Notes under the pieces: generated by a model
Seen by the model: only the letters and a program-made list of their open reading frames with translations
Database searches by the model: none
What the model was told of the DNA's origin: nothing
Translations under genes and position numbers: made by a program
NCBI GenBank assembly: GCA_002687735.1
Contig: NZBD01000015.1
Location: 54,499-118,498 of the forward strand
DNA from: Candidatus Iainarchaeum sp.
GTDB lineage: Archaea; Iainarchaeota; Iainarchaeia; Iainarchaeales; Iainarchaeaceae
Length of the DNA stretch: 64,000 bases
Direction: 5' to 3'
Part shown: positions 1 through 64,000 of the stretch, one piece after another
Numbering within the stretch: the stretch's first letter is position 1
How the letters are laid out: every line of letters begins with the position of its first letter

Positions 1-669
1 GATAGTGTCAATGACAACTTAACAGGTTTAACCGTTGCAATACAGAATGCTCCGGCGCCAGTTGCAGGGACTAATGATTCTGGCTCAGGAGACACAGGAA
101 CTGTTGCTCCACAAGAACCAACACCTCCATCGGCTCCGACAATAGATATGGAAGCTCTTTTGGATGATGATGAATTTGAAGGAAATGCTGATGCTCCAAT
201 AACAATTGTTGAGTTTTCAGACTTTGAATGTCCATTCTGCGGTAGATTTTACACAGATACTTTGGGTCAATTAAGGGAAAAATATGTTGAAACAGGAAAA
301 GTAAAAATAATTTTCAGGGACTTTCCATTAAGTTTCCATCCTGAAGCAACACCAGCTGCTGAAGCTTCTGAATGTGCTGCTGATCAGGGGAAATTTTGGG
401 AATTCCATGATCTGATATTCGAAAATCAGACAACTATGAGTGCTGCCTCATATAAACAATGGGCTGCTGATTTAGGTCTTGATACAGAACAATTCAATTC
501 CTGTGTTGATGACGGAACTCATGCTGCTGAGGTAAGAGCTGATTTTGCTGCGGGACAAGCTGCAGGAGTTTCAGGAACACCAACTTTCTTCATTAATGGA
601 CAGAAAGTTGTTGGAGCTCAACCATTCAGTGTATTTGAACAAATAATCGAAGCAGAACTCGCAGAATAA
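1..669 (+). CDS. DsbA-like thiol-disulfide oxidoreductase, 5'-truncated (frame open to window start)
   Basis: Thioredoxin-fold CPFC active site (FSDFECPFCGRF); frame 1 has no stop from base 1, so the N-terminus lies outside the window. Confidence 0.7.
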   Translation, partial: DSVNDNLTGLTVAIQNAPAPVAGTNDSGSGDTGTVAPQEPTPPSAPTIDMEALLDDDEFEGNADAPITIVEFSDFECPFCGRFYTDTLGQLREKYVETGKVKIIFRDFPLSFHPEATPAAEASECAADQGKFWEFHDLIFENQTTMSAASYKQWAADLGLDTEQFNSCVDDGTHAAEVRADFAAGQAAGVSGTPTFFINGQKVVGAQPFSVFEQIIEAELAE

Positions 670-721
670 TTGCGGGTTCCAAATTTCTTTTTTTTAAATA
701 TTTTTTTCTAAAATTAGCTAA

Positions 722-1354
722 TTGAAAAATTTATTAACTAAAAAGCTCTTTTTTTATTGTATGGCCAAAAGACTGAAAAATAAAGGTTTCAAAGCTTCAA
801 CCATTGAGGGGCAAAAAGGTTTCACTCCTTATTTTGCCAAAAGGCCAAAAAGTGGCGCTCAAAGGAATTTTTTAAAAGGTATGCATCAGGCCATTGAAGC
901 TTGGATGATTGATCATCCGGGACAAAGATTTCCAACAAAAGAATTTTCTGAAAAGTTTAATGTGAAACAAACGTCTATAATTCCTATTGCAGAGAAAATT
1001 GAAAAACATCACAAACTCCCGGAAAGAAAAAGAGGAGGTCCAAATTTTATTCTTCCAAAGGAAGTTAACGAAGTAATTGGCGGAATTTATAAAAAAGCAC
1101 AGAATGGGGATGCTATTAATGTATTAGATGTTATAAGAGAAATAGCAAGAAAAACAAAATTGGTTGTTAGTGCTAACGCTATTAGCGTTGAATTAAAAAA
1201 ATTAGAACTTGAACATAAGAAAGGAATTTCTGTTCTATTAAAAGGATTAAAAGGAAAAAGAAAACTAGATTTAAATGATTTAACTAGTTTATTAAAAAAA
1301 GAAGGAATTAAAGCTAAAAGGTTTAGACCAAAACCAATAAGATCTCGGGACTAA
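722..1354 (+). CDS. hypothetical lysine-rich basic protein
   Basis: 210-aa ORF, K/R-rich, no recognisable motif. Confidence 0.4.
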   Translation: MKNLLTKKLFFYCMAKRLKNKGFKASTIEGQKGFTPYFAKRPKSGAQRNFLKGMHQAIEAWMIDHPGQRFPTKEFSEKFNVKQTSIIPIAEKIEKHHKLPERKRGGPNFILPKEVNEVIGGIYKKAQNGDAINVLDVIREIARKTKLVVSANAISVELKKLELEHKKGISVLLKGLKGKRKLDLNDLTSLLKKEGIKAKRFRPKPIRSRD

Positions 1355-1383
1355 AATTAATTCCCACTAATTTCTTTATCCTT

Positions 1384-1447
1384 CCACAGTTGCGGCTGTG
1401 GGCAACGCGTACCATCTTCACCTTGAGGCTCGATGCTACTAACTCAG
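1384..1447 (+). mobile_element. hairpin-headed mini-element copy A (64 bp), flanked by 23-bp direct duplication 1361-1383 / 1448-1470
   Basis: Starts with CCACAGTTGCGGCTGTGG. Flanks TTCCCACTAATTTCYTTATCCTT are duplicated and encode the C-terminus KDKEISGN of the minus-strand gene. The element supplies that gene's TGA stop. Confidence 0.6.
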
Positions 1448-2085
1448 TTCCCACTAATTTCCTTATCCTTTAGAAGCATTTTTCCCATTGTGGTTAGGTC
1501 AATTTTTACTTTACCGTCTTCCCTTTCAATTTCCACAAGGCCAAGTTCTTTCAAACCAGGGTTCTTTTCGTTTCCATAAATGTGATAATTCACAAGGCTT
1601 GGCCCTAATTTGGTTTTTCTGCTTAGCATTTCTAATGAATCAAGAGACCCTTCATTATTCAGAAGCATAAGTATTCTCATTTTTTTATCTGAAAGCATAT
1701 CGTAGTATGAAAATTTCAGCACAGGAAGCAGTTCGATCTGATCATTATCAACATCAAATGCTTTAATGCCGTTTACAAATGCGGCTGCTGTTGCCGCACA
1801 GCTCATTCCTTTTGAAGCAGCGCCTAAATTAATTGTAAGCATCTTGCCCTTTTCCCTTGCTTTAATGTGATTAATAATTTCAAACATTGATTCCATTGAA
1901 TATTTGTTCAGTTCTTCGATTTCCACGGGGATTTTGAATTTCCCAAGATCAGCTTTAACCTTATCAGCTTCGCTTAAGCCTTTAGCGCTTGGGATCAAAA
2001 TTATTTTTTCAGTAGGAAATTCCCGGATTCCCACGAATAATGTTTCAGTGTTCCCGCCCAGAGGAGCAATAATTATAGTTTTCAT
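1444..2085 (-). CDS. Rossmann-like (CARF-like) domain plus C-terminal winged-HTH regulator, Csa3-like architecture
   Basis: N-terminus MKTIIIAPLGG...INLGAASKG Rossmann/CARF-like; C-terminal helix-turn-helix; assignment from sequence pattern only. Confidence 0.35.
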   Translation of the reverse strand: MKTIIIAPLGGNTETLFVGIREFPTEKIILIPSAKGLSEADKVKADLGKFKIPVEIEELNKYSMESMFEIINHIKAREKGKMLTINLGAASKGMSCAATAAAFVNGIKAFDVDNDQIELLPVLKFSYYDMLSDKKMRILMLLNNEGSLDSLEMLSRKTKLGPSLVNYHIYGNEKNPGLKELGLVEIEREDGKVKIDLTTMGKMLLKDKEISGN

Positions 2086-2230
2086 CTAAATACTACTGTT
2101 TTTTAATATTAAAATAATTTGTTGAATCAATTCAAATATATTTGAATCAGTTAATGTAGGTTTTAATTAGGTTCAATCCATAATTAATCTTAATAAGAGG
2201 TAAACTCTGTATATTTGGAGGTTTTTGATT

Positions 2231-2464
2231 ATGAGTGAGGTAACAATTTACACAACGCCGACTTGTGTTTACTGTAACATGGCCAAGGAATTTTTCAAGG
2301 AAAATAAGGTTGAATATAAACAAATAGACGTTTCAACAGATTCGCAAAAGGCCCAGGCAATGTTTGAAAAATCAGGACAGATGGGAGTTCCTGTCATAGA
2401 CATAGACGGAAAAATAATTGTCGGTTTTGACAAGGAATCAATTAAAGAAGCCTTAGGCCTCTAA
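2231..2464 (+). CDS. glutaredoxin/NrdH-like redoxin
   Basis: TPTCVYC motif; GGAGG 10 nt upstream of ATG 2231 (the track start at 2225 is TTG). Confidence 0.8.
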   Translation: MSEVTIYTTPTCVYCNMAKEFFKENKVEYKQIDVSTDSQKAQAMFEKSGQMGVPVIDIDGKIIVGFDKESIKEALGL

Positions 2465-2483
2465 CTTTTTAGGATCTGATTTA

Positions 2484-3392
2484 ATGGAAGAATATGACTT
2501 TATTATTGTTGGGGCTGGTTCCGCTGGTTTGCCTGCCGCAGTTTACGCTGCAAGATTTAAATTAAAAACCTTAATAATAGGCGCTGTGGTTGGAGGTACA
2601 ATAATCAATACACACATTGTTGAAAACTGGCCGGGCATTGTTGAGATTTCCGGCTGGGATTTAATGGAAAAACTAAAAGAACACGTTAAAGCCAATGAAG
2701 TTGAAATTGTAAATGATAAAGTTACTGATATCAAAAAAGAAAACAATTCCTTTATTATTAAAACTCTTGAAAAAGAATTCAGGGCAAAAACAATCCTTAT
2801 TGCAACCGGTTCAGAAAGAAAAAAACTAAACGTTAAAGGCGAAAAAGAATTCACAAACAAAGGAGTTAGTTATTGTGCTGTTTGTGATGGTGCTTTATTC
2901 AAAGATAAAGTTGTAGGGGTTATCGGGGGATCGGATTCTGCAGCAAAAGAAGCATTGTTCTTATCTGAGCATGCAAAAAAAGTTTACATTATTTACCGAG
3001 GTACACAGATCAAAGCAGAACCTATTAATACTGAACGTGTTGAAAAAAACAGCAAGATAGAAATTCTTTACGAAAAAAATCTTGAAGAAATTTTTGGAGA
3101 AAAAATGGTTACCGGAGTCAAGTTCAAAGAAGGCGGAGAATTAAAATTAGGAGGTGTCTTTGTGGAAATAGGCGCAATACCAAATTCTGATTTGGCTGGA
3201 AAATTAGGAGTTAAACTTAATGATAAAAAAGAAATAATTATTGATGCTGAAAGTAAAACCAATGTTTCCGGAGTTTATGCTGCCGGAGATGTTGGAAATA
3301 AACATTTCAAACAGGCAATTACTGGAGCTTCTGAAGGGGTCATCGCGGCTTTTTCAGCTTACGAGCATATTAACAACAAACTATCTGACTAA
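2484..3392 (+). CDS. trxB: thioredoxin-disulfide reductase
   Basis: FAD motif IVGAGSAG, redox CAVCDG, NADPH motif GGSDSA. Confidence 0.85.
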   Translation: MEEYDFIIVGAGSAGLPAAVYAARFKLKTLIIGAVVGGTIINTHIVENWPGIVEISGWDLMEKLKEHVKANEVEIVNDKVTDIKKENNSFIIKTLEKEFRAKTILIATGSERKKLNVKGEKEFTNKGVSYCAVCDGALFKDKVVGVIGGSDSAAKEALFLSEHAKKVYIIYRGTQIKAEPINTERVEKNSKIEILYEKNLEEIFGEKMVTGVKFKEGGELKLGGVFVEIGAIPNSDLAGKLGVKLNDKKEIIIDAESKTNVSGVYAAGDVGNKHFKQAITGASEGVIAAFSAYEHINNKLSD

Positions 3393-3402
3393 GTGAATTA
3401 AC

Positions 3403-4572
3403 TTGACTGAATCTCCTGCACTTGAGTTACACAAAAAACTGAAAGGAAAACTATCCGTTAATTCTAAAATCCCTGTAAAAACAACCACTGATCTTTCTCT
3501 AGTTTATACTCCCGGAGTGGGAGAAATCTGCAAAGAAATAGCAGATTTTCCAGAAAAAGTTTTTGATTATACAATGAAGGGCAACACAGTCGCTATCATA
3601 ACTGATGGTTCAGCTGTTCTTGGTTTAGGAAACATAGGGCCAGAAGCATCTCTTCCGGTAATGGAAGGAAAAGCCCTTTTACTGAAAGAGTTTGCAGGAA
3701 TAGATTCATTTCCTATTGCTTTGAAAACTCAGGACCCTGATGAAATTGTTTCAATTGTAAAAAATATTTCCCCTGTTTTCGGAGGAATTAATCTTGAGGA
3801 TATATCCGCCCCAAGATGTTTTGAGATAGAGGCAAGGCTTCAGGATTTAGGCATTCCGGTGATGCATGATGACCAACACGGAACCGCAATTGTTGTTTTA
3901 GCAGCATTAATCAATGCTTCAAAAGTAGTTGGTAAAGATTTGAGTCAGTTAAAAGTTGTTATTAATGGGGCTGGAGCTGCAGGGAATGCCATTGCTAGTT
4001 TCTTAACCTGCTTTGGTGGAAACGATAATCATGTTTGCAAAAGTGTTAAGGATGTTGTTCTCTGTGATAGTAAAGGGATAATTCACAAAGGAAGAACTGA
4101 TTTAGCTGATTATAAAAAAGAGCTTGTAAAAATCAGTAACAGACAAAACAGTTCAGGTTCTCTTGCAGATGCTATGAAAGAAGCGGACGTTTTTATTGGG
4201 GTTTCAAAAGCAGATCTTGTTAGTGAAGAAATGGTAAAAAGCATGGGTGAAAATTCAATAGTTATTGCGATGGCTAATCCTGTTCCTGAAATAATGCCCG
4301 ATAAAGCAAAAAATGCAGGTGCTAAAATAGTTGCAACAGGAAGAAGCGATTTTCCAAATCAAGTCAACAATGCATTAGCATTTCCCGGAATTTTCAGAGG
4401 TTTATTAGATTCTAAATCAGCAAGAATCACAAATGATATGAAAATCAGTGCGGCGTATGCTTTGGCTAACACAATAGAAAATCCAACTGTTGATCAAATT
4501 CTCCCTAGCATATTTGATAAAAAAGTTGTTGAAAATATTGCTTCTGCAATTAAAAAGGAAGCAAAAAAATAA
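3403..4572 (+). CDS. NAD(P)-dependent malic enzyme (short form)
   Basis: LSLVYTPGVGE and GAGAAG motifs; TTG start. Confidence 0.75.
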   Translation: MTESPALELHKKLKGKLSVNSKIPVKTTTDLSLVYTPGVGEICKEIADFPEKVFDYTMKGNTVAIITDGSAVLGLGNIGPEASLPVMEGKALLLKEFAGIDSFPIALKTQDPDEIVSIVKNISPVFGGINLEDISAPRCFEIEARLQDLGIPVMHDDQHGTAIVVLAALINASKVVGKDLSQLKVVINGAGAAGNAIASFLTCFGGNDNHVCKSVKDVVLCDSKGIIHKGRTDLADYKKELVKISNRQNSSGSLADAMKEADVFIGVSKADLVSEEMVKSMGENSIVIAMANPVPEIMPDKAKNAGAKIVATGRSDFPNQVNNALAFPGIFRGLLDSKSARITNDMKISAAYALANTIENPTVDQILPSIFDKKVVENIASAIKKEAKK

Positions 4573-4582
4573 CGGTTTTTTC

Positions 4583-4951
4583 ATGAAAACAATAGCAATT
4601 ATAGGTGCATCAGTTAACCGGAAAAAATTCGGAAACAAATGTGTAAGAGCCTATAAGCAATTAGGCTGGAAAATATTCCCAATAAATCCTAAAGAAAAAG
4701 AAATTGAAGGGATTAAATGTTATTCCTCTATTAATGAACTTCCCGAAAAGCCGGATAGAGTTTCAGTTTATCTTCCTTCTCAAGTTACTATCTCTTTAAT
4801 CCCTGAATTAAAAGAAGCCGGAATATCCGGAGTAATATTAAATCCTGGAGCAGAATCTGATGAATTAGTAGCTGAATTAAAACAGAACAATATTGAACCG
4901 GTTAAGGTTTGCAGCATCCGTCTCGAAGGAATAGACCCGGATTCACTTTAA
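4583..4951 (+). CDS. CoA-binding domain protein
   Basis: MKTIAIIGAS...KKFG motif of YccU-like CoA-binding proteins; ATG at 4583 inside the longer track ORF. Confidence 0.6.
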   Translation: MKTIAIIGASVNRKKFGNKCVRAYKQLGWKIFPINPKEKEIEGIKCYSSINELPEKPDRVSVYLPSQVTISLIPELKEAGISGVILNPGAESDELVAELKQNNIEPVKVCSIRLEGIDPDSL

Positions 4952-5703
4952 CCAAAAAAATTTACTAATTGTGCAACAATTAAACTAATAAAAAACCCAG
5001 TCACAAAAAATGCAAGCTTTCCTTCCTTTCTGTAAGGAAGCATGTCTCTAATACTTACGTAAAGCAAAGCCCCAAGCACAAGGGAAAATGTAACATAGTA
5101 AAGAGTCCTGTCCGGGTTCAATAAACCTGCAAAAATTACTCCGAGCAACGGAGCAATGGAAAGTAAAATATTGACCATCTGGTTTTGTTTGAAATAAGTA
5201 TCAATATGAGTTAATGATATTGAGGATGATAAAGTATGAAGCACTAAAGCAAAATAAATAACTAATCCAAGCAATATGTTTGTTGACTGGAATGCAAATA
5301 CTATTGCTATTCCAACCACAAAATGGTCAACAAAAAATCCAATTGCATGAACCTCTGCAAGATCTTTCATGAGTTTGTTTTTGTCTTTGATGTGCTGATA
5401 AATAAATTTTTCAGAAATATGGAATGAAACAAATCCGATAATTAAAAGAATAAATATATTATCCCCGATAAAATTTTTCCCTTCAAAGAATTCAGGCATT
5501 AAAAAAACAAAAATCTGAGTAATAAACAACCCTGCTGAAAAACTGATTAGTTCATCATGGAATTTTTCGATTTTATTGGAAAACTTTTCAGAAAAATAAT
5601 GCAATAAGCTTAAAATTGCAGCTAGGGTAATTTCAAGGAAAACCATGGAAAGTATATGTTTTAACTGGTTAAAAAAGCTTATCTGCATTTTCGATTTTTT
5701 CAA
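4948..5703 (-). CDS. ZIP-family metal cation transporter (probable)
   Basis: Multi-TM protein with HAIGFFVDHF and LHTLSSS motifs. Confidence 0.45.
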   Translation of the reverse strand: MKKSKMQISFFNQLKHILSMVFLEITLAAILSLLHYFSEKFSNKIEKFHDELISFSAGLFITQIFVFLMPEFFEGKNFIGDNIFILLIIGFVSFHISEKFIYQHIKDKNKLMKDLAEVHAIGFFVDHFVVGIAIVFAFQSTNILLGLVIYFALVLHTLSSSISLTHIDTYFKQNQMVNILLSIAPLLGVIFAGLLNPDRTLYYVTFSLVLGALLYVSIRDMLPYRKEGKLAFFVTGFFISLIVAQLVNFFG

Positions 5704-5782
5704 TCATTTTTGAATGATTAAACGTAAGTATTTATTTGATTAAAAATGCAATTAATACAGATTAACAGGAGGTGCTTCCAAT

Positions 5783-5815
5783 ATGAATGGTGGTGGTTGT
5801 GGTTGCGGTTATTAA
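5783..5815 (+). CDS. mini-ORF MNGGGCGCGY with canonical SD
   Basis: GGAGGTG 7 nt upstream of ATG; 10 codons, Gly/Cys-rich; lies in the pus10 leader. Confidence 0.2.
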   Translation: MNGGGCGCGY

Positions 5816-5837
5816 AGCAACCCACTAAATTTGTATT

Positions 5838-6815
5838 ATGGAAAAAATCCCTATTAAAGATGATTCAGAAAAACAGCTTTTTGATGCCTTAAAAGAAGCC
5901 TGTGATGGCATAGAGTTCAGTTCTTTTGAGGTAGGTGTTTCTAGTGAATCACTGGAAACTAAATATAAAATAAGACAAAAATCAATAGATTTTGTAAAAT
6001 CTACTTTTAAATCAAAACACGATTCTGAAAATTTTGAAAGCTATATTTTAGTTCATTTTGACAGGGGCTTTATTGAGGTCACTCCTACAAATGTTCTTGT
6101 TGAAGGTTTTTACAATAAATTTTCAAGAGATATTGCTCAGACATTTCATTATTGTTTTAAGTGCAGAGGCAGGGGCTGCAAAAAATGTAATAAAACAGGA
6201 AAACTTTCTGAAGAATCTGTTCAGGAACTAATAGAAAAAATAACTCTCCCCTTATTTGAATCTAAAGAGTCTAAGTTTCATGGCTGTGGAAGAGAAGACA
6301 AAGATGTTTTAATGTTAGGAAAAGGAAGGCTTTTTGTAATTGAATTAGTGGAACCAAAAAAGCGTTCAATTGATCTGAAGAACCTTGAAGAAGAGATCAA
6401 TTCAAAAAACAAGAATAAAATTTCTGTCAGAGGATTAAAGTTTGTTGAAAAGCAAAGAGTTGTCGAAATAAAAAATACTCCTTTCGAAAAAATTTATTCT
6501 GCAAAGTGTTTGTGTTCAGAAATTTCACAAAAAGAACTTGAAACCTTAATTAATAAAAAAATTAAAATTTTCCAGCGTACTCCTGTAAGGGTTGAAAAAA
6601 GAAGAGCGGATAAGAAAAGAGAAAAAACAGCAAAAATACTTAAAGCAAAATTAATTAACGAGAAAGAGTTTTCGTTAGAAATACTTTCATCACACGGCCT
6701 TTATATTAAAGAGTTTATTTCCGGGGACGAAAAAAGAACTGAACCGAGCATTTCTTCCATGCTCGGAAAAGAATGTGTTTGTAAAGAACTTGATGTACTG
6801 GAAATTGTGATTTAA
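5838..6815 (+). CDS. pus10: tRNA pseudouridine(54/55) synthase Pus10
   Basis: Zn-ribbon CFKCRGRGCKKC and catalytic HGCGREDKDVLMLGKGRLF motif. Confidence 0.8.
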   Translation: MEKIPIKDDSEKQLFDALKEACDGIEFSSFEVGVSSESLETKYKIRQKSIDFVKSTFKSKHDSENFESYILVHFDRGFIEVTPTNVLVEGFYNKFSRDIAQTFHYCFKCRGRGCKKCNKTGKLSEESVQELIEKITLPLFESKESKFHGCGREDKDVLMLGKGRLFVIELVEPKKRSIDLKNLEEEINSKNKNKISVRGLKFVEKQRVVEIKNTPFEKIYSAKCLCSEISQKELETLINKKIKIFQRTPVRVEKRRADKKREKTAKILKAKLINEKEFSLEILSSHGLYIKEFISGDEKRTEPSISSMLGKECVCKELDVLEIVI

Positions 6816-7759
6816 AGATCCACAATCCCCTGCTCCGTTACTCGGTAAATGGCTTCTCCGTCAGGCAAAGAAGGGCTGTCAACAAGCTTTGCAACTCTTT
6901 TATCTTCCTTACTTTTTCTTAAGTAAAGCCTTGTTTTGGAAGCGTGTGCAACAACGTTTCCTCCAACAGGTGCGGTTGGATCCCCGAACATAATATCCGG
7001 TCTTTCCATAACCTGATTGGTTACAAGTACGGCTATATTACTCATTTCTGCAAGTTTCTGCAAAGTTCTCATGTGCTTGTTTAGTTTTTGTTGTCTTTCG
7101 GCAAGAGTTCCACGTCCAACAAACTCCGATCTGAACTGAGCCATCAGAGAATCAACGATTAATAATTTCACATTTTTATTTTTCACCATATCTTCTGCGT
7201 TTTCCGCCAACAGCATTTGGTGATCTGAAGTATATGCTCTTGCCACAAAAATATTTTTGAGTGCTTCCTCCGGATCAAGACCTTGAGATTCTGCAATTGC
7301 AACAATCCTTTCAGGCCTGAAACTGTTTTCCGAATCAATGTAAAGGCATGATCCGTCCAGACCTCCTTTTTCTTTTGGAAGCTGTACAGTTACTGCTGTT
7401 TGAAAACACCATTGTGTTTTTCCTGAAGCAAACTTTCCGTAAATTTCTGTAATGCTTTGTGTTTCTATTCCTCCGCCTATAAGATTATCTACTTCTGCAC
7501 TTCCCATAGTTAATTTTCCCACGAGTTTTCTTTTTTCAGCTAAAGCAGATGCAGTTTCATAACCCATTTCCAAAGCTTCTCTTGCAGCTTTGATTGCTTT
7601 ATCAGATGTACCATCCCCCAATCCAGCTATTTCCTTCAATTCCTTTGGGGAAGCAACTGCAATATTTTCCAAAGTTTTGTAGCCTGCAGCAATTAGTTTT
7701 TCACTTGCCTGTGGTCCTACGCCAGGCAAATCTTCGATTTTCTTGATCTCTTTAGTCAT
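6812..7759 (-). CDS. radA: DNA repair and recombination protein RadA
   Basis: HhH N-terminus (LPGVGPQASEKL), Walker A GKFASGKTQ; GGAGG before ATG at 7759. Confidence 0.9.
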   Translation of the reverse strand: MTKEIKKIEDLPGVGPQASEKLIAAGYKTLENIAVASPKELKEIAGLGDGTSDKAIKAAREALEMGYETASALAEKRKLVGKLTMGSAEVDNLIGGGIETQSITEIYGKFASGKTQWCFQTAVTVQLPKEKGGLDGSCLYIDSENSFRPERIVAIAESQGLDPEEALKNIFVARAYTSDHQMLLAENAEDMVKNKNVKLLIVDSLMAQFRSEFVGRGTLAERQQKLNKHMRTLQKLAEMSNIAVLVTNQVMERPDIMFGDPTAPVGGNVVAHASKTRLYLRKSKEDKRVAKLVDSPSLPDGEAIYRVTEQGIVDL

Positions 7760-7796
7760 TTTTGTTTCCTCCTTAAAACCTGTACCTTTACGAGGA

Positions 7797-7821
7797 ACCT
7801 CCGTTGACCTGGAGTTCCACA
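7797..7821 (-). other. GC-rich stem-loop in radA 5' leader
   Basis: Minus strand GGAACTCCAGGTCAACGGAGGTTCC forms an imperfect ~8-bp stem between the TATA element and the SD. Confidence 0.3.
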
Positions 7822-7856
7822 TGAGCACGGTCTTTTCACTAAGTTAGTGTTTTTTG

Positions 7857-7893
7857 ATTTATAAATACTTTTAGGGTTGGTTGCCGGTGTCAG
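7857..7893 (-). promoter_or_regulatory. radA promoter: upstream box CTGACACCGGCAACCAACCC plus TATA (AGTATTTATAAATC)
   Basis: Box is 12 nt upstream of the TATA element; the core CACCGGCAACCAACCCTAAA is also present upstream of nurA. Confidence 0.55.
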
Positions 7894-7895
7894 AA

Positions 7896-8726
7896 TTAGT
7901 TTTTATCCGCAAAAATCCTTGCACTCCAGCCTAAGTGCAGTTCAATGCCGTCTCTTCCTTCTTTAGTATAAGCCCCTTCAATCAAAACCTGATCTCCTTC
8001 AGAGTACTTTTCAACCTCATCACACATTTCATTCCATGCTGTTCCTCTGATTTCATTTACTCCTTCACCAATCATAAAGTTCAGTACTTTTCCTTTTCCC
8101 CTTTCAGTTTCAAATTCTTTTGCTGGGAAAACTCTTTTGATTTCAATTTTAACATTCACATCATTCATGTTTGAATCAAGATCAGTTATGCTCACAATAT
8201 TTTTTTCAATTTCAGGAAGTTCAGCAGCCTCATCTTTTACAAAAGAACTGTTATAATTCAGGTTCAACTGTAAAGCATTATTGTAGCTGGTTACTGCACA
8301 GTTGCTAAGTTTTAATGCAGTTCCTTTCTGGATTCCCATTTCTGAAAATTTATCGACATCCTTATTCCATAAAGTAGCTCGTATCTCTCCAGTATCATCC
8401 AGTAATATCAAACTTTGTAATTTTCCCTTTCTTCCGTTTTTATCAAAACTTTTAGGAGCATAAGCCTGCTTTAACCTTGCAATTACATCAATATTATTCA
8501 TCCCATCTTTCAAAGAATCAATCTTTATTGCTTCAGTGGGTTCGCTGTTCAAGCTAACGCCTAATTCTTTAGCAATCATAAAAGCCGCTCCGGAATCAGT
8601 TAATAATCCTGAAAACTTTTCTTTCTTCTGATCTATAAGCTGTTTAACTTCATCATTACTTTTTCCGCTCGAAGAAGCTATTGTCTCAACTATTTTTCCC
8701 GGTTCTGCTGTCGCATTCATTTCCAT
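7896..8726 (-). CDS. replication factor A / RPA-like ssDNA-binding protein (OB folds)
   Basis: Archaeal RPA-like OB-fold pattern; probable start MEMNATAEP. Confidence 0.6.
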   Translation of the reverse strand: MEMNATAEPGKIVETIASSSGKSNDEVKQLIDQKKEKFSGLLTDSGAAFMIAKELGVSLNSEPTEAIKIDSLKDGMNNIDVIARLKQAYAPKSFDKNGRKGKLQSLILLDDTGEIRATLWNKDVDKFSEMGIQKGTALKLSNCAVTSYNNALQLNLNYNSSFVKDEAAELPEIEKNIVSITDLDSNMNDVNVKIEIKRVFPAKEFETERGKGKVLNFMIGEGVNEIRGTAWNEMCDEVEKYSEGDQVLIEGAYTKEGRDGIELHLGWSARIFADKN

Positions 8727-8921
8727 CCTAAAAATCAAGTGGTTAAAGAATAAATAACTTACTCTCAAGAAAGCTATTTATGCCCGAAAATCCGAAAGAG
8801 AATATTTAGGTAATATTTAGTGGTGGGCCTGAACAAATTAAACCCCTTAAAAAGGTTTCCGAGTCAGACGAGTCAGATTACATTTTTATATGCTTTAGAA
8901 GTTAGTTTATTAGTTGATTTT

Positions 8922-9701
8922 ATGGATGACGGCAAAATCTATAAGCAGATATTAAAAAGAATTCAGGAAAAAGGCGGTCTGGCTTTTACAGTAATAGATC
9001 CCCCTAACCAGGAGCCAGTAACATCTGGAAAACTGGCAAAAGTAGCTGAGGAAGCGGGGATAGATGCTATTGCTGTTGGAGGTTCCGTTGGAGCTCAAGG
9101 AGAACTTTTAGATAATACAATTCTTCAGGTAAAGGAAAATTGCTCTTTACCTGTTATTTTATTTCCCGGGAACATTGCGTCAATCAGCAAGCATGCGGAT
9201 GCAATTTATTTCATGTCAATGCTTAATTCTTTAGACCCTTATTACATTACTGGCGCTCAGACCGCTTCTTCTTATCCTTTGAAAAAAACAGGTTTGGAAA
9301 TAATTCCTACCTCTTACATTATTGTTGAACCAGGCAGAGCTGTAGGTTGGGTTGGAAGAAGCCAGCCAATTCCCAGAGAACTTCCTTATTTAGCAGGAAT
9401 AACTGCTCTTGCCGGAGAATATATGGGTTCAAGGTTAGCAATACTGGAATCCGGGGGAGGAGCCCCGAGCCCTGCCCCAAAAGAAATGATTGCTTACACA
9501 AAAAAACTAATTGATATCCCATTATTAGTTGCTGGCGGAGTAAAGAATGATAAGTATGCTTATGATTGTGTAAAAGCAGGAGCCGATATCGTTCATGTTG
9601 GTACTGCTGTTGAAAACACTTCCACTAATTTTTCTAAAGCAAAAGACGTAATGAAAAAACTAGCTGTTGCTGTTACAAAAGCAGGAAAAGAAAAACAATA
9701 A
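8922..9701 (+). CDS. geranylgeranylglyceryl phosphate synthase
   Basis: PcrB/GGGPS TIM-barrel motifs (AIAVGGS, LVAGGGVK); internal ATG chosen as start. Confidence 0.8.
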   Translation: MDDGKIYKQILKRIQEKGGLAFTVIDPPNQEPVTSGKLAKVAEEAGIDAIAVGGSVGAQGELLDNTILQVKENCSLPVILFPGNIASISKHADAIYFMSMLNSLDPYYITGAQTASSYPLKKTGLEIIPTSYIIVEPGRAVGWVGRSQPIPRELPYLAGITALAGEYMGSRLAILESGGGAPSPAPKEMIAYTKKLIDIPLLVAGGVKNDKYAYDCVKAGADIVHVGTAVENTSTNFSKAKDVMKKLAVAVTKAGKEKQ

Positions 9702-10574
9702 TCAGTTCATTAATCTTCTCAGACTTTCTTTAGTCGAAACTTTAAATTCAAATCCAAGAGACTTAATTTTTTTGTTTGAATAATACCTGTCTCTTATCAT
9801 CCTTTTCAAATAAGCAGAGTCTAATAAAGGCACGATTTTCAAGTAACTATTAACAAAAGCAATAATTTTTCCCAAAAAAAGAGGAACCGTTTTCAAAGGT
9901 CTGTTCATTCCGCTTTCAGTTCTAATAAATTCAGCGAGTTCTTTCAGGGTCATTGCTTCATCATCGCAAAGCATAAAAGTTTCCTCAAAACAATTCTCAT
10001 TGTTAACAGAAAATAATATGGCATTCACAACATTTTCCAAAGAAACAAGCTGCCAATGATTAGAACCATCTCCAATAAGCGGAAAATCTTTCCTTATTAG
10101 TTTTACTATTTTATTCCAATAATCAGTTTTTCCTATTATTATTGCGGGCCTGAAAATAGTTACAGGAAAAATTTCCTGATAAGAAAGAACTTTCTGTTCT
10201 GCTTCCCATTTGCTTCTTTCATATCTTGTTTCAGGATTTGGTTTTGTTTCCTCATTTTTTAATCCGGAGGTTTTCCCAAAAACAGCCACACTGCTTAAAA
10301 AAATAAACTGCTTTACTCCGTTTTCTGATGCGGCTTCCAAAACATTTTCTGTACCTTTAACATTAACATCAAACAAATCAGCCGCGTGTTCATCAAGCGT
10401 TGCTGCACAATGCACAACAATATTTGCACCTTTTATAGATTTTTTGACCTGATCCGCTTTAGTAATGTCACAGTTCTGGCGGTTGCATTCAATAACATCA
10501 AAACGCTTTGCTCTCAGTGCTTTAACAAGCGCATTTCCAACTAAACCATTGCCCCCAGTTACTGCAATTTTCAT
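9702..10574 (-). CDS. NAD-dependent epimerase/dehydratase family protein
   Basis: MKIAVTGGNGLVG Rossmann motif. Confidence 0.7.
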   Translation of the reverse strand: MKIAVTGGNGLVGNALVKALRAKRFDVIECNRQNCDITKADQVKKSIKGANIVVHCAATLDEHAADLFDVNVKGTENVLEAASENGVKQFIFLSSVAVFGKTSGLKNEETKPNPETRYERSKWEAEQKVLSYQEIFPVTIFRPAIIIGKTDYWNKIVKLIRKDFPLIGDGSNHWQLVSLENVVNAILFSVNNENCFEETFMLCDDEAMTLKELAEFIRTESGMNRPLKTVPLFLGKIIAFVNSYLKIVPLLDSAYLKRMIRDRYYSNKKIKSLGFEFKVSTKESLRRLMN

Positions 10575-11614
10575 CTTAAATTCCTCATAACAAGTAATAA
10601 GTCTTTTCCGAGTTTTTTCTTTTTCAAAACTCTTACTTTTATAGGTTTCTTAACTTTAAATGCCTTTAAACCCTGTTTAATTTCCCTGTCAGCAATAATA
10701 AAAACCAATCTATCAAACATTTTTTTCCCTAATAATTCTGAAGCAAGTTTGTTTCCTGGTTCAATCAAAACATTTTTTATTCCAAAAGAATAAAGCTTTT
10801 CAAAAGCATCATCCAAACTAATTCCTTTTTTTGAAGCTTTTACAGTAACAACCTTTGCTCCCTTTTCAAGTAAATTTTTTATTTTATTTTTTGGAATTTT
10901 TTTTGTGCAGAAAATAATTGTATTTCCTTTTTCAGAAAGCACTTTAGAATCCAGAGGAATTCTTGCTTTAGAATCAAGTACAACTCTCACAGGATTTTTT
11001 CCTTTCTTTACGCTTAATTTCGGATCATCTTTCAAAACAGTATTGCTTCCAACAATTATTGCATCATTTTGTTCTCGTAGTTTTTGAACAAATCTGGAAG
11101 ATTGTTTTCCGGAAATTTTCTTTTTCTTTCCGTCTCCGAATGAAATAAATCCGTCAATGCTCATGGCGATTTTTATTGTTATTAATGGTTTTTTCTTTAC
11201 AGAATAATTAGTTATGTATAAGTCGTATAGTTTTTTAGCTTCTTTTTCTCTTGTAATTTTTACTGTAATTCCATGTTTCCTTAATTCTTTAGCTCCGTTT
11301 CCTGATTCTTTGTTAGGGTCTCCTTGAGCAATAAAAACACGCTTAATTCCAGCTTTGATAATAGCTTTTGTGCAGGGAGGTTGCTTTCCATAATGATTAC
11401 AAGGCTCAAGTGTTACAAAAAGATCAGCTCCTTTGGCTTTTTTACCTGCTTTTTTCAAAGCTCCAGCCTCAGCATGTTCATCCCCAAATCTCTTGTGATA
11501 GGCTTTTCCAACTATTTTTTCTTCCTTAACAACAACAGCCCCGACCATTGGGTTTGGCCATGTGTCTTTTCCTTTTTCAGCGGCCTTAATTGCTTCTTGC
11601 ATAAAATTTTTCAT
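10571..11614 (-). CDS. ribD: bifunctional riboflavin biosynthesis deaminase/reductase RibD
   Basis: CMP/dCMP deaminase zinc motif (HAE...PCNHYG) plus C-terminal RibD reductase domain. Confidence 0.75.
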   Translation of the reverse strand: MKNFMQEAIKAAEKGKDTWPNPMVGAVVVKEEKIVGKAYHKRFGDEHAEAGALKKAGKKAKGADLFVTLEPCNHYGKQPPCTKAIIKAGIKRVFIAQGDPNKESGNGAKELRKHGITVKITREKEAKKLYDLYITNYSVKKKPLITIKIAMSIDGFISFGDGKKKKISGKQSSRFVQKLREQNDAIIVGSNTVLKDDPKLSVKKGKNPVRVVLDSKARIPLDSKVLSEKGNTIIFCTKKIPKNKIKNLLEKGAKVVTVKASKKGISLDDAFEKLYSFGIKNVLIEPGNKLASELLGKKMFDRLVFIIADREIKQGLKAFKVKKPIKVRVLKKKKLGKDLLLVMRNLR

Positions 11615-12441
11615 TAAAATCCCCCGGTTAATAAAAAGCCCAGTCCGGGAAAAACAAGCGCTAACAAAACCCCTAGAAAAACAAATACTCCAAACCTTGG
11701 AAGATCCCTATAAACAAAAATTTCTTTAATTCCTTTTTTTTCAAGTTCCTTTTTTTCCTTTTCTCCATAAATTCCTTTGAAACCTTTTCCGAGTTTTTCT
11801 CTTTCTTTTTCACTCATAAAATCAAACGCAATTATTTCATCTTCCTCTATATCTTTAAGATTGATTTTTTTCAGAAAAAATTCTTTCCTGATTCCTTTTT
11901 CAAATGCAATAAAAAGAACACCAAAACTAAGAGGGGTTCCAAACAAAAGCAAATAATTATCAGAAACAAAACCTGTTGTTGAAAGCATAAACAAATAAAC
12001 AATCAGGATAACCAAAAAACCAAGCGCTCTCATAATTCCTTGCTTGTTATACTGAAAGTCAATCCCTTTCCGAAAATATTTAATCATATAATAGACTGAC
12101 AGGAAAATTATTGAAGTTAAAGCAGACAAAAGTACAGCTTGAATAATGAAAACACTATCATTGAAAAATGGCAAAGCCAAAGCAATTCCTGTGTAAAGTT
12201 TTACATCCCCGCCGCCAATTTTACCTGTATAATAAAGGACATAACCAATTCCAAAAACTAATATTCCCAAACCAATTCCGGAAAATTCTTGCTCAAGAAT
12301 GTTCACGAATAAGCCAAAAATAATTAGCGGGATTGTTATCCAATCATAAATGTAGCCGGTTTTAAAATCCACATAAGCCCCGACTCCGGAAGCGAGCAAT
12401 ATTGCTATTTGTCTGAGTAAAATAAGTTCCATGTTTATCAA
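11614..12441 (-). CDS. A24-family prepilin/preflagellin peptidase
   Basis: Polytopic membrane protein with catalytic-Asp motifs (AYVDFKTGYI, GGGDVKL). Confidence 0.65.
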   Translation of the reverse strand: MINMELILLRQIAILLASGVGAYVDFKTGYIYDWITIPLIIFGLFVNILEQEFSGIGLGILVFGIGYVLYYTGKIGGGDVKLYTGIALALPFFNDSVFIIQAVLLSALTSIIFLSVYYMIKYFRKGIDFQYNKQGIMRALGFLVILIVYLFMLSTTGFVSDNYLLLFGTPLSFGVLFIAFEKGIRKEFFLKKINLKDIEEDEIIAFDFMSEKEREKLGKGFKGIYGEKEKKELEKKGIKEIFVYRDLPRFGVFVFLGVLLALVFPGLGFLLTGGF

Positions 12442-13784
12442 CGAATTTTGAATTTTTTCTTTTTAGCAAACATCCCCTGTAACTTTTTCATATTCATTCC
12501 TTTCCCGTCTTCAAACTTTTTAGCATCAACATTGCTGAATTGTCTGAAAACTTTTTTCATTTTCTTAAAATTTTTTATAAGTTCTCTTACATCTTCCTGA
12601 GTAACCCCGGAACCTTTCGCAATCCTCGCAATTCTGCTTTTGTTCATTACATCTGGATTTGTTTTTTCTGTTTTAGTCATTGAATCAATCATAAACCCAA
12701 ACTTATTCAGCTTCTGTTCTCCTACCTCTGCCATTTCTTTTGGTAATTGCTGACTCATCCCCATCATGTCAAGAACCTTCCCCATAGGCCCCATCTTTCT
12801 TGCGGCTTTCATCTGCTGGTAAAAAGTTTCTAAAGTAAATTCTCCTTTCAAAAGTTCTTCAGGGTCTATTTGTTCTTCTTCTTGAACTTCTTTTGCTTTC
12901 TCAAGCAATGATTGCAAATCACCATAACCCATTATGCTGCTTAAATATCTTGTTGCATCAAACTCCTGCAAATCATCCGGCTTTTCTCCAGTTCCGATAA
13001 AATAAACGCTTGAATTTGTTGAATGACAGGCTGCTAATGCTCCGCCTCCTTTTGCTGAACCGTCCATTTTTGTTATTATAACTCCGTTAACCCCAACACT
13101 TTTGTGAAATGCTTCCGCTTGTTTCTTTGCTACTTGTCCGACATCAGATCCAATCACTAACCATTTTTCCTTTGCTTTGAAAACATTTTCAATTGCCTTG
13201 ATTTCTTTTGTTAGATCTTCATCCAAAGCACTTCTTCCTGCAGAATCACAAATAACCAAATCATAATCCTTGAATTCCTTTAAACCCTGCTCAATTATTT
13301 TTACCGCATTCTTTTCTTTTTCATTTCCATAAAAATCCGCTTTTACTTTTTTTGCAATAGTTTTTAGTTGTTCAAATGCAGCTGGCCTGAAAACATCCGC
13401 AGCAATAACTCCAACTTTTAATCCTCTTTTGAGGTACCACTTCGCAAGCTTTCCCGTTGTTGTTGTTTTTCCTGATCCGAATAATCCGACAAGTAAAATC
13501 TTTTTCGGTTTTTCCGGCGGTTTTGCATGCCCTCCAAGAATATCAGCAAGGTTATCATGAGTAGCTTTAATCACATGCTCTCTTCTGCTGATTCCTTTTG
13601 GTAAGTCCTGGAATGCTGCTTCTTCAATCTGTTTGCTTAATTTTAGAACTAGGCTTATTTCCACGTCAGAACTAATGAGTGCTCTTTGGAGTTCCTTTAC
13701 TGCTTCTTTAATAGTTGCCTTATCAATTTCTGAGCTGTTTCTTAGTTTCTCTATTGCTTTTCTTAGGTTTTCTCCAAGACTCAT
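12438..13784 (-). CDS. srp54: signal recognition particle protein SRP54
   Basis: NG-domain GTPase motifs (GLFGSGKTTT, DSAGR, TKMDG) and Met-rich M domain. Confidence 0.9.
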   Translation of the reverse strand: MSLGENLRKAIEKLRNSSEIDKATIKEAVKELQRALISSDVEISLVLKLSKQIEEAAFQDLPKGISRREHVIKATHDNLADILGGHAKPPEKPKKILLVGLFGSGKTTTTGKLAKWYLKRGLKVGVIAADVFRPAAFEQLKTIAKKVKADFYGNEKEKNAVKIIEQGLKEFKDYDLVICDSAGRSALDEDLTKEIKAIENVFKAKEKWLVIGSDVGQVAKKQAEAFHKSVGVNGVIITKMDGSAKGGGALAACHSTNSSVYFIGTGEKPDDLQEFDATRYLSSIMGYGDLQSLLEKAKEVQEEEQIDPEELLKGEFTLETFYQQMKAARKMGPMGKVLDMMGMSQQLPKEMAEVGEQKLNKFGFMIDSMTKTEKTNPDVMNKSRIARIAKGSGVTQEDVRELIKNFKKMKKVFRQFSNVDAKKFEDGKGMNMKKLQGMFAKKKKFKIR

Positions 13785-13858
13785 AGTAATCACTAAAATA
13801 TAATAGATTGTATAATAAAAAAAGAATTAAATAGAGGGGAAAAACCCTCCTTTTGTTA

Positions 13859-14077
13859 TTAAGCCTTTGCTACTTCTTGGATTACTTTCTTTCCTTCAGT
13901 TCCTTCTTGTACTTCTTTCTTTTTGGTTCTGAAATTAGCGTATGGTCTGTATTTTGTTTTAGTCCATGCTTCAGGCTGTTTTTTTCTCATTTTGAACTCT
14001 TGTGCGAGTAGTTTCTGTCTGAACTCTTCGTTTGAATCCATTCCTAAAAGATCGTTTAAAGATGCCATGTGAATCAT
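13859..14077 (-). CDS. hypothetical small basic protein
   Basis: 72-aa ORF between TRAM and srp54 genes on the same strand. Confidence 0.3.
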   Translation of the reverse strand: MIHMASLNDLLGMDSNEEFRQKLLAQEFKMRKKQPEAWTKTKYRPYANFRTKKKEVQEGTEGKKVIQEVAKA

Positions 14078-14475
14078 TCCTCCTTTTTTTCCTCTTCGGG
14101 ACTTTCTTCGGTCTCAGCAGAATCTTCCTTTTGGATATCCTCAGTCTCTTCTTCAGCATCCTCATTAGTTTCTTCTGCATCTGCTTCTTCAGTTTCTGCT
14201 TGTGGTTCTTCGCTTTCTTCTTGGTTTTCCTGAGTTTCTGCCTCACCATCAGCAGCATCAGAATCTCCAATAACTTCCCCAAAGCTTACCTTTCCTCTTA
14301 CCGCATTAATCTTTATTTTTACTTTATCTCCTTTTTGCACGTTAGGCACTATAATTACATAGTTGTTAACTCTAGCGATTCCGTCGCCTTTTTCTCCAAT
14401 CCCTTCGATTTCGACATCATAAATGTCTCCTTCTTTTACAGGAATTGCACCAAATTTTCCTCGTTTTTCGTTCAT
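14074..14475 (-). CDS. TRAM-domain protein with acidic C-terminal tail
   Basis: TRAM beta-barrel (GDIYDVEIEGIGEKGDGIARV...) followed by an E/D-rich tail. Confidence 0.75.
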   Translation of the reverse strand: MNEKRGKFGAIPVKEGDIYDVEIEGIGEKGDGIARVNNYVIIVPNVQKGDKVKIKINAVRGKVSFGEVIGDSDAADGEAETQENQEESEEPQAETEEADAEETNEDAEEETEDIQKEDSAETEESPEEEKKEE

Positions 14476-14651
14476 TTAATTTCCCCCATTTACTTATTTT
14501 TCAAATAACGTGCGGATGCACAACAGAACCTATTCTATCAATATTATACTTCAAGAAGAAGGTTATTTTTGTTGAAATCCAATCCTATATTAATAGGTGC
14601 TTTTAAACTATTTAAAGGAAACCCTTTTTGCTAGAATCAGCGTATATTGCC

Positions 14652-14939
14652 TTATTTTAGCACTTCTAGGGTTCCTTGTTTGCCTGTGCCAAGTTGTATT
14701 TGGCCTCGGAATTCTGAACAGTAACCGTTAGAAATCTTGATTTTATCTCCCTCATTGACCTGATCTGTCTGCTCATTCCATAGACTAAGGCTTACTTCCC
14801 CGGTTTCATCCTTTCCTGCACAGTTACATACTGTTCCGGATCCTTTCTCATTAGCCCATTTCCTGATTTCGCCTTTTGAGGTTATTTCAAGTTCTATTTC
14901 GTCAACTGGTGTTCTTGCTTTTAGTTCTGAAACTTTCAT
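14652..14939 (-). CDS. OB-fold nucleic-acid-binding protein (small SSB/RPA-like)
   Basis: 95-aa OB-fold pattern with CxC pair. Confidence 0.45.
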   Translation of the reverse strand: MKVSELKARTPVDEIELEITSKGEIRKWANEKGSGTVCNCAGKDETGEVSLSLWNEQTDQVNEGDKIKISNGYCSEFRGQIQLGTGKQGTLEVLK

Positions 14940-14984
14940 AAAAAAATCACTTAGATTATTGAAATTCTAAATCTTTTTAAATCA

Positions 14985-15091
14985 ACCGCCACAGTTTCGG
15001 CTGTGGGCAACGACGGTTACATGGCAAGACACAGTCTTGCTATGCCCCACAAACTCAAGTTTGTGAGGGTCTCGTTAAAACGAGATAAGCC
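14985..15091 (+). mobile_element. hairpin-headed mini-element copy B (~105 bp)
   Basis: CCGCCACAGTTTCGGCTGTGGGCAACG head followed by three further GC-rich hairpins, abutting the ftsY stop; possible short TSD AAATCA. Confidence 0.5.
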
Positions 15092-15094
15092 AAA

Positions 15095-16354
15095 TCACAA
15101 AATCCTGTCAATAATAAATTCAGACTTGAATTCCAAAAGGTCTTCATACCTTTGACCAGTTCCCACAAACACAATCGGCTTCTTCAGTTTGTATAATAGA
15201 GAAATCGCTGTCCCTCCTTTTGTATCAGTATCGATTTTTGTTAATACAAATCCATCAATTCCAATGGCTTTATCAAATTCCGATGCTTGTTGTAAAAGTG
15301 CCTGGCCAGTATAAGCTTCTCCAACGTATAATTTCACATCCGGTTTGATAACTCTTTCAATTTTTTTAAGTTCATCAATCAGGTTCTTGTTAGTATCTTG
15401 TCTTCCTGCCGAATCAATTAATACAACATCAATGTTTTTTGCTTCTGCTGCTTTAACAGCATCAAACGCAACAGCTGTTGGATCACTCCCATATTTGTGC
15501 TTTACAACTTTTACTCCGAGTTTTTTCCCGTGCTCTTCCAGTTGATCTATTGCTGCTGCTCTGAAAGTATCTCCGGCTGCCAGAATAACACTTTTTTTAT
15601 TATTCATAAAGTATTTGGAAATTTTTGCTATAGAAGTTGTTTTGCCTGCTCCGTTTGGTCCTAAAAATAAAATCTTTAATGGTTTTTCTTTCAGTGAAAG
15701 CAAATTTATTTTTTCTGTTTCCATTATTTTTTCAAGCGAGCCTTTAACTTCTTTTTTAAGAAATTCTCCGACATCTTCTTTTGCAGAAATTTCCTTCCCA
15801 ATAAGTCTTTCTTTTAATTCTTTCACAATAGCTTCTGCTGTATCCTGTTCAACATCAGATTCTAATAAACTTAATTCGAATTCTTCAAAAAATTCTCCTG
15901 CTTCCTTTTCGGTTATTTTGATTTTCCCGCCAATAAAACCAAACAGTTTTTTTCCCAAACCAACTTTTGCTTTTAATTCTCGTTTCTCATCTTTCCGGAT
16001 TTCTTTTACTTTTTCTTCAGCAGCTTTATCTTCTCCGCCAATAGAAAATTTCTCTTCTTCTATTTCAGGTTCAGAAATTTCTTTTTCAATAACAGATTCT
16101 TCGGCTTTCGGTTCAGTTGGTTCTTCAGTTATTTCTTCTTCAGAAACAGTTTCTTCTTTAGTTTCAACAACTTCCTTAACTTCTTGTTCAATTATTGGTT
16201 TTTCTTTAACTGGTTTGGAAACTTGTTCTTTTTGTTCCTGAACAGGTTTAGGCTTTTCAATTTGTTCAGTTTCTTTTTTTGATTCCTGCTTTTGGAGTTT
16301 TTCCTTTAACTTATCCGTAAAATTAGAGACCTTTTTCTTTAGGAAATCAAACAT
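15095..16354 (-). CDS. ftsY: signal recognition particle receptor FtsY
   Basis: Acidic N-terminal region plus NG GTPase motifs (GPNGAGKTT, DSAGR, TKID). Confidence 0.9.
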   Translation of the reverse strand: MFDFLKKKVSNFTDKLKEKLQKQESKKETEQIEKPKPVQEQKEQVSKPVKEKPIIEQEVKEVVETKEETVSEEEITEEPTEPKAEESVIEKEISEPEIEEEKFSIGGEDKAAEEKVKEIRKDEKRELKAKVGLGKKLFGFIGGKIKITEKEAGEFFEEFELSLLESDVEQDTAEAIVKELKERLIGKEISAKEDVGEFLKKEVKGSLEKIMETEKINLLSLKEKPLKILFLGPNGAGKTTSIAKISKYFMNNKKSVILAAGDTFRAAAIDQLEEHGKKLGVKVVKHKYGSDPTAVAFDAVKAAEAKNIDVVLIDSAGRQDTNKNLIDELKKIERVIKPDVKLYVGEAYTGQALLQQASEFDKAIGIDGFVLTKIDTDTKGGTAISLLYKLKKPIVFVGTGQRYEDLLEFKSEFIIDRIL

Positions 16355-16386
16355 AAGATTAATGTGCTTGCTTTGTTATTTTAGGG

Positions 16387-16833
16387 TTAATTCTGAGCAG
16401 CTCTTTGTTTCTGCGTGTGCTGTCTTCCGGCATTCAATACTTGTTCAAGTTGGTTTACTCTTGCCATTGCCTTTTGCTGGTCTTCAGCAATTTTGCTTAT
16501 AGTTTTATTCATGTTTTTGATTTTATTATCAAGAACCTTAATCAGTTCTTTTGAATTCTTTTCTTTGAAAACATTTCCTGAAAGTGAACTTATTGCTTTT
16601 GATGTTTCATCTATTGTCATATTCATGTAAACGCCTGCTCCAAGATTAATAAGTATTTTATCGCCTTTTTTGTTTTTTTCGATTTCAGTTAAAACATCCT
16701 TAGCAGCCAACAGTTCTGTTTTGAATTCCTGAAACCTTGCTACCTGATCATTGATTTGTGCAAGTTTTTGTTTTTCTTGATTTGCCATTTGAATTAATTG
16801 ATTTCCTGTTAATTGTACTTTTTTTTCAACCAT
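16387..16833 (-). CDS. pfdA: prefoldin alpha subunit
   Basis: Coiled-coil/beta-hairpin/coiled-coil pattern; conserved position next to ftsY. Confidence 0.7.
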   Translation of the reverse strand: MVEKKVQLTGNQLIQMANQEKQKLAQINDQVARFQEFKTELLAAKDVLTEIEKNKKGDKILINLGAGVYMNMTIDETSKAISSLSGNVFKEKNSKELIKVLDNKIKNMNKTISKIAEDQQKAMARVNQLEQVLNAGRQHTQKQRAAQN

Positions 16834-16839
16834 TTTTCA

Positions 16840-17028
16840 TCACTTTTTTTTCTCGCTTATTTCATTAATTGTAATGCGGTGTCTATTAAGCTTGTGTTTT
16901 GAGCCTATCATAGAGAATGCCTTTTCTTTTGCAAAACTTTCATTTATTGCAGTGATTTCCTTTGAAAACTTTTTTTCTTCCTGTTTTTCTTTAAAAATTC
17001 CGTTTACAACAAATATTTTTCCAGTCAT
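16840..17028 (-). CDS. rplX: 50S ribosomal protein LX (L18Ae)
   Basis: 62 aa (MTGKIFVVNGIF...GSKHKLNRHRITINEI); conserved eIF6-LX-pfdA synteny. Confidence 0.65.
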   Translation of the reverse strand: MTGKIFVVNGIFKEKQEEKKFSKEITAINESFAKEKAFSMIGSKHKLNRHRITINEISEKKK

Positions 17029-17696
17029 TCTTCTCCCCTCAATCCTTCATCGATTTTTGATAATTCTATTCCTGATGTAAGCTCTCCAACAATAACTCCT
17101 TTTGAGTTAGCCAATACACTGTTTCCGACAAACAAGTCCCCGTAATTAGCGGTTGTTGCTTCTCCTTTAACCCCAAAAACCTTTTCAAGTTCTTTGAAGT
17201 CATTTTCGTTAATATTTGGGTGTGCGATAAACCCTTTATTTGTTACTGTTACACAAGCCCCTATAACATCGCTCTCAGCAATGTTCATAACCTTGAATTT
17301 AACCCCGAAAAAGTCTTCTAATTCACCCACAACTTTCTCAGAGAACAATGTGCTTGCTATTCCGCCATTGTTGTTCAAAGCCACCAGATTTCCAGTGGCT
17401 GTATAACCGCCAATTTGTAATACTTCAAATCCTTCTTTTTCAAGAGTTTCTATTTCGTGTTTTTCAACAATGCTTGAAACAACTAATTTATTATCAAACC
17501 CTGTTGCAAGAATTCCTAACAATGAGGTTCCTCCAAGGTTTGCTTTAATTGATTTTACTTCTAGTTCCGTTTCTATTTTTTTTAATTCTTTTGGTAAAAC
17601 AGAATTTGGAACCAAAACAAATTCATCAGTTGCAATCCCGAAGATTCCCACATAAGGGCTGCTTCTCAAATTTACCCTTTCGAAATTCAAATTCAA
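17025..17696 (-). CDS. eif6: translation initiation factor 6 (aIF6)
   Basis: Pentameric-repeat eIF6 pattern; conserved synteny. Confidence 0.8.
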   Translation of the reverse strand: MNLNFERVNLRSSPYVGIFGIATDEFVLVPNSVLPKELKKIETELEVKSIKANLGGTSLLGILATGFDNKLVVSSIVEKHEIETLEKEGFEVLQIGGYTATGNLVALNNNGGIASTLFSEKVVGELEDFFGVKFKVMNIAESDVIGACVTVTNKGFIAHPNINENDFKELEKVFGVKGEATTANYGDLFVGNSVLANSKGVIVGELTSGIELSKIDEGLRGEE

Positions 17697-17699
17697 AAC

Positions 17700-18137
17700 C
17701 TACTTTCTTTTCATTTCAACAGCTTTTGCTGCTGTTTCTTTAGCCTTTTTTTCTTCGAGCTTTTCTTTCTTTTCTTGATCAGCTTCAACTTCTTTCTTTG
17801 TTTCTTTTTTTGAGTCCTTTGCTTTCTTCTCTGCGTCTTTTTTCTTCTTTGCCTTTTCTTTCTGCTCTAAATAAACTTTCAATTGTTTTCCTTCCTGCAA
17901 GAAAACAGTAACCTTATCATTCTCTTTAAGTAAAATAGTCTTAACCCTTCTCGGGATATTTTTTGAATTCTTGTGTAATTCCTCATTAACCTCATTGCTG
18001 ATGTTTGTTTGTTTAGCTCTTGTGTGCTTTTTCACAAACCTGTTTATTACATTCAGAGCTTTTCTGATTCTTTTTTTAGGAGGAAACATGAATGCGTTTC
18101 TTAGTCCGATCGTATATTCTGCTTGTTCGCCTTTCAT
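17700..18137 (-). CDS. rpl31e: 50S ribosomal protein L31e with K/E-rich C-terminal extension
   Basis: L31e core (TIGLRNAF...IRKALNVIN) plus ~50-aa lysine-rich tail. Confidence 0.75.
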   Translation of the reverse strand: MKGEQAEYTIGLRNAFMFPPKKRIRKALNVINRFVKKHTRAKQTNISNEVNEELHKNSKNIPRRVKTILLKENDKVTVFLQEGKQLKVYLEQKEKAKKKKDAEKKAKDSKKETKKEVEADQEKKEKLEEKKAKETAAKAVEMKRK

Positions 18138-18421
18138 CGTCTTCCACTATCCTTTTTTCCGGTTCTTCTTTTCTTTAATGTTGTAATTGTTTTTTTACCG
18201 CTTTTTGTTCTTTTAATATTCTTAACTTTCCCCTGTTCTCTTTGCTTCTTTTTGAATAAAGTCCCTAAATCAGTTTGTCTCCAGTGTCTGTTTCCTCTTT
18301 TATTGTAAATTCTTTTTCCTGCTTTTTGCAGTATCCAGACCGGAGCGTTAGTTAAACCTGAACCGATTTCTTTTCTTGCCGAAACCAAAAATTCTTTTTC
18401 TTCTTCAGTTTTTCTTCCCAT
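18134..18421 (-). CDS. rpl39e: 50S ribosomal protein L39e with K-rich C-terminal extension
   Basis: L39e core (MGRKT...NRHWRQTDLG) plus lysine-rich tail. Confidence 0.75.
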   Translation of the reverse strand: MGRKTEEEKEFLVSARKEIGSGLTNAPVWILQKAGKRIYNKRGNRHWRQTDLGTLFKKKQREQGKVKNIKRTKSGKKTITTLKKRRTGKKDSGRR

Positions 18422-18426
18422 AAAAA

Positions 18427-18741
18427 TCACTTTCTTGTAATGTTAATGTCCCTTCGCTTGTTCAATTGTCTTAAAATTTCTTTCACTTGCTCCTCGTTCA
18501 ATTTTCCCTGCACCATTCCTTTTTGCACCAAACCCATAATAGCCTGAAATGCTCTGGTGTATAATTCTTTGTTAACAAGCCTTACATTGCTTAGCCTCTG
18601 TTTTGCTTCCTCTGTTAGGATGCTTTTCAAGATGCTTTGCATTTTGTCTTCCATTTCTAAGGCTTGGTTTTCTTCCTCCTGTTGCTTCAAATATTTTTGT
18701 TTTAATTCATCAAGCTTTTTTTCCTTCAGGTCTTCGCTCAT
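18427..18741 (-). CDS. PDCD5/TFAR19-like DNA-binding protein
   Basis: Conserved position between rps19e and rpl39e; helical K/E-rich protein. Confidence 0.6.
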   Translation of the reverse strand: MSEDLKEKKLDELKQKYLKQQEEENQALEMEDKMQSILKSILTEEAKQRLSNVRLVNKELYTRAFQAIMGLVQKGMVQGKLNEEQVKEILRQLNKRRDINITRK

Positions 18742-19363
18742 GCTTTTCCCCTTTCCCTTCAGGACTTCCTTTGGTCGTAGGTTGTTCTTTTTGTTCTTTA
18801 GGAGCTTCTTTAGCTTCCGGTCTTTTTTCCTTTTGTGCTTCTGCGTTTGCTTTCTGCACTGCTGCTTTCTTTTCCTCTAATCTCCTTTTTGTGTTTGCTT
18901 CTATTCGGTCCATTCTTTCCTGCTTTTGCATTAATTTTTTCTTATTAATTTCATCAACTACTTTCTGAACCTCTTTTGATTTTGTGTAAAGTAGTTTTTC
19001 TCCCTGGCCTGTTACTACTCTGCCTTTCTTGGCTTTCTTAAGCAAACCATTCTTTTCAAGTTGCTGTAAACATACTCTGATAACTTTTCCTGATGCTTTC
19101 TTTTTTGCTTCAGGTTTAACTCCTCTGTTTTTTCTTCCGCCGTAATAAGTTCTCAGGCTTCCGGTTCCTGTTGAACCGTGCTTATAAATCTGATAAAGAA
19201 TACTCGCATTTCTCACAAAAAACCAATCAGGGTTGTTTGGAGTTCTTTCATTATGCGCACCAGTTTTTACATAATTGAATATCTCTGGCTGTTGAACCTT
19301 GCCTTTCAGTTCTTTGGCGATCTCTTCTATCAGCATTCCTGCCGGCACATCAAATATACCCAT
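18710..19363 (-). CDS. rps19e: 30S ribosomal protein S19e with long K/E-rich C-terminal extension
   Basis: S19e core plus ~70-aa low-complexity tail that overlaps the next gene by 32 nt. Confidence 0.75.
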   Translation of the reverse strand: MGIFDVPAGMLIEEIAKELKGKVQQPEIFNYVKTGAHNERTPNNPDWFFVRNASILYQIYKHGSTGTGSLRTYYGGRKNRGVKPEAKKKASGKVIRVCLQQLEKNGLLKKAKKGRVVTGQGEKLLYTKSKEVQKVVDEINKKKLMQKQERMDRIEANTKRRLEEKKAAVQKANAEAQKEKRPEAKEAPKEQKEQPTTKGSPEGKGEKHERRPEGKKA

Positions 19364-19482
19364 TTTTTTTACACCTTTTTTTCTCCTTTCGGAGTTGATT
19401 GTTCAAGCCTGCAAAAGCAGACAAACTTCTAAAAGAAGTAACAATAATTCGCCTTGGAAACCTTTAAAAAGCTTGAGTTTTG

Positions 19483-19779
19483 TCAATTTTTGATTTTCCT
19501 TTCAAAACCACATTCTTTGCATTTTATTGTTTGCAAAGTTCCTGCTTTTATTATTTCAGAATTAGTTCTGTTCAGAAAAGCATTGCATTTTTTACAGTAT
19601 TTTGTTTTCAGTTCGCTTGGAAATCTTGCTCTGGTTTTTTTCCCGATTTCGATTGCTATTCCGATATATCTTTTGCTTCGCTCAGGATGCTTTTTCAGTT
19701 CTTGTTCAGCTAACTCAAACAACCGATAAATTCTTTCAAGACCGATTTGTTGCATTTGTGTGTGTTTCATATGATTCAT
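19483..19779 (-). CDS. rnp4: RNase P protein subunit Rpr2/Rpp21
   Basis: Zinc ribbon CKKC...CKEC with basic N-terminal helix. Confidence 0.65.
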   Translation of the reverse strand: MNHMKHTQMQQIGLERIYRLFELAEQELKKHPERSKRYIGIAIEIGKKTRARFPSELKTKYCKKCNAFLNRTNSEIIKAGTLQTIKCKECGFERKIKN

Positions 19780-19830
19780 CTTTATTTTTAGAATGCGTGT
19801 AGGCAGAATACTTTAGAGTTTCATTATTTC

Positions 19831-20547
19831 TTATTTGTTTTGGTTTTCGTGCAATTCTTTAGAATCCTTGATCAGCTTCTTGAATAAAGAATATGTTTTT
19901 TCTGCATCCTTTTCATCCACTAAAAAATGCATATCAGGAGGACTTGTTATTACTTCTATGTTTATGCCTTTTTTTGCAAGTTTATTTGACATTTCAGCTA
20001 AAATACCATAAATTGCGAATGATTCAAAAGGCATCCTGAAACTCACAAGTGCATTATCTTCTATTGAATAAATTACCTCGTCTTTTAATTCTTCCAGAGT
20101 TTCATGAATCCTTTTTTTCTTTGTTATAACCATTATCTGATCTGCGCCCTGGATTAATACTCTCATTTCACCCATTTTCCAGTCTTCGCTTGAAAACAGT
20201 TTGTCTATTTTGTTAATTACTTCAGGTTTTTTTTTGAAATGCGCATAACACATGTTGTCCTGCAGCATTACTTCGGAATTTGCAAAAGTTTCAAGATAGG
20301 TAGGATCTGGTTCTGCGGGTTTCATTTCATCAGCATATCTTTTGATTGCAACTATTACTGATTCTTCATGAAGTTCTTTTTCTAATTTGATTTCAAGATC
20401 AGGAATAATTTTCCTTGCTAAAGCAGAATAGTTAATCACTCCGTCCACCAAAGAGTTTTTTATGTGGGGGTGTGATTCAATTTCCTTTCGTACAGAATCA
20501 GATAATGAGTGGCCTTTGTTCTTAAACATATAATAGTTTACTCTCAA
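19831..20547 (-). CDS. ACT-domain protein with N-terminal HTH-like region (predicted regulator)
   Basis: C-terminal ACT-like beta-alpha-beta-beta-alpha-beta pattern. Confidence 0.3.
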   Translation of the reverse strand: MRVNYYMFKNKGHSLSDSVRKEIESHPHIKNSLVDGVINYSALARKIIPDLEIKLEKELHEESVIVAIKRYADEMKPAEPDPTYLETFANSEVMLQDNMCYAHFKKKPEVINKIDKLFSSEDWKMGEMRVLIQGADQIMVITKKKRIHETLEELKDEVIYSIEDNALVSFRMPFESFAIYGILAEMSNKLAKKGINIEVITSPPDMHFLVDEKDAEKTYSLFKKLIKDSKELHENQNK

Positions 20548-20771
20548 AACATATAAAAATATTACCGATTTATTTATTTTTGTTAAATTTCAGTTATTTT
20601 AGCTTAAAAGTGTTAAATTTCTGGTTTTTGTGTTTTATTTTTGGCAGATTATAATTTTTGTTCCTTTTTTTTGGAAAAACCTCTTAAACTGCCAGAAATC
20701 CGGCAATACAGCCTTTTTCTGGTCGCCAGCTTTATTAATGAAAAAGGGAGCAATGTGAGTAGTGTTCTTTT

Positions 20772-20876
20772 ATGATTGGTAAAAAATTAAAACAAAAAAG
20801 AAATTTTTCAGATGGGGAATTAAGAATTAATATTGAGGGAGAACCTTTTCCCGCCAGGGTCCGTAAGAGGAGGTAA
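20772..20876 (+). CDS. possible 34-aa basic micro-protein (MIGKKLKQKRNFSDGELRINIEGEPFPARVRKRR)
   Basis: ORF lying inside a GC-rich patch of the 470-bp intergenic region; not verified. Confidence 0.15.
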   Translation: MIGKKLKQKRNFSDGELRINIEGEPFPARVRKRR

Positions 20877-21017
20877 CCGAAAAACAGAATTACTCAGTTA
20901 GTTTAAAAGAAAATAAATACTTTTGGGGGTGTTTATGATGAAAAACCGGGGCTTCGGCCCCAACCATAAACCAAATCTAAAATCTAATTTTTTACGCCTT
21001 AACAAAAATAATTAGTA

Positions 21018-21089
21018 TGCAGCCACGGGGATTCGAACCCCGGCCAAGAGCTTGGAAGGCTCTGATCCTAACCGCTAGACGATGGCTGC
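21018..21089 (-). tRNA. tRNA-Gly (anticodon UCC)
   Basis: 72-nt cloverleaf, acceptor GCAGCCA/TGGCTGC, T-arm GGTTCGAATCC, anticodon loop CUUCCAA. Confidence 0.85.
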
Positions 21090-21971
21090 TTTGACATATT
21101 CTTTATGCGTTGGCACTTTTCTAGTTTCTTTAAAAATCTGGTATTTTATTGTGTGCTTAATATTGCTGGGTTTAATTAGTTTAAAAAAGGTATCCAATTG
21201 TTTCTGATCGTAAATATAAACACTTTTTCCGGACAAACTGGCCTTAAATCCAAGTGAAATCAATGCTTCTTTAATTTGATTAAGAAAATTTGGCGAACAG
21301 CTGATATATTCAACCACTCCGCTATTTTCCCTTTTTCTGTGGAAACTTCCGTCTGTATCAAAAAGTCCTCTAAGATAAGCACAGAGAAGTTTTTCGTTCT
21401 TTAAGATTACTTTTGGAATAAATGTTTTATTTTTTCTATTCCCAATTACAAATTTACATTTTTCTGAAAGAAATAAGACAAGTTCTTTGGAGTAAATCAA
21501 ACACCGAATTGCTCCATTTTTTGTTACAAATGTTGGCTCTAAACCAAATAACTTTTCAAATTTTTTACCAATAACGTTTACAACATAATCATAATCTACT
21601 ATAGCACTACACGTAATTGAGACACGGTTATTTTTACCATAAATGTTACCGTCGCCTGCCATTGCCCCTAGAAATTCTGCTAATCCTTCGTTCAATTCAG
21701 GTTGAGATATTTCTTTTTTCTGAAAATAATTTGATTTTACTATATTTAAAGTATACAATTTTTTCAAATCAAAGTCTGTTTCTATACCAAGAAAAATTAA
21801 TTTGTGAAACCGAATTTTACTGGTTTCTCTTAAATAGTGAAAAATCATCCTTCTTTTTACTTTCAAAATCTTCGCAATTTCGTTCCAATTTAAACCTGAC
21901 TTATTTTTTATTTCTCTTAAAATACTAGCTTGTTTTCCAGAGCCAATATCTACAAATAGAGTTTTTTCCAC
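21075..21971 (-). CDS. free-standing double-motif LAGLIDADG homing endonuclease with N-terminal HTH
   Basis: LAEFLGAMAGDGNI and LRGLFDTDGSF motifs; the last 15 nt of the ORF are the first 15 nt of tRNA-Gly(UCC). Confidence 0.75.
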   Translation of the reverse strand: MEKTLFVDIGSGKQASILREIKNKSGLNWNEIAKILKVKRRMIFHYLRETSKIRFHKLIFLGIETDFDLKKLYTLNIVKSNYFQKKEISQPELNEGLAEFLGAMAGDGNIYGKNNRVSITCSAIVDYDYVVNVIGKKFEKLFGLEPTFVTKNGAIRCLIYSKELVLFLSEKCKFVIGNRKNKTFIPKVILKNEKLLCAYLRGLFDTDGSFHRKRENSGVVEYISCSPNFLNQIKEALISLGFKASLSGKSVYIYDQKQLDTFFKLIKPSNIKHTIKYQIFKETRKVPTHKEYVKAAIV

Positions 21972-21992
21972 TAATATTTTTTCTAATTATTT

Positions 21993-22033
21993 GCTTTTAA
22001 ACACCCTGAAGCCCCTTGTTGCCGGTGCGAACC
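21993..22033 (-). promoter_or_regulatory. promoter of LAGLIDADG gene: box GGTTCGCACCGGCAAC plus TATA (TTTAAAAGCA)
   Basis: Shared GC-rich upstream box 16 nt 5' of the TATA element. Confidence 0.5.
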
Positions 22034-22068
22034 GTTATTGATTAAAACAAAATGTTTCTTAATAGATT

Positions 22069-22701
22069 ATGCAAAAAGGTATTTTTGTTGTGTGGGAGGG
22101 AATTGATGGTTCCGGAAAAGGAACAGTTATTTCCGAAATCAAGAAATTTATTATAAAGAAAGGAATTCCGGAAAATCAAATCATAGTTACTGCCGAACCC
22201 ACTGGCGGCTTTTATGGAAAAAAAGTAAGGGAACTCCTTAACACACATGTAAATCCTGACGTTAATGCTCAGCAGTTTCTTGATCTTTATGTTGCTGATC
22301 GAGAAGAACATCTGAGGAAAGAAATAGTTCCTGCTCTGAAAGAAGGAAAAATAATTCTGTGTGACAGATTCAAGTACAGTACTTTTGTTTACCAATTGCT
22401 TCAAGGAATAGAGTTAGAAAAAATCAATGAACTCCATAGAGGGATGCTTATTCCTGATTTGGTTTTCATTTTAGATCTTCCAGTTGATGTTGCGTTACAA
22501 CGAATCGAGTCTGATTCAAAAAGATCAAAAAAAGAAGTTTTTGAAAAAAAAGAATTTTTGGAAAAAGTACGTCAGGGTTTTCTTTCATTAAAAGAAATTT
22601 TTCCTGATGAAAACATTCATATAGTTGATTCGTCCAAAAACATTAGCGAAGTAACAAAAGAAATAGGATATATTTTATGGGCGAAGATAAAGGATTTATA
22701 G
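22069..22701 (+). CDS. tmk: thymidylate kinase
   Basis: P-loop GIDGSGKGT and DRF/Y motif. Confidence 0.8.
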   Translation: MQKGIFVVWEGIDGSGKGTVISEIKKFIIKKGIPENQIIVTAEPTGGFYGKKVRELLNTHVNPDVNAQQFLDLYVADREEHLRKEIVPALKEGKIILCDRFKYSTFVYQLLQGIELEKINELHRGMLIPDLVFILDLPVDVALQRIESDSKRSKKEVFEKKEFLEKVRQGFLSLKEIFPDENIHIVDSSKNISEVTKEIGYILWAKIKDL

Positions 22702-23186
22702 AAAAGCATAAGCTTGCATTTTTGGCAGTTTCAGGAATAATAATTATAGGCCTGATTTTGCTAATTTTACTTATTATTGTAAGTGTTTTTCTTTTCTTTA
22801 ATTTTTCAAGTTCAGAAACATCTAATACAGGTCTTCCCAACAATTCTCCACTAATAGGTTCTCCAAATAATCCAACTTATAATTCAAACAATCCCGCTTT
22901 ACCAAAATTCGAGGGCTGGGATTCAATTTCAAAAAGTGTTGTTGAACAGGCTTGTTTGATAAAAGCAAAGGAGTTTGTAGGAGATCTTGCATGGGGAGTC
23001 AGTTCCTGTGCGTGCTCTGCTAGTGAATCAGATTCAATAAAATCCTATGGTTGTTCAGTTTCTGCTTTAGACGGACAACACCCGTTTATTGCTGAATGCG
23101 TAAGAGCTGATTCCATTTGCAACATTACTTCCGATCAAGGAGATATAAGTTTGACTTTTTCTGAATTAGAACAATTATCCGGTTAA
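22677..23186 (+). CDS. hypothetical membrane-anchored Cys-rich secreted protein
   Basis: N-terminal TM helix, N/S/P-rich linker, 8 Cys in the C-terminal domain. Confidence 0.4.
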   Translation: MGEDKGFIEKHKLAFLAVSGIIIIGLILLILLIIVSVFLFFNFSSSETSNTGLPNNSPLIGSPNNPTYNSNNPALPKFEGWDSISKSVVEQACLIKAKEFVGDLAWGVSSCACSASESDSIKSYGCSVSALDGQHPFIAECVRADSICNITSDQGDISLTFSELEQLSG

Positions 23187-23198
23187 TCTCATAGAGAG

Positions 23199-23270
23199 TG
23201 CGACCACCGGGAATCGAACCCGGGCCTGAGCCTTGGCAAGGCACAATCATAACCACTAGACCATGGTCGC
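23199..23270 (-). tRNA. tRNA-Gly (anticodon GCC)
   Basis: 72-nt cloverleaf, acceptor GCGACCA/TGGTCGC, T-arm CCGGGTTCGATTCCCGG, anticodon loop UUGCCAA (one U-U mismatch in the anticodon stem). Confidence 0.75.
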
Positions 23271-23335
23271 AAGCTTTTCTTTTTCGTGAAAAAGAAAACC
23301 TTGACCAAAAGAAAAAGCCAAGTCTTTTTGCCAAA
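23271..23335. repeat. palindromic T-rich intergenic module, copy 1 (upstream of tRNA-Gly GCC)
   Basis: TTTTCTTTTTCGTGAAAAAGAAAA inverted repeat plus a second hairpin containing GACCAAAAGAAAAAG; two further copies at 26914 and 52416. Confidence 0.5.
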
Positions 23336-23384
23336 AAAGAAAAGTATTCTAAGAAGAATTCCCCTGCTAAACCTTTTTAAATTC

Positions 23385-25088
23385 TCATTTTTTGAGCAGG
23401 AGAATTGCCATTAAAAGAATGAATATTATTGTTCCACCCGCTACAATTGGAATTCCAGGATCTTCAAACCCAAAATCAGCGGCTAGTTGCTCATAAGACT
23501 TATTTTCTGGTTTTATTTCCTGAATGGTTATAGGTTCTTCTTTTTCAGGAATTGTTATTTCAAATATTTTTTCCTCTGGAATATTTATTTTCAATGTAAC
23601 TTTTCCCGGTCTGATATTTCTAACAACATAAGCAAGATTTCTTTCTTCAAATTCCTGTAAAATAATTTCGTTTTCCTCAACCTGATTTCCTTCGAATAAA
23701 ATTTCAACAAAAACAATCCCTTTTTTATTTCCAAGATTTTCTAAACTGATTTTCAATTCCAGATTATTCCCTGAAATAAAAGGACTCACATCCTTAACTC
23801 GTATATCCGAACCCACATCAGTATATTCTTTTGAAGGAATAACTTTTATTGAATCGCTTATGTTTCCGTCTGGAAGTAGTAAAATCAGACCATAAGTGTA
23901 GAAACCGCTTTCAAAATTTTCATTTGGTGCTCTTGCTTCCCAATTAATTGTTTTGGTTTCTTCCTTTTCAAAGAAAATCAGTTTTTTATTATTGTCAATG
24001 CTGAACTTATCATGTAACACAAGTTCAATCGGCATGATTGCTCTTTCTCCCGAAATATTTTTTATTTCTGCACTAATCTCAAAAATTTCTCCCGGAGGGA
24101 CCTGAGTTGGTATGTTCAGTTTAATATCAGTCAGATTTTCAAAAAATTCAACCGAATTTATTTCAACTTCAGGAAGATTAAGCTTTGTTGTCACTATTAT
24201 TGGTTCTCTGCTCCTTGTAATAGCAACCAAATCAATTGCCTTGTTTGCGTCTGTTGTTTTGGCAATAGTAAAATGAGCAGCATCTAAATAACCCGCTTCT
24301 CCATAAGTTGAATCAACACCAATCCACCCTGTTTTAGGAAGATAAACTTCTAACCACCCATGCAAACCAAACCTTTGACCGTCAAAGCTTATGCCTGTAA
24401 CATACTTTGTTGGTATTCCTTTTATTCTTGTAAAAGCCGCTGTTAAATTAGCGAATTCATCACAAACACCAGCTCTTGAATTGTAAGTGTCTTTTGCTGA
24501 GTAAACTCCAGCATAATAATTTTCAAAATCATATTCAATATTATTGTTCACCCATTCTGTTATTTCTCTTATTGTTTCTATTTGCGAAACTGAATCAAAT
24601 TCTAGTGAAGCTTTGCTTCTCAATTCCTGATCATTAACCTCTATGTAACCTGTCGCTTCCTTAAATTCAGCAAACTCTTCAATCATGTTTTCTAAGTTAT
24701 AATCTTCCCCAAGCCCTAATACAGATTCTCTTTTTACTCTGGCTTTTCTAACAACTTTGAACGTGTTTGTTTCTGCATAATTGTAAAGATCATCGATTTT
24801 GTATTGCGCATATTTCAATCCTTCTCTTTCAATATACTTAGGATCTATTCTTTTTTCCCCAAGTTCCATGTACTCTTCTAAACTAATAAGTTCCTGTTTT
24901 GGTTCTTCTTGCATTGAAAGAAAAAGTAATTCTAATTCATCCCCTCTTGTTATGATTCCAGAAAAGCCCCCCGTTGCTTCGGAGGTTATTGTTACATCCA
25001 TTGTTTTTACAGTTGATGGCCTGAACTCTAACGCAAAAGTACTTGAAGCAAATAGCACAAATAATACTAAAAAAAGTAATTTTTTCAT
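23385..25088 (-). CDS. transglutaminase-like domain surface protein (signal peptide, C-terminal TM)
   Basis: Cys-His-Asp core (RAGVCDEFANL ... LHGWLEVY ... GVDST); N-terminal signal and C-terminal hydrophobic anchor. Confidence 0.6.
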   Translation of the reverse strand: MKKLLFLVLFVLFASSTFALEFRPSTVKTMDVTITSEATGGFSGIITRGDELELLFLSMQEEPKQELISLEEYMELGEKRIDPKYIEREGLKYAQYKIDDLYNYAETNTFKVVRKARVKRESVLGLGEDYNLENMIEEFAEFKEATGYIEVNDQELRSKASLEFDSVSQIETIREITEWVNNNIEYDFENYYAGVYSAKDTYNSRAGVCDEFANLTAAFTRIKGIPTKYVTGISFDGQRFGLHGWLEVYLPKTGWIGVDSTYGEAGYLDAAHFTIAKTTDANKAIDLVAITRSREPIIVTTKLNLPEVEINSVEFFENLTDIKLNIPTQVPPGEIFEISAEIKNISGERAIMPIELVLHDKFSIDNNKKLIFFEKEETKTINWEARAPNENFESGFYTYGLILLLPDGNISDSIKVIPSKEYTDVGSDIRVKDVSPFISGNNLELKISLENLGNKKGIVFVEILFEGNQVEENEIILQEFEERNLAYVVRNIRPGKVTLKINIPEEKIFEITIPEKEEPITIQEIKPENKSYEQLAADFGFEDPGIPIVAGGTIIFILLMAILLLKK

Positions 25089-25148
25089 TGCAAGAATTAG
25101 TGCTTTAATCTATAAATGCTTTTTTAAATCCAAAGACAAAAGCCTAAT

Positions 25149-26036
25149 TCACATTGCCTCAAGTCTTTTGATCCTTTCAGGAATTGGAGGGTGAGTGGAG
25201 AACATTCCATCCATTAATCCTTTTCTGTTTTTCAAAGGGTTATCAATATACAAGTGAGCTGTTGCCTTATTTGCTGCCTCAAGAACTTCCTTATCTCCGG
25301 AGATTTTCTTTAATGCATTAGCAAGCCCATCAGGATTTCTTGTTAATTGAGCAGCACTAGCATCAGCCAAATATTCTCTTTGTCTTGAAATAGCAAATTT
25401 TATCATCATTGCAACAATAGGAGTTAAAATCGCTAAAACAATTCCCCCAACTAATAAAACAATCTGCATCTGTCCGCTTCCTCTATTATCATGCCTTCCC
25501 CACAAAACACTCCTCAAAAGAATATCACTAAGCAATGCACTCAAACCCACAAAGACAACTATCAACATCATAAGCCTAATATCATAATTTTTTATATGGC
25601 TCATCTCATGAGCTATTACTCCTTCAAGTTCCTCGCGATTTAGTTTTTGTAAAATTCCCGTAGTAACAACAATAACCCCATGTTCCGGATTCCTTCCTGT
25701 TGCAAACGCATTCAAAGCAGTATCATTAATCACATATGCTTTTGGTTTTGGGATTCCTGCCGCTAATGCAAGCCCTTCAATTAAGTGAAATAAATAAGGC
25801 TGATCCTGTTTCTTTAATTCCTTTGCACCGGAAATGCTAAGAACAACTTTATCCCCGTAAAAATAATTAAACCCCACAAAAATTACCAGAAAAATTATTC
25901 CAAGAATTATCCCTATCGGTCCTCCCCCAGAGAACCAAACTTCTCCAAGCACCCAGGATAAAAGTGTTATAAAAATAGAAAATCCAATAACAAGAAAAAT
26001 TGTGTTTCTTTTGTTTTCAGATATTTGTTCATACAA
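25149..26036 (-). CDS. htpX: zinc metalloprotease HtpX (M48)
   Basis: HEMSH zinc motif; four TM segments. Confidence 0.8.
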   Translation of the reverse strand: MYEQISENKRNTIFLVIGFSIFITLLSWVLGEVWFSGGGPIGIILGIIFLVIFVGFNYFYGDKVVLSISGAKELKKQDQPYLFHLIEGLALAAGIPKPKAYVINDTALNAFATGRNPEHGVIVVTTGILQKLNREELEGVIAHEMSHIKNYDIRLMMLIVVFVGLSALLSDILLRSVLWGRHDNRGSGQMQIVLLVGGIVLAILTPIVAMMIKFAISRQREYLADASAAQLTRNPDGLANALKKISGDKEVLEAANKATAHLYIDNPLKNRKGLMDGMFSTHPPIPERIKRLEAM

Positions 26037-26073
26037 TTAAATTCCCCCAAAAAAGAAATTAAAGTGAAAGCAA

Positions 26074-26667
26074 TTAATCAAATTTTACTTTCACTGGTTC
26101 TTTTGCAGCTTCTTCTATTTCAAAATAATCTCTTTTTCCAAAACTGAACAATGAAGCTATAATGTTGCTCGGCAAAGTTTCTCTTTTAGTGTTGTATTTC
26201 AGAACCTCGTCATTGTAAAACTGTCTAGTATACGCAATTTTTGATTCGATTCCTGCTAGTTCTTCCTGAAGCATTAGAAAATTTTTATTTGCTTTCAAAT
26301 CAGGGTAAGCTTCTGAAACAGCAAACAAAGATTTTAATGTGCTTGACAAAAAGTTTTCTGCTTCTGCCTGTGCCTTCACTCCTTTTGCTTTTGTTATTGC
26401 TGCTCTTGCTTCTGTGACCTGTTGGAAAGTACTCTTTTCATGTTTAGCATAACCTTTTACTGTTTCAACAAGGTTAGGAACTAAATCAAACCTTCTTTTT
26501 AGCTGTACATCTATCTGACTCCAAGCATTATCAATTCTGTTTTTTAACTGAACAAAACCATTGTATGCAAAAACAAACCAGATAGCGCCAATTATGCCTG
26601 CGATTACGATTGCTCCTCCAATTAATTCTAAAACCATAAATGAAAACCTCCAACAAAATTGGTTCAA
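26074..26667 (-). CDS. LemA family protein
   Basis: N-terminal TM plus LemA helical domain pattern. Confidence 0.65.
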
Positions 26668-26720
26668 AAGTTTATAAATAGCTTAGCATACGAAAAAATT
26701 AAGAGTGGGCCAGGGAGGAC

Positions 26721-26840
26721 CCAAACGCCGTCTGCTCACGGCGGTAGAGCGTCCACCTTCGGTAGGACTAAACTTATGTCCTGCTGCGACCGACGGGAGT
26801 GCAGGACGGCCGTTTGCGGTACTCACGGTCGCAAACGTGA
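26721..26840 (-). repeat. 120-bp GC-rich structured insert between two 15-bp copies of the tRNA-Val 3' end
   Basis: Exact direct repeat TGGGCCAGGGAGGAC at 26706-26720 and 26841-26855. The insert carries a 7-bp stem GTTTGCG/CGCAAAC and a tRNA D-arm-like GCTCACGGCGGTAGAGC. Confidence 0.5.
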
Positions 26841-26913
26841 TGGGCCAGGGAGGACTCGAACCTCCGATCCTCTCCGTGTAAAGGAGATGTCATAGCCACT
26901 AGACCACAAGCCC
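26841..26913 (-). tRNA. tRNA-Val (anticodon UAC)
   Basis: 73-nt cloverleaf, D-arm GTCTAGTGGCTATGAC, anticodon stem TCTCC/GGAGA with loop UUUACAC, T-arm GGAGGTTCGAGTCCTCC. Confidence 0.8.
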
Positions 26914-26985
26914 GACCTTTTTCTTTCTTTGAAAAGAAAGAAAAAGCTCGACCAAAAAGAAAGAAACTTTTTGGCATTATACTTA
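26914..26985. repeat. palindromic T-rich intergenic module, copy 2 (upstream of tRNA-Val)
   Basis: CTTTTTCTTTCTTTGAAAAGAAAGAAAAAG inverted repeat plus CCAAAAAGAAAGAAACTTTTTGG hairpin. Confidence 0.5.
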
Positions 26986-27018
26986 AAACCCTTTGAAAAC
27001 TATTAAAAAGCTTCCAAT

Positions 27019-27276
27019 TCATTTGTTGAAAAATTTTTCTATATAATCAGATTTGCTTAGTACAAATATTATCCTTTTTGCCCTTACAAATACGAATGCG
27101 GAAGCAATTAGGGCTAGTAGTGCGCTGACATACCGTAAAAATGCCTCAAAACTATCGCCTTGGATTATTTGGATTGTAAACCCTTCAACAAATGCAGCTA
27201 TGAATAATCCCACGGCTATTATGGTCATTGCTGAAAAGAATAATAATTCAAAAAGATTCTTTGTTAACAATTTCAT
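27019..27276 (-). CDS. hypothetical small membrane protein
   Basis: 85 aa with two predicted TM helices. Confidence 0.35.
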   Translation of the reverse strand: MKLLTKNLFELLFFSAMTIIAVGLFIAAFVEGFTIQIIQGDSFEAFLRYVSALLALIASAFVFVRAKRIIFVLSKSDYIEKFFNK

Positions 27277-27382
27277 TATATCTCCTATAAATTTTCAAAT
27301 ATAATAACTTAATTGTTTGGTTCTTTTGCTTTTGGGGGAACGTTTATATATAAATTAATTGTATTAATTTCAGGTGTAATTT

Positions 27383-27835
27383 ATGAGAAGACTTATCTAT
27401 CTGAAAATTGCAGGAAGAGATGTACATTTACCTAAACTTATAGGTTCTTTCATTATTTTTGCTGCGTTTTTGTTATTTGTTCAGGCTTCAGCTTCAATGT
27501 TTGATTCTTGGGATTCAGCTAAGGAAGTTGATAGGTGTTTACAATTAGCCGCTGCTAATGAAGCCAGAGTAGAGCCTGATGAAAGTATTTACCCTGAATG
27601 CAGGGAAATGGCCAAGGACTTTTTAGGAATCCCGGTTAGGTCTGATCAGGATGGTTTAAGTCTAAGACAATTTTGGGGTTCTTTGTTGGGTCCGATAGCT
27701 TCAGTATTAATTTGGTTAGCTTTGTTATTTGTTGGTTTAATTCTTTACAGAAGCGGAGAACTTGTTCTCCCTATTGATGAAACAATCAGGGAAATTCCTG
27801 ATGTAAAAAGAAGTTTCAAAAAAAGAAAGAAATAA
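27383..27835 (+). CDS. hypothetical membrane protein
   Basis: 150 aa with two TM helices and a basic C-terminus. Confidence 0.35.
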   Translation: MRRLIYLKIAGRDVHLPKLIGSFIIFAAFLLFVQASASMFDSWDSAKEVDRCLQLAAANEARVEPDESIYPECREMAKDFLGIPVRSDQDGLSLRQFWGSLLGPIASVLIWLALLFVGLILYRSGELVLPIDETIREIPDVKRSFKKRKK

Positions 27836-27870
27836 GTTCTGTTTTTAAAAAAAGAAAATTTTGACAACAA

Positions 27871-29202
27871 CTACAATGCTGTTGCCCTTACTTTATCGTT
27901 GCTTTCTACCTTTCCTTTCTTTGCACCGATAATAAATTTGGTTTCTGCTTTTTCTGCAGCAGTCATAAGTCTTTTGGTTATTACTCCGTCAAAGATTATT
28001 GCATTTACTTTTTTCTTGGTTTTTCCAAGTTCTGTTACAAGGTCTTTAACTTTAACCTCTTTGACCGTTACATTTTTTTCATCAAGCATTTTTGCTTTCA
28101 TTGAACCTTTTAGTTTATCAAGAATTGGTTTGAATGTTTCTGTTTCTTCTTTGGTTAAAACAGAAATAAACCTAGGTCTTCTTGTTTCCCGTGGTTCTCC
28201 TGAATCCATTGGTCTTCTTGCGGGTCTCCGGTCAGTTCTATCACTTCTTTCATTCCTGCCAAAGTTATTCCTAGGGCCTCTGCTCATAGGTCTCCGGTCA
28301 CCAGTCATTGGTCTTGCTCTTTGAGGTCTGTCCCTGTAATTGTTTTCTCGTGAATAACTGGTTTGTTGAGGTCTTTTTTCTCCAAGTTCTTCACTTGTTT
28401 CTACTTTCCTTTTTAATGATTGGAGAATTTCTTTTCTTGTTAGTTCCTCAACTTCTTTCCCATCAGGAGCTTTTGCAATGTAAGCTACCTTTGCAATTTG
28501 TGCAAGTTTTCTTGCGTTTAAGATTCCGCCCCTATCTCCGTCAATGAACACAGTTATTTCTTTGGTTTTACTTAGTTCACTTATTGTCGGAGGGATATTA
28601 GAACCATTCATTCCTATTACATTTTTTATCTGATTTCTAAGCATGTTAATGACATCTGCTCTTCCTTCAACAACTATAATATCTTTACTTGTGTCAATAT
28701 CCGGGCCTGCGGGTAATTTATCCGGACCGTAACTTGATATATCTGATGCCCTTACTTTTTCTCTTAATTCATCCCCAAGCATTTGAGTATCAGGTTTTGA
28801 CTGATCCATCATTTTTTTCAAAAGTTCCTGAGCTCTGTTTTTGATCTCATCTCTTTTGTTTGTTCTGGTATCTTCCATGCTGACTATTTCAAATGATGCC
28901 TCGCTTGGACCTACTTTATCAACACTTTCAATTCCTGCTGCCAATAAACTTGTTTCTGCCATATCCATTGAGGATGGAACCAGTACTTCTCCTTTAGTTC
29001 TTCCCATTGCAGTTTTGTGGTCAATTTCTATTCTTCCAAGCTTTCCGTTTTTCTGAAGCTCTTTAAGATCCATTTCGTCTCCGAGTAAACCTTCACTTTG
29101 TCCGAAAATTGCACCAATTATATCTGGTTTGTCAACTATTCCGTCAATTTCAAATTTTAATTTGATAACGTATTTAACTGTGTTTACGTATGTTTTTGCC
29201 AT
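27871..29202 (-). CDS. dnaG: archaeal DnaG primase (Toprim) with Arg-rich low-complexity linker
   Basis: Archaeal DnaG N-terminus (MAKTYVNTVKYVIKLKFEIDG...) and Toprim (VVEGRADV, DGDRGG); ~60-aa R/P-rich insert. Confidence 0.8.
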   Translation of the reverse strand: MAKTYVNTVKYVIKLKFEIDGIVDKPDIIGAIFGQSEGLLGDEMDLKELQKNGKLGRIEIDHKTAMGRTKGEVLVPSSMDMAETSLLAAGIESVDKVGPSEASFEIVSMEDTRTNKRDEIKNRAQELLKKMMDQSKPDTQMLGDELREKVRASDISSYGPDKLPAGPDIDTSKDIIVVEGRADVINMLRNQIKNVIGMNGSNIPPTISELSKTKEITVFIDGDRGGILNARKLAQIAKVAYIAKAPDGKEVEELTRKEILQSLKRKVETSEELGEKRPQQTSYSRENNYRDRPQRARPMTGDRRPMSRGPRNNFGRNERSDRTDRRPARRPMDSGEPRETRRPRFISVLTKEETETFKPILDKLKGSMKAKMLDEKNVTVKEVKVKDLVTELGKTKKKVNAIIFDGVITKRLMTAAEKAETKFIIGAKKGKVESNDKVRATAL

Positions 29203-29230
29203 TTAATCATCTCCTTTGTTTCACTTAGAA

Positions 29231-29500
29231 TTAGAGTTTGAATGTGTTTTGGAGTTGTTCTTGAGTTATTTCTTTTAGGAGAATTTTTTTCTTTCTGTTT
29301 TTTTCTCCGCTTTTGATTTCTATTTTGGTTTGAAACAATTTCTCAAGCTCTTGGATCAGCTCTTTATTAGCTGCTCCTTTCAATGCTTTTTCTTTTACCT
29401 TGACTCGCAAGGCTTTTGTCCATTGGTTCAGACTAATTCTGAACTCCTTCGAATTTGGAATAACTTCCAAACTCAATTCAATATTTTTCAATTGTTTCAA
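29231..29500 (-). CDS. DUF167 (YggU-like) family protein
   Basis: LEV.P....I ... LKGAANKELI..L ... SG...R.K pattern. Confidence 0.5.
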   Translation of the reverse strand: MKQLKNIELSLEVIPNSKEFRISLNQWTKALRVKVKEKALKGAANKELIQELEKLFQTKIEIKSGEKNRKKKILLKEITQEQLQNTFKL

Positions 29501-29677
29501 GTTGATTAATCACTAATAACTCAATAATTTTTTCAACTGTAAAAACACAAAAACCTAATTCTTGGTTAAGTGTAATTAGTTCCCTTAGGAACTCTAAATA
29601 TAAATCGCCACGGAAATCTATATTAATGTTGCTTTTTTGAGCCTAAAATGGCTTAAAACCGGTTATTTTGGGTTTTA

Positions 29678-29860
29678 CTACACTCTTACAGCTTTTCCTC
29701 TAATTTTTTTATACTTTATTCCATCAATTATAAATTCTTTTCCGTTTGGCATATTTCGTATTGCTGCCTGTATCTTAGCCTTATGCTTGGCAGTAATACT
29801 TTGTCTTCTTTTTGGCCCTGGATTGTGTGATCGTGGAATTTTATCCCCTTTTTTTGACAT
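29678..29860 (-). CDS. hypothetical small basic protein
   Basis: 60 aa, K/R-rich. Confidence 0.3.
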   Translation of the reverse strand: MSKKGDKIPRSHNPGPKRRQSITAKHKAKIQAAIRNMPNGKEFIIDGIKYKKIRGKAVRV

Positions 29861-29920
29861 TATGAAAATTCAGTTTCTTATTTCACATTAAATTAAATAC
29901 TCGCAAATATATATTCTTTC

Positions 29921-30331
29921 TTGATGGCTCGTTACAACAAAGGCGCGAATGCTGAAAGGGAACTAATCAGAATGTTTTGGAAAGAAGGTTTTGCTGTTGC
30001 AAGAACCGCTGGTTCCGGAAAGAATGCTCTCCCAATGCCTGATTTAATTGCTTTGAATAAAAACCGTAAGATCGTGATTGAAGCTAAAGCCTGGCGTTCT
30101 AATTATTTGAACATTAATTTTGAACAAATGGAAGAACTCCTAAAATGGAAAGAAATTGCTAATGCTGAGGTTTTTGTTGCCTGGAAATACCCGAATAAGG
30201 GCTGGTTTTTCATTGATCCTAAGCATTTCAAAAAGAACAAGCATTATTCTCTTTCATTTCCCAAAGCTCAGAAAGTTGGTGTTGTTTTTGAGGTTTTTAT
30301 CGGAACGCAAAGTCAGTTAAGTCAGTCTTAA
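29921..30331 (+). CDS. hjc: Holliday junction resolvase Hjc
   Basis: Hjc-type PD-(D/E)xK: GANAERELI ... PDLIAL ... IVIEAKAW. Confidence 0.8.
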   Translation: MMARYNKGANAERELIRMFWKEGFAVARTAGSGKNALPMPDLIALNKNRKIVIEAKAWRSNYLNINFEQMEELLKWKEIANAEVFVAWKYPNKGWFFIDPKHFKKNKHYSLSFPKAQKVGVVFEVFIGTQSQLSQS

Positions 30332-30359
30332 AAATCCTCCTGAACTTAATTTCTATTGT

Positions 30360-30491
30360 ATGTTGGAACTCGAATTAATTATTGCTCAGCTTGAAAGACA
30401 GTATGAAAAAGAAAAGAGCATAAGAAAGAAAATCAATCTTGAAACTGCTATTAGTGCTTTGAAAGAATACGAGCGATTAAATCAGGAATAA
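30360..30491 (+). CDS. possible 43-aa coiled-coil micro-protein
   Basis: ATG-initiated ORF MLELELIIAQLERQYEKEK... directly after hjc; below the track threshold. Confidence 0.2.
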   Translation: MLELELIIAQLERQYEKEKSIRKKINLETAISALKEYERLNQE

Positions 30492-30506
30492 TTTTTTTTG
30501 CTAATT

Positions 30507-31160
30507 TTAGATCACAGTTGCAACAAAAAGCATTGTCACCGCTATTAATGCCATTATAGTCATTACAATCACAGTGTCAATTGCTAATGGGTTTCCAAAG
30601 TTAACGAAAAATAAAAACGCGTCTCCTATTCCAAATAATATTCCTAGTGCGAGTAAAGAATTTCCAATCAGCTTGTTCCTTCCGCCAATTCCCTTTAGCC
30701 TTACTTCATCCATATCTATCTGAACCTGCCTTACCGCTTCTCCTAATTCATTTAGTTTATTTTTGACACGTTCATTCAGGTCGTTTACTTTATGGATGTT
30801 ATCTCCAATCTGTTCCTGGAATGTTTTGCTCTGCCCTGTAATGTCTTTTTCATATTCTTTTAAATCACTTATAACGGCTTTTGTTAATTGCTGTCTTGAG
30901 TCATCAGCAGTATTCATTGCTTCTTCCTGAATGAATTTTTTTAGTGTTGGTTTTTCCTGTTCAAGTTCACTCTGGACAATTTTTTTTATTTCTCCTTTTA
31001 ATAATGCAAAAGTATCTGCCTGGCCTAAAAGTAAAAGTCGTTTTGCTTTTTCAGGTTCAACTCCTAAATCTTTCAGCGTGCTGATTATTTTTTCTTCGCT
31101 TTCCCCTTCCTTTACCATCTTTTCGATGATTTCTATAATGCTTGTTTCTTGTTTTGCCAT
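30507..31160 (-). CDS. hypothetical coiled-coil protein with C-terminal TM anchor
   Basis: 217 aa, helical, C-terminal hydrophobic segment. Confidence 0.35.
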   Translation of the reverse strand: MAKQETSIIEIIEKMVKEGESEEKIISTLKDLGVEPEKAKRLLLLGQADTFALLKGEIKKIVQSELEQEKPTLKKFIQEEAMNTADDSRQQLTKAVISDLKEYEKDITGQSKTFQEQIGDNIHKVNDLNERVKNKLNELGEAVRQVQIDMDEVRLKGIGGRNKLIGNSLLALGILFGIGDAFLFFVNFGNPLAIDTVIVMTIMALIAVTMLFVATVI

Positions 31161-31162
31161 TT

Positions 31163-31822
31163 TTATTCCACCATTATTACTTGTAATAAACGTTCGTTAG
31201 TATTTGAGGAACTCACATTAAAATAGATTGTGGTTTCCCCTTTCTGAGTTGGTAATAGGGCGTATTGTGTTTTTCCACATTCATCAGGCCCTAAGTTTAG
31301 AATATCTTTTTGAGGCGGTTCTGAAAAGAACCCGTTTTCGTGTTCCTCTTCTACAGTGAACTGCTGTTCTTTTTTCGATTTGTTGCAAATATCAAGTGAA
31401 ACCCTGAATGTTTTTCCAAATAGTATGTCGCTTGGAAAGTTTGCTTTTATTGTTGTTTCTCCTTTTGCCCTTATTGCAATTAATTTTTCAATAGTAGAAT
31501 GATAAGGAGCACTAATAACCAGAGTAACCTGGTTTCGGTTAAGTTCATTTAAATGAAGCAGTATTTTTTCCTGCGGTGCTAAAAATCTGAATGTATTAAA
31601 ATCAATTTCAAAGTTTCCTTCTTTATATTTTACCGAAACATTATGGATTACTCGGTCAGTAGTATTAACCAAGTAAATTTCCTTTTCCCCCTCATCTTCA
31701 TTAAATTCTTCCTGGATTTCTAATCCTCCGACAAACAGGAACAAGTAAACTATTATTATTGAAAATGCCAGATAAATAAACAGGAATATTGTGAGTATTT
31801 TTTTTCTTTGTTCTGGAAGCAT
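31163..31822 (-). CDS. hypothetical membrane-anchored protein
   Basis: N-terminal TM; no recognisable motif. Confidence 0.35.
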   Translation of the reverse strand: MLPEQRKKILTIFLFIYLAFSIIIVYLFLFVGGLEIQEEFNEDEGEKEIYLVNTTDRVIHNVSVKYKEGNFEIDFNTFRFLAPQEKILLHLNELNRNQVTLVISAPYHSTIEKLIAIRAKGETTIKANFPSDILFGKTFRVSLDICNKSKKEQQFTVEEEHENGFFSEPPQKDILNLGPDECGKTQYALLPTQKGETTIYFNVSSSNTNERLLQVIMVE

Positions 31823-31844
31823 AGTTTTAGTAGGCTGTTTTTTC

Positions 31845-32594
31845 TTATAAAACTATTTTTCCACGTTGAAAATCAATTATAAGGATCCTTGCCGCCTCAT
31901 TCATGTTCGGAGTGCCGCCTTTTGCCAGTTTTTTCCGCTTAAATGCAAGTTTTTCTAAAAAATCTTCCCCGTCTTTGGCATTTATTCCATAAAAGCTTTC
32001 GAGTTTTTCAGGGTTGCTTTTCAGTAATTCATTAGCAACTTCTATTCCTGTTCCTTCTAAATCTTCCAGGCTTTGAATGTTTTTTGCTGAAAGCAGAACC
32101 ATAAGAAGTTCATCTTTTTCCTCAAGCGGAATAACTCCCGGACTGTCAATAAGCATTACTTTGGAACTTATTCTCACATACTGCATTCCTTTTGTAAATC
32201 CGGCAATAGCTCCGACTCCTGAACTTTTTTTCCCTTTAAGCATGTTTATTACACTGCTTTTTCCCGTGTTTGGATAACCAACAACTCCTACCTTTACTTC
32301 GTTTTTTCCAGAAAGTTTCCCGATTGCTTCTCTAAGTTTTATTGTTCCCTGTTTCTTTTTTGCAGAAACGAAAACGCTTTTTACTCCAATTAGTTCTTTT
32401 TGTTTCTTTACATTTTCTTCAGAAACAAGATCGGATTTATTCAAAACAAGAAGTAATTTTTTCCCGCTTAATTTAATTATTCGTTCAAGTTCAGCATTCC
32501 TGCTTTTAGTCGGAAACCTAGAATCTATTACTTCAAGTAAGATATCCGCTTCATCAATAACTTTTTTCACTATTTTCAAAAAACCTTTTTTCAT
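31845..32594 (-). CDS. circularly permuted ribosome-biogenesis GTPase (YlqF/RbgA-like)
   Basis: Motif order G4 (LNKSD) before G1 (GYPNTGKSS) and G3 (DSPG). Confidence 0.65.
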   Translation of the reverse strand: MKKGFLKIVKKVIDEADILLEVIDSRFPTKSRNAELERIIKLSGKKLLLVLNKSDLVSEENVKKQKELIGVKSVFVSAKKKQGTIKLREAIGKLSGKNEVKVGVVGYPNTGKSSVINMLKGKKSSGVGAIAGFTKGMQYVRISSKVMLIDSPGVIPLEEKDELLMVLLSAKNIQSLEDLEGTGIEVANELLKSNPEKLESFYGINAKDGEDFLEKLAFKRKKLAKGGTPNMNEAARILIIDFQRGKIVL

Positions 32595-32597
32595 TTT

Positions 32598-32822
32598 TCA
32601 TAACGCTCCTTTAATCACATGGCCCGCTGTATTGAACAAATAAATCCCGCCAAATATTATTATTGCGAAAATTGCAAAAACTCCTGTTGGGTTTGATCCT
32701 GAAAATACATTGTTTATTGTAAAAATCTGATGCAAGCTTAAAAAGAAAGATAATAACACAAAGCTTCCGAAAACAACAAGTAATCCAATTGCTAAAAATA
32801 AGGTTTTCTTTGGATGAATCAT
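32598..32822 (-). CDS. hypothetical small membrane protein
   Basis: 74 aa, two TM helices. Confidence 0.3.
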   Translation of the reverse strand: MIHPKKTLFLAIGLLVVFGSFVLLSFFLSLHQIFTINNVFSGSNPTGVFAIFAIIIFGGIYLFNTAGHVIKGAL

Positions 32823-33178
32823 AGTAACTTTAGTTCTTTTGTGAATTTATTGATTTCTGATTCCGGAACAGGCCCAATTCCTACCGCGGTTGGCTCTCCT
32901 GCGGCTATCTGCGTTCTTCCTGCATCTTTGATTAATGAGCACGGAAAAAGATTTTTCAGTTCCTGAAACAATTCTAATAATTCTTCTTTTGAATTAACTT
33001 TCAGAACAATTTTTGCCTGTCCCTGATTTTTCCATTCCTCAACTGCTTTGGGATCTTTAATAAGTGTTTTTTCGTATGCCTCTAAACTAGCGTGTGAACT
33101 CTGGGCAGCTATTTTCCCTTTCCCCATTCCAAGGTCCTTTCTAAGAATAATAACTTGCTTGTATTCCATGGAAAACAT
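32819..33178 (-). CDS. pth2: peptidyl-tRNA hydrolase Pth2
   Basis: Archaeal PTH2 pattern (KQVIILRKDLGMGKGKIAAQSSHAS). Confidence 0.8.
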   Translation of the reverse strand: MFSMEYKQVIILRKDLGMGKGKIAAQSSHASLEAYEKTLIKDPKAVEEWKNQGQAKIVLKVNSKEELLELFQELKNLFPCSLIKDAGRTQIAAGEPTAVGIGPVPESEINKFTKELKLL

Positions 33179-33250
33179 TAGTTCGGGAGAGAATTTAAGG
33201 CTATCCTGCTCACAGAAATTATACTGCTGAATTTAAGATAAAGAGTAATT

Positions 33251-33754
33251 TTATTGAAAAAGATTCTGCATTGGGCTTGCAGTTGTTTCTTGTTTTGTTT
33301 CGGTTTCAGAAGTTGTTTCTTGGACTGGTGTTTCTTCCGTTGCTTCAGATTCCTGTATTGGTTCTTCTTTTTCTTCAGGTTCCTGTTTGGTTTCTTCAGC
33401 AACTCTGTCTCTCATTTCCGTCGGAGCTATCCCCTTGTAAACGATTTTTTTGGTCATTCCTTTTTCTCCCCATAAGTAGGCTAATGTTTCTTCCTGACCT
33501 TTATTTGCCCAGAGAGTTTTGTCTTTTATTTGGTTTTCACCAGGATTTTTTAAAGTGAATAAAGTGCTATAACCAAGTTTTACCCTGTCGCCCTGTACTT
33601 GTAATACTTTGAAAACAGATTCATCATTGCCATTTCCCTGAATCCTGTCAAACCCTTCGTTTTCTGAAGCAGTATATTCTTCAGTAGCAATGTCTTTTTT
33701 GAACGGCGGAGCCCAGTCTGCTTTAATAGTTTTAACCTCAAAAATTGCCTTCAT
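33251..33754 (-). CDS. hypothetical protein with acidic T/E-rich C-terminus
   Basis: 167-aa ORF, no motif. Confidence 0.35.
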   Translation of the reverse strand: MKAIFEVKTIKADWAPPFKKDIATEEYTASENEGFDRIQGNGNDESVFKVLQVQGDRVKLGYSTLFTLKNPGENQIKDKTLWANKGQEETLAYLWGEKGMTKKIVYKGIAPTEMRDRVAEETKQEPEEKEEPIQESEATEETPVQETTSETETKQETTASPMQNLFQ

Positions 33755-33859
33755 TCTAGGAGTAAGTCTCCCGAGGTTTATATATTTTCTGGTTCGGGAG
33801 GCGTTGTGTAGTAAGTGCTGGTTGATCTGGTTTTTGAAAGCAATAAAGAGTCGAAAAAA

Positions 33860-34985
33860 TTAATTTGATATTAATATCTTGCTTTGAGATAAAGCTGTTG
33901 GTGGGCCATCAGGGTTTTTCTCATCCCATGTTATTATGGCTATATCATATAATCCGTTTTCATATTCGGTAGTGTCTATTAATCCAGTCCAGACATCTCC
34001 TTGATCAGTAGCGAATGATGGAGGCCTCTCAGCTCCAAGAGGAGGCAAGTTTCCGCCTTCAAGGTAATAACCTATAGACTCGGCATCAGCAAACCCATCT
34101 TTTTTAATTGAAAGTCCCCTGTCCAAACTCAAAATATTTCTCACATAAATTTCTAACCGTAGCGTTCTGTATTTCTTCACACAGAGAAGGGTCATTTGCT
34201 TCAGAAGCTACCACTAAATAGCATTTATCTTTTGTCCCTATATTTTGGATAACATTGCATTTTGAATCATCTGCAGATACAATAGCTTCACAGTACAGTT
34301 TATTATCTGAGTTTGATATGTTTTCGCATAGTTGTAAATTACTGTCCTTTCTTGCAAACTCAAAATAACAAGAATCCTTAATATCAATGTCCGTTAATTC
34401 ACCACATTTGCTTGAATCCCCTAATCCAGTAGCCACTTCTTTAGAACAATTGTCTTGTGAATAAAATTCTTCTAAGGGAGGGTCAATTATTTTTCCACAC
34501 AAGGAAAAATCATTTTGTCTTGTTGCAAACGTAAAATAGCACCTATACTTATCTCTTTCACCATTCTCTTCACTAACAGCTAACTCACAAAGAGATGCAT
34601 CATCCAACGATTTTGCTACCTGTACAACGCAATTTTCTTTAGCGTTCTTGAAATTAGTGTCATTAGAAATGTTTTCGCATAAAGAAACATCTCTATTTTT
34701 TTCAGCTAAAACCCAATTACAATGATTTTTAAGCCAAGCACCATTAACTGTATTACAAAATGAGGCATTATTTATTGACTCTTCCTCTATTAATTGTTCA
34801 AGACAGTAAGTTTGGCCTGAAGGAGCATCAATATCATAGCACTCTTGTAGCCCTTGATTATAGGATAATGTTTGTTCCTCTTCCTGCTCTTGAGGAGCAC
34901 CTTGCTCCAAATCCAGGCTTTGAGTCGTACAACCACTCACAAGAACTGCCACCAAAGTAAGCAATCCAATTATTTTCAAATTCAT
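33860..34985 (-). pseudogene. Cys-repeat lipoprotein interrupted by a frameshift (two overlapping ORFs 34104-34985 and 33860-34195)
   Basis: Lipobox LVSGC after the signal peptide; repeated N.S.CE.I ... K..CY modules; the downstream ORF has no internal start and overlaps by 92 nt near an A6 run. Confidence 0.45.
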
Positions 34986-35094
34986 TCTTGAAATTATGTT
35001 TAATTCACTATAAAAAGCTAATCTTTCCTCAAATAGGAACCTCAATGTGTATTATCTACAAAAGCCTAAGTTCACTACATAAGAAACCATTTAT

Positions 35095-35376
35095 CTACAA
35101 CGCCGTAATGAACTGTGTTTTCATCTTGGTTCCTAGTGGCATACCTTGTTTTTTTGCTCTGCTTATTGTTCTTTTTCGCTTTTTTTTAGGGAGTTCTGGT
35201 ATAGAAATTCCTCTTTTTTCCATCCGGCTAATTATAGCAGAAACTGATGATGGACTTGCGTTTTCAAAACCTAGTTTATTGAGTTGTTTTGCTATTCTGT
35301 GTATTGGAATTGGTTTTTCTCTGACAATTTCAAGTATCCATTTTGTTTGGGTTTTTCCCTGAATTTTCTTGAGCAT
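35095..35376 (-). CDS. winged-helix DNA-binding protein
   Basis: 93 aa, wHTH pattern with basic C-terminus. Confidence 0.45.
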   Translation of the reverse strand: MLKKIQGKTQTKWILEIVREKPIPIHRIAKQLNKLGFENASPSSVSAIISRMEKRGISIPELPKKKRKRTISRAKKQGMPLGTKMKTQFITAL

Positions 35377-35408
35377 TAGTTAAATTAGTTTTCTGAATAA
35401 GTTAATGG

Positions 35409-35447
35409 TTTCGCACCGGCAACCAACCCTAAATTGATTTAAAAACC
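35409..35447 (+). promoter_or_regulatory. nurA operon promoter: box TTTCGCACCGGCAACCAACCC plus TATA (GATTTAAAAACC)
   Basis: The 20-nt string CACCGGCAACCAACCCTAAA is identical to the radA upstream region. Confidence 0.55.
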
Positions 35448-35466
35448 TCGAACCTTTGCTTTTACT

Positions 35467-36552
35467 ATGAATATGTCCAAAGTGATTGATTCAGCCGTTG
35501 AAACAATCCATTCAGGAGAGCAAAGAAAAAAGCTGGTTACTGAAAAGCTTACTCCGTTAAAGAATAAAGAATTCTTTTCTCCAGAGCTCCCTGAAAAAGC
35601 ATTAGTGCTTCCGGTTCAAAAGTGGGTTCCTGATTGCACAATCGGAGGCGTTGATTCTGGTTTTGTTGCTAAAAGATTAGCTTCTGTTGATTTGGTTCTT
35701 ATTAGAGCAATGGGTGTTTGTTTTGATTACAAAAACGGAATTGTTGACAAAGCAAATTATTATCCGGGTTATTTTCAGTTTCCGGAACCGCACTTAAGCA
35801 ACAATGCTTTAGAAGAGGATGAAGCCGAACAATCAAAATCTTTAATGCGTTTGAAAGAAGAGGTTAAAGCTTCAAAAAAATTAATAGAAGAACATTCTCC
35901 AAAATATTTGTTTATTGATGGTTCTATTGTTCCTCAGTATCAGGACAAACCCAGAAAAGATTCTAAGTTAACTGATAATTATATCGATATTATTCAGGAG
36001 TTTGAATCGTTTTATGAATTAGCTGAAAAAAATAACTGCACTTTAATTTCCACCGTGGAAGATTCAAGAGGTTCCAGATTTAGGGGGATTATTCAGGATG
36101 AAATTCTTGCAAAAGAAAAAATAGTTGAAAAAGAAAAATTAGAAGGTTTGTTTGATTCTGCTTTTTTAGATTATTTTTTAACAAAAGGAGAACGCTCAAG
36201 CTGTTTCACTTACACTAAAAATATTAAGCAACATCCTGTGCTTTCCGATTTCAGTGAAAAATGGAGCAATCACATTTTCGGTTTGTACATCAAGCCCTCT
36301 AATTACGATAAACCATTGAGAGTTGAATTTATTTCTAAAGGAAATCTGAAAGAAAAAGCTGATGAAGTTGCAAAGGTTGCTTTTGCTTTAAGTTCTTTAC
36401 ACCGAGAATACGCTTATCCAAGCATCCTCATAGAGGCGGACATGCATGCTAAATTGAAGCAGGATGAGATCGAAATTGTTTATAACAAAATAATGGATAA
36501 ATTAGGAAACTCAATTAAATTGAAAATGCGGAGAGACAACAGGCCTTTTTAG
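35467..36552 (+). CDS. nurA: DNA double-strand-break repair nuclease NurA
   Basis: NurA motifs GGVDSG, YLFIDGS and C-terminal YPSILIEADMHAKL. Confidence 0.8.
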   Translation: MNMSKVIDSAVETIHSGEQRKKLVTEKLTPLKNKEFFSPELPEKALVLPVQKWVPDCTIGGVDSGFVAKRLASVDLVLIRAMGVCFDYKNGIVDKANYYPGYFQFPEPHLSNNALEEDEAEQSKSLMRLKEEVKASKKLIEEHSPKYLFIDGSIVPQYQDKPRKDSKLTDNYIDIIQEFESFYELAEKNNCTLISTVEDSRGSRFRGIIQDEILAKEKIVEKEKLEGLFDSAFLDYFLTKGERSSCFTYTKNIKQHPVLSDFSEKWSNHIFGLYIKPSNYDKPLRVEFISKGNLKEKADEVAKVAFALSSLHREYAYPSILIEADMHAKLKQDEIEIVYNKIMDKLGNSIKLKMRRDNRPF

Positions 36553-36574
36553 GTTTTTGCAGGATTTGTTATTT

Positions 36575-36691
36575 ATGCTGTGTCCAAAATGCGGTAATGA
36601 TTCTTTTGAAGATCTTCCTCTTGAAAAAGGAAAACAAAAGAAATGCAAAAAATGCGGTTTTGTAGGAAATCCAATGAGTGATATTACATGA
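36575..36691 (+). CDS. zinc-ribbon micro-protein (38 aa) within the nurA-herA operon
   Basis: CPKC...CKKC; ATGA overlap with the next ORF. Confidence 0.45.
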   Translation: MLCPKCGNDSFEDLPLEKGKQKKCKKCGFVGNPMSDIT

Positions 36692-36870
36692 CTCAGGAAG
36701 GAAAAAAGAAAGTAACTTTCTGTTCAAGCTGCGGTTCTGTAAATATAAAACCAAGTTATGCAATGGGAACAATAGACAACAGAGTTGAGTGTCTGGATTG
36801 CAAAACTTTAGAGTTTCCGATTGAGGCTGAAGAAAAATTCAGGCAGAAATTTTTAGAGGAAAAAAAATGA
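36688..36870 (+). CDS. zinc-ribbon protein (60 aa) within the nurA-herA operon
   Basis: CSSC...CLDC; 4-nt overlaps with both neighbours. Confidence 0.5.
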   Translation: MTQEGKKKVTFCSSCGSVNIKPSYAMGTIDNRVECLDCKTLEFPIEAEEKFRQKFLEEKK

Positions 36871-38408
36871 CTGAAAATGAAGAAATAGGAACTGTAATTT
36901 CTACTCCTGAAGGGCCTTCTCCTAGTTCTTTGGATTTTGTTGTTTACTCAGGAACTTTACACAGAGGAATGTTTATTGAGTTGGATTACAAAGAAGGAAC
37001 TCTTGTAGCGCTAGTCACGGATGTTGTTAAAACAAACCGTTATTTTGAAAGAGTTGAATCAGTTAAAGAATTTGAGAGTTCAGGCACAAAACTTTTCGAA
37101 CAGTTTCCAACTCATGAATGGGAATTCCTTTTAGCAAAAACAAAACCTTTAGGGATTTATAATAAAGGAATGATTAAGCGTTCTTCTTTTCCTCCTTCTC
37201 CGGGAACTAAAGTAAGGGTTGCTACAAAAGAAATTCTCGAAAAGTTTTTAGGTTTAGATTTAGAAAAAGGTTTGATGTTAGGAAATATAGAACATCACGA
37301 TGTTTCAGTAAAATTAAACCTGTCAAGGCTTTTTCAAAAACATTTAGCTATTTTAGCAATGAGCGGAGCTGGAAAAAGTTATGCAATTTCTGTTTTACTT
37401 GAGGAACTTTTGGAAAGAAAAAAAGAGGATGGAAGACTTGCTGTTCTTCTTATGGATGCTCATGGAGAGTACAGGAATTTTGCTGAACCAGTTAAAGGTT
37501 CAGAGTTTAAGGATTTTTCTTCCAAAACAAAGTTTGTAAAAGCATCTGAAATAAGCATTGGGGTTTCTAAACTTTCGGCAGGATCTATTGCGGCAATGGT
37601 TCCTTCAATGTCAGGACCGCAAAAAAGAGATCTTGATAAAGTTTTTATGAGATTAAGAAGTGAAATGAAAGATGGGTTGGGTCCTTTTGATTTTAATGCT
37701 ATAAAATCTGAAATAATGAAAGATTCTGAGATTAAAGAAGCAACAAAACAAGCCTTAATAGGTTGGATTGTTTCCTTAGAACAGTTGAACCTTTTTGGAA
37801 AAACAGATAACCCAAGCATTAATGATTTGGTCAGGCCAGGGGAATTAACAATTATTGATTTGAGTGATGTTGTTGATCTGAAGAAGAAACAAATTATTGT
37901 TTCTTATTTTGCAAGAAAACTTTTCAATGAAAGGCGTAACAAACGCATTTCTCCTTTCACAATGGTTGTGGAAGAAGCGCATCAATTCTGTCCTGAGGGG
38001 GCTTCCAGAGAAGCTGCAATCAGCAGAAGCATTATAGAAACAATTGCAAGAGAAGGAAGAAAGTTTGGAGCTTCAATTTGTTTAATTTCCCAAAGGCCAA
38101 TTAATCTTTCAACAACTGCTTTGTCTCAATGCAACACCCACTTAATTCTAAGAGTAACTAATCCTTATGATCTGAAACATATTGGGGAAACAAGTGAAGG
38201 TCTTGATTCAAGAAGCACTGATATGATAACCTCTTTGAGAACCGGGGAAGCATTAATGGTTGGGGAAGCAGTCAATTATCCTGTTTTTTTTAAGGTTAGA
38301 AAAAGACTTTCTCAGCCTTCTATGCACGAGAAAACTCTGGAAGAGGCTTCTGTTGAGTTTGAGGAAGTAAAGGAAGCTTCTCAAAAGGACATTGAGGATT
38401 TACTCTGA
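36867..38408 (+). CDS. herA: HerA helicase (FtsK-HerA superfamily ATPase)
   Basis: N-terminal HAS barrel, Walker A AILAMSGAGKS, Walker B LLMDAHGE, arginine-finger region. Confidence 0.85.
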   Translation: MTENEEIGTVISTPEGPSPSSLDFVVYSGTLHRGMFIELDYKEGTLVALVTDVVKTNRYFERVESVKEFESSGTKLFEQFPTHEWEFLLAKTKPLGIYNKGMIKRSSFPPSPGTKVRVATKEILEKFLGLDLEKGLMLGNIEHHDVSVKLNLSRLFQKHLAILAMSGAGKSYAISVLLEELLERKKEDGRLAVLLMDAHGEYRNFAEPVKGSEFKDFSSKTKFVKASEISIGVSKLSAGSIAAMVPSMSGPQKRDLDKVFMRLRSEMKDGLGPFDFNAIKSEIMKDSEIKEATKQALIGWIVSLEQLNLFGKTDNPSINDLVRPGELTIIDLSDVVDLKKKQIIVSYFARKLFNERRNKRISPFTMVVEEAHQFCPEGASREAAISRSIIETIAREGRKFGASICLISQRPINLSTTALSQCNTHLILRVTNPYDLKHIGETSEGLDSRSTDMITSLRTGEALMVGEAVNYPVFFKVRKRLSQPSMHEKTLEEASVEFEEVKEASQKDIEDLL

Positions 38409-38457
38409 TTCTTTTTAAAAAGACAATTATTATTAACTAATTCTTCGTTTTTTTTGC

Positions 38458-39597
38458 ATGCCTTTAGAATCAATTCTTTTATTTATTGTAGGGACTATTT
38501 TACTGATTAAATCTGCTGATTTTTTGGTGGATGCTGCCGCAAAAATAGCAAAACTTTTAGGAGTAAGCGATTTAGTAATCGGTCTTACAATTGTTTCTAT
38601 TGGAACTTCACTTCCTGAAATTGCTTCGGCTATTTTTGCTGCTTTTTCCGGAGAACCAAGCCTTGCTATTGGAACTGTAATAGGTTCCAACATTTCTAAC
38701 ATTGCACTTATTCTTGGAATAACAATTTTTATTGCAGGAACAATTAAGGTTGATAAGAAAGCTCTTGAAAAAGATCTTTTCATAATGCTCATGGTTTCTG
38801 TTTTATTCTTTTATTTTTCTTTAGATGGTTTAATTTCTTCATTGGAAGGAGCAATCCTAGTTGTTTTGTTTGTTCTTTATATGATGTTCCTGTTTGGTTT
38901 TATGAAACGCTTTGAAAAAATATTCTCATATGATCGTTTCTTGAAACAATTTTTTGGAACTGAGAAGTTTTCTGTTTTTAATCTTAAAACTTATTTCAAA
39001 ATAATGCAGGCCGGAATTGATCCTTCCACTTATAGAAGACTTCTTGGTTTTGATGGAAAGCAGTTCACGGAAAAAATCGGAACCAGGATTGATAAAGGAG
39101 AAAAAGCCGAGGCAAAAAAACTTTTCGGTAAAGAATTCTTTTCATCACTTATTAATCAATTGATTATTTTAGTTATAAGTGCTTTGGGAGTTGTTTATGG
39201 TGCTCAGATACTGATTGAGGGAGCAATAGGTTTAGCTTCTTTTTTTGATATTCCGAGTTCTGTAATAGGTTTGTTTTTAGTCGCTATTGGAACTTCACTT
39301 CCTGAATTAGGTGTGACAATTTCCTCAGCCAGAAAAGGCTACTTTGATATTTTAATAGGGAATATTATCGGTTCCAACATTGCAAATATACTCTTGGTTA
39401 TTGGCACCACTTCTGTTATTTCAGCTTTGAGTTTTTCTTTTGCAGAAATTTTTATGCCTATGTTTTTTATGCTTACAATTTCCTTAGTTCTTGGGTTTTC
39501 AATCCACAGGAATTATGACATCAATAAAGCAGAAGCTCTTCTGTTTATGGTCTTATATGCTGCTTTTGCATATATTACTTATATTAGCATTATGTAG
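38458..39597 (+). CDS. CaCA-family Na+/Ca2+ exchanger (YrbG-like)
   Basis: Two alpha-repeat motifs (GTSLPE..., GSNI.NI) separated by a cytoplasmic loop. Confidence 0.75.
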   Translation: MPLESILLFIVGTILLIKSADFLVDAAAKIAKLLGVSDLVIGLTIVSIGTSLPEIASAIFAAFSGEPSLAIGTVIGSNISNIALILGITIFIAGTIKVDKKALEKDLFIMLMVSVLFFYFSLDGLISSLEGAILVVLFVLYMMFLFGFMKRFEKIFSYDRFLKQFFGTEKFSVFNLKTYFKIMQAGIDPSTYRRLLGFDGKQFTEKIGTRIDKGEKAEAKKLFGKEFFSSLINQLIILVISALGVVYGAQILIEGAIGLASFFDIPSSVIGLFLVAIGTSLPELGVTISSARKGYFDILIGNIIGSNIANILLVIGTTSVISALSFSFAEIFMPMFFMLTISLVLGFSIHRNYDINKAEALLFMVLYAAFAYITYISIM

Positions 39598-39610
39598 TTC
39601 GCACCGGCAA

Positions 39611-39727
39611 TGCACGCCTCAGAAAAACCAAGGTTTTTCCGAGACCTTTTCCTTTTTTGAATCTTTAATTTATAACCCATTGTGAGCAATGGGTTGGACG
39701 TTAGCGTACCACACAGCCGCAACTGTG
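39611..39727 (-). mobile_element. hairpin-headed mini-element copy D (117 bp), flanked by 12-bp duplication TCGCACCGGCAA (39599-39610 / 39728-39739)
   Basis: Minus strand begins CACAGTTGCGGCTGTG directly after the duplication and carries further hairpins (AACCCATTG/CAATGGGTT; AAAAACC/GGTTTTT). It is inserted into a copy of the promoter box. Confidence 0.55.
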
Positions 39728-39768
39728 TCGCACCGGCAACACACCCCTTGAAAATGCTTTTTAAAGCA
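39728..39768 (+). promoter_or_regulatory. promoter of 498-aa gene: box GTCGCACCGGCAAC plus TATA (GCTTTTTAAAGCAG)
   Basis: Box-TATA-ATG arrangement as at radA and nurA. Confidence 0.5.
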
Positions 39769-39785
39769 GAATCAAAAGTTTTAGT

Positions 39786-41282
39786 ATGCTCCATAATACG
39801 CGATTATTCCTGAGCAGGGTTAACTATGTTCCTGAAAAAAGACAGATCACTGTAGAGTTCTCAAAGAAAAACCAGAAGGCTTCAAAAAAATATTCATTTT
39901 TTCCAAAAATGCATCTTTCACTGAAAAAAATTCCCAAAGAACATTTAATCGAGGCTTTAGGAGATTATGATATAAGAAAACTAAAAATGGATTTTAAGGA
40001 AAACACAGTTACTATTTTTGCAGCAACATTTTCAGACCTGAAAAAAGTTAATAATCTTCTGAATAATTTTTTTAATTTCCGTTCAAATTTAATAGAGCCA
40101 GAAAGACAGTTTTTGTTAGAAAAAAATTGGAGTTATTTTGATTCTTTCGATTTTTCAGATTCAGAGCCTGAACAAATTTACACAACTGAATTTCCTGATG
40201 CTTCAATGGATTTTCTTTCAGATTCTTTCAAAGAAACTATAGCGTCCTTATTGCTGAATAATAAATCTCTTGCCAAAGAAACAATTAACAAAATTGTTTT
40301 TTCCAAGTTGTTGAGAATTCCTTTAATAGGAAGAGAAGAAGATAAATCTCTGGAAGAAATTTTTATTGAAAACATTTTTTTCCTTAGTGGAAAACCAATT
40401 TCTATCGGAAAGTCTGGAAACAAATCTTATTTCAGATCAATTCATAAAAAATCAGTTATTGATTTTTCAAAAATGGTTTCAGTAATGGCTTCAAAGCCTT
40501 TTAATAATCTTGGTTTTGAAACCATTAATTGCAGTTGTTGTAAACCTTGGGATAAGGAAGCAAAAAACATTCTGCCTTCTTCTTTGGTTAAGGTTAATTT
40601 TCTGAGAGAAGCTTTTTACTTTGACTCTGTTTCAAGTAACTGGGCTGAAGCGTATCATTTTTCTAATGAGGAAATGCAGACGCGTGAAAAAAGAAAAAAA
40701 GAATATTTTTTGGATTTTTATCCTTCAGGCCCGTTTTCAAGAAACGCTTCTGCAAACATCATTTTGGCTGATGCATTAAAACTTGAACAGAAAGGTTTGG
40801 TTAGAATAGTTTCTCAGGAAAATCCTTCCTGGTTTTGTCTGAAAAATGAAAGTGCTTTTTCTTTGGAAGTTAATCGTTTGTATGAAGCTTTGCTTACTCT
40901 GGATTCGGTTGTTGAGAATGAGAGTAGTTCTGTTGTTGCTTCTGATGGTTTATTTTTCTCTCAATCCCTTGAATCTAGTCCTGGCTATCATTACAGAAAA
41001 ATTTTGAATAAAACAATCTCAAGACTTTTGGCTTCCTTCCCTAGATTACTTACAAATTCCTCTGGAAGGTTTTTCGATAAGAATTTTGCAATTGCTTTGG
41101 AAGCTATTAATAGTCTTATTTTGAAGGATTTTGAGGAAATTGCCCAGAATTCTAAAACAAGGGTTACTTTTAAGGATTCTAGTGCTTTGGTTGATTCTTC
41201 TTCTTTTATGTCAGCTTCTAAAGAGTTCAGAGAGCTTTATAGAGTTGATAAACGCTTGTTGAGCTTCTCTAAGAGCTTTTGA
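39786..41282 (+). CDS. hypothetical 498-aa protein (shares the promoter box with radA and nurA)
   Basis: No recognisable catalytic motif; CSCC cluster; no Mre11 phosphoesterase motifs. Confidence 0.4.
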   Translation: MLHNTRLFLSRVNYVPEKRQITVEFSKKNQKASKKYSFFPKMHLSLKKIPKEHLIEALGDYDIRKLKMDFKENTVTIFAATFSDLKKVNNLLNNFFNFRSNLIEPERQFLLEKNWSYFDSFDFSDSEPEQIYTTEFPDASMDFLSDSFKETIASLLLNNKSLAKETINKIVFSKLLRIPLIGREEDKSLEEIFIENIFFLSGKPISIGKSGNKSYFRSIHKKSVIDFSKMVSVMASKPFNNLGFETINCSCCKPWDKEAKNILPSSLVKVNFLREAFYFDSVSSNWAEAYHFSNEEMQTREKRKKEYFLDFYPSGPFSRNASANIILADALKLEQKGLVRIVSQENPSWFCLKNESAFSLEVNRLYEALLTLDSVVENESSSVVASDGLFFSQSLESSPGYHYRKILNKTISRLLASFPRLLTNSSGRFFDKNFAIALEAINSLILKDFEEIAQNSKTRVTFKDSSALVDSSSFMSASKEFRELYRVDKRLLSFSKSF

Positions 41283-41345
41283 ATCAGGTTTTTAATCCTT
41301 TGCGTGGAGAAAATAGTAGTAAATCCTGATTTTAAGTGATTTTAT

Positions 41346-41552
41346 ATGAGTGATTTGACAAGATTTGAGGTAACTCGTCTTATAAGTGCTAGGGCATTAC
41401 AGCTTTCGCTAGGTGCTCCCGGAATGATCAAGGCGTCAAAAGAAGCCAGCATGATTGATATTGCTAAGGAAGAATTTGATAAGAAAGTTATTCCTATTTC
41501 AGTTTTAAGAGAATTTCCTGATGGAAGTATTGAAAAAATTGAGGCGAATTAG
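41346..41552 (+). CDS. rpoK: DNA-directed RNA polymerase subunit K (Rpb6 homolog)
   Basis: TRFEVTRLISARALQLSLGAP motif. Confidence 0.8.
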   Translation: MSDLTRFEVTRLISARALQLSLGAPGMIKASKEASMIDIAKEEFDKKVIPISVLREFPDGSIEKIEAN

Positions 41553-41553
41553 A

Positions 41554-41745
41554 TTGGGTAAAGCAGTTCCTCAGAACATTAAAAGTAAGGCAAATATACT
41601 TTTACAAACTTATCCTAACGATATGCCAAGTGATTTTGATTCTATTAAAAAATTTGTTGATTCTTTTGAAATGCCAATGAGTAAATCACAGAGAAATCTT
41701 GTTGCTGGTTTTTTAACCAGAAAAAAGTCTCAATCAAAAACCTAG
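41554..41745 (+). CDS. rps17e: 30S ribosomal protein S17e (TTG start)
   Basis: NIKSKANILLQTYPNDMPSDFD...SKSQRNLVAGFLTR fits the S17e pattern; ATG 41521 would overlap rpoK. Confidence 0.6.
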   Translation: MGKAVPQNIKSKANILLQTYPNDMPSDFDSIKKFVDSFEMPMSKSQRNLVAGFLTRKKSQSKT

Positions 41746-43785
41746 TGCTTTTGTAGGTGCATCTTTTTCTTTTTCTCTTTCTAAAGAGTATAATTTTCCT
41801 GATGCTGCATTTTCCATTTCCTTGTCATGAGTGATAATAAAAATTTGTTCAATCAGTTCCGGCAAATGATTCCTCATTGTATCGCTTAATTCTTTAACTG
41901 CATTTATATCTAAATTATGTGTTGGTTCATCCAGAATAATCCACCCAAGATTTTGAGTTAATACAAGTGAGATTGCAATTCTTAGTGTTATTGCTGCGGA
42001 ACTTCTTTCTCCTCCTGAAAGTATTCCCTCTACTCTTGCCCATTGTTCATTTCTTTGTTTAACCATAACCTCATAGCTTCCGTCTTCCACAATTATTTTT
42101 ACATTCAAAAAATCTTTGTAAGGATAAATTCTCGGCCAAATTTCTTCCATTGCCTGATTAACTGTTTCTACCATCATGTTTCTTAGTTCTCCCTGCGTGG
42201 ATTTTAATGCGGAAGTAAAGATTGCCAGTTTTTCCGTTGTTCTTTCGTTTTCTTTAATCTGAATTCCAAGTGCCTTAATCTGATGTTCTGTTTCCTTTAT
42301 TCTTTTCACACTTTCAGTAAGTTCTTTCAATAATTCTTTTCCGCTTGAAATCTCCGTTCTTAATTCAGCATTCTTTTCTTTTAACCCTAAAAACTCTTTT
42401 TCGTGCTTCTCGTGTTCTTTTTCATCAAATCCTGTCTTTTTCATCATTTCCCTTACTTTTTCCATTTCTTTCTCAAGGTCGTTTTTTTGTTTTTCCTTTT
42501 CACTTAATTCTGAAGCTATCTCTTTTAACCTTTCAAGTTCATTAATTTCCTTTTCAATAACCTCGTTTTTTTCTCCTATTTTTCCAACTTCTTCATCTCG
42601 TTTCTCTAAATCTTTTGTTTCTTTTTCTAAATGTAAACTGAGTTCTTTTGTTTTCTCGTGAATTTTTTCTTCTTCCTCTTTAAGCTCTTCCTCAAGCTTT
42701 TTCTTATCATGTTCACTTAAGGGCCTTTTGCAAATTGGACAATCAGAATCAAGTTTTTGTGCATCAGAAACACTTTTTGAATTGGAATTAAGCAAGTTAT
42801 TTTGAACAGCTATTTCTTCTTTAATTTTAGAAACCTTTCCTTCAATTATCCCGATTTCCTTTTCTATTTTTTCAGTTTCTTTCTCACCCCTATCCAGAAT
42901 TTTCTTATTTTCCTTTATTTTCCCTTCAAGTTCTTCAGGTTTTGTTCCTTTCAATTTTTCTCTGTTCGTTTTCAGCTGCTCCGTTAGAGCTTCTGTTTTT
43001 GCTTTGCTTTGAATCTCAAGTTCTTTCAGGAATTTGTTTTCCTTTTCTTTTTCCTCCAGTTGCTTAAGTATTTTTTCTTTTTCATTGATGTGTTTTTCCA
43101 GTTCAGAATTTTCCTTTTCCTTATCATTCAAGGTTTTTTCCTTTTCACTAATCCGTTTTTCATAATTTTCAAGTTCATTCGGATCGCTTTTGTTTTTTTG
43201 TTCATGTAAAAACTTTTTCCTATCATCAATCGTGCGTTTGAGTCTGTTTGTAAGTGTAACAGAATTAGTTCTTACTTTTTCATATTTATCTAATCCTAAT
43301 AATTCATCAAATTTTTCTTTTCTTTGTGCAGGACTCAATTTCAAAAAAAAGTCAATCTGATTCTGTTCCGAATAAATTGCTCTGCTGAATAGTTCGTAAG
43401 AAACTTCTAGTATTTCCTCGATTTTTTTTGTTGTTTCAGTTGTTTTTGGCCCTGCTATTATTTTTCCGGCTTCTCTTAAAGTTCCTTCATTAATTCCCTT
43501 TCTTTTTACAATTCTCTCAACTGAATATTCTTTATCATTATAATCAAACCCAAGTGTTATTTTTGCTGTTTCCTGTTTGTTTGGTTTTGCCATTATGGTT
43601 TCTTCAAGATTAACCTTGCGCGTAGCTAATGTAGGAAACGTGCCATAAAGCGCAAAAGAAATAGCATCCATTATAGAGCTCTTTCCGGAACCCATTTTTC
43701 CCACAATTACATTAGTGCCTTTGGAAAAATCAAGTTCTGTATTATAATGGGTTTTCCAATTTTCCAGTTTAATGGTTTTTATCAT
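41734..43785 (-). CDS. rad50: DNA double-strand-break repair ATPase Rad50
   Basis: Walker A GKMGSGKSS, coiled-coil arm with zinc hook CPICKRP, signature SGGERS, D-loop LDEPT. Confidence 0.85.
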   Translation of the reverse strand: MIKTIKLENWKTHYNTELDFSKGTNVIVGKMGSGKSSIMDAISFALYGTFPTLATRKVNLEETIMAKPNKQETAKITLGFDYNDKEYSVERIVKRKGINEGTLREAGKIIAGPKTTETTKKIEEILEVSYELFSRAIYSEQNQIDFFLKLSPAQRKEKFDELLGLDKYEKVRTNSVTLTNRLKRTIDDRKKFLHEQKNKSDPNELENYEKRISEKEKTLNDKEKENSELEKHINEKEKILKQLEEKEKENKFLKELEIQSKAKTEALTEQLKTNREKLKGTKPEELEGKIKENKKILDRGEKETEKIEKEIGIIEGKVSKIKEEIAVQNNLLNSNSKSVSDAQKLDSDCPICKRPLSEHDKKKLEEELKEEEEKIHEKTKELSLHLEKETKDLEKRDEEVGKIGEKNEVIEKEINELERLKEIASELSEKEKQKNDLEKEMEKVREMMKKTGFDEKEHEKHEKEFLGLKEKNAELRTEISSGKELLKELTESVKRIKETEHQIKALGIQIKENERTTEKLAIFTSALKSTQGELRNMMVETVNQAMEEIWPRIYPYKDFLNVKIIVEDGSYEVMVKQRNEQWARVEGILSGGERSSAAITLRIAISLVLTQNLGWIILDEPTHNLDINAVKELSDTMRNHLPELIEQIFIITHDKEMENAASGKLYSLEREKEKDAPTKALGF

Positions 43786-43821
43786 TAAAATAATTAGAGT
43801 CTAAAAACAGTTTTAAGACTA

Positions 43822-44085
43822 TTATAAAAGAGTCATTCCGATTTGTTCTACTTCTTCAATGGTAGCCATTTCTTCTAGTTCTTTAGTGGCTTTTTCCATT
43901 GCATTTTCTTCTTTCTCGTTCACAATTACGCCTACTTTAAGAATAACAATTCCAAACCCAATTGGATCATCTTTTATGTCTTTAACTTCTCCAGATTTAA
44001 GGGTCTGAATTTCTTTTTTTGTTTCCTCTAATTTTTCCATGTCCTTAGGAGTAACTTTGTATATGATAAAACTCTTGTCAGGCAT
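43822..44085 (-). CDS. ef1b: translation elongation factor aEF-1 beta
   Basis: 88 aa with GFGIVILKV core, acidic. Confidence 0.7.
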   Translation of the reverse strand: MPDKSFIIYKVTPKDMEKLEETKKEIQTLKSGEVKDIKDDPIGFGIVILKVGVIVNEKEENAMEKATKELEEMATIEEVEQIGMTLL

Positions 44086-44094
44086 TAGTATCAC

Positions 44095-44247
44095 TTATGG
44101 TCCGGTGAATTCGCATTCAGGACATTTATAATCAAGGCTTCTTGTACGGGCTTCCATGCTTCTGGTTAGTCTTTCCCCGCAATTTGGACACTTGAATTCA
44201 ACAAAATCGTCAGTAACGAGCTTGTTTGTTGTTACGCATGTTTTCAT
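44095..44247 (-). CDS. Zn-ribbon RNA-binding protein (COG2888-like), 50 aa
   Basis: CPNCG...CPEC; conserved partner of aEF-1beta; absent from the ORF track (<60 aa). Confidence 0.6.
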   Translation of the reverse strand: MKTCVTTNKLVTDDFVEFKCPNCGERLTRSMEARTRSLDYKCPECEFTGP

Positions 44248-44294
44248 ACTACTATTCTCTAATTAGTTAGCTTTAAAAAGGTTGATTTAGGGTT

Positions 44295-44330
44295 TTCGCA
44301 TCGGCAATGATGTCTCGAAAGTATTTAAAG
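44295..44330 (+). promoter_or_regulatory. promoter of DUF5678-like/protease pair: box TTCGCATCGGCAAT (variant) plus TATA (TATTTAAAG)
   Basis: Same box-spacer-TATA geometry; two mismatches to the core. Confidence 0.4.
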
Positions 44331-44369
44331 CAAATATATTTATACATTCATAGAGGTATAATTGTGAGT

Positions 44370-44579
44370 ATGACGATTAATGATTCTTTCAAAACATACG
44401 AATTCTATGCAAATGCTGATTTATCTAAATATGCGGGTCAATGGGTCGCAATAGTGGATAATAAGGTTGTGGCACATGGAAAGAATGTCAAGAAAATATT
44501 GAAAGAAGCAGAGAAAGAAGCCCCTAAAGCCATTCCGTTTATAGCAAAAGTGCCTCTTAGAGATATTCTTCTCTGGTAA
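44370..44579 (+). CDS. DUF5678-like small protein (tentative family assignment)
   Basis: YAGQWVAIVDNKVVAHG pattern (from memory, unchecked); start reassigned downstream of the TATA element, so the track's 44307 start is a spurious extension. Confidence 0.5.
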   Translation: MTINDSFKTYEFYANADLSKYAGQWVAIVDNKVVAHGKNVKKILKEAEKEAPKAIPFIAKVPLRDILLW

Positions 44580-44995
44580 TGTGCATGTCTTTTAACTTTA
44601 AATATAGAAAAGAAAAATTTGAAGGAAAAACCAGATATTTTCCAAAAGTTGTTATAAGTCTTTACAATAAAGGCATCAAATTCGATTACCCTGCATTAAT
44701 TGATTCTGGAGCAACAGATATTTTTATTCCAAAACAGATTGCTGAAGCTCTTGATCTTGATTTTAAGGAAGAAGATATTGCCAGCAGTTGGAATGGTGAT
44801 TTTAAGGTTTGGAGTTCTAATATAGGAGTTATTTTGGGAAAAGGAAGTCAGACTTTTAGAAGAGTTTTACCGTGCCTTATTCCAGATAGTGAAAATCCCA
44901 ATCAGGAAGTAATTTTAGGAAGAGTATTATTCAAATTCTTTGAGGTTACATTCAACGAACAAAAAAGAATCACAAAGCTTAAAAAAATACAGTAA
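44579..44995 (+). CDS. retropepsin-like (clan AA) aspartic protease
   Basis: ALIDSGAT active-site motif; TAATG overlap with the upstream gene. Confidence 0.55.
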   Translation: MCMSFNFKYRKEKFEGKTRYFPKVVISLYNKGIKFDYPALIDSGATDIFIPKQIAEALDLDFKEEDIASSWNGDFKVWSSNIGVILGKGSQTFRRVLPCLIPDSENPNQEVILGRVLFKFFEVTFNEQKRITKLKKIQ

Positions 44996-45078
44996 ATCAA
45001 TTTTTTCAAAAATATTACTTTTAAGCAGAGGAAACAAATATTAAATAACGAACTAGACCTTAATATGTTCTATTCAAA

Positions 45079-45151
45079 GGGCCTGTAGCGTAATGGATAA
45101 CGCAGTTGCCTTCGGAGCAAAAGATTGGGGGTTCGAGTCCCTCCAGGCCCT
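45079..45151 (+). tRNA. tRNA-Arg (anticodon UCG)
   Basis: 73 nt, acceptor GGGCCTG/CAGGCCC, D-arm GCGTAATGGATAACGC, anticodon loop CUUCGGA (G37), T-arm GGGGGTTCGAGTCCCTC. Confidence 0.8.
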
Positions 45152-45413
45152 TAACCTTTTTCTTTTAGTTTTTTCCTTTCCTTCATTGTTTCTTCAAAAT
45201 TCACTGGTGGTTGTGGTGGACGATCCGGCCAATCTTTTCTAGCAGGTTCAACAAAATTTCTCTGTAAAAAATCGGATGTCTTTTTCAAAATTTTATCTCC
45301 TTTTTTTGTTCTTGTTCAGTCTAATCTTCTTTGATCAATTAATTCCCTTAGATTGTGAACTTTATTTCTAATTCCAAAGCCTCTTTCAAGAAACTTAAAT
45401 CTTGGAAATCTCA

Positions 45414-46802
45414 TCAGTATTCCTCGAATTCTTCTTTTCCTTTCAGATAGGTTGAGAACCATGCTTTGAATTCCTTGTTTTTCCTATATTTTTCAAGCAC
45501 TTCTTTATCACTCAAAACTTTTGCTTTTTTATTAAGTGCTTTTCTGATCCCTGCTTTTTCACTCTTCTTAAGTTTCTTCAAAATTTCTTTCAAATACTCC
45601 GTTGCTTGATCATGTTCTCTTTCTATTTCCACAACCCATCTTCCTTTCTCAATTCTCGGGCCACTAAGTGCTTTCTTATGCGTTTTCAGGAACTGTTCTG
45701 AATGCTCTTCACTAGTAACCCAAGGCCCTGTTCTTTTCTGGGCTTTTTCCAATTTATTCGCTTCCAGATCAAAAACAAGAATAATTTCCTTTTCCTCATC
45801 ACTCCAAGCAGCGTTCCTTAAAAGCTCAAAATCTTTTTCCCCCAAAGCAGAAACAATTTTTTTCCCTAATCTTCTTATCTGCCCCCATAAAATATCTGAA
45901 AGTTCCTTTGCAGGATAACCTATCTGAACAATAATAAGCCCTTCTTTCTCAACAAGTTTTTTTGCTTTTCCCGAATCGAGAGTTTTTGTTTTTGCTCCGA
46001 AGAAAAATTTTGAAGAAGGTTTTTTCAAAAAAGCCCTTGTTGCAGCAACTATTCTTGCGTATTGATTAACACTTAATGCCGCTGCAACGTTCCTTTTAGA
46101 ATCAACAGGATCAACTATAATCAAAGAAGAATCAAATTTCTTCAAAGCTTCTTTTTTGTTAAGTTGTTTTTCAATATCTATTATTTCATGTTCCTGCCAT
46201 TTGGTCATTGCTTGTATTGTTTTCTTAAAAGAACCATAATTAACAATCAATAATTCAGTTACATATCCCGGAACCGAACTCACTTTCAAATCAGCACCAT
46301 AAGCTTTTATTCCTTTCAAAAACTGTTTAAGCAACCTAACCTCATTGCATAATTCAGGAGTTAATTTTTTTTGCAAATATTTATTATGAAAGCTTGTTCT
46401 ATCAACTGCACTCCGTAATTTTTGTGTGTCTTCTATTGAATATGCAGGAACTATTTCCACATCAAATCCTTTAATCACACCGCGGATATAAGGGTGTTCG
46501 GAATAAGCTTTTTCCCATTTGTGACCACGGAACACATTTTTACCAATTCTAAGCCCTTCTTTTTCAAATTCTTCTCTTGAAATTTTTTCAGGAAAAAACA
46601 CAAAAATATCAAGATCGTTATCTCCGCGTAAATGCGTGTTTCTTGCATTACTTCCCACTAATTCTACGCCAATATGTTTTCCTTTGATTTTTGTTATTTT
46701 TTTTATTATTTCAGTTGCCAGTGCCTCTTGTTTAATCCTCTCAGTTTTTGAGGGAGTAATTCTTTTGATTACAGTGTTTAATATCTTGTTCATCCTAACC
46801 AC
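45414..46802 (-). CDS. cca: CCA-adding tRNA nucleotidyltransferase (archaeal class I)
   Basis: Pol-beta NTase motif GSNARNTHL...DNDLDIFVFF and archaeal CCA body. Confidence 0.8.
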   Translation of the reverse strand: MVRMNKILNTVIKRITPSKTERIKQEALATEIIKKITKIKGKHIGVELVGSNARNTHLRGDNDLDIFVFFPEKISREEFEKEGLRIGKNVFRGHKWEKAYSEHPYIRGVIKGFDVEIVPAYSIEDTQKLRSAVDRTSFHNKYLQKKLTPELCNEVRLLKQFLKGIKAYGADLKVSSVPGYVTELLIVNYGSFKKTIQAMTKWQEHEIIDIEKQLNKKEALKKFDSSLIIVDPVDSKRNVAAALSVNQYARIVAATRAFLKKPSSKFFFGAKTKTLDSGKAKKLVEKEGLIIVQIGYPAKELSDILWGQIRRLGKKIVSALGEKDFELLRNAAWSDEEKEIILVFDLEANKLEKAQKRTGPWVTSEEHSEQFLKTHKKALSGPRIEKGRWVVEIEREHDQATEYLKEILKKLKKSEKAGIRKALNKKAKVLSDKEVLEKYRKNKEFKAWFSTYLKGKEEFEEY

Positions 46803-46850
46803 GGTTACGTTTTATATAGTATAAATCTGTACTATAAATAGCTATTCTAA

Positions 46851-48428
46851 GTGGTTTTAATGGCATTTCAGTTTGCGGAAAAGAAAGGAAACAAGATTGA
46901 TTCTTATGGTCAGACGGTTATCTATGAAGGGTTCCCTTTTTTCTTTTATGATGTAAAAGAACCAAGTTTTAATGAGGAAGAAAATATTATGAATGAATCC
47001 CTGACCAACCTTATTACTGGTCGTTGGAGTTTTGATGAGGTTCAGGGGCAGTTAGAAAAGCTGTTTTCAAAGCAGTTTATGGAACAGTTCAGGGAAAAAA
47101 TCATCAAGCCAGTAACTTACAGTGATGCTTTGGAATATTTACTGCCAACCGATGATTATAATACTCTAAAATTGACTCTTATAACTTTATTCAAGGAATT
47201 TTTGCCGAGTGTAAAAAACCATTCATTATTAGCAGATAAAATCCTCGGGGACTCGATTGGTTATGGGAAAATAAACTCTTTTGTTTTGGATGAAAGTTTA
47301 GAAGAGGTAATGGTTAATGGTTATGATAAGAGTGTTTTTGTTTTTCACAAAAAGTATGGCCACTGTAAAACTAATGTAGATTTTGTTAACAAAAAATCTC
47401 TTGATTCTTTGTTGCAAAAAGTTGCTCACACTGTAGGAAAAAATTTTGATGCTGACACTCCTTTATTGGATGCACGCCTTCCTGATGGTAACAGGGCTAA
47501 TGCCACATTTCCTTATGTAACTCCGTTTGGTCCAAGTCTTACAATCAGAAAGTTTTCCAGTGTTCCTCTTAGTATTATTGATTTAATTGCTAACAATACT
47601 GTTTCAAGTGAGCTTGCAGCATTTCTTTGGGTTATGGTTGAGGGAATGGGTGTTGAGCCAATGAACATTATTATTACTGGGGGGTCGGGTTCCGGAAAAA
47701 CAACAACCCTGAATGCATTGACTGCTTTTGTAAGGTATCCTGAAAGAATTATTTCTATTGAAGATACTCTTGAACTGCGTTTGTTGGGACGACAAAATTG
47801 GGTTCAGATGGAATCCAGGCCTGCAATGAAAGGACAGGAAGGTATCACTATGGATGACTTGTTAAAGAACGCCATGAGGATGAGGCCTGATAGGATTGTT
47901 GTTGGAGAGGTAAGAGGAAAAGAAGCAGAAACTCTCTTTGTTGCAATGGACACTGGCCACAAAGGATCTATGGGAACATTACATAGTAATTCTGCTAAGG
48001 AAATGCTTCTAAGGCTGCAGGCAAAACCAATGGGAGTTCCTGATGCATTGATTCCTTTGCTTAATCTTATTGTTGTGCAGTACCGACTTTATGTTAAAGG
48101 AAAAGGAATTCAGAGAAGAATCATTTCTGTTACTGAGGTTAGTTCTATGGACAAGCATGCTTTGCTTAGCAATGTTTATGAGTGGGATCGCAGAGCTGAT
48201 CTTATAAGAAGAACCGATGTTCCGATGAAACTTATTGAGATCTTATCTGAAAAAACATTAAAATCCAAAAAAGAAGTTGAGATGGAAGTTAATGTCAGGA
48301 AAAGGATTCTTGAGTGGATGCTGAAAAACGAAATCCATACTCAACCGGAAGTTGAGGTTGTTATTCAACAGTATTATTACAATCCGGAAGGTCTTTTAGA
48401 AAAGGTTCTTGCTGAAGAGCCTCAGTAA
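46851..48428 (+). CDS. type II/IV secretion-family ATPase (FlaI/PilB-like)
   Basis: Walker A GGSGSGKTTTLNAL, Walker B, His-box region. Confidence 0.75.
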   Translation: MVLMAFQFAEKKGNKIDSYGQTVIYEGFPFFFYDVKEPSFNEEENIMNESLTNLITGRWSFDEVQGQLEKLFSKQFMEQFREKIIKPVTYSDALEYLLPTDDYNTLKLTLITLFKEFLPSVKNHSLLADKILGDSIGYGKINSFVLDESLEEVMVNGYDKSVFVFHKKYGHCKTNVDFVNKKSLDSLLQKVAHTVGKNFDADTPLLDARLPDGNRANATFPYVTPFGPSLTIRKFSSVPLSIIDLIANNTVSSELAAFLWVMVEGMGVEPMNIIITGGSGSGKTTTLNALTAFVRYPERIISIEDTLELRLLGRQNWVQMESRPAMKGQEGITMDDLLKNAMRMRPDRIVVGEVRGKEAETLFVAMDTGHKGSMGTLHSNSAKEMLLRLQAKPMGVPDALIPLLNLIVVQYRLYVKGKGIQRRIISVTEVSSMDKHALLSNVYEWDRRADLIRRTDVPMKLIEILSEKTLKSKKEVEMEVNVRKRILEWMLKNEIHTQPEVEVVIQQYYYNPEGLLEKVLAEEPQ

Positions 48429-49019
48429 TTATTCTAAATTTTTTCTGAATGTTTTTTCAAGTTTTTCAAGTCGTGCATAATTTTTCCTGACCAATTCATT
48501 TGCTTCTTTTAACACTTTCAATAATTGTTTCTTGTTTATAAGTTCTTCTTCCCCGTTTTTAGCTGGAAATTCCATTCTTTCTGTTCCCTGTAATTCTATC
48601 ATGAATTTTCCTTTTTCGGCAAGCATTATTCCGCCTCTTTTGACACCTGCTTCTTTCATTGCTTTTAAGATTGCGTTTGATTTTTCTAAATCAGCACACC
48701 CAATATGTAAAATAAAAGGATCGACTTTGAACCATAGTTTTCCTTTTATTTTTTCATTAAAACCTTCCTCAAGTTCTTCTTTTGTGATTTCCCTGTGCCA
48801 TTTTCTGTGGAAAAAATTATCTATTTTCCTGTCGCTTCTTTTTTCAAGTAATATTATTCTTCCGCTGCAGCAGCTGGAAGTATAGTAATTTTTTGTTGAA
48901 ATCACATAATCACAAAGCCCCTGCATCTGCTCATCAACCTTTCCTTGGCTTAAAGCTGTTTGGTAGGTTTGTGTGTGTCTTTGTTTTATCATCTCAAATC
49001 TGGTTGGCTTAGCATTCAT
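48429..49019 (-). CDS. tRNA wybutosine-synthesis protein Taw3/TYW3-like
   Basis: SSCCSGRI signature motif. Confidence 0.55.
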   Translation of the reverse strand: MNAKPTRFEMIKQRHTQTYQTALSQGKVDEQMQGLCDYVISTKNYYTSSCCSGRIILLEKRSDRKIDNFFHRKWHREITKEELEEGFNEKIKGKLWFKVDPFILHIGCADLEKSNAILKAMKEAGVKRGGIMLAEKGKFMIELQGTERMEFPAKNGEEELINKKQLLKVLKEANELVRKNYARLEKLEKTFRKNLE

Positions 49020-49062
49020 GTAAAGTCCTCTTTTTTGGCCTCTTATAGGCTTTTTTTACCAA

Positions 49063-49914
49063 TTGTTTTATTTATTCTTCTGCTATAATCCTATTTTGGG
49101 GGAATCAATTTTGTTTAAATATATTGCCATATTAAGCATGTTTTTATTGTTAGTCTCATTGGCTTTTGCTGAGGTTAACGTTCTTTATCCTGTGGAAGCA
49201 ACCCTTCAAAGCGGCAATACTATCCAGGCTGGTTCAGTAAGTCCTAATCAGGTTTTTGAATTGATTTTTTCAGATAATTCAGGTTATGGTTTTGAATGGG
49301 ATGCTATTACAATTAATGAAGCTTCTTTGCCTTCAGGCTGGAAGATTGTTTCTCAGAATATTACTGATACTTCTTTGATAATAAACATCAGTGTTCCTAA
49401 AAATGCCCAGCCAAACTTTTATGTTCTTGAATTTTCATTAGCAAACAGTAACAATCCTATTGTGAAGGATTCAATTAGTGTTAGTGTTGTTGTAAAACAA
49501 AATTTACTGGATGTTTCTTTTGCAAGGCCTCCAATAGAAGATGTTTCTGTTGTGGGTGAATCTGTTTTTTACAAAGGGATTGTTTCTAATTCCTCAATTG
49601 CCTATCAAAAAATTGTTTTTTCTTCTGATGTTCCATCAAATTGGTTTGAACGCGTTGTTTTTGAAGCAGAGCCAAACAGCTTGAGAGAGGTAGAACTTGA
49701 ATTAAATCCTAAGTCTTACGGGAAACATTCTTTTTCTTTCCAAGTGTTGGATGAAGAAGGCACAATAATTAAAAGTTATTCTTCAGAATTAAACGTACGC
49801 CCTACTCTGAAAGGAAAGTTCAGTTCTGCATTATCCGGTTTTCCTTTCTTTACTTTCAGTTTGGTTCCATTCCAGTTATTAGATTCTTTTGTTTCCTTAA
49901 TTTTGCCTAATTAA
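49063..49914 (+). CDS. hypothetical secreted/surface protein
   Basis: N-terminal signal/TM and C-terminal hydrophobic segment. Confidence 0.35.
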   Translation: MFYLFFCYNPILGESILFKYIAILSMFLLLVSLAFAEVNVLYPVEATLQSGNTIQAGSVSPNQVFELIFSDNSGYGFEWDAITINEASLPSGWKIVSQNITDTSLIINISVPKNAQPNFYVLEFSLANSNNPIVKDSISVSVVVKQNLLDVSFARPPIEDVSVVGESVFYKGIVSNSSIAYQKIVFSSDVPSNWFERVVFEAEPNSLREVELELNPKSYGKHSFSFQVLDEEGTIIKSYSSELNVRPTLKGKFSSALSGFPFFTFSLVPFQLLDSFVSLILPN

Positions 49915-51616
49915 GAATTTTCCCCATATAAATTCCGTCTCTTTTGTAACCAAGTTTTTCCAAATAGTATTCTCTAGCCCCAACACCACTTATAACTAGT
50001 AATTTATCCGCGCTGAATTTTTCTTTTGCAATTTTTTCAGCTTGTTCCATTAACTTTTTACCAAAACCTTTGTGTTGTGTGCTTTCAGAATCTGTTTTCC
50101 CTATCCCGACTTCCGAACCAAGAACATGCAGTTCTCTTATTACACAAGTTTTTTCCGTGAACTCTTCCCTGAACGGTTTCCATGGTTTTCTTAACCTGCA
50201 AAACCCAACAATCAATTCGTTCTTTGTATCCTCAAATGAAATAAAAACTTCTTTTCCTTTACTTGCTTCGTATTCCTTTTCAACTAATTCAACCTTTGAA
50301 TAATCTGTTTCTTTTCCTTTTCCTTGGTTTATACCCGATTCTCTGCATCTTATGCATTTGCACTTAATTCCTTTTCCTTTTGCTTTTTCCTCAATTATCT
50401 GCCTTAAATTATTCTTATCAACCCCGCCTTTGGAGTATTTTGTCGGTATATCTCTTTGTACACGGTGTACTCTTGTGTAAGAAGGAAAATATTTTTTTGC
50501 TTCAGAAATAATCTCTGCAGCCTCTTCAGTATCTAACGGAGTAAATTTTCCATTTTCATAAAGTTTTTCCAATGCAGTTCCTGGCATAACCATGCAAGGG
50601 TAAATTTTCAATCCATCCGGTTTAAAATCCGGGTTTTCAAATAGTTCCTTAAACATTTCAACATCCTTTTCTTTAGAACTCAAAGGCTGCCCCGGCATCA
50701 TGTGATAAGTTACTTTCAATCCCGAATCTTTCAAAAGCCTTGTTGCTTCTATTGTATCATCTATTGTATGTCCTCTGTTTGTGTATTTCAGAACATCATT
50801 GCTTGTGCTCTGAGCCCCAAGTTCAACCCTTGTGGTTCCTAGCTTTAACATCCGGTCAATTTCTTTTTCTTTACACCAATCAGGTTTTGTTTCAATGCAC
50901 ATTGTAACTATTCTCACATTTGCTTTCTCATTCCTCAAATGTTCTTTCTCAACAATAGGTTCATGCTTTTGTTTCAATAATTTTTCTTTCAGGTTTTTGT
51001 TAAATCCCTTATTTTGTTTTGAAAAAAATTCATTGAACTTTTCGGAATCGAATTTCCCTTTTGGGAACATGTTTTCTGAAAAATCATTTACCGCTTGGAA
51101 TGCTTCGGAAATAAATTTCTCCTGATACTCAAAAGGAAAACTTGGAAAAGTTCCTCCCATAATTATTAATTCCAGTTTTTGCGGATTGTGAGCGGTAGAA
51201 TAATACTGTGACAACCTGTTCATTGTCTGGAGATAAGAATCATAAGAATTGCTTATTGCCCGCATTGTTGCAGGTTCGTTTCCAGTGTAGCTTTGCGGAA
51301 CATCCCCAAAAAAACTATCAGGACCGCCAGGACAATAAATGCATGTTCCATGCGGACATTTTATTGGTTTAGTCATTATTGCTATTGGTGCAACTCCTGA
51401 AAGTGTCCTTAATGGTTTTATTGAAAGTATTTTGCTTAATTTTTTTGATGGCTTTTTTGAATGGCTTAAAATATCCGGATTGGACGGAACCTCATTTAAG
51501 CCCACTTCTTTTCCAATCTGTAGCTTGAATTTATTCAGCTCGTCTTTAGTGTTAATCCTGTTCTTTTCAACTGCCTCAATTATTTGGGTGCAGAATTGCT
51601 GTAATTTTGTTGTCAT
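49907..51616 (-). CDS. elp3: Elp3-family tRNA uridine(34) acetyltransferase (radical SAM plus GNAT)
   Basis: CPHGTCIYCPGG radical-SAM cluster motif; C-terminal GNAT. Confidence 0.8.
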   Translation of the reverse strand: MTTKLQQFCTQIIEAVEKNRINTKDELNKFKLQIGKEVGLNEVPSNPDILSHSKKPSKKLSKILSIKPLRTLSGVAPIAIMTKPIKCPHGTCIYCPGGPDSFFGDVPQSYTGNEPATMRAISNSYDSYLQTMNRLSQYYSTAHNPQKLELIIMGGTFPSFPFEYQEKFISEAFQAVNDFSENMFPKGKFDSEKFNEFFSKQNKGFNKNLKEKLLKQKHEPIVEKEHLRNEKANVRIVTMCIETKPDWCKEKEIDRMLKLGTTRVELGAQSTSNDVLKYTNRGHTIDDTIEATRLLKDSGLKVTYHMMPGQPLSSKEKDVEMFKELFENPDFKPDGLKIYPCMVMPGTALEKLYENGKFTPLDTEEAAEIISEAKKYFPSYTRVHRVQRDIPTKYSKGGVDKNNLRQIIEEKAKGKGIKCKCIRCRESGINQGKGKETDYSKVELVEKEYEASKGKEVFISFEDTKNELIVGFCRLRKPWKPFREEFTEKTCVIRELHVLGSEVGIGKTDSESTQHKGFGKKLMEQAEKIAKEKFSADKLLVISGVGAREYYLEKLGYKRDGIYMGKILN

Positions 51617-51671
51617 GACTCAATTTTTTTCCCTGAAAAGGTTTTTATTGAGTGTTAGCGTTCTTTTTTGG

Positions 51672-51974
51672 ATGACTAATGCCGAACAGGAATTTGTGGA
51701 TTATGTGCAGAAATATCCTGAATGCTATGCTATTGCACAATCTGAGATATTCATGAAATTCTTAAAGCTCATTTCAGAGTCCCCTAGGTCAATTTCTGAG
51801 TTTTTAACAGCCATTCCGAATATTGAGGATTTTGATTTACAGCTTATTGTTCTTGCTTTAGAATCCGCAAAACTCACTAAAAAAAGTAGAAGTATTCAAA
51901 CTGAAGTATATTATCTCACGGATAAGGGAAAAACTCTTCTAACTAAGTATAAAAATGCAAAAAAAGGCCTTTAA
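51672..51974 (+). CDS. hypothetical 100-aa protein
   Basis: Internal ATG of a track ORF that otherwise overlaps elp3 on the opposite strand. Confidence 0.3.
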   Translation: MTNAEQEFVDYVQKYPECYAIAQSEIFMKFLKLISESPRSISEFLTAIPNIEDFDLQLIVLALESAKLTKKSRSIQTEVYYLTDKGKTLLTKYKNAKKGL

Positions 51975-52064
51975 GGGGGGCTTTAAACATGCTTTACTGC
52001 GTTCTCTTTTATAAATATATTATATAATATACTATATATTAACACTCAAGGATGGGGGATTTTT

Positions 52065-52412
52065 TTGGGGAAAATATTATTAGCGGTACTTGGCATAGGA
52101 AAAGGCACTTGGGGGCATGTAGCTAGGCTTATCTCAGAGGAAGAATGGGATAAAATTATTCTGATTTCTAATGAATGGGGCAAGGAAAATTTTGCTCCTG
52201 CGAAAGAATGTGACTGGATTATTGTTAATAACCGCGCTGGTTTTGAAATAATTAAGGATGAAATAAAGAAACAGCTTCCTGATGGCGAATTAGCAGTTTC
52301 ACTTATCAGTGGTTCAGGAAAAGAACATATGGCTGTTCTTGCTGCTTTGAAAGCAAAAAAATCAAAATATGAAACAGTAATCCTGACTGGTGAAGGAACG
52401 AAATATTATTAA
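52065..52412 (+). CDS. minimal Rossmann-like (CARF-like) single-domain protein
   Basis: KILLAVLGIGKG ... IILIS ... VSLISGSGKEHMAV pattern, similar to the N-domain of the 1444-2085 protein. Confidence 0.3.
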   Translation: MGKILLAVLGIGKGTWGHVARLISEEEWDKIILISNEWGKENFAPAKECDWIIVNNRAGFEIIKDEIKKQLPDGELAVSLISGSGKEHMAVLAALKAKKSKYETVILTGEGTKYY

Positions 52413-52415
52413 TCA

Positions 52416-52475
52416 CACTTTTTTCTTTTCGTGAAAAGAAAAAACTGTACCAAAAAGAAAAGCAAGCTTCGCATA
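52416..52475. repeat. palindromic T-rich intergenic module, copy 3 (no tRNA attached)
   Basis: TTTTTTCTTTTCGTGAAAAGAAAAAA inverted repeat plus GTACCAAAAAGAAAAG. Confidence 0.5.
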
Positions 52476-52506
52476 ATGTTTTAATTTCTTTGAACTAATT
52501 TCTTTA

Positions 52507-52875
52507 ATGCCTGATTTAATTTTTTTGTTAGTTTTAGTTGCTGCAATAATTTTATTTCTTTTAGTTCTGTTTTTGCTTTCGAGATTAAGTTCTTTAGAAC
52601 AAAGATTAAGTGAATTAAAGTTTTCCAAATCCTCCCAATCTGTTAAGTACGGTAAAATGACCGAACAGTTCATTCCTTTCACAAAAGATTTTCCTTTTAA
52701 CCCTGATAATTTTCGTTTTTTGGGAAACCCGATTGACGGAGTTATTTTTGAGGAAGATAAAGTTATTTTTGCAGAATTCAAAACAGCTTCTTCTCAGCTT
52801 TCACAAAAGCAAAGAAATATTCGTGATTTAGTTAAATCGAAAAAAGTTGAATGGTTTGAGTATAAATTAAAGTAA
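52507..52875 (+). CDS. membrane-anchored protein with PD-(D/E)xK-like motif
   Basis: N-terminal TM, then IDGVIFEEDKVIFAEFK (D...E.K pattern). Confidence 0.3.
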   Translation: MPDLIFLLVLVAAIILFLLVLFLLSRLSSLEQRLSELKFSKSSQSVKYGKMTEQFIPFTKDFPFNPDNFRFLGNPIDGVIFEEDKVIFAEFKTASSQLSQKQRNIRDLVKSKKVEWFEYKLK

Positions 52876-53259
52876 TTACTTTTCCTTAGCTTTTTTAATC
52901 TCTTTGTAAAATTGTTCTTCCTCAACAACCTGTTCCAGAGTTTTACTTTCAATTGTTTGCTTTACAATTGAATTAATAAAACCAAGAATAAGAATTAATC
53001 CTAAAAACACATAACCTATTGTGAAAAGTTTTCCAAGATTAGTTTGTGGCGCTAAGTCCCCATACCCTACAGTGGTTAGTGTTATTACCGTAAAGTACAA
53101 AGAATCCAGTAAACTCCATTGCTCTACTTGATTATAAAAAATAGTCCCAATTCCAAGGGTCACGGTTAGTAAAAGTATTAATGCTTCTGTTTCTGCCCCC
53201 CTAAAACCTCGCCAGACGGCTTTAACAAAAAATATTGCTTTTTCGATAAATGCTTTCAT
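52876..53259 (-). CDS. two-TM potassium channel (KcsA-like pore only)
   Basis: Selectivity filter TTVGYGD. Confidence 0.75.
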   Translation of the reverse strand: MKAFIEKAIFFVKAVWRGFRGAETEALILLLTVTLGIGTIFYNQVEQWSLLDSLYFTVITLTTVGYGDLAPQTNLGKLFTIGYVFLGLILILGFINSIVKQTIESKTLEQVVEEEQFYKEIKKAKEK

Positions 53260-53306
53260 TTTGAACGTTTAAAGTATGTGTTTTGTCAGATTTAAAGGTT
53301 GCCTTG

Positions 53307-54347
53307 TCATTTCCAGTCTGATTTATACCTGAGAACAGCAGCAATTCCGCCAAATCCAAGTATTTTTTCCCCTGCTTCGTTTTTGCCTGAAATAAAAATA
53401 ATCTTCCCATGTAATTGTTCAGCTTTATCAAGTATTTGTTCTGTTTCTTCTCTTTTTTCTGAAAGCATTTTTTCATGAACCACCAGCTCATCAACAGCAC
53501 CAGAATCAATTGCTTTTTTTACTTCCTCAAAACCAATTGCACTTAAACCATTTGAAACCCCGACGAGAATTTTTTCAACAGCTTTAGTTTCTTCAGCTGC
53601 ATGGAACCCTTCAATAAGCTGGTCTATTTTTCCGCTTTTTATAAGTTCATTTAAACCTGTTATTCCAACTGAATTTGTTGATTCAAAGTTTGGTTTTAGT
53701 TTTGAGTTTTTTTCTTTTAAGAATTTTTCAAAATTTTGTTTCTCAAAACCAGGGCCGGCTATAACGATTTTTTTAGGCTCCAGTTCAGTGAGTTTTTTCA
53801 AAAGTTCATCAAAGTAAGGGTTTCCTTTTTCGGCGTTCTCAAATCTTTTGCCGCCTTTTTTTCCAAGGATTTTTGCTTTCTTAGCAAGTCCAGAATCTTT
53901 CAGGAAAGCAAGTTCTGCTTCCTCATCATCCATAACAACTAATAGCAAATTTTCTCTGCCGGATGCTTTTTTTGCTCTCTCAAGCCTGTCAATATGGTAC
54001 TTTTTCAGTGCTTTTTTTGTAATCCTTATTTTTTCTCCTGCCTCAGCTTCAATAGTGTGATGGCTTTTCAATTCCACTAATTCTGTTGGTTTTGCAGAAA
54101 CAACAATTCCCTGAATTCTTAATTGATTTGTTGTTTCATGGAACTCTGCTTTTTCAACTTCCAGTTCCACAAAAATTTTCTGCTTGAAAGCTTTTTCTCC
54201 TTCATTTTTTGGCTTGATTTTTCTTTCAGACTCACCGCTAACCAAATCTCCCCGCTCTATGAGTTTTTCAATATGCCATAAGTCATCAAATGAATCAGGA
54301 ATGACTTCGAAATAATTGTTTTTCTGATCAACTTTGAGTATTTTCAT
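53307..54347 (-). CDS. pelA: Pelota/Dom34 ribosome-rescue factor
   Basis: Pelota N-terminal and eRF1-like domains. Confidence 0.8.
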   Translation of the reverse strand: MKILKVDQKNNYFEVIPDSFDDLWHIEKLIERGDLVSGESERKIKPKNEGEKAFKQKIFVELEVEKAEFHETTNQLRIQGIVVSAKPTELVELKSHHTIEAEAGEKIRITKKALKKYHIDRLERAKKASGRENLLLVVMDDEEAELAFLKDSGLAKKAKILGKKGGKRFENAEKGNPYFDELLKKLTELEPKKIVIAGPGFEKQNFEKFLKEKNSKLKPNFESTNSVGITGLNELIKSGKIDQLIEGFHAAEETKAVEKILVGVSNGLSAIGFEEVKKAIDSGAVDELVVHEKMLSEKREETEQILDKAEQLHGKIIFISGKNEAGEKILGFGGIAAVLRYKSDWK

Positions 54348-54418
54348 AATAATTCATGTGGCTGTAAACAGTTAAAAAACCTTAGAACAGAATTCTAAGA
54401 TGGCAAGAATAGCAGTAT

Positions 54419-54500
54419 CAGAACCACAGTTGCGGCTGTGGACGCCCTTCGGGCGGCGTCCATCTCGCTTGGGCTCGATAGGACTTGGAAGGGATTAGTA
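54419..54500 (+). mobile_element. hairpin-headed mini-element copy C (82 bp), flanked by exact 19-bp duplication ATGGCAAGAATAGCAGTAT (54400-54418 / 54501-54519)
   Basis: CCACAGTTGCGGCTGTGG, then GACGCCC-TTCG-GGGCGGCGTC stem, then CCATCTCGCTTGGGCTCGAT as in copy A. The duplication contains the ABCE1 start codon. Confidence 0.6.
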
Positions 54501-56279
54501 ATGGCAAGAATAGCAGTATTGGAAAAGGATCGTTGTATCAACAAAGAGGGCTGTAATTTCATTTGTGGCAATGTTTGTCCTGTAAATAGAGCCGGTAAGG
54601 AATGCATTTCCCTAGATGAGGAAACAAACAAGCCGGTTATAAGTGAAGACCTCTGCATAGGCTGCAATATTTGCGTAATCAAATGCCCGGTTGATTGTAT
54701 TTACATTGAGAATCTTGTGCAGGAACTAAATGAGGAGCCGGTTCAAAGATTTGGTGAAAATGAGTTTAGAGTTTACAGATTGCCTCTTATAAGAGAAGGA
54801 GAAATTGTAGGTTTGATTGGAAGAAACGGTATTGGAAAAAGCACTATTCTAAATATCCTTTCAGGTCAGTTAGTGCCGAATTTAGGGGATTATGAAAACG
54901 AACCAAATTATGATAAAGTAATGAATTTTTTCAAGGGAAGAGAATTACAGGATTACTTTTCTTCATTAAAAGAAAAATCAATAAAAGTTTCTTTCAAACC
55001 ACAGAACATCAACGATATCCAAAAGGCTTACAAAGGAAATGTAAATGATTTGCTGAAAAAGGTTGATGAAAGAAAAAAACTGAAAGAAATTTCCAAAATA
55101 TTAAGAATTGAAAAAATTCTTGAAAGGGATTTAAAAAGTTTAAGCGGAGGAGAACTTCAAAGAGTTGCTATTGCAGCTGCTGCTTTGAAGGATGCTGATT
55201 TTTATGCGTTTGATGAACCAACATCTTATTTAGATGTTAAAGAACGTTTGAACATGGCTGCATTATTAAGATCTTTAGCAGTTGAAAAGAAAACAGTTAT
55301 TGTTATTGAGCATGACTTAGCAGTTTTGGATTATTTGAGTGATTATGTTCATTTGCTTTATGGAAAAAAATCAGTTTATGGAATTGTTTCAAATTCTAAA
55401 AGTGTAAAAAATGGCATTAATGAATTTTTGGAAGGTTTTGTAAAAGATGAAAATGTGAGATTCAGAAAAGAAGAATTAAAATTTGAGGTTAAGCCTTCAA
55501 CTGATTTTAAACTGAAAAATATTGTTGCAAAGTATCCTTCTATGAAAAAATCTTTTGAGAATTTTTCTTTGGAGGTTGAAGGCGGTGAATTAAGGGAAGC
55601 AGAGGTATTAGGAATTATGGGTCCTAATGGTATTGGTAAAACCACTTTTGTAAAGATGTTGGCAGGAGTTGAAAAGCCTGATGAAGGTTCTATTGATCTT
55701 TCTCTTAAAGTTTCTTACAAACCTCAGTATCTTTCTCCTGAACAAGGAGTTACTGTTGCTGATTTTATTACTTCTCAAAACATAGACCGTGCTGTTTTCA
55801 AACAAGAGGTAGATAGACGTCTTTTCATTAGTGAGTTAGAAAACCATAAATTAGAGGAACTTTCAGGAGGGGAGCTCCAGAAAATTGCAGTAGGAATGGC
55901 CTTATGCAGAAACGATGTTGAATTAGTGCTTTTAGATGAACCAACAGCTTTTGTCGATATTGAGGATCGTCTCAATATGGCTGACACTATCAGGTCTGTT
56001 ACTGATTCAAAAAAGAAAGTTTGTCTGGTTGTTGACCATGATCTTGTGTTTCAGGATTCTGTTAGTGACCGCTTAATGATTTTTGAAGGAGAATCTTCAG
56101 TGAAAGGTTTAGCCAGGAAGCCTTTCACAATGCATGATGGGATGAATCACTTTTTGAAATCCATGCAACTTTCATTTCGACGCGATAAAACAAACGGTCG
56201 CCCTCGTGCAAATAAACCAGGTTCACAATTAGATAAGGAACAAAAAGCCAAGGGCGAATATTACTATTCAGTAGAATAA
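54501..56279 (+). CDS. abce1: ABCE1 (RNase L inhibitor / Rli1 ribosome-recycling ATPase)
   Basis: N-terminal 4Fe-4S Cys clusters and twin ABC cassettes; start at ATG 54501 (MARIAVLEKDRC), not the upstream GTG. Confidence 0.9.
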   Translation: MARIAVLEKDRCINKEGCNFICGNVCPVNRAGKECISLDEETNKPVISEDLCIGCNICVIKCPVDCIYIENLVQELNEEPVQRFGENEFRVYRLPLIREGEIVGLIGRNGIGKSTILNILSGQLVPNLGDYENEPNYDKVMNFFKGRELQDYFSSLKEKSIKVSFKPQNINDIQKAYKGNVNDLLKKVDERKKLKEISKILRIEKILERDLKSLSGGELQRVAIAAAALKDADFYAFDEPTSYLDVKERLNMAALLRSLAVEKKTVIVIEHDLAVLDYLSDYVHLLYGKKSVYGIVSNSKSVKNGINEFLEGFVKDENVRFRKEELKFEVKPSTDFKLKNIVAKYPSMKKSFENFSLEVEGGELREAEVLGIMGPNGIGKTTFVKMLAGVEKPDEGSIDLSLKVSYKPQYLSPEQGVTVADFITSQNIDRAVFKQEVDRRLFISELENHKLEELSGGELQKIAVGMALCRNDVELVLLDEPTAFVDIEDRLNMADTIRSVTDSKKKVCLVVDHDLVFQDSVSDRLMIFEGESSVKGLARKPFTMHDGMNHFLKSMQLSFRRDKTNGRPRANKPGSQLDKEQKAKGEYYYSVE

Positions 56280-56280
56280 T

Positions 56281-57771
56281 TTAGTAATAATACCTATATT
56301 CAACAGTGTATGTTACCTCTGCTTCTCCTTTTGCAGGAACATTCACATTAAACTCTATCTCACTTGAACTCTTTTTATCATATGGGAGTGAATTCTTTGT
56401 AATAGTCCAGCTTGAACCAAGATTTTCTTTAACTATAACATTAACTGCTTCATCTTTCTGGTTTTCCAGTTTAATTTTATACTCGTATTTATAGAATCCT
56501 TTTCCAAAATTTTCAGAGTTAGTTTGTGTTCTTTCTCCAGTAACATCAAATGCATTCCCCAAAAATAATTCTAATTCATCCTCTGTTTTTGTATGATCTA
56601 TTTCATCTTCTCCAACGAACTGTAATTGTCCGTCAGAATCTTTTTTGTAAACTCTCACAATTCCTTTTGGTAAAGGCATTCCTAATCCTTGTGATTCTGA
56701 ATTGTTAAATCTAAGTTTTACCTGAACTTTATTCCCATTACTTTGTCCATCATAAACAAATTCTTTCTGAGATGAAACATTATTTGCGGATAATAATGAA
56801 ATTTGTTTGGTTTCATTATTGTTAATTGTAGTTTTCCTGTCTAAAGTGTACAAATAGTATTCAAATAATGCTTCTTCCCCGAACTGTTTTGGTACAGCCG
56901 CTCCGTCAGACATTGCATATTCAAACACTTCTCTATACTGAGGACTTTCCTGTACTCTATGAATATCCCCTGCAACAAGTTTTAGTTTTGTATCAGGATA
57001 ACCTGTTCCTGAATTATTTGTTATTGTAGTCCAGCCAGTAAAATCCAATGCAGTGTCATCATCATTTACTGTTGCAATATAATCAGCCCTCCAATCAAGA
57101 CCGGTTGTTAAGTAAACGGTTTGAGTTTCTCTGTTTCCTGCCTGTTCTGCGTAAATTTTCCATACTAATGTAGGCTTTGTAAGAAGCCCTCCTGGAAGTT
57201 CTGTGAATTCTATTTTATTAGTATTTGAAAGTGCAATTATTTTTCCATCAGAATTCAATACAATTCCGTCATTAAAACTCAATAGTACGCCAGTGTATTC
57301 TTTTACTTGATCTCCTTCCACAACCTGAACCGTAATTTCCTTATCCAAATACTTTTCCAGAATTTTGTTCTTACTCACAAGGTCGTATTCGTAATTTTGT
57401 TCAACAACAAAAGAACTCGGAAAACTTAAATCCTGAAAGAAAACACTTGTGGCATCTATGCCAGATGCAATATCCTTAAACTGAACCAAATTAATTCCCT
57501 GTTCCAAAAACATCTCTCTGACATCTTTCACCAATGCAAAATCCTGATTATAAACAGTTATTTCACTGGAACCTTTTTCTCCAATATTCTGAGCAGTATC
57601 ATCAAACAACACTACCTCTGGCTTCCCAACAGCAACTTTGTAAGAAACCTCATTAACATTAAAATTTGGCTTTGCTTTTACAGTTATCTGTTCATTGCCG
57701 ATTATGCTGTTTAATCCTATAAGGCCAATAAGAAGAACTATCCCAATTCCAAATACAAGTTTTTTATCCAT
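56281..57771 (-). CDS. secreted DUF4139-like domain protein
   Basis: Signal peptide plus GLDWRADY...GWTTITNNSG pattern. Confidence 0.45.
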   Translation of the reverse strand: MDKKLVFGIGIVLLIGLIGLNSIIGNEQITVKAKPNFNVNEVSYKVAVGKPEVVLFDDTAQNIGEKGSSEITVYNQDFALVKDVREMFLEQGINLVQFKDIASGIDATSVFFQDLSFPSSFVVEQNYEYDLVSKNKILEKYLDKEITVQVVEGDQVKEYTGVLLSFNDGIVLNSDGKIIALSNTNKIEFTELPGGLLTKPTLVWKIYAEQAGNRETQTVYLTTGLDWRADYIATVNDDDTALDFTGWTTITNNSGTGYPDTKLKLVAGDIHRVQESPQYREVFEYAMSDGAAVPKQFGEEALFEYYLYTLDRKTTINNNETKQISLLSANNVSSQKEFVYDGQSNGNKVQVKLRFNNSESQGLGMPLPKGIVRVYKKDSDGQLQFVGEDEIDHTKTEDELELFLGNAFDVTGERTQTNSENFGKGFYKYEYKIKLENQKDEAVNVIVKENLGSSWTITKNSLPYDKKSSSEIEFNVNVPAKGEAEVTYTVEYRYYY

Positions 57772-57837
57772 TTTTTTTCACCTGATTAACTAACTCATTT
57801 CAAATTTAAACTCTTTTCTTTTTCCTTAGGCTTTTCC

Positions 57838-58068
57838 CTAATTCTCCTCAACCAATTGGGACAACCATAAAGTAACAAACACAGCAGCTATTGTGACAAT
57901 AATTGCATATGTTAGCATCGGAAACAAAGTGTTTGGTTCGCCAAAAAATTCTATGAAAAGAGCCTGAATTGCATCATTCCATGCTAATGCTGCAACAAAC
58001 CCAAAAGCGGCAGTAGCTAAAGTCATAAGCCTTTGAAATATTCTTTTTTTCTTGGGTACTAATCGCAT
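57838..58068 (-). CDS. hypothetical small membrane protein
   Basis: 76 aa, two TM helices. Confidence 0.35.
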   Translation of the reverse strand: MRLVPKKKRIFQRLMTLATAAFGFVAALAWNDAIQALFIEFFGEPNTLFPMLTYAIIVTIAAVFVTLWLSQLVEEN

Positions 58069-58148
58069 AACTTCATTAGGAATTGTTCATATTTATTGTT
58101 TTTGGTTTTGCTGTTTCATTCTTAAACTTTTCAATACGCTCCTATATT

Positions 58149-59567
58149 ATGTGTTCGATTATAGGGATTTATTCCAAACAAGGCAGAGACGTTTCTGATT
58201 ATTTGCATACTTTAATGGATTCATTAAAACACAGAGGTCCAGAAGCTTTCGGAATTAAAACCCCCAAAGAAGAATCCAAATCCAAATCATTTAAACAATT
58301 AAAATCCCTGAAAAATCCAGTGGCTCTTGGGCATTGCTTGCTTTCGACAACAGGTTATGGTATACAGCCCATTTCAAAAGGAAATGTTTCGGTTTCCCAT
58401 AATGGCCAGATTTACAATCATAAAAAACTCGTGAAAGAAAAAAATCTTGCTTCTGATTCTGAAGCGATTGTTCATTTTTTTGCAAATGAATTAAAAAAAG
58501 GTTCTTTTGCAAATGCTTTAAAAAAATTCATGAAAAAAGCAGAAGGAGAATATTCTGTTGGTTTGCTTCATAAAAATTCTCTGTATGCTTTCCGTGATCC
58601 AATAGGATTGAAGCCATTGTGGTTTGGTTCTAATGATTCGGTTTTTGCTTTTGCTTCAGAGCCAAGTGCTTTAATGAAAATAGATATCCAGTTCCCACAG
58701 CCTCTGTTGCCGGGGCATATGTTAAAAATAACAAAAAATGGCTTTGAAATAAAAAAAGTTTTTACTGTTGAAAACTTCAGGAAAACAGTTCCAAAGAAGC
58801 ATTCAGCAGAAAATCTAAAATCTGCTTTTGATGAAACAATAGAATCACAAACAATAGGGTTGCAGAAAGCAGCTGTTCTTTTTAGTGGCGGGATTGATTC
58901 TGCTTTAATTGCAAAAGCGGTTGCCGAAAAAGTCTCTGATACAAAGCTTTTTGTTGTAGGAACCAAAAACAGCCAGGATATGGTTACCGCCAAAGAAGTT
59001 GCAAAAGAATTAGGATTGAAATTGGAACAAATTGAGCTTTCCGAGGAAAAAATAAAAAAACTCATGTTTTGTTCAATGAAAATTCTTTCTTTTTTTGATG
59101 AAATGCAAATTGGGATTGCTGTTCCTGAACTCGCTTGTGCAGAAGAAATCAAGAAACAAGGTTACAGAGTCGTTTTTTCAGGTCAAGGCTCAGATGAGGT
59201 TTTTTGTGGTTATAATAATTATATTAGGGTACTTGAGAAGAATAGTTTTTCTGCTGTTGAGGAAGAAATATGGTTTTCTATTTCTAGAATGTGGTCAAGA
59301 AATTTTTATAGGGATGATGCAATAATTGCCAGTGAATCTCTTGAGTTAAGGGTTCCGTTAGTTTCAATGCAGTTTTTGAAACAAGCAATGACTATTCCTG
59401 CAAAAGAAAAAATTAAAAATAAAGAGGATAAAATCAGAAAATGGCCTATTAGAGAAATAGCAAAACTTTACAATATTCCTGATTCTGTTGCTTTAAAACC
59501 TAAGAAAGCTCTGCAGTATGGTTCTGGTTCCCAAAAAATCGTTTCTAAAATCTTGAAAGGAAATTAA
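58149..59567 (+). CDS. asnB: asparagine synthase-like glutamine amidotransferase (Ntn plus PP-loop)
   Basis: N-terminal MCSIIG nucleophile; PP-loop SGGIDS. Confidence 0.7.
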   Translation: MCSIIGIYSKQGRDVSDYLHTLMDSLKHRGPEAFGIKTPKEESKSKSFKQLKSLKNPVALGHCLLSTTGYGIQPISKGNVSVSHNGQIYNHKKLVKEKNLASDSEAIVHFFANELKKGSFANALKKFMKKAEGEYSVGLLHKNSLYAFRDPIGLKPLWFGSNDSVFAFASEPSALMKIDIQFPQPLLPGHMLKITKNGFEIKKVFTVENFRKTVPKKHSAENLKSAFDETIESQTIGLQKAAVLFSGGIDSALIAKAVAEKVSDTKLFVVGTKNSQDMVTAKEVAKELGLKLEQIELSEEKIKKLMFCSMKILSFFDEMQIGIAVPELACAEEIKKQGYRVVFSGQGSDEVFCGYNNYIRVLEKNSFSAVEEEIWFSISRMWSRNFYRDDAIIASESLELRVPLVSMQFLKQAMTIPAKEKIKNKEDKIRKWPIREIAKLYNIPDSVALKPKKALQYGSGSQKIVSKILKGN

Positions 59568-60115
59568 ATTCCGTCCTGTTCTGTGATTCCTGAAATCCGG
59601 TCATCCACTTGGCATATTTCAATTATTTCAATTGGAGCTCCGGGGAGAGTTATATTTGTCGGAACTGCTTGCTTATAAATTTCCACATCTCTTGTTTCTG
59701 TAACCTTGAATCCTTCCACAGAAACAGAACATTCAAGAGTTCCTGTAACATTTAATTGGTGAACGATAGCTCCAGTAATTTCCGGTCCCTCTGAAAATCC
59801 ACATTCAACAAGCGATTTTATGTTAAAATTATTTATTACTTCCTGTAAATATGTTTCAATCCTTGCAATGCCTACAGGAGGAATAAAGTCACATGCTGGC
59901 GGAATTGATTCATCATAATAAGTTTTTGATGTTGCCTTATCAAGAACCCAGATTAAGTTGTTTGTTTTTACATTAACTTCTTTTGCGGCTTCCATTTTTA
60001 TGAAAGAATCATTATTAGTTGTAAGGTTTAGTGATGCGTTTGCAACAAAAATTAATATTGCGATTGCACCAACCGCTACCCATCCGGAAATAAATCCTTT
60101 CATGTTGCCCTGCAT
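59564..60115 (-). CDS. probable archaeal type IV pilin-like protein
   Basis: N-terminal MKGFISGWVAVGAIAILIFVA class-III-like signal/TM; part of a 4-gene cluster. Confidence 0.4.
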   Translation of the reverse strand: MQGNMKGFISGWVAVGAIAILIFVANASLNLTTNNDSFIKMEAAKEVNVKTNNLIWVLDKATSKTYYDESIPPACDFIPPVGIARIETYLQEVINNFNIKSLVECGFSEGPEITGAIVHQLNVTGTLECSVSVEGFKVTETRDVEIYKQAVPTNITLPGAPIEIIEICQVDDRISGITEQDGI

Positions 60116-60381
60116 TCTTTCACCTTGCTGTTTAGAGTATCTGCTTCATCATGCTCAAATAATTCTTTACAGTTTACTATTAATCCTTCTTCAATAGTAG
60201 CAGTTCCATCCGTATAAAAAGCAATTAATGAATTATCTGTTGCTTTTGCACTCAGTAATGACTGCTGAACTTCTCCGGTTGAGGCAATATTAGAAACCGC
60301 CAGTCCTGAAAAAAGAGCTATTATTACAACCATTGCGAGAATCGCATCCGTGCTGAATATCACTCCTTTCATTCTTTCCAC
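60100..60381 (-). CDS. archaeal type IV pilin-like protein
   Basis: MKGVIFSTDAILAMVVI class III signal peptide. Confidence 0.5.
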   Translation of the reverse strand: MERMKGVIFSTDAILAMVVIIALFSGLAVSNIASTGEVQQSLLSAKATDNSLIAFYTDGTATIEEGLIVNCKELFEHDEADTLNSKVKECRAT

Positions 60382-60959
60382 ACCTTTATTGTTAATTCAT
60401 TTATTGTTGAATCGTAAGGGCAATTAGTTCCGCTTGTAATACAATTATCAAAATCATCCTTGTTGATGTTGTTTCCGCTTAAAAATTCTCTTTTAATAAC
60501 CAGAACATTTTCTGCATCTTCTGGAGCATCGTCTGAGCAATCGCCCATTATTAATGGAGCATCTGCATCATTTGTTTCATCAACAAGAGTTATGTAGCAA
60601 CCAAATGTTTCTGGTATCATTAAAAATCTTTTTTGTAATGCGCCTTGAAAATTCGGAGTATCTACACAACCCAATAATTCATAACCCTGGTCATTAAAAC
60701 TTGGGTTCCCTGAATTGCTTGGAGTACAGCTATATTCTCCGAGATAATTGTTTCCTGCATTAATTGCTATTGCTGTTAATTCATTTCTCAATCTTGCTTC
60801 TTTAATTTCATAAGCGCTTAACTCGTAAACATTCAGAAGCATTCCTATTGCTAGCACTGCTAATGTCATTGCTATTAAAAAATCAAGTGAAAATATTTGC
60901 CCTTTTGTTTTTTGTTTTTCCATAATCATTCCTTTGTAATTGTTATTGTATCTCCGCAA
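60369..60959 (-). CDS. archaeal type IV pilin-like protein
   Basis: KGQIFSLDFLIAMTLAVLAIG class III signal (start probably at the internal MEKQ). Confidence 0.55.
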   Translation of the reverse strand: MRRYNNNYKGMIMEKQKTKGQIFSLDFLIAMTLAVLAIGMLLNVYELSAYEIKEARLRNELTAIAINAGNNYLGEYSCTPSNSGNPSFNDQGYELLGCVDTPNFQGALQKRFLMIPETFGCYITLVDETNDADAPLIMGDCSDDAPEDAENVLVIKREFLSGNNINKDDFDNCITSGTNCPYDSTINELTIKVWKE

Positions 60960-61312
60960 TATATTGTTCCGGTAGAAGGTTCAATCTTAATTTTACTTAA
61001 ATCAAGGTCAGTATATTTGCGGTCTGTTCCTGAATCAAGATCCGTAACAGTAATATCGGCATTTGTTGAATTGCCAATATCAACTTCACACTCAATAGAA
61101 TTTGGAATAGTGTACTCCATTTCCGCTCCGTAAGCTTTTACGGATCCAACTGCACTGTAAACATCTAATAAAACAGAATCTAATGCATTTTTAGTTTTCG
61201 ATTCCTGGATTGTTACATTGAAACCTTCCATGTAAGCCTGCATCAAAAGCAGGAACAAAACCGCCGCCAATATAGCCAGCAATAGATCCATGCTTAATTG
61301 TCCTTTTTTCAT
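60926..61312 (-). CDS. archaeal type IV pilin-like protein
   Basis: MKKGQLSMDLLLAILAAVLFLL class III signal. Confidence 0.55.
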   Translation of the reverse strand: MKKGQLSMDLLLAILAAVLFLLLMQAYMEGFNVTIQESKTKNALDSVLLDVYSAVGSVKAYGAEMEYTIPNSIECEVDIGNSTNADITVTDLDSGTDRKYTDLDLSKIKIEPSTGTIYCGDTITITKE

Positions 61313-61359
61313 TGCTATTGAATATACATTCTTTTTATATAAAATTAGCGTCAGACTGC

Positions 61360-62055
61360 TTATTCTAAGTAATAATGATTTATTGCGTTCAGGTTTTCAT
61401 CTAATTCATAAACAAGAGGTTTCCCTGTAGGTATTTCAAGAGAGGGTATTTCTTCATTACTAATATTATCTAAATGCTTTACAAGTGCCCTTAGACTATT
61501 CCCATGGGCAGAAATAAGAATCTTCTTTTTTTGTTTTAATTGAGGGACAATTTCACTTTCCCAATAAGGAAGAACCCTTTCAATAGTGTCCTTAAGGCTT
61601 TCACCCATTGGTTTCTGATCTTCTCTTAACTCAGAATAAATCTCATCATAACTAGGATTGCTTTTATCATCTTTTTCAAAAAGAGGCGGCCTTACATCAA
61701 AACTTCTTCTCCAAACATGAACCTGTTCTTCCCCGTGCTTTTTTTTCATCTCATCTTTATTTAATCCGGTCAAAGCCCCATAATGTCTTTCATTAAGTCT
61801 CCAGCTTTTTTTAACAAGAACATCCAAACCCATTTCTTTCAGACACAATTCTGTTGTCCGGATTCCTCTTTTCAAATAAGAAGTGTAAACAAGATCAAAT
61901 GAATATCCTTTTTCCTTCAGTATTTTTCCTGAATTAATACATTCCTGTATTCCTTTTTCAGAAAGATCAACATCTTTCCAGCCAGTAAACCTGTTTTCCA
62001 GATTCCACTGGCTTTGACCATGCCTTAATAAAACGAGTTTTATTTTTTCCATCAA
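61360..62055 (-). CDS. gpmA: 2,3-bisphosphoglycerate-dependent phosphoglycerate mutase
   Basis: [10 protein letters not shown] catalytic His motif. Confidence 0.8.
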
Positions 62056-62411
62056 ATCACTTTCAGTTGTTCTTGGTTTCCTTTATTATCAAAAGCTCGT
62101 ATTGTATTTAAATCGTAAGGATGGCTTATAATTATGTGTATGTTTCCGAATTTTCTGAATGCATCAAGATCTGCTTTTGAAGGATGATTATAAACTGAAG
62201 GATGGCTATGGATAGTTCCTATAATTTTTTTGTCAAACGGAATTAAATCAGACCTGAAACTTGAAAAGTTTTTTCCGTAAGTGGCCGGAACAATAACCAG
62301 TTCCTCAATAAGTTTGCTTGTTCCGCCAAGCATTGAAAAGAACTCATCAGGATAAACATTCCTTGCTGCCATTATTATTGATTCAACAACCTCTTTTTTT
62401 ATCATAAACAT
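62052..62411 (-). CDS. JAB/MPN (JAMM) metalloprotease domain protein
   Basis: HSHP...S..D zinc motif. Confidence 0.6.
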
Positions 62412-62433
62412 AAATAGATTTCTTTTCTGTTAT

Positions 62434-63603
62434 TTAAAAACCAATTCCGAGATAAAAAAGCATTGTCGGAACCATAAGAAATGACATAACCAAGCTTCTT
62501 TTTGTTTTGCTTGCCAGACCAAATAAAGAAACACCCGTTGCACTCAAAGCCACAATTAAACCAGTTACTCCTGAAAAATGAAACACAACAAAAATCAAAA
62601 ATATTAAAATTCCCTTGCTTATGTTTTGGTAGTTCATTTTTGTAATTTTGATTGCTTTTCCCGCAACAAATTCACTAGTAATTGCAGCCAGACCAATGCT
62701 AATAACCGCTCCTGCAAGCAACACAGGAAAAATCTCCAAATCAATTTCAATAATGCTGTTTAATGCTACTGCCATTCCGGTTCTTGTTTTTCCAATAATA
62801 AAAAGCATCAGCAAACTAAACAATAAATTAGCTGTATTAACGCCGCCTATTATTGTTAAGTAACCCCGCTTACCAATGTTTGTAAAAATTTTTTTTGAAA
62901 CAAAAGCAGCCTGACTCGGGCCTATCCCGGGAAATATTGAAATTAATCCTGCAACAAAACCAGCCAGCAATGCAGTTTTCGAACTTCCTTTTCCAAAACT
63001 TTTTTTTTGTTCGGGTATTTTAGTATTTGAAAAAACCGATTGCAATAAACTCGGGATTGCGAAAAACCCTATTACTAAAGCCAGTACCGGATTTTTTATT
63101 CCTGAATTAAGGGAAATAATTCCTAACGCTGATGAAATCAATATTATAAAAAGTGCATTAGGTTTCTTTTTTTCACTGAGAAATAATAAAAGCAATGTTC
63201 CGAATAAGATTGTTGGAATTATAAGAGGCAGAGTTTCATTGTAATTGTCTGCAAAAGAAAAAAAGAATGGCATTAAAAGTAATGCGGTTATTGAAGCAAA
63301 CAATCCTCCAAAAATAGTAAGTTGTATTGCTTCAAACCCTTTTCCTTGTAATAGCATTCTGTGACCCGGAAGAATACTCAAAAAACTTTCCTCTGATGGT
63401 GCGCCTAATAATATTGTCGGGATCGCGTCAACAAATGAATGGGTGATGCTCATGGAAATTACAAACAAAGCAAACCCAAGATTTTTTTCTAAAGGAGAAT
63501 AAATTGTTATTAATGCAATTGTGTTTGCGTGTAATCCCGGAATTAATCCTGTTGCGGTTCCTGCGATAATCCCTATTAACAAAAAATTTATTTCCTCTAT
63601 CAA
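62434..63603 (-). CDS. DUF112/TctA-like membrane protein
   Basis: GLIPGLH motif; polytopic. Confidence 0.55.
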   Translation of the reverse strand: MIEEINFLLIGIIAGTATGLIPGLHANTIALITIYSPLEKNLGFALFVISMSITHSFVDAIPTILLGAPSEESFLSILPGHRMLLQGKGFEAIQLTIFGGLFASITALLLMPFFFSFADNYNETLPLIIPTILFGTLLLLFLSEKKKPNALFIILISSALGIISLNSGIKNPVLALVIGFFAIPSLLQSVFSNTKIPEQKKSFGKGSSKTALLAGFVAGLISIFPGIGPSQAAFVSKKIFTNIGKRGYLTIIGGVNTANLLFSLLMLFIIGKTRTGMAVALNSIIEIDLEIFPVLLAGAVISIGLAAITSEFVAGKAIKITKMNYQNISKGILIFLIFVVFHFSGVTGLIVALSATGVSLFGLASKTKRSLVMSFLMVPTMLFYLGIGF

Positions 63604-63953
63604 ATTCTCTCAACTTTTTTCACTATTAATTCTAATTCGTTTTTGTAACTGCTGATTTTTGCTGTTACTTTTACTGTTTCATTTTCTTTCAGAATAAGCA
63701 TTTGTTCAGTTTTTGGCTTGAAGTAAACGGATTTTATTCTGGCTTCATTTTCTAAATAAAAGAATGCGTTTTTGTTTCGGATTTCTATTTCCTTAATGAT
63801 TCCAACAATCTTTACATTTTCTCCGATATGCTCTTGGTTTATTTCGCTTATTTTCAGGTTTTTCTCTTCAGGAAGAACCATTGCCAGAATCATTATGCCA
63901 AGTAATGCCAGTCCAAGGCCTATTATTTTAGTTTTTTGAAGATCAAACAGCAT
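63600..63953 (-). CDS. membrane-anchored OB-fold protein
   Basis: N-terminal TM followed by an OB-like beta pattern. Confidence 0.35.
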   Translation of the reverse strand: MLFDLQKTKIIGLGLALLGIMILAMVLPEEKNLKISEINQEHIGENVKIVGIIKEIEIRNKNAFFYLENEARIKSVYFKPKTEQMLILKENETVKVTAKISSYKNELELIVKKVERI

Positions 63954-64000
63954 ACTATTGTTCTAATAGAAAAAGAATAAAAATTCGTTGATTGACGAAT

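What the first reader, a model, noticed from the sequence alone, without database searches (positions are those of the whole stretch)
1361..54519. Family of hairpin-headed mini-insertions flanked by long target duplications at gene boundaries
Four small GC-rich elements begin with the same hairpin CCACAG-TTGCGG-CTGTGG (copy B has TTTCGG). Copies A and C also share a 3' block (CCATCTyC...CTTGrGGCTCGAT), so they are homologous rather than chance hairpins. Copies: A 1384-1447, B 14985-15091, C 54419-54500, D 39611-39727 (minus strand). Three are bracketed by direct repeats of host sequence, of 23, 19 and 12 bp. Copy A duplicates the last 8 codons of the 1444-2085 gene, and the element supplies its new TGA stop. 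Copy C duplicates the first 19 nt of ABCE1 including the ATG, leaving an out-of-frame orphan copy upstream. Copy D sits inside the GC-rich promoter box. Copy B abuts the ftsY stop, with only a possible 6-bp AAATCA duplication. Each host gene stays intact. Oriented elements with one conserved terminal hairpin, a variable body, no coding capacity and unusually long, variable-length duplications do not match standard IS/MITE signatures (which give short fixed TSDs) or IS200/605 (which gives none). Variable-length long TSDs are the hallmark of target-primed, SINE-like insertion or of staggered-nick repair. They could also be expressed structured sRNAs. No transposase is in the window.
Basis: seen in the sequence. 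Interest (0 to 1): 0.85.

Follow-up and report, generated by a model that had tools for sequence, protein, structure and literature searches.

The report
Hairpin-headed mobile mini-insertions in DPANN archaea
The window, from a marine Diapherotrites (DPANN) archaeon, carries six copies of an undescribed family of tiny, structured, non-coding mobile elements that insert at gene and tRNA boundaries and duplicate 11-47 bp of the target, which rebuilds the interrupted gene end; how they move is unknown.

Summary
The 18-nt head CCACAGTT[G/T]CGGCTGTGG occurs four times, against none expected. Two more copies with variant heads sit beside tRNA-Val. The family recurs in Iainarchaeia/Diapherotrites genomes and metagenomes and matches no Rfam family.

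Sister genomes have empty sites for copies A, B and C, with one copy of the repeated sequence at A and C. Across 33 copies, 16 have a direct repeat that abuts the head exactly; random positions give 4 of 1615.

Compensatory changes support three structures: the head stem, a pairing between the head loop and a downstream CG[C/A] triplet, and the body helices. The 5' end is exact and the 3' tail is ragged. There are no terminal inverted repeats.

Sites are re-used by different subfamilies. Copies sit 0-1 nt from mature tRNA ends in 10 cases.

Standard MITE, IS200/605, casposon and integrase signatures were tested and not met. I favour copy-and-paste through a single-stranded, probably RNA, intermediate copied from a nick, which would be SINE-like. 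No reverse transcriptase or transposase was found, and a DNA-level route is nearly as likely. In a sister genome, a 728-bp gene cassette flanked by a perfect 49-bp duplication points to a DNA-level route.

The parts
1384..1447 (+). Copy A (type 1 body): head 1384-1401, helix GTACCATC..GATGCTAC, tail CTAACTCAG that supplies the TGA stop (1444-1446, read on the minus strand) of gene 1444-2085
   Evidence: The tail motif ACTC is shared with L061, so it comes from the element.
1361..1383 (.). Left repeat of A. This is the original end of gene 1444-2085 (the orphan), still followed by the original TAA (1358-1360, minus strand).
   Evidence: The empty site in L201 has one copy..GGGAATTAATTTTGAG.., matching this copy and its flank.
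1448..1470 (.). Right repeat of A. This is the duplicated copy, now the functional last 8 codons of gene 1444-2085.
14989..15091 (+). Copy B (type 2 body with three inserted hairpins). It fills the spacer between the ftsY stop (15095-15097) and the promoter of the SSB-like gene 14652-14939. No convincing duplication.
   Evidence: fold -47.3 kcal/mol, z -6.7. The empty 58-nt spacer is seen in L210.
54424..54500 (+). Copy C (type 1b: head, extra cUUCGg hairpin, helix GTCCATC..GATAGGAC, 16-nt tail)
   Evidence: An orthologous filled site is in L010. Empty sites are in L203, L207 and L208.
54400..54423 (+). Left repeat of C. This is the orphan copy of ABCE1 codons 1-8, behind the original promoter. 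It opens a 32-codon uORF (54400-54498) that stops 2 nt before the real ATG.
54501..54524 (+). Right repeat of C, the functional start of ABCE1 (54501-56279)
39611..39728 (-). Copy D (type 3: head ACACAG..CTGTGT, GGTACGCTAACGTCC, hairpin AACCCATTGC..GCAATGGGTT, ATAAAT, A/T-rich stretch, second long hairpin)
   Evidence: (z -4.8)
39729..39739 (-). Head-side repeat of D (TTGCCGGTGCG). It is part of a recurrent host motif that lies behind a TATA-like box.
39600..39610 (-). Tail-side repeat of D (TTGCCGGTGCG, followed by AA as in unoccupied motif copies)
26727..26773 (+). It has a variant 5' hairpin GCCGTCTGCTCACGGC and a type 1 body GCGTCCACCTTCGGTAGGAC. The 3' limit is approximate and overlaps F's tail.
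   Evidence: The same variant is in L123, and the body is identical to L087.
26768..26840 (-). It is type 3 with the variant head TCACGTTTGCGACCGTGA, which starts directly after the discriminator base of tRNA-Val.
26706..26720 (.). Orphan copy of the tRNA-Val 3' end (tRNA positions 59-73). It extends to 26726 with changes only at T-loop positions 56 and 58.
26841..26855 (-). The matching 3' end of the functional tRNA-Val gene (26841-26913)
22019..22031 (+). Unoccupied copy of the host motif TTGCCGGTGCGAA, a natural 'empty' version of D's target. Further copies are at 35410-35422(-) and 44295-44307(-, 1 mismatch).

Best explanation
**What it is.** These are copies of a family of small, non-coding, GC-rich, structured mobile elements, about 55-135 nt long. 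As far as the scans reach, the family is confined to Iainarchaeia/Diapherotrites (DPANN archaea).

**Anatomy.**
- A copy begins with a 6-7 bp hairpin.
- Loop nucleotides 9-11 of that hairpin pair with a CG[C/A] triplet four bases after the stem.
- Next comes one of several interchangeable hairpin bodies.
- The copy ends in a ragged, A/T-rich tail.

**Proposed mechanism.** The elements cannot move by themselves.
1. A new copy is made by copy-and-paste from a single-stranded copy of the sense strand. I favour an RNA.
2. A 3'-OH at a nick in the target primes synthesis on this template, starting in the ragged tail.
3. Synthesis runs off at the 5' hairpin end, which gives the exact head junction.
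4. The other target strand is broken 11-47 nt away.
5. Gap filling duplicates the stretch between the two breaks.

**Why the copies sit where they do.** The genome is very compact. Only insertions whose duplication rebuilds the interrupted stop codon, start codon, promoter or tRNA 3' end survive. Ends of tRNAs, and probably transcription starts, are favoured break or junction points.

**Shown versus inferred.**
- Shown: the family, its structure, its polarity, the target duplications, the empty sites, site re-use and the link to tRNA ends.
- Inferred: the single-stranded (RNA) intermediate, target-primed copying, and an enzyme acting in trans that reads the head.
For: **Family and chance.** The head occurs 4 times against 0 expected. 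Related copies occur in at least 8 archaeal genomes and contigs with GC 28-52%.

**Insertion.**
- L201 is empty at A's site and holds one repeat copy.
- L203, L207 and L208 are empty at C's site and hold one repeat copy.
- L210 is empty at B's spacer, where no repeat is involved.

**Duplications.** 16 of 33 copies have a repeat that abuts the head, against 4 of 1615 controls. Clear repeats with few or no mismatches measure 11, 14, 16, 18, 19, 20, 23, 24, 39, 40 and 47 bp.

**Polarity.** The repeat always abuts head base 1. Behind the conserved body there are 0-18 variable A/T-rich bases. This is the layout of a short retroposed RNA.

**Structure.**
- Head stem: compensated changes at pairs 1:18, 2:17 and 5:14.
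- Loop to downstream pair 9:25: UA in 13 sequences, GC in 10, other in 1.
- Type 3 alignment: 9 of 17 pairs carry double changes, and 97.8% of cells are paired.
- Type 1 helix: 3 of 7 pairs carry double changes.

**Sense-strand, RNA-like features.** UNCG-type loops occur in the head (UGCG or UUCG). Canonical cUUCGg loops occur in the 1b hairpin and in L087. The sense strand folds better in 21 of 28 copies (p=0.01).

**Junctions at RNA ends.**
- The head starts 0-1 nt after the tRNA 3' end in six cases: L009, L059, L164, L169, L189 and window F.
- The tail abuts a tRNA 3' end in three cases: L092 and two in L132.
- The head abuts the tRNA-Glu 5' end in L061.
- Two ABCE1 duplications, 24 bp and 40 bp, both begin at the ATG of an apparently leaderless gene.

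**tRNA orphans.** Five orphans all span positions about 54-73 and differ from the parent only at positions 56-58.

**Continuing activity.**
- Heads are genome-specific and compensated: CAACAG..CTGTTG occurs twice in L204, and CAACCG..CGGTTG in L209.
- The same site is occupied by different subfamilies: L034 versus L085, window B versus L209, and D versus L019 and L094.
- L014 has a tandem double insertion with three copies of one repeat.

**Reverse transcriptases.** They exist in DPANN genomes, mostly of the diversity-generating (DGR) type (PMC8632793).
Against: - No reverse transcriptase, transposase or integrase was found in the window or on the syntenic contigs. A genome-wide search was not possible.
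- An archaeal element that starts at its own first base cannot carry its promoter.
- Insertions occur in both orientations relative to the target transcript. A pure sense-RNA, template-switch reading therefore does not explain all the junctions at RNA ends.
- All covariation is Watson-Crick to Watson-Crick, with no G.U intermediates. That is unusual for an RNA family and fits single-stranded DNA equally well.
- In sister genome L209, a 728-bp cassette with its own TATA box and a 230-aa ORF is flanked by a perfect 49-bp duplication of the ftsY end, right beside a family member. This lineage therefore has a DNA-level route to long duplications.
- Tails are not consistently A-rich.
- Transcription starts are inferred from TATA spacing, not measured.
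Confidence: 0.4

Rival explanations
1. DNA-level insertion. A trans-acting nuclease or transposase, or a host break-repair route, recognises the head as a DNA hairpin. It inserts a DNA copy at two nicks 11-49 bp apart, and fill-in gives the duplication. This is the same process that inserted the 728-bp gene cassette in the sister genome.
For: - The L209 cassette (11256-11983) has its own promoter and a perfect 49-bp duplication of the ftsY end, next to a family member.
- Covariation is strictly Watson-Crick.
- Insertions occur in both orientations.
- No reverse transcriptase was seen.
- Published DNA-level precedents for long, variable duplications exist: IS1630 (19-26 bp) and insertions of restriction-modification genes (PMC2853133).
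Against: - There are no terminal inverted repeats and no second conserved end.
- The ragged 3' tail is unlike the two defined ends of transposase-cut elements.
- The repeats are not palindromic, unlike IS1630 targets.
- The cassette has no head and no homolog in any held sequence, so the two events may be unrelated.
- Junctions exactly at mature tRNA ends have no obvious DNA-level cause.
Confidence: 0.3
2. The copies are above all functional structured RNAs or cis-acting modules kept by the host. Examples would be small RNAs co-transcribed with tRNAs and released by 3' processing, or 5' leader modules that couple a uORF to the downstream gene. Mobility would only be how they spread.
For: - The first 36 nt of copy C are identical in the window and in L010, although ABCE1 is only 85% identical at the nucleotide level.
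- The helices of those two copies differ by a compensated change, GTCC..GGAC versus GTAC..GTAC.
- In all three filled ABCE1 lineages, the orphan ATG opens a uORF that ends 0-6 nt from the real ATG.
- Six copies follow tRNAs in the same orientation.
Against: - There is no consistent orientation or position relative to host genes.
- Sister species do without the elements at the same sites.
- Sites are occupied by different subfamilies.
- The conservation can also come from re-insertion or from gene conversion out of active copies.
- One copy in L132 is visibly decaying.
Confidence: 0.15
3. Replication or repair template switching without a dedicated enzyme. A stalled nascent strand copies an element elsewhere. 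It leaves the template once the hairpin has been copied, and re-anneals upstream of where it left. The result is an insertion plus a duplication.
For: - Duplication lengths are variable.
- The entry point (the tail) is ragged, and the exit is exact at a stable hairpin.
- Targets include tRNA genes, promoters and a protein-bound-looking motif, where replication forks may stall.
Against: - The head is conserved in sequence, not only in structure, over genomes with 28-52% GC.
- Both breakpoints recur exactly in independent events: L014, L034 versus L085, and five tRNAs.
- No microhomology is evident at the junctions.
Confidence: 0.08
4. The copies are scars or mini-derivatives of integrative elements that entered by tyrosine-recombinase site-specific recombination. 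The repeats would be att sites.
For: The five tRNA-derived repeats run from the T-loop to the 3' end. This is the classic position of integrase crossover sites in tRNA genes (from established knowledge).
Against: - Each copy has a different repeat taken from its own target: protein gene starts, gene ends, promoters and many different tRNAs.
- An element of 55-135 nt cannot carry a matching att site for each target.
- No integrase lies near any copy.
Confidence: 0.04

Closest known systems
SINEs (non-autonomous non-LTR retroposons of eukaryotes)
   Same: - Short, non-coding, structured and oriented.
- Exact 5' end and variable 3' tail.
- Flanked by target duplications of variable length.
- Copy-and-paste, with lineage-specific subfamilies.
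(SINE properties are from established knowledge.)
   Different: - No internal promoter is possible in archaea.
- No A-tail.
- No partner element or reverse transcriptase has been identified.
- Duplications reach 47 bp.
- Nothing of this kind is known in prokaryotes.
[quoted passage not shown]
   Same: - Long, variable duplications.
- The duplications often overlap the 3' end of a gene or a tRNA.
- No transposase in the insert.
- The mechanism is unknown.
- The 728-bp cassette in L209 looks like exactly this.
   Different: - There the cargo is kilobase-sized gene units, each inserted once.
- Here it is a repeated family of 55-135 nt with a conserved structured end.
IS1630 (IS30 family, Mycoplasma; 19-26 bp duplications, cited in PMC2853133) and IS1634 (duplications from 17 bp to about 500 bp, from memory)
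   Same: Long target duplications of variable length, made at the DNA level.
   Different: - Those elements have inverted terminal repeats and encode a DDE transposase.
- IS1630 duplicates inverted repeats. The repeats here are not palindromic, and the elements have no inverted ends.
REP/BIME elements with RAYT, and IS200/IS605-derived palindrome-associated elements
   Same: Small, GC-rich hairpin repeats that lie outside genes and are presumably read as hairpins by an enzyme acting in trans.
   Different: - Those make no target duplication.
- They have hairpins near both ends or in pairs.
- They insert next to a fixed 4-5 nt target. None of these features is seen here.
Rickettsia palindromic elements, and GC clusters or double-hairpin elements of fungal mitochondria (from memory)
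   Same: Tiny, GC-rich, hairpin-forming mobile insertions in compact, AT-rich genomes. They are tolerated inside or at the edges of genes and RNA genes.
   Different: - Those have no long target duplications that rebuild gene ends.
- There is no sequence relationship, and the hosts are different.

Membership tests
MITE (deletion derivative of a DDE-transposase IS) | Terminal inverted repeats at both ends | tested here: not met
   Only the 5' end is conserved. The tails are variable and are not complementary to the head.
MITE (deletion derivative of a DDE-transposase IS) | Short target duplication of fixed length | tested here: not met
   The repeats range from 11 to 47 bp within one family.
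IS200/IS605-type or REP/RAYT hairpin elements | No target duplication; insertion 3' of a conserved 4-5 nt target; hairpins near both ends | tested here: not met
   Duplications are present in 16 of 33 copies. The bases before the head show no consensus. There is a single terminal hairpin.
SINE-like retroposon (target-primed reverse transcription) | Variable-length target duplications, defined 5' end, variable 3' end | tested here: met
SINE-like retroposon (target-primed reverse transcription) | A reverse transcriptase/endonuclease partner in the same genome | not testable with these tools
   None is present in the 64-kb window or in about 100 kb of syntenic contigs. Whole genomes could not be scanned.
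SINE-like retroposon (target-primed reverse transcription) | The element is transcribed, with an RNA 5' end at the first base | not testable with these tools
   No expression data were available. The only indirect hints are UNCG loops on the sense strand and a better sense-strand fold.
Integrase-mediated integrative element (att duplication) | One specific att sequence shared by element and target; an integrase gene | tested here: not met
   Every copy has a different repeat, taken from its own target. No integrase is seen on any contig.
IS1630-like insertion | The duplicated target is an inverted repeat | tested here: not met
   The repeats are no more self-complementary than their shuffles.
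Casposon-derived mini-elements | 14-15 bp fixed duplication and terminal inverted repeats (from established knowledge) | tested here: not met
   Lengths are variable and there are no inverted ends.
[quoted passage not shown] | Long, variable duplication; no mobility gene in the insert; an empty allele in a relative aligns with one repeat copy | tested here: met
   That class was defined with a threshold above 30 bp and on gene-sized cargo, so the fit is to the phenomenon and not to a mechanism.
Any described RNA family (Rfam 15) | A match to a covariance model | tested here: not met
   At the gathering threshold only 4 tRNAs match. E-value scans of all four copies give nothing better than E=1.3, and all hits are far below each family's gathering score.

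The most novel reading that the evidence does not exclude
The family is the first SINE-like retroposon of archaea, and of prokaryotes in general. In this reading a small structured RNA with a 5' hairpin-pseudoknot is reverse-transcribed into nicked targets. The enzyme switches template onto the ends of host RNAs, so that part of each 'target duplication' is a cDNA copy of a mature tRNA 3' end or of an mRNA 5' end. The recurrent changes at tRNA positions 56-58 in five independent orphan copies would then be the mark left by reading through modified bases (Cm56, m1A58).
Probability: 0.3. Interest if true: 0.92.

Novelty: new variant of a known kind. Interest (0 to 1): 0.72.

Why it matters
- DPANN archaea have genomes of about 1 Mb with almost no spare DNA and few recognised mobile elements.
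- This family has at least 35 copies in the small sample examined, and six in 64 kb here.
- It spreads by rebuilding the gene end that it interrupts. That is a simple answer to how a parasite survives in a genome with almost no non-coding space.
- It reshapes gene starts (uORFs, a new GTG start), stop codons and the sequence downstream of tRNA genes.
- Its anatomy fits no prokaryotic transposon class.
- If the intermediate is RNA, retroposition of the SINE type would no longer be a purely eukaryotic invention.
- If the intermediate is DNA, the family gives a repeated and therefore tractable handle on 'insertion with long target duplication', whose mechanism is still unknown.
- The strongly covarying head also defines a new structured motif that can be searched for in other genomes.

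Tried and rejected
1. **Known RNA family.** Rfam scans at the gathering and E-value thresholds gave nothing.

2. **Virus-borne origin.** The viral-contig scan gave 4 hits, none with the family's downstream motif.

3. **Metagenome hits.** Most were an unrelated bacterial terminator-like hairpin with the same 18-mer followed by a T-run. I discarded them.

4. **'Both repeat copies are under protein-level selection'.**
   - I first read A (3 differences) and L010 (5 differences) as synonymous-only.
   - For A, the empty site shows that the stop and the Asn codon come from the element tail. That leaves one real difference.
   - For L010, the outgroup L203 shows that 4 of the 5 changes are ordinary synonymous drift of the functional copy.
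   - The 5-of-5 synonymous differences in L204 remain unexplained.

5. **In-frame translated insertion in L005.** Rejected, because the gene is on the other strand.

6. **A long autonomous version.** Repeat searches out to 6 kb behind heads that lack repeats found only the tRNA-Thr case in L132.

7. **The 230-aa ORF of the L209 cassette as the mobilising enzyme.**
   - No Pfam or NCBIfam hit.
   - Its protein cluster holds only that one sequence.
   - No homolog in any held sequence.

8. **Choosing the strand from fold energies.** Only the head favours the sense strand. The bodies do not.

9. **Covariance model of the head.** It finds only the four canonical copies in the window and misses the variant-head copies.

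10. **Literature.** Three full-text searches found no description of such elements in archaea.

Full report

Yes. CCACAGTTGCGGCTGTGG, allowing 2 mismatches, occurs at 1384(+), 14989(+), 54424(+) and 39728-39711(-). No match appears in 100 shuffles.

The repeats are as follows.
- A: 23 bp with 1 mismatch.
- C: 19 bp perfect, or 24 bp with 2 mismatches.
- D: 11-12 bp.
- B: none convincing.

Among close direct repeats in the whole window, those of A and C are the only near-perfect ones outside gene-internal paralogy.

The window has 34.5% GC, and the elements are among its few GC-rich islands. The flanking genes are as stated: an HFX_2341-like gene, ftsY, an SSB-like OB-fold gene, a Na/Ca exchanger, pelota and ABCE1.

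**2. Where does the window come from, and how wide is the family?**

The window's proteins are identical to those of a marine 'Candidatus Diapherotrites archaeon' MAG, on a contig of 237,787 bp.

An exact-pattern scan of one genome per species gave 76 loci. About 35 chance hits are expected by my estimate. Those followed by the family's downstream motif are all archaeal:
- Candidatus Iainarchaeum JBDRLP01, 9 copies;
- the complete genome CP064981.1, 2 copies;
- MAG JANLGZ01, 2 copies;
- three further archaeal MAGs.

The metagenome scan added about a dozen copies. Most other hits there were an unrelated bacterial terminator-like hairpin. The viral hits were unrelated.

In all I examined 33 copies with canonical or near-canonical heads, plus several copies with more divergent heads.

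**3. Anatomy**

All copies share a 5' domain. It is a 6-bp stem (7 bp with a U.G pair) and a TT[G/T]CGG loop. Four variable bases follow the stem, then CG[C/A].

- Loop base 9 and base 25 covary: U:A in 13 distinct sequences, G:C in 10, other in 1.
- The same linker variants (GCAA, GGTA, GGTG) occur with both states, so this is not one inherited change.
- Stem pairs 1:18, 2:17 and 5:14 show compensated changes.

Behind this domain come interchangeable bodies.
- Type 1: helix GTACCATC..GATGCTAC around a variable apex. 3 of 7 pairs carry double changes.
- Type 1b: type 1 with an extra cUUCGg hairpin.
- Type 2: GCNACGA, then a hairpin, then GGCC or GGCTCAC..TTCGC.
- Type 3: GGTRCGCTAACGKCC, then a covarying hairpin, then ATAAAT, then an A/T-rich stretch and a long hairpin. 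In the alignment of the 5' domain plus that first hairpin, 9 of 17 pairs carry double changes and 97.8% of cells are paired.

The element ends in 0-18 variable, A/T-rich bases. There is no terminal inverted repeat and no ORF.

B and D fold far better than shuffles (z -6.7 and -4.8).

No covarying pair passes through G.U. A few conserved G.U pairs and the UNCG loops favour the sense strand. Sense folds better in 21 of 28 copies, but this is driven by the head only.

No Rfam family matches.

**4. Are they insertions, and are the repeats target duplications?**

Three window copies have empty sites in relatives.

*Copy A.* L201 carries an ortholog 75% identical at the protein level. It reads ..AAAGATAAAAATGGGAATTAA|TTTTGAG.. 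with one copy only. That copy matches the window's left repeat and its flank. So the left copy is the original gene end, and the right copy is the duplicate now in use. The TGA comes from the element tail, whose ACTC motif recurs in L061.

*Copy C.*
- L203 (89% identical) reads ..CTTAGA|ATGACTCGAGTAGCAGTATTGGAA|AAAGACC with one copy, in a 53-nt spacer between pelota and ABCE1.
- L207 and L208 are also empty.
- L010 (91%) is filled like the window.

*Copy B.* L210 (81%) has a 58-nt spacer and no element.

Family-wide, 16 of 33 copies have a repeat scoring at least 11 whose left copy ends exactly at head base 1. Random positions in the same loci give 4 of 1615. Lengths with few or no mismatches are 11, 14, 16, 18, 19, 20, 23, 24, 39, 40 and 47 bp.

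The repeats contain whatever the insertion would have destroyed:
- last codons and the stop (A);
- the ATG and first codons (C, L010, L204);
- a Shine-Dalgarno sequence plus ATG (L005, L014, L087);
- a TATA box plus ATG (L045);
- a tRNA 3' end (L059, L092, L164, L169, window tRNA-Val).

In L204 the last G of the head creates a GTG start for the downstream gene.

**5. Target choice is not random**

*(a) tRNA ends.*
- The head begins 0-1 nt after the 3' end of tRNA-Trp, -Ser, -Cys, -Leu and -His, and of tRNA-Val in the window.
- The tail abuts the 3' end of tRNA-Leu and of two tRNA-Thr genes.
- The head abuts position 1 of tRNA-Glu.

*(b) Re-use of sites.*
- L034 (type 1) and L085 (type 2) sit at the same base of orthologous sites.
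- The ftsY/SSB spacer holds type 2 in the window and a type 3 copy with head CAACCG..CGGTTG in JBDRLP. It is empty in JANLGZ.
- L014 has two different elements in tandem with three copies of one 19-20 bp repeat.

*(c) A host motif.* A motif with a TATA-like box, then GGGG, then TTGCCGGTGCGAA has the element inserted exactly after ..GTGCG in the window (D), in L019 (upstream of an orc1/cdc6-like gene) and in L094. Three other motif copies in the window are unoccupied.

*(d) ABCE1.* A lineage 77% identical (L204-L206) has a longer relative of copy C with a 40-bp repeat. The window and L010 have 24 bp. Both repeats start at the A of the ATG, which sits about 20 nt behind a TATA-like box, so the gene is probably leaderless (the start site is inferred).

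**6. tRNA-derived orphans**

In five independent cases the orphan spans tRNA positions about 54-73. It is perfect from 59 to 73. All differences lie at 56-58:
- TTCGA becomes TTTGG in window tRNA-Val and in L169;
- it becomes TTCTGG in L092 and L059;
- it becomes TTCTGA in L164.

The changed edge is always the one next to the element, whether that is the head or the tail. With 8 changes confined to 3 of 20 positions, the chance probability is about 3e-7 by my calculation.

There are two readings.
- The orphan is copied from mature, modified tRNA. Cm56 and m1A58 are common in archaeal tRNAs, and m1A58 is the classic block to reverse transcription (both from established knowledge).
- Alternatively, junction-proximal repair errors are responsible. 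C, L045, L087 and L153 also have mismatches 2-6 nt from the head junction.

I could not decide between them.

**7. Mechanism**

The layout is that of a short retroposed RNA: an exact 5' end, a ragged 3' end, variable duplications, subfamilies, genome-specific compensated heads, and junctions at the ends of mature RNAs. DPANN genomes do encode reverse transcriptases, mostly of the DGR type (PMC8632793).

Several points count against this.
- No such enzyme, and no transposase or integrase, is in the window or on the syntenic contigs.
- Insertions occur in both orientations.
- Covariation is purely Watson-Crick.
- JBDRLP has a 728-bp cassette (L209 11256-11983) carrying a 230-aa ORF without homologs and its own TATA box. 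It is flanked by a perfect 49-bp duplication made of the last 33 nt of ftsY, the stop codon and 13 further nt. It lies directly beside a family member.

That cassette is a DNA-level 'insertion with long target duplication', as described for restriction-modification genes (PMC2853133).

My estimates are as follows.
- That these are mobile insertions with target duplications: about 0.9.
- That the intermediate is a single strand copied from a nick: about 0.4 to 0.5.
- That this strand is RNA: about 0.3 to 0.35.
- That the route is DNA-level, by an unknown enzyme or by host repair: about 0.3.

**8. What was excluded**

MITE, IS200/IS605 or REP, casposon, integrase/att and IS1630-type signatures were each tested and not met (see the membership table). 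The idea that both repeat copies are kept by protein-level selection dissolved for A and L010 once outgroups were available. It remains open for L204.

**9. Verdict**

It does not fit any prokaryotic mobile-element class. The mechanism is unresolved, and the data sharpen it to a small number of testable alternatives.

Noticed in passing
window 22019-22031(+), 35410-35422(-), 44295-44307(-), 39600-39610 and 39729-39739(-); L019 5806 and 6455; L094 3432; L209 (- strand): A recurrent host motif: TATA-like box, 8-11 nt, [A/G]GGG[T/C], 2-3 nt, TTGCCGGTGCGAA. It lies about 36-40 nt upstream of several ATGs (thymidylate kinase, an EF-1beta-like ORF, a 93-aa ORF). It occurs twice upstream of an orc1/cdc6-like gene in L019. 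It could be a promoter plus leader motif or an origin-recognition-box-like site. It is a preferred insertion point of the elements.
   Followed up: partly
L209 11207-12032 (JBDRLP010000027.1): A 728-bp insertion carries one 230-aa ORF (MFH1391285.1). The ORF has no Pfam or NCBIfam hit, and its protein cluster holds only that one sequence. The insertion has its own TATA box. It is flanked by a perfect 49-bp direct repeat of the ftsY 3' end, and the ORF's stop codon is formed at the junction. It lies directly next to a variant-head family member.
   Followed up: partly
window 26706-26726; L169, L092, L059, L164 orphan tRNA fragments: Five independent orphan copies of tRNA 3' ends all span positions about 54-73. 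They differ from the parent tRNA only at T-loop positions 56-58 (TTCGA to TTTGG, TTCTGG or TTCTGA).
   Followed up: partly
window 54400-54503; L010 3965-4076; L204 9792-10004: In all three lineages with an element at the ABCE1 start, the orphan ATG opens a uORF that runs through the element. It stops 0-6 nt from the real ATG (TAGTAATG, TGAGTGTATG, and an ATGA overlap). This suggests translational coupling. The ABCE1 frame is also open through the whole element in the window and in L010.
   Followed up: partly
L204 9792-9831 versus 10001-10040: The two copies of the 40-bp ABCE1 repeat differ at 5 positions, all synonymous. At least 3 of the changes are specific to the orphan copy. This is not explained. 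Possible causes are exchange with another lineage or past use of the orphan as the real start.
   Followed up: partly
window 21075-21971(-): A free-standing 298-aa protein with two LAGLIDADG motifs (Pfam LAGLIDADG_3, E=3e-12) and an N-terminal HTH-like region. It overlaps the 5' end of tRNA-Gly (21018-21089) and lies 50 nt from a TTGCCGGTGCGAA motif.
   Followed up: partly
L209 20158-21245 versus window 6812-7828(-): The radA gene of the sister genome JBDRLP carries an intein (Intein_splicing plus LAGLIDADG_3; product 827 aa). The window's radA is 338 aa and has no intein.
   Followed up: no
L132 781-972 and 2870-3046: Two paralogous tRNA-Thr genes (UGU and CGU anticodons) each have an element at their 3' end. 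The second element has a decayed head (GCACAGTTTCGACTATGC), so copies can degenerate.
   Followed up: partly
L204 19461-19565: The last G of the head plus the repeat creates a GTG start for the downstream gene. The antisense frame is open from the orphan ATG through the element. That would give a possible 31-aa N-terminal extension containing a repeated MELDxL.
   Followed up: no
metagenome loci such as L084, L086, L088, L105, L107 and L112 (gut samples among them): The same 18-mer, CCACAGTTTCGGCTGTGG, followed by GATTTTTTT, is a conserved terminator-like hairpin in many bacterial contigs. These are unrelated to the archaeal family and are a trap for pattern searches.
   Followed up: partly
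window 20835-20875 and 20930-20965: Two GC-rich patches lie in the 470-nt spacer before tRNA-Gly. The second is a hairpin, CCGGGGCTTCGGCCCC, preceded by ATGATGA. They may be unannotated small RNAs. Neither reached an Rfam gathering score.
   Followed up: no

Follow-up and report, generated by a model that had tools for sequence, protein, structure and literature searches.

The 64-kb stretch of Candidatus Iainarchaeum sp. DNA analysed here (the window) carries radA, a gene for an HTH-LAGLIDADG protein, the nurA operon, a gene for a 498-aa protein, and a pair of genes for a DUF5678 protein and a retropepsin-like aspartic protease (Table 1). A short GC-rich sequence, which we call the box, precedes each of these transcription units. 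Pfam matches (Rad51/RadA, LAGLIDADG_3, NurA, HerA (DUF87), DUF5678 and Asp_protease_2) agreed with the gene identities given in a preliminary description of this DNA. The start of the DUF5678 ORF, placed there at 44307, was corrected to the ATG at 44370. The nurA ATG lies 21 nt after the TATA box, and the mRNA is therefore probably leaderless.

Table 1. Boxes, TATA boxes and genes in the 64-kb window.
Feature	Position	Strand	Remarks
radA, 315 aa, Rad51/RadA recombinase	6812..7759	-	Pfam
radA 5' leader, about 75 nt	7760..7835	-	conserved stem-loop architecture (predicted); Shine-Dalgarno GGAGG
radA TATA box TTTATAAA	7858..7865	-	14 nt downstream of box core
radA box TGACACCGGCAACCAACCC	7874..7892	-	core 10-mer 7880-7889; PWM 22.3 bits
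HTH-LAGLIDADG protein, 298 aa	21075..21971	-	N-terminal HTH; two LAGLIDADG motifs, acidic residues kept
HTH-LAGLIDADG gene TATA box TTTAAAAG	21994..22001	-	spacer 16 nt
HTH-LAGLIDADG gene box	22012..22030	-	PWM 17.6 bits; in divergent spacer shared with tmk
tmk (thymidylate kinase)	22069-22701	+	divergent from HTH-LAGLIDADG gene
nurA box TCGCACCGGCAACCAACCC	35411..35429	+	PWM 26.7 bits
nurA operon TATA box TTTAAAAA	35438..35445	+	spacer 14 nt; ATG 21 nt past TATA
nurA operon	35467..38408	+	nurA 35467-36552; zinc-ribbon ORFs 36557-36691, 36688-36870; herA 36867-38408
Orphan distal box copy	39599..39619	+	no TATA; followed by hairpin 39618-39643 and T-run
498-aa gene box TCGCACCGGCAACACACCC	39728..39746	+	PWM 25.8 bits
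498-aa gene TATA box TTTTTAAA	39758..39765	+	spacer 17 nt
498-aa PolB-like protein gene	39786..41282	+	family B DNA polymerase fold (predicted)
DUF5678 box, degenerate, TCGCATCGGCAATGATGTC	44296..44314	+	PWM 15.5 bits; perfect box at the orthologous site in L086
DUF5678/protease pair TATA box TTTAAAGC	44324..44331	+	spacer 15 nt
DUF5678 protein, 69 aa	44370-44579	+	Pfam DUF5678
Retropepsin-like aspartic protease	44579-44995	+	Pfam Asp_protease_2; DSGA motif; pair spans 44370..44995

The box proved to be asymmetric and 18 nt long, cgCACCGGCAAYnnRSYC, with its 3' half abutting the BRE. The reverse complement of the core CACCGGCAAY is RTTGCCGGTG, and only the central CCGG is symmetrical. Orientation on the coding strand is constant. 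The preliminary description had put the boxes 12-17 nt upstream of TATA elements; the upstream location held, and the distance measured from the 10-mer is 14-17 nt (14, 16, 14, 17 and 15). An archaeal BRE lies directly 5' of the TATA box, a position occupied here not by the box core but by a separate A-rich BRE-like stretch between core and TATA. Counted from the transcription start, the box would span roughly -56 to -39. The radA and nurA sites have 20 identical nt in common (CACCGGCAACCAACCCTAAA), as had been claimed and as comparison of the sites bore out, together with similar TATA regions. Otherwise the flanks of the sites are unrelated in sequence.

The box is over-represented in the window. 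There were six matches to (T)CGCACCGGCAAY with two or fewer mismatches, compared with 0.20 expected, and 0/100 shuffled sequences reached six. All six (7880-7892(-), 22018-22030(-), 35411-35423(+), 39599-39611(+), 39728-39740(+) and 44296-44308(+)) lie where the preliminary description had located them, and the 64 kb contain no other good match. The heptamer ACCGGCA occurs five times in the window, each time inside a box. In a scan with a position weight matrix (PWM) trained solely on radA promoters from other genomes, the six sites were the top six (15.5-26.7 bits); the runner-up scored 14.6 bits and the mean maximum of shuffled sequences was 14.2. The box was absent from the coding sequence of the window: 6/6 copies are intergenic, where intergenic DNA makes up 8.4% of the total (P about 4e-7). 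Five of the six have a TATA box at the distance given above and point toward the downstream gene. The remaining, orphan copy, a 21-nt direct repeat (86%) of the proximal box 129 nt downstream, is missing from the orthologous spacer in the closest relative and probably arose by recent local duplication. No box was found upstream of rad50, hjc, an RPA-like gene or dnaG in the same window, or in any of the rad50 promoters inspected in seven genomes. The box-bearing genes are therefore not a complete repair regulon.

We found that the box is conserved in relatives. Box and TATA were present in 27/45 radA promoters of Iainarchaeota-like genomes and in 0/34 of those of other archaea. The other 18 of the 45 fell below the PWM threshold, several of them with divergent variants; the radA promoters of L035, L036 and L039 contained nothing box-like. 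Of 23 strict matches to box plus TATA in 709 kb of relatives' flanking DNA, 19 were the radA promoter itself. Conservation at radA and nurA orthologues, the check proposed in the preliminary description, was found and extends to three further genes. Both nurA and the 498-aa gene are preceded by a box in L081/L087, L086, L089, L091, L092 and L093, with protein identity as low as 32%, as are the DUF5678 gene in L086 and LAGLIDADG genes in L147 and L093. The box has been kept at these orthologous promoters although the proteins are just 32-60% identical and the surrounding spacer DNA has diverged. It thus has the usual properties of a cis-element, being over-represented, confined to promoters, fixed in position and orientation, and conserved at orthologous promoters.

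Box-bearing genes of the relatives also include toxin-antitoxin-like genes (VapBC/MazE-type modules). For these and for the protease pair, a place in repair may at most be inferred. Tandem boxes occur in L091 and L092, the tandem copies having no TATA of their own. A HerA search of metagenome contigs yielded five loci; three distant ones (L083-L085, 48-58% identity), probably not from Iainarchaeota, had neither a box nor an upstream nurA.

The sequence of the box differs among lineages (CACCGGCAAY, CACTGGAAAT, TAGCGGAAAT), and the variants shift together at different promoters of one genome. Boxes of nurA and of the 498-aa (polB-like) gene differed at 2.29 of 18 positions within a genome and at 6.21 of 18 between genomes (exact permutation p=0.001), and the co-variation held for both halves of the element. 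Concerted change of this kind is the hallmark of a single reader acting in trans. Since only 4-6 kb separate the nurA and polB-like promoters, gene conversion could add to the concordance.

The 498-aa protein has a PolB fold (N-terminal domain, palm and fingers). Searching PDB sequences with a profile yielded only weak matches (E about 0.1), 6/7 of them family B polymerases, with an alignment that fits motifs A and C. The protein ends about 30 residues past the motif C hairpin and so lacks a thumb; ahead of motif A it has only about 220 residues, compared with about 409 in PolB, and the exonuclease region is much reduced. A canonical PolB has motifs A (DxxSLYPS), B (KxxxNSxYG) and C (YGDTDS) and a thumb. 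In the 498-aa family 44/48 sequences keep the motif A Asp (D226-F-S), whereas motifs B and C are degenerate: neither Asp of the motif C DxD is conserved, positions 464-466 being variable over 48 homologues. C249-x-C251-C252 and C351 are invariant. Among 1.84 billion proteins, a profile search found 246 matches at E<=0.001; the 150 listed all belonged to the same ~500-aa family and gave no sequence bridge to canonical PolB. Around the gene, in eight loci, lie herA, a variable membrane-protein gene, rpoK, S17e and rad50, and no Mre11 gene was seen at the locus. This is a previously unrecognised DNA-polymerase-like gene. The preliminary description had assigned it to a DNA-damage response; its link to DNA metabolism is strengthened because of the family B DNA polymerase fold.

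PolB2/Dpo2 proteins are "inactivated" family B polymerases with a decayed exonuclease, a substituted motif C and a link to damage (PMC4104785, PMC11791011, PMC8764526). The 498-aa protein resembles them in its PolB fold, decayed exonuclease domain and substituted motif C and, presumably, in a link to damage regulation. In contrast to PolB2/Dpo2, it is thumb-less and about 500 aa long, with a Cys cluster and a conserved synteny of its own with nurA-herA and rad50. PolB2/Dpo2 retains the second Asp of DxD (e.g., IID in S. islandicus), which the 498-aa family does not. The PolB2/Dpo2 group is also defined by a neighbourhood with iRadA and PPB2 (arCOG07300) (PMC11791011, PMC4104785), and neither was a neighbour in the eight loci.

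The radA leader may provide a further layer of control. Per-sequence folding and a covariance model gave a stem-loop architecture for radA leaders. RNAalifold predicted no structure on a MAFFT alignment of the leaders because the stems were misaligned in it. According to these models the leader carries a conserved structured RNA.

Based on these results we consider it likely that the box is the site of one transcription factor, probably an activator, of a recombination and DNA-metabolism regulon in Iainarchaeota (Diapherotrites, DPANN). The absence of the box from coding sequence, its constrained geometry, its conservation and its co-variation together give good computational support to the transcription-factor regulon of the preliminary description, though not to a general repair regulon. 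One sequence-specific factor would bind the ~18-bp element (cgCACCGGCAAY-nn-RSYC) just upstream of the A-rich BRE. Bound there, it would most likely help recruit TFB/TBP and so act as an activator. It would co-regulate radA, nurA-znr-znr-herA, the thumb-less PolB-like gene, the HTH-LAGLIDADG nuclease-like gene, and DUF5678 with the retropepsin-like protease, to which VapBC/MazE-type modules would be added in relatives. We infer that a protein binds the box, and likewise its effect on transcription, its identity and the signal that induces the response. The core promoters of the box genes look strong, with near-consensus TATA boxes that would also suit a repressor.

Known systems offer partial parallels. 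The E. coli SOS regulon comprises recA, the family B polymerase gene polB, nucleases and toxin-antitoxin modules. The content of the box-linked set is analogous, with radA for recA, a family B polymerase, nucleases and toxin-antitoxin modules, and so the likely signal would be DNA breaks or replication stress. Two bacterial regulators, PafBC (with RecA-NDp, in Actinobacteria) and DriD (in Caulobacter), are activators that act at an asymmetric motif just upstream of the core promoters of recA and repair genes. The box is likewise an asymmetric motif immediately 5' of the core promoter and would likewise be read by an activator, but PafBC and DriD are bacterial WYL-domain proteins working at sigma-factor promoters, and their motifs are unrelated to the box in sequence. 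Damage-response promoters of Sulfolobus islandicus have an upstream element bound by the activator Orc1-2, and the DDRE hexanucleotide ANTTTC was defined on promoters such as upsA, upsE, tfb3 and cedA1 (PMC6061795). Like the box, the Sulfolobales DDRE (5'-ANTTTC-3'; Orc1-2, TFB3) is archaeal, short, asymmetric, promoter-proximal and limited to few genes, and both regulons hold a divergent family B polymerase, dpo2/PolB2 there and the 498-aa gene here (PMC6061795, PMC7390963). The two elements are nevertheless unrelated in sequence (ANTTTC versus CACCGGCAAY), no ANTTTC occurs in conserved positions of the box, and they belong to Thermoproteota and DPANN, respectively. Their targets also differ: promoters such as those of upsA, upsE, tfb3 and cedA1 (PMC6061795) as opposed to radA and nurA-herA.

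An Orc1/Cdc6 paralogue is one candidate for the factor, by analogy. In the Sulfolobales regulon the element is read by a non-initiator Orc1/Cdc6 paralogue, itself induced by damage. The box would then be a diverged mini-ORB-like element, a refinement compatible with a single activator that we regard as possible but doubtful. Mini-ORBs have TTCC and GAA cores (e.g., TTCCAGTGGAACT; PMC1904270), and some lineage variants of the box, TTCCACTGGAAAG in L045, CGCAGTGGAAAT in L008 and CGCACTGGAAAT in L092, resemble the core TTCC..GGAA. Orc1-2 turns on damage-response promoters from an upstream element and has dpo2/PolB2 under its control (PMC6061795), and PolB2 is damage-inducible, with gene neighbourhoods enriched in orc1/cdc6 (PMC11791011, PMC7390963). 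However, the window box TCGCACCGGCAAC has neither core (6/13 identities, aligned by eye), and the resemblance of the variants is short and may be due to chance. Box copies are single and promoter-linked rather than clustered at an AT-rich origin by orc1/cdc6, and no orc1/cdc6 was found among the ~50 window ORFs scanned with Pfam or in the Pfam listings of syntenic loci. The HTH-LAGLIDADG protein is another conceivable factor, a proposal that found no support: the family is conserved throughout DPANN and present in L148 and L149, DPANN lineages whose HTH-LAGLIDADG genes have no box, and its catalytic Asp residues are kept, unlike in WhiA.

It is unlikely, we think, that a LexA- or DdrO-style repressor binds the same site, occluding the adjacent BRE from -56 to -39 and holding otherwise strong promoters down until damage inactivates it, perhaps through the box-linked aspartic protease. 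The near-consensus TATA boxes (TTTATAAA, TTTAAAAA) and A-rich BRE-like sequence would lead one to expect high basal activity, the element borders on the BRE with its 3' half, and the box-bearing set includes the protease gene. Cooperative repression would fit with the 498-aa gene having a second, distal box and L091/L092 having tandem ones. On the other hand, archaeal sites upstream of BRE/TATA are usually activating, as for TrmB/TrmBL1, SurR, Ptr2 and Orc1-2, and repressors bind over the TATA box or downstream of it. A LexA box is a palindromic operator overlapping the promoter, to which a self-cleaving repressor binds; the box, in contrast, is asymmetric and lies upstream of BRE/TATA in an archaeal promoter, and no S24 peptidase or LexA-like gene was found in the Pfam scan of window ORFs. 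No link between the protease and any regulator was seen. DUF5678 was considered as a candidate DNA-binding regulator; a fold search with its model (moderate confidence, pLDDT 72) gave no PDB match at E<=0.001, so that no DNA-binding fold could be recognised in it.

Still less probable is that the box is a core-promoter-class element for the basal machinery, read by an alternative TFB/TBP paralogue or UP-like, marking a constitutive or cell-cycle-linked promoter class and not a stress regulon. Its strict orientation and TATA distance and its contiguity with the BRE would fit, and a TFB paralogue, TFB3, directs damage responses in Sulfolobus (PMC6101594). But the 4-nt variation in the spacer (14-17) is unusual for an element contacted along with BRE/TATA, only five promoters in the 64-kb window have a box, and orphan and tandem copies have no TATA of their own. 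The viral scan bears on a last alternative: among 2.9 million contigs searched for exact box plus TATA there were 53 matches, none with the extended motif and most in GC-richer DNA. These look random and within the range of chance, and give no evidence for a virus-borne copy. We give very little credence to a promoter cassette spread without a trans-factor by duplication, gene conversion or a small mobile element, since the identical 20 nt and similar TATA regions of radA and nurA and the recently duplicated orphan copy are outweighed by the unrelated flanks, the retention of the box where spacer DNA diverged, the concerted change at unlinked promoters and those random-looking viral matches.

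Returning to a single factor, we tentatively raise a fuller version: an SOS-like damage-inducible recombination regulon in Iainarchaeota, the first in archaea with radA and the NurA-HerA resection machinery, driven by a factor of unknown family that co-evolves with the 18-bp element. A new, catalytically degenerate, thumb-less ~500-aa PolB-like family would work with NurA-HerA/Rad50, and radA would also be under a new structured leader RNA.

To our knowledge, the Sulfolobales (Orc1-2, TFB3) are essentially the only archaeal lineage in which the mechanism of damage-responsive transcription is understood, and there the element was defined on promoters other than those of recombination genes. DPANN archaea are uncultivated and have very small genomes and almost no known regulation. 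If our reading is correct, the box would define the first recombination regulon in DPANN, tying together radA, nurA-herA and a polymerase-like gene. The box is a concrete bait sequence, and its lineage-specific variants are a route to identifying the factor. The radA leader RNA would be a second, independent and testable regulatory layer. The box also gives functional context to the 498-aa PolB-like family (246 clusters), the DPANN-wide HTH-LAGLIDADG proteins and the DUF5678/retropepsin pair, and suggests that NurA-HerA in these organisms may work with a PolB-derived partner.

We found six matches to TCGCACCGGCAAC with at most two mismatches in the window (table below), against 0.20 expected from shuffles, and six copies were reached in none of 100 shuffles. 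The search exactly recovered every box position of the preliminary description. The heptamer ACCGGCA occurs five times in the window, each time as part of a box. All six boxes are intergenic, although intergenic DNA makes up 8.4% of the window (P about 4e-7); an equal frequency in coding DNA, which the preliminary description had named as an argument against the regulon, was not seen. Five copies are oriented toward the downstream gene and, as had been proposed, stand upstream of TATA boxes (TTTATAAA, TTTAAAAG, TTTAAAAA, TTTTTAAA, TTTAAAGC), at spacings of 14, 16, 14, 17 and 15 nt. Pfam matches of the targets (RadA, a LAGLIDADG_3 protein, NurA, HerA, DUF5678 and an aspartic protease) agreed with the assignments already made; the 498-aa protein had no match in Pfam. 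The sixth, orphan copy had no TATA box and was absent from the closest relative's orthologous spacer. The box 129 nt downstream is repeated directly here over 21 nt (86%). This copy immediately follows the Na/Ca-exchanger stop codon and precedes a hairpin (CTCAGAAAAACC / GGTTTTTCCGAG) and T-run that look like a terminator.

Coordinates of boxes and neighbouring features (L-numbers are loci from relatives)
Feature	Source	Position	Strand
Box, radA	window	7880-7892	-
Box, HTH-LAGLIDADG gene	window	22018-22030	-
Box, nurA	window	35411-35423	+
Box, orphan	window	39599-39611	+
Box, 498-aa (PolB-like) gene	window	39728-39740	+
Box, DUF5678 gene	window	44296-44308	+
radA mRNA leader	window	7760-7835	-
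tRNA-Gly(TCC)	window	21018-21089	-
HTH-LAGLIDADG ORF	window	21075-21971	-
LAGLIDADG box and spacer shared with tmk	window	22018-22071	
TATA-like ATTAAAAC of tmk	window	22041-22048	
tmk ATG	window	22069	
Direct repeat with orphan box	window	39599-39619	+
Hairpin and T-run	window	39618-39660	
PolB-like gene	window	39786-41282	+
rad50	window	41734-43785	-
DUF5678 box spacer	window	44247-44308	
MazE-like ORF, nurA-herA slot	L087	6845-7015	
Variable nurA-herA slot	L089/L090	4574-5204	
Variable nurA-herA slot	L091	4614-5238	
Long herA	L089	5793-9242	
Long herA	L091	5837-9253	
Long herA	L086	6106-8658	
Metallophos ORF	L092	20205-20852	
26-mer ATAAGAAGTTGGAATAACTTCTAAAC	L002; L011; L013; L020; L041	8170; 996; 150; 466; 3016	

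Alignment of the window's and relatives' sites showed that positions outside the 13-mer also carry information. As a consensus the sites read c-g-C-A-C-C-G-G-C-A-A-Y, two variable positions and R-[C/G]-[C/T]-C, with an A-rich BRE-like stretch and the TATA box next on the 3' side; only the central CCGG is palindromic. When ranked with a PWM trained exclusively on radA promoters from other genomes, the six boxes were the six best sites in the window (15.5-26.7 bits), and the next match (14.6 bits) was at the level of shuffled sequence.

We found that the box is conserved in relatives. At 58-91% identity, a RadA search returned 46 loci whose MAGs carry the label Candidatus Iainarchaeum, Diapherotrites or Micrarchaeota, with other archaea below 58%. 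The window's LAGLIDADG and DUF5678 proteins matched, at 100% identity, entries of a MAG labelled Candidatus Diapherotrites archaeon (locus tag CL944_, contig of about 238 kb). The window itself belongs to the ordinary chromosome of a DPANN archaeon (about 34% GC). Scoring a radA promoter as a box of at least 12 bits followed by a TATA box, we found one at 27 of 45 Iainarchaeota-like loci and at 0 of 34 loci of other archaea. Several more relatives had recognisable box variants at radA, and no box was found in L035, L036 and L039. A strict box-plus-TATA pattern matched 23 times in 709 kb of relatives' radA-flanking DNA, and 19 of these matches were the radA promoter. The box also precedes nurA and the 498-aa orthologue (82% to 32% identical to the window's) in six relatives' loci (L086, L081/L087, L089, L091, L092, L093). 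Footprinting of the radA and nurA promoters, suggested in the preliminary description, showed the box to be kept at both in relatives. Boxes also stand before the DUF5678/protease pair of L086, the HTH-LAGLIDADG gene of L147 (65% identity) and a second LAGLIDADG gene of L093; additional targets in relatives are MazE-PIN genes, PIN genes and small genes of 62-70 aa. In five relatives a different conserved 26-mer precedes a TATA-like sequence, lying at a varying distance of about 1.7-9 kb upstream of radA.

Box variants differ by lineage, and the same variant recurs at different promoters of one genome. The window has CACCGGCAAC, L001/L086 and L089 have CACCGGCAAT, L087 and L091 have CACCGGCAC[CT], L092 has CACTGGAAAT and L093 has T[AA/AG]CGGAAAT; the variant forms include CACCGGCAAY, CACTGGAAAT and TAGCGGAAAT. 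Within a genome, the nurA and polB-like boxes differed at 2.29 of 18 positions, against 6.21 between genomes (exact permutation test, p=0.001), and each half of the element was significant alone. Concerted change at separate promoters would be expected if a single protein read all of the boxes and co-evolved with its site; common ancestry of the DNA does not readily account for it.

Not every repair gene carries the box. None was found at the window's rad50, hjc, DnaG-like gene or the RPA-like gene immediately upstream of radA, or in the rad50 promoters of seven genomes. The rad50 gene, in the window and in syntenic loci L086-L093, has no adjacent Mre11 gene, and no Mre11 was seen among approximately 50 Pfam-scanned window ORFs or in the Pfam listings precomputed for the syntenic loci; the sole Metallophos gene seen in those loci is a 215-aa ORF.

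The 298-aa target protein has an N-terminal HTH and two LAGLIDADG motifs with the acidic residues kept (LAEFLGAMAGDG, LRGLFDTDG), and some homologues match the XRE-type PF01381. This family of 290-300-aa proteins is spread across DPANN, and for homologues from beyond the Iainarchaeota clade (L148, L149) no box was found. At its 3' end the window's ORF overlaps the tRNA-Gly gene by 15 nt on the same strand. Its box lies in a 97-nt divergent spacer shared with thymidylate kinase (tmk), a pair retained in L147, and stands, inverted, 10 nt from the TATA-like sequence of tmk, which may be co-regulated. The DUF5678 box spacer is likewise common to the divergent aS21-EF1beta(-rad50) genes. There the minus strand reads inverted box, AAACCCTAAA (a 3' half-sequence shared with the radA and nurA boxes), 6 nt, TTTTTAAAG, an arrangement not conserved in L086. 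DUF5678 gave a moderate structure model with no structural match; the aspartic protease carries a retropepsin DSGA motif.

Each of the eight loci inspected had the gene order nurA-(variable)-herA-(variable membrane-protein gene)-polB-like-rpoK-S17e-rad50 (opposite strand), with polB-like in a conserved position between herA and rad50. The nurA-herA slot holds two zinc-ribbon ORFs in the window, L086 and L081/L087 (plus a 56-aa MazE-like ORF in L087), and in L089-L091 a PIN-domain gene after a small ORF (MazE-like in L089/L090), plus a further ORF. Several relatives have a HerA of 850-1149 aa, with Intein_splicing and LAGLIDADG_3 matches in L089-L091, and RadA is apparently about 850 aa in L043. 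Based on these lengths and matches, two box-regulated genes of relatives seem to contain inteins that are absent from the window's copies.

A weak profile-to-sequence alignment related the 498-aa family to family B polymerases (6 of 7 matches), placing 'elDFSkv...NlGfet' on motif A (VLDFSSMYPNIMMKYNLSPDT) and the non-conserved 'FKDSSA' on motif C (YGDTDS). Of 48 family members, 44 share the motif A Asp, and motifs B and C showed no conservation. About 220 residues precede motif A, compared to about 409 in PolB, and the chain stops about 30 residues past the motif C hairpin. From the motif conservation, short N-terminal part and early chain end we conclude that the protein derives from PolB, lacks the thumb, keeps a much reduced exonuclease region and is unlikely to be an ordinary polymerase. 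C249-x-C251-C252 and C351 are invariant. The protein resembles in concept the 'inactivated', damage-inducible PolB2/Dpo2 group (PMC4104785, PMC11791011, PMC7390963), but it has no iRadA or PPB2 neighbours and does not retain the second Asp.

The radA mRNA leader (about 75 nt) is, by comparative prediction, a conserved structured RNA. Folded independently, 19 of 20 relatives' leaders (L003-L041) gave the same nested fold: P1, AAA internal loop, P2, apical hairpin with a GCCAA loop, AAAAA internal loop, P1' and Shine-Dalgarno. In an alignment fitted to the covariance model itself, 86% of cells pair, compared to 59% in shuffles and far fewer in slid controls, with compensatory changes at 13 of 13 pairs. 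The model, R2, had 17 matches in 900 kb, 15 of them radA leaders. The window's own leader shows the fold, yet R2 did not retrieve it at E<=0.1. There was no Rfam match at the gathering threshold.

Archaeal factors that bind upstream of BRE/TATA usually activate, aiding TFB/TBP recruitment, whereas the sites of archaeal repressors lie over the TATA box or beyond it. The extended element adjoins the BRE; its predicted extent is about -56 to -39, where a bound factor would help recruit TFB/TBP. The predicted transcription start is about 24 nt past the TATA box, and the mRNAs of nurA, polB-like and the LAGLIDADG gene are predicted to be leaderless. Given this usual behaviour, we favour the box as a putative activator site. 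In the closest archaeal precedent, from Sulfolobus, the activator Orc1-2 binds the damage-response element (PMC6061795); this points the same way. The core promoters look strong, however, which makes a repressor that sits at the box and occludes the BRE a serious alternative. For the presumed factor, an Orc1/Cdc6 paralogue is a lead, since the box variants of some lineages are similar to mini-ORB cores, TTCC..GGAA (PMC1904270). However, the window's own box lacks such cores, and no orc1/cdc6 was seen among the genes examined.

Neither the motif nor any regulon in Iainarchaeota was found described in the literature. A promoter-proximal element defining a DNA-repair regulon is a known kind of system; the present one differs from the single characterised archaeal example in sequence, lineage and gene content. 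Given the parallel in gene content (recombinase, resection machinery, PolB-like protein, nuclease-like protein, protease and toxin-antitoxin genes) with the bacterial SOS regulon, the most plausible signal would be DNA breaks or replication stress.

What the first reader, a model, noticed from the sequence alone, without database searches (positions are those of the whole stretch)
26706..26913. tRNA-Val 3' end duplicated 15 bp, with a 120-bp highly structured GC-rich insert between the copies
The last 15 nt of tRNA-Val (GTCCTCCCTGGCCCA, read on the minus strand) recur exactly 135 bp downstream of the tRNA. The copies enclose a 120-bp segment far more GC-rich than the genome. That segment has a 7-bp stem GTTTGCG/CGCAAAC at one end and a tRNA D-arm-like GCTCACGGCGGTAGAGC on the opposite strand. 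This is the classic footprint of site-specific integration into a tRNA 3' end (an att core duplication), here with a minimal cargo. Alternatively it is a second, tRNA-derived structured RNA, since the D-arm-like segment and the shared 3' terminus suggest tRNA-derived (SINE-like) ancestry. This parallels the hairpin-headed element family and may be a related mechanism.
Basis: seen in the sequence. Interest (0 to 1): 0.6.

Follow-up and report, generated by a model that had tools for sequence, protein, structure and literature searches.

The report
Tiny hairpin mobile element behind tRNA-Val
The duplicated tRNA-Val tail marks an old insertion of a small non-coding, hairpin-rich mobile element; it belongs to a family, apparently undescribed, that copies about 20 bases of its target and often lands at tRNA gene ends in DPANN archaea.

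Summary
The last 15 nt of tRNA-Val(TAC) recur exactly 135 bp downstream, or 21 nt with 2 mismatches. They enclose 120 bp at about 61% GC in a 34% GC marine Iainarchaeota genome.

It is not a tRNA, an intron, a known Rfam RNA or an assembly artefact. It is also not a tyrosine-integrase att footprint.

It is a diverged copy of the window's 'hairpin-headed' elements. A covariance model built without it recovers it at 42 bits (E about 2e-6). Four more copies lie in the window. Three of them (near 1.4, 39.7 and 54.4 kb) are flanked by 19-24 nt duplications of unrelated, non-tRNA targets.

- Relatives with an identical tRNA-Val show an empty site, a homologous decayed copy, or different inserts at the same spot.
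- A 99.98%-identical genome lacks the 54.4 kb copy exactly.
- Similar GC-rich inserts of 63-116 nt with 17-26 nt duplications sit at tRNA ends in other DPANN contigs.
- The elements have no terminal inverted repeats and no ORF.
- None of 68 window ORFs matches a transposase, integrase, reverse transcriptase or Cas1 family.

The mobilising enzyme and mechanism remain unknown.

The parts
26841..26913 (-). tRNA-Val(TAC), intact; the target of the insertion
   Evidence: ARAGORN; Rfam RF00005 at 61.6 bits. The sequence is identical in relatives L086, L148 and L158.
26841..26861 (-). Proximal copy of the duplicated target: tRNA positions 53-73, of which 59-73 are the exact 15 nt
   Evidence: D5
26823..26840 (-). 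Head hairpin of the element, TCACG-TTTGCGAC-CGTGA, abutting the tRNA 3' end. It is a diverged form of the family head NCACAG-TTGCGG-CTGTGN.
   Evidence: Alignment with compensatory changes; covariance model R1 hit at 42.4 bits
26778..26807 (-). Hairpin B, GTCCTGC...GCAGGAC, followed by ATAAGTTTAG. It is conserved in window copy 4, L158 and L018.
26751..26768 (-). Hairpin D, GTCCTACC-GAA-GGTGGAC
   Evidence: The homologue in L086 6431-6449 is GTCCTGTT-GAA-AACAGGAC, with compensatory changes
26721..26743 (-). Hairpin C, CGCCG-TGAGCAGA-CGGCG, plus the tail TTTGG. A 29-nt stretch including it is identical in L086 at 6447-6475. The hairpin and tail are shared with L093.
26706..26720 (-). Distal copy of the duplicated target (exact 15 nt). 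It is non-functional because no T-stem partner precedes it.
26693..26698 (-). T6 run, the likely tRNA-Val terminator, displaced 135 bp downstream by the insertion (inferred)
   Evidence: Read from the sequence. Relatives with empty sites have a T-run directly after the tRNA.
1361..1470 (+). Family copy 1: direct repeats 1361-1383 and 1448-1470 (23 nt, 1 mismatch) around a 64-nt element with head CCACAGTTGCGGCTGTGG at 1384
   Evidence: (D1)
14989..15090 (+). Family copy 3: head CCACAGTTTCGGCTGTGG plus three further hairpins; no clear flanking repeat
39599..39748 (-). Family copy 4: direct repeats 39728-39748 and 39599-39619 (21 nt, 86%) around a 108-nt element. It is the closest paralogue of the finding's element.
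   Evidence: (D7)
54400..54524 (+). Family copy 5: direct repeats 54400-54423 and 54501-54524 (19 exact, or 24 with 2 mismatches) duplicating the ABCE1 start codon, around a 77-82 nt element. It is absent from a 99.98%-identical genome.
   Evidence: (D3)

Best explanation
Positions 26721-26840 are an old, partly decayed copy of a small (about 115-120 nt) non-coding mobile element built from GC-rich hairpin modules. It belongs to the window's 'hairpin-headed' family. It inserted directly after the last base of tRNA-Val.

Insertion duplicated 15-21 bp of target, from the T-loop to the discriminator base. The upstream copy still completes a normal tRNA. The downstream copy is a dead fragment that now precedes the original T-run terminator.

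**Shown here**
- Homology of the insert to dispersed copies that are flanked by unrelated duplications.
- Conserved hairpins with compensatory base changes.
- Empty, filled and differently filled tRNA-Val sites in relatives.
- Presence/absence of a sister copy between near-identical genomes.
- Absence of terminal inverted repeats and of any ORF.

**Inferred**
- A trans-acting enzyme, not identified and with no recognisable family in this window, joins the element at nicks staggered by roughly two helical turns. Gap repair then produces the 17-26 bp duplications.
- The hairpins, as single-stranded DNA or as RNA, are what the machinery recognises.
- tRNA gene ends and other gene boundaries are preferred or tolerated targets, because the duplication regenerates the gene end.
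- The element is co-transcribed as a tRNA-Val 3' trailer and removed by normal 3' processing.
For: 1. **Family membership.**
   - The insert of L158, which follows an identical tRNA-Val, matches window 39623-39726 at E=1.7e-13.
   - A covariance model built only from window copy 4, L158 and L018b finds 26767-26840(-) full length at 42.4 bits, E about 2e-6. That is the best non-seed hit in 128 kb searched.
   - In the 4-sequence alignment, 12 of 21 predicted pairs show a compensatory change.
2. **Duplications are target-site duplications.** Four of the longest local direct repeats in the window (D1, D3, D5 and D7, of 21-30 nt) flank four of the five hairpin-headed copies. Their sequences are unrelated to one another.
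3. **Gain and loss.**
   - L148 has the same tRNA-Val followed directly by CTCTTATTTTT, an empty site.
   - L158 has a collinear homologous element whose distal repeat has decayed.
   - L093, L104 and L207 carry an insert about 11 nt further downstream that shares hairpin C.
   - L086 has a different 65-nt insert with a perfect 20-nt repeat.
   - L213, which is 99.98-100% identical over 11.5 kb, lacks copy 5 precisely.
   - L086 carries the hairpin D plus C module at the DnaG stop codon, where the window has none.
4. **The pattern is general.** L033, L019, L015 and L041 (three inserts) show GC-rich inserts of 63-116 nt with 17-26 nt repeats at tRNA ends.
5. **No terminal inverted repeats** beyond chance.
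6. **The window is a housekeeping region** with no match to mobile-element enzyme families.
7. **The sequence is real**: it is present in three independent assemblies.
Against: - No enzyme, autonomous copy or transposition intermediate was found, so the mechanism is inferred from footprints only.
- Inserted sequences in other DPANN contigs (for example the three in L041) share no common termini. That fits poorly with a transposase that recognises specific ends.
- Copy 3 and L018b have no visible flanking repeat.
- The exact 15 nt of the distal repeat survives although the insertion predates the split from L158, where the repeat has decayed. This suggests gene conversion or selection rather than pure neutrality.
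- The folding energy of the insert alone is only modestly better than shuffles (z = -1.85).
- Only about 1 Mb of related sequence could be surveyed. Copy numbers per genome are unknown.
Confidence: 0.72

Rival explanations
1. Remnant of a tyrosine-integrase integrative element (virus or plasmid). The 15-21 nt would be the att core, attL and attR would flank what is left after the interior was deleted, and the two ends of the insert would be the former attP arms.
For: - The repeat runs from the T-loop to the 3' end of a tRNA, a classic integrase sublocation.
- Partial tRNA copies produced by integration are common in archaea (PMC9897764, PMC3293823).
- The region between tRNA-Val and LemA varies among relatives. 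It holds a 281-aa wHTH gene in L086, a methyltransferase in L148 and a membrane protein in L158.
Against: - The same element family is flanked by equally long repeats of unrelated, non-tRNA targets.
- No integrase family matched any window ORF.
- No kilobase-scale element bounded by this core was seen in 90+ related loci.
- The only viral contig with the tRNA tail is an unrelated high-GC phage tRNA array.
- The three insertions at this tRNA use different junction points, +0 and about +11.
Confidence: 0.1
2. A host-functional structured RNA, such as a small RNA, a processing or stability element, or a terminator module. It would be transcribed with tRNA-Val and released by 3' processing, with the mobile-element features being secondary or ancestral.
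For: - There is no T-run between the tRNA and the insert, whereas a T6 follows the distal repeat.
- Hairpins are kept through compensatory changes across paralogues and genomes.
- The head loop is UNCG-like (UUGCGG or UUUCGG).
- A homologous element also follows tRNA-Val in the distant relative L018.
- The distal repeat is still exact in the window.
Against: - More than 25 syntenic relatives, and L148 with an identical tRNA, lack it.
- Copies lie in both orientations relative to neighbouring genes: three sense and two antisense in the window.
- Copy 5 is dispensable in a near-identical genome.
- No Rfam family matches any copy.
Confidence: 0.12
3. A non-canonical tRNA intron or alternative 3' exon. 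The pre-tRNA would pair its 5' acceptor and T-stem strands with the distal copy, and the 135 nt would be spliced out.
For: - Because of the repeat, either copy could complete the same mature tRNA.
- DPANN tRNAs do carry odd T-loop inserts, for example L041.
Against: - No junction compatible with the mature tRNA gives a bulge-helix-bulge motif. No position has the 4-bp central helix together with both flanking helices.
- The tRNA is complete without splicing.
- The distal T-loop reads TTTGG and lacks C56 and A58.
Confidence: 0.02
4. Assembly artefact: a mis-join or k-mer overlap creating a false duplication.
For: - Such artefacts exist in the data. L033 has a 100-N scaffold gap flanked by a 21-nt overlap.
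- Two low-coverage contigs break at 26855.
Against: - The identical structure appears in the Tara scaffold, a UBA MAG and a SPAdes contig.
- Homologous inserts are present in independent JGI metagenomes.
Confidence: 0.01

Closest known systems
MITEs (miniature inverted-repeat transposable elements) of prokaryotes
   Same: Small, non-coding and multi-copy. They lie in intergenic DNA or at gene ends, are flanked by target duplications, show presence/absence polymorphism, and depend on an enzyme encoded elsewhere.
   Different: These elements have no terminal inverted repeats. Their duplications are 15-26 bp and variable, against 2-10 bp and fixed as MITEs are defined in PMC11602168. No parent insertion sequence is known.
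attL/attR remnants of tRNA-integrating elements (SSV- or pNOB8-type integrases; cis-mobilizable elements of ICEs)
   Same: A complete tRNA plus a partial 3' copy bracket foreign DNA. Empty sites occur in relatives.
   Different: There is no integrase and no shared core among family members. Other copies sit at non-tRNA sites. The insert is only 120 bp and is homologous to dispersed repeats.
Casposons and Cas1-type integration (including CRISPR repeat duplication)
   Same: To my knowledge, one of the few prokaryotic integrase families that make long duplications: 1-27 bp with a median of 15 for casposons (PMC4046053). Some casposons target tRNA 3' ends (from my own knowledge).
   Different: Casposons are kilobases long, have terminal inverted repeats and encode Cas1 and PolB. 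None of these features is seen here.
Non-LTR retroposons and SINEs inserted by target-primed reverse transcription
   Same: Long target duplications of variable length, no terminal inverted repeats, a structured end, and a possibly 5'-truncated copy (L086 6411-6476).
   Different: No reverse transcriptase was found, there is no A-rich or other common 3' tail, and such elements are not known in archaea. Both ends of the elements vary between copies.
Modular hairpin repeats of bacteria (REP/BIME, pneumococcal BOX)
   Same: Dispersed GC-rich hairpin modules that are shuffled between copies and sit at gene boundaries.
   Different: To my knowledge those families are not flanked by 20-bp target duplications. 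No RAYT-like gene was seen here.

Membership tests
tRNA-integrating tyrosine-recombinase element (att footprint) | Direct repeat equal to the 3' part of the tRNA on both sides of the insert | tested here: met
tRNA-integrating tyrosine-recombinase element (att footprint) | Integrase gene in or next to the element | tested here: not met
   The insert is 120 bp and non-coding. Pfam and NCBIfam scans of 68 window ORFs give no recombinase.
tRNA-integrating tyrosine-recombinase element (att footprint) | All members use the same core (site specificity) | tested here: not met
   Copies 1, 4 and 5 have unrelated flanking repeats.
MITE | Terminal inverted repeats of at least 10 bp | tested here: not met
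   The best terminal inverted match is 1-6 nt, within the range of shuffles.
MITE | Short target duplication of fixed length (2-10 bp) | tested here: not met
   Observed lengths are 15-26 bp and vary between copies.
MITE | Small, non-coding, multi-copy, with empty sites | tested here: met
Archaeal intron-containing or split tRNA | Bulge-helix-bulge motif at the exon-intron junctions | tested here: not met
Archaeal intron-containing or split tRNA | tRNA incomplete without splicing or joining | tested here: not met
   The complete tRNA scores 61.6 bits.
Second tRNA, tRNA-like RNA or other known RNA family | Match to a tRNA model or to any Rfam covariance model | tested here: not met
   ARAGORN on both strands. 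Rfam at E<=10 over 26600-27050 hits only tRNA-Val and chance matches outside the insert. Other copies give none at E<=1.
Casposon / Cas1-mediated insertion | Cas1 (and PolB) encoded by the element or the genome | not testable with these tools
   Absent from the window.
Casposon / Cas1-mediated insertion | Terminal inverted repeats | tested here: not met
SINE-like retroposon (target-primed reverse transcription) | Long target duplications of variable length without terminal inverted repeats | tested here: met
SINE-like retroposon (target-primed reverse transcription) | Partner reverse transcriptase; common 3' end with 5'-truncated copies | tested here: inconclusive
   No reverse transcriptase in the window. 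There is one apparently 5'-truncated copy, L086 6411-6476, but tails differ between head-sharing copies.
Hairpin-headed element family of this window | Head hairpin abutting one flanking repeat, followed by GGTAC and hairpin B, scored by a model that excludes the candidate | tested here: met
   R1 hit at 26767-26840(-), 42.4 bits, E about 2e-6, model positions 1-66 of 66.

The most novel reading that the evidence does not exclude
The hairpin-headed inserts, and the analogous GC-rich inserts with 17-26 bp duplications at tRNA ends in Micrarchaeota and other DPANN contigs, may represent a previously undescribed class of archaeal mobile element. Such elements would lack terminal inverted repeats and ORFs, be built from shuffled hairpin modules, and be inserted by machinery that sets a stagger of about 20 bp. 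That machinery could be a Cas1-like 'ruler' integrase or target-primed synthesis from a structured RNA or ssDNA intermediate. It would have a preference for tRNA gene ends.
Probability: 0.35. Interest if true: 0.8.

Novelty: new variant of a known kind. Interest (0 to 1): 0.6.

Why it matters
DPANN archaea have tiny, streamlined genomes. Few mobile elements have been characterised in them (my own knowledge; my literature searches found no description of elements like these).

Standard MITE and IS finders require terminal inverted repeats and short duplications, so a family like this would probably go undetected. The elements nevertheless reshape gene ends:
- they add 3' trailers to tRNAs;
- they create upstream ORFs;
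- they supply new stop codons.

They also break metagenome assemblies at polymorphic sites.

The duplication of about 20 bp points to an integration chemistry that only a few prokaryotic enzymes are known to perform. Finding the enzyme could reveal a new integrase or a retro-insertion pathway in archaea.

For annotation, the work shows that short tRNA-tail repeats in DPANN genomes need not mean prophage integration.

Tried and rejected
- **Second tRNA or tRNA-like RNA.** ARAGORN and Rfam were negative.
- **5S, SRP, C/D or other known RNA.** No Rfam hit for any of four copies tested.
- **T-loop intron.** An explicit bulge-helix-bulge scan of all compatible junctions was negative.
- **A similar tail repeat at L033 tRNA-Val.** It turned out to be a 100-N scaffold gap with overlapping ends.
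- **Contigs L082 and L083 both starting at 26855.** They probably come from one low-coverage sample. Another contig of the L082 assembly (L216) overlaps the break, so this is not evidence of polymorphism.
- **Parent virus or plasmid.** Three viral-contig scans (tRNA tail, first hairpin, family head) gave only unrelated chance matches.
- **Single-sequence searches.** The insert alone, searched by blastn and nhmmer against the window and the 80 loci then held (L001-L080), found nothing. The family surfaced only through L158's copy.
- **Terminal inverted repeats.** None found.
- **IS200/IS605-type insertion.** Rejected because left flanks share no target tetranucleotide and long duplications are present.
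- **Mobile-element enzymes in the window.** Pfam on 68 ORFs and NCBIfam on 10 unknown ORFs found none. PDB sequence search was run on only one of them, the 498-aa ORF next to copy 4. The only related hit is a free-standing LAGLIDADG ORF.
- **Literature.** Searches for such elements in DPANN found no description.

Full report
**1. The observation**

The window is an AT-rich (34.5% GC) stretch of archaeal chromosome. ARAGORN and Rfam call four tRNAs, including tRNA-Val(TAC) at 26841-26913 on the minus strand at 61.6 bits.

- The 15-mer GTCCTCCCTGGCCCA occurs exactly twice, at the tRNA's 3' end and 135 bp downstream. Shuffles expect 0.01 occurrences.
- The repeat extends to 21 nt with two mismatches.
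- The enclosed 120 bp runs at about 0.61 GC.
- No T-run follows the tRNA, but a T6 follows the distal copy.
- The same sequence is present in three other assemblies of near-identical genomes (L081, L215, L216), so it is not an assembly artefact.

**2. Who and where**

The neighbouring genes are LemA, an M48 (HtpX-like) protease, a transglutaminase-like protein and archaeal DnaG. DnaG is 100% identical to a 'Candidatus Diapherotrites' (Iainarchaeota, DPANN) protein from Tara Oceans data. The order DnaG then tRNA-Val is conserved across the phylum.

**3. What it is not**

- *A known RNA.* Nothing in Rfam matches the insert on either strand, even at E<=10.
- *A second tRNA.* ARAGORN finds none.
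- *An intron.* I tested every pair of splice positions that would regenerate the mature tRNA. None gives the 4-bp central helix together with both flanking helices of a bulge-helix-bulge motif.
- *A conserved gene at this locus.* In 26 syntenic relatives from the species-level genome collection, tRNA-Val is followed by ordinary AT-rich spacer or a T-run, with no GC-rich insert and no tail repeat. The one apparent exception, L033 tRNA-Val, is a 100-N scaffold gap with overlapping ends.

**4. Close relatives show a hot spot**

A metagenome scan for the tRNA tail, together with contig look-ups, gave loci whose tRNA-Val is identical or differs by one base. I ordered them by LemA identity to the window.

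| Locus | LemA identity | State of the tRNA-Val site |
|---|---|---|
| L086 | 95% | A different 65-nt insert bracketed by a perfect 20-nt repeat, TTCGAGTCCTCCCTGGCCCA |
| L158 | 87% | An element collinear with the window's: head hairpin, GGTAC, hairpin B, then a hairpin D-like stem. Its distal repeat has decayed to TTTGGGTTCAACCTAACCCG |
| L093, L104, L207 | 83% | An insert sharing only hairpin C and the tail (TACCGCCG-loop-CGGCGTTTG). The insertion point is about 11 nt past the tRNA end, so the duplicated stretch is about 24 nt |
| L148 | 83% (93% nucleotide identity to L093) | Empty site: the tRNA is followed at once by CTCTTATTTTT |

At least three separate insertions have therefore hit this tRNA end within one clade. 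The space between tRNA-Val and LemA also holds different genes in different lineages.

**5. The insert belongs to a dispersed family**

- Using L158's insert as the query, nhmmer hit a second place in the window, 39623-39726(-), at E=1.7e-13.
- That copy is bracketed by a 21-nt direct repeat unrelated to any tRNA.
- Inspection of the window's GC-rich islands then showed the same head hairpin, CCACAG-TTGCGG/TTTCGG-CTGTGG, at 1384, 14989 and 54424.
- In an unbiased list of local direct repeats, the families D1, D3, D5 and D7 (21-30 nt) are among the longest. Each brackets one of these elements, including the one in the finding.
- A covariance model built from window copy 4, L158 and L018b, without the finding's copy, recovers 26767-26840(-) full length at 42.4 bits, E about 2e-6. 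It also finds copies 3 and 1 at E about 0.01-0.02.
- In the four-sequence alignment, 12 of 21 predicted pairs show compensatory double changes. The hairpins themselves are therefore under constraint.
- The 3' half of the insert (hairpins D and C) recurs in L086 at the DnaG stop codon. The window has no insert there. A 29-nt stretch is identical, and hairpin D shows compensatory changes.
- Modules are shared in different combinations and orientations between copies and between distant genomes. One example is an 18-nt identity between window copy 5 and L019 in reverse orientation.

**6. Mobility**

- L213, from MAG GCA_002499505.1, is 99.98-100% identical to the window over 11.5 kb. It lacks copy 5 exactly and has a single ATGGCAAGAATAGCAGTATTGGAA.
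- The Tara scaffold ends at that very position, by coordinate arithmetic. An assembly break is expected at a polymorphic site.
- Copy 4 and the tRNA-Val copy are present in all near-identical assemblies.

**7. The same pattern elsewhere in DPANN**

A screen for GC-rich inserts between local direct repeats found several more cases.

| Locus | Target | Flanking repeat | Insert |
|---|---|---|---|
| L033 (Micrarchaeota) | tRNA-Lys | 21 nt | 63 nt |
| L019 | tRNA-like 3' end | 17 nt | 82 nt |
| L015 | tRNA-Gly | 12 nt exact, about 20 with mismatches | 116 nt |
| L041, three inserts | one just past the 3' end and one at the 5' end of a tRNA-Gly; a third in the 5' part of another tRNA gene | 26, 21 and 19 nt | 69, 80 and 76 nt |

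The L019 and L033 inserts share a tail.

**8. Features that constrain the mechanism**

- Duplications are 15-26 bp, mostly 19-24.
- There are no terminal inverted repeats beyond chance.
- There is no ORF.
- Left flanks share no target motif.
- Orientation relative to neighbouring genes is mixed.
- None of 68 window ORFs matches a transposase, integrase, reverse transcriptase or Cas1 family. The only related item is a free-standing LAGLIDADG ORF beside tRNA-Gly(TCC).

These features exclude three readings:
- a canonical MITE, defined by terminal inverted repeats plus a 2-10 bp duplication (PMC11602168);
- IS200/IS605-type insertion;
- a fixed att core.

Two readings remain open. One is an integrase that makes widely staggered cuts; casposon duplications span 1-27 bp (PMC4046053). 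The other is a target-primed copying process. I cannot decide between them.

**9. Most likely history of this locus** (inferred)

An ancestor of the window and L158 lineages received a hairpin-headed element directly after A73 of tRNA-Val. The duplicated tail kept the tRNA intact, and the terminator moved 135 bp downstream. The element has since diverged, and its head is now TCACG-TTTGCGAC-CGTGA. The distal tail decayed in L158 but is still exact in the window, whether by chance, gene conversion or some use. The element is probably transcribed as a 3' trailer.

**10.

- 'Insertion with a duplicated target and an empty site in relatives' is right.
- 'att core of a site-specific integrase' and 'tRNA-derived' are not supported.
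- The suggested kinship with the hairpin-headed family is confirmed as actual membership.

**11. Limits**

- Only about 1 Mb of related DNA could be read.
The family head could therefore be searched only in viral contigs, where it gave chance hits.
- Literature searches found general support for tRNA fragments arising from integration in archaea (PMC9897764, PMC3293823). They found no description of elements like these. Absence from that library does not prove novelty.

Noticed in passing
window 26913-26950 and 23271-23300 (minus strand, directly upstream of tRNA-Val and tRNA-Gly-GCC): A pyrimidine-run/purine-run hairpin (for example CTTTTTCTTTCT-TTTCAA-AGAAAGAAAAAG) preceded by ...TTTTGGTCRAG sits immediately 5' of both tRNAs. 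A similar hairpin sits upstream of tRNA-Val in L086, L087, L088 and L158; the TTTTGGTCGAG motif was seen only in L086 and L158. It may be a tRNA leader, a promoter element or a bidirectional terminator.
   Followed up: partly
window 21075-21971 (-): A free-standing 298-aa ORF with a LAGLIDADG_3 domain. It resembles the homing-endonuclease parts of inteins, and its 3' end abuts or overlaps tRNA-Gly(TCC) at 21018-21089.
   Followed up: partly
window 54400-54524; L213 9474-9492: Copy 5 duplicates the ABCE1 start codon. This creates a 32-codon upstream ORF that runs through the element and stops at a TAG just before the real ATG. The element is missing from a 99.98%-identical MAG, and the Tara scaffold ends exactly at the site.
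   Followed up: yes
L041 7450-7781 and 9091-9204: One DPANN tRNA-Gly(GCC) carries three inserts: a 69-nt insert with a 26-nt repeat at its 5' end, a 40-nt AT-rich hairpin insert inside the T-loop (intron-like), and an 80-nt insert with a 21-nt repeat 6 nt past its 3' end. A further insert splits the first 13 nt of another tRNA.
   Followed up: partly
L086 6411-6476: A 5'-truncated-looking copy (hairpins D and C only) is inserted at the DnaG stop codon. It supplies a new Leu-stop (TTA TAA) and shows no clear flanking duplication.
   Followed up: yes
L042 9983-10115: An intron-containing tRNA-Gly(GCC), with an intron of roughly 55 nt after position 37. ARAGORN missed it, and its 3' half is identical to that of tRNA-Gly(TCC).
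   Followed up: no
L113 about 2430-2495: A 55-nt 3' portion of tRNA-Val, including an encoded CCA, is preceded by non-tRNA sequence. It could be a fragment, or a split or intron-bearing gene.
   Followed up: no
L033 7665-7764; also L052 and L078: 100-N scaffold gaps whose two sides overlap by 15-21 nt. They mimic direct repeats and could mislead repeat screens.
   Followed up: yes
L018 7401-7460 and 7628-7693: A distant Iainarchaeota relative (DnaG 47% identical) has two family-like elements, one 5 nt after the DnaG stop and one 1 nt after tRNA-Val. Neither has a visible flanking repeat.
   Followed up: partly
window 26671-26678: A palindromic TATA-like box, TTTATAAA, lies between the distal repeat and LemA. 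It could serve LemA on the minus strand, or drive a plus-strand transcript antisense to the element and tRNA-Val. This was read from the sequence only.
   Followed up: no
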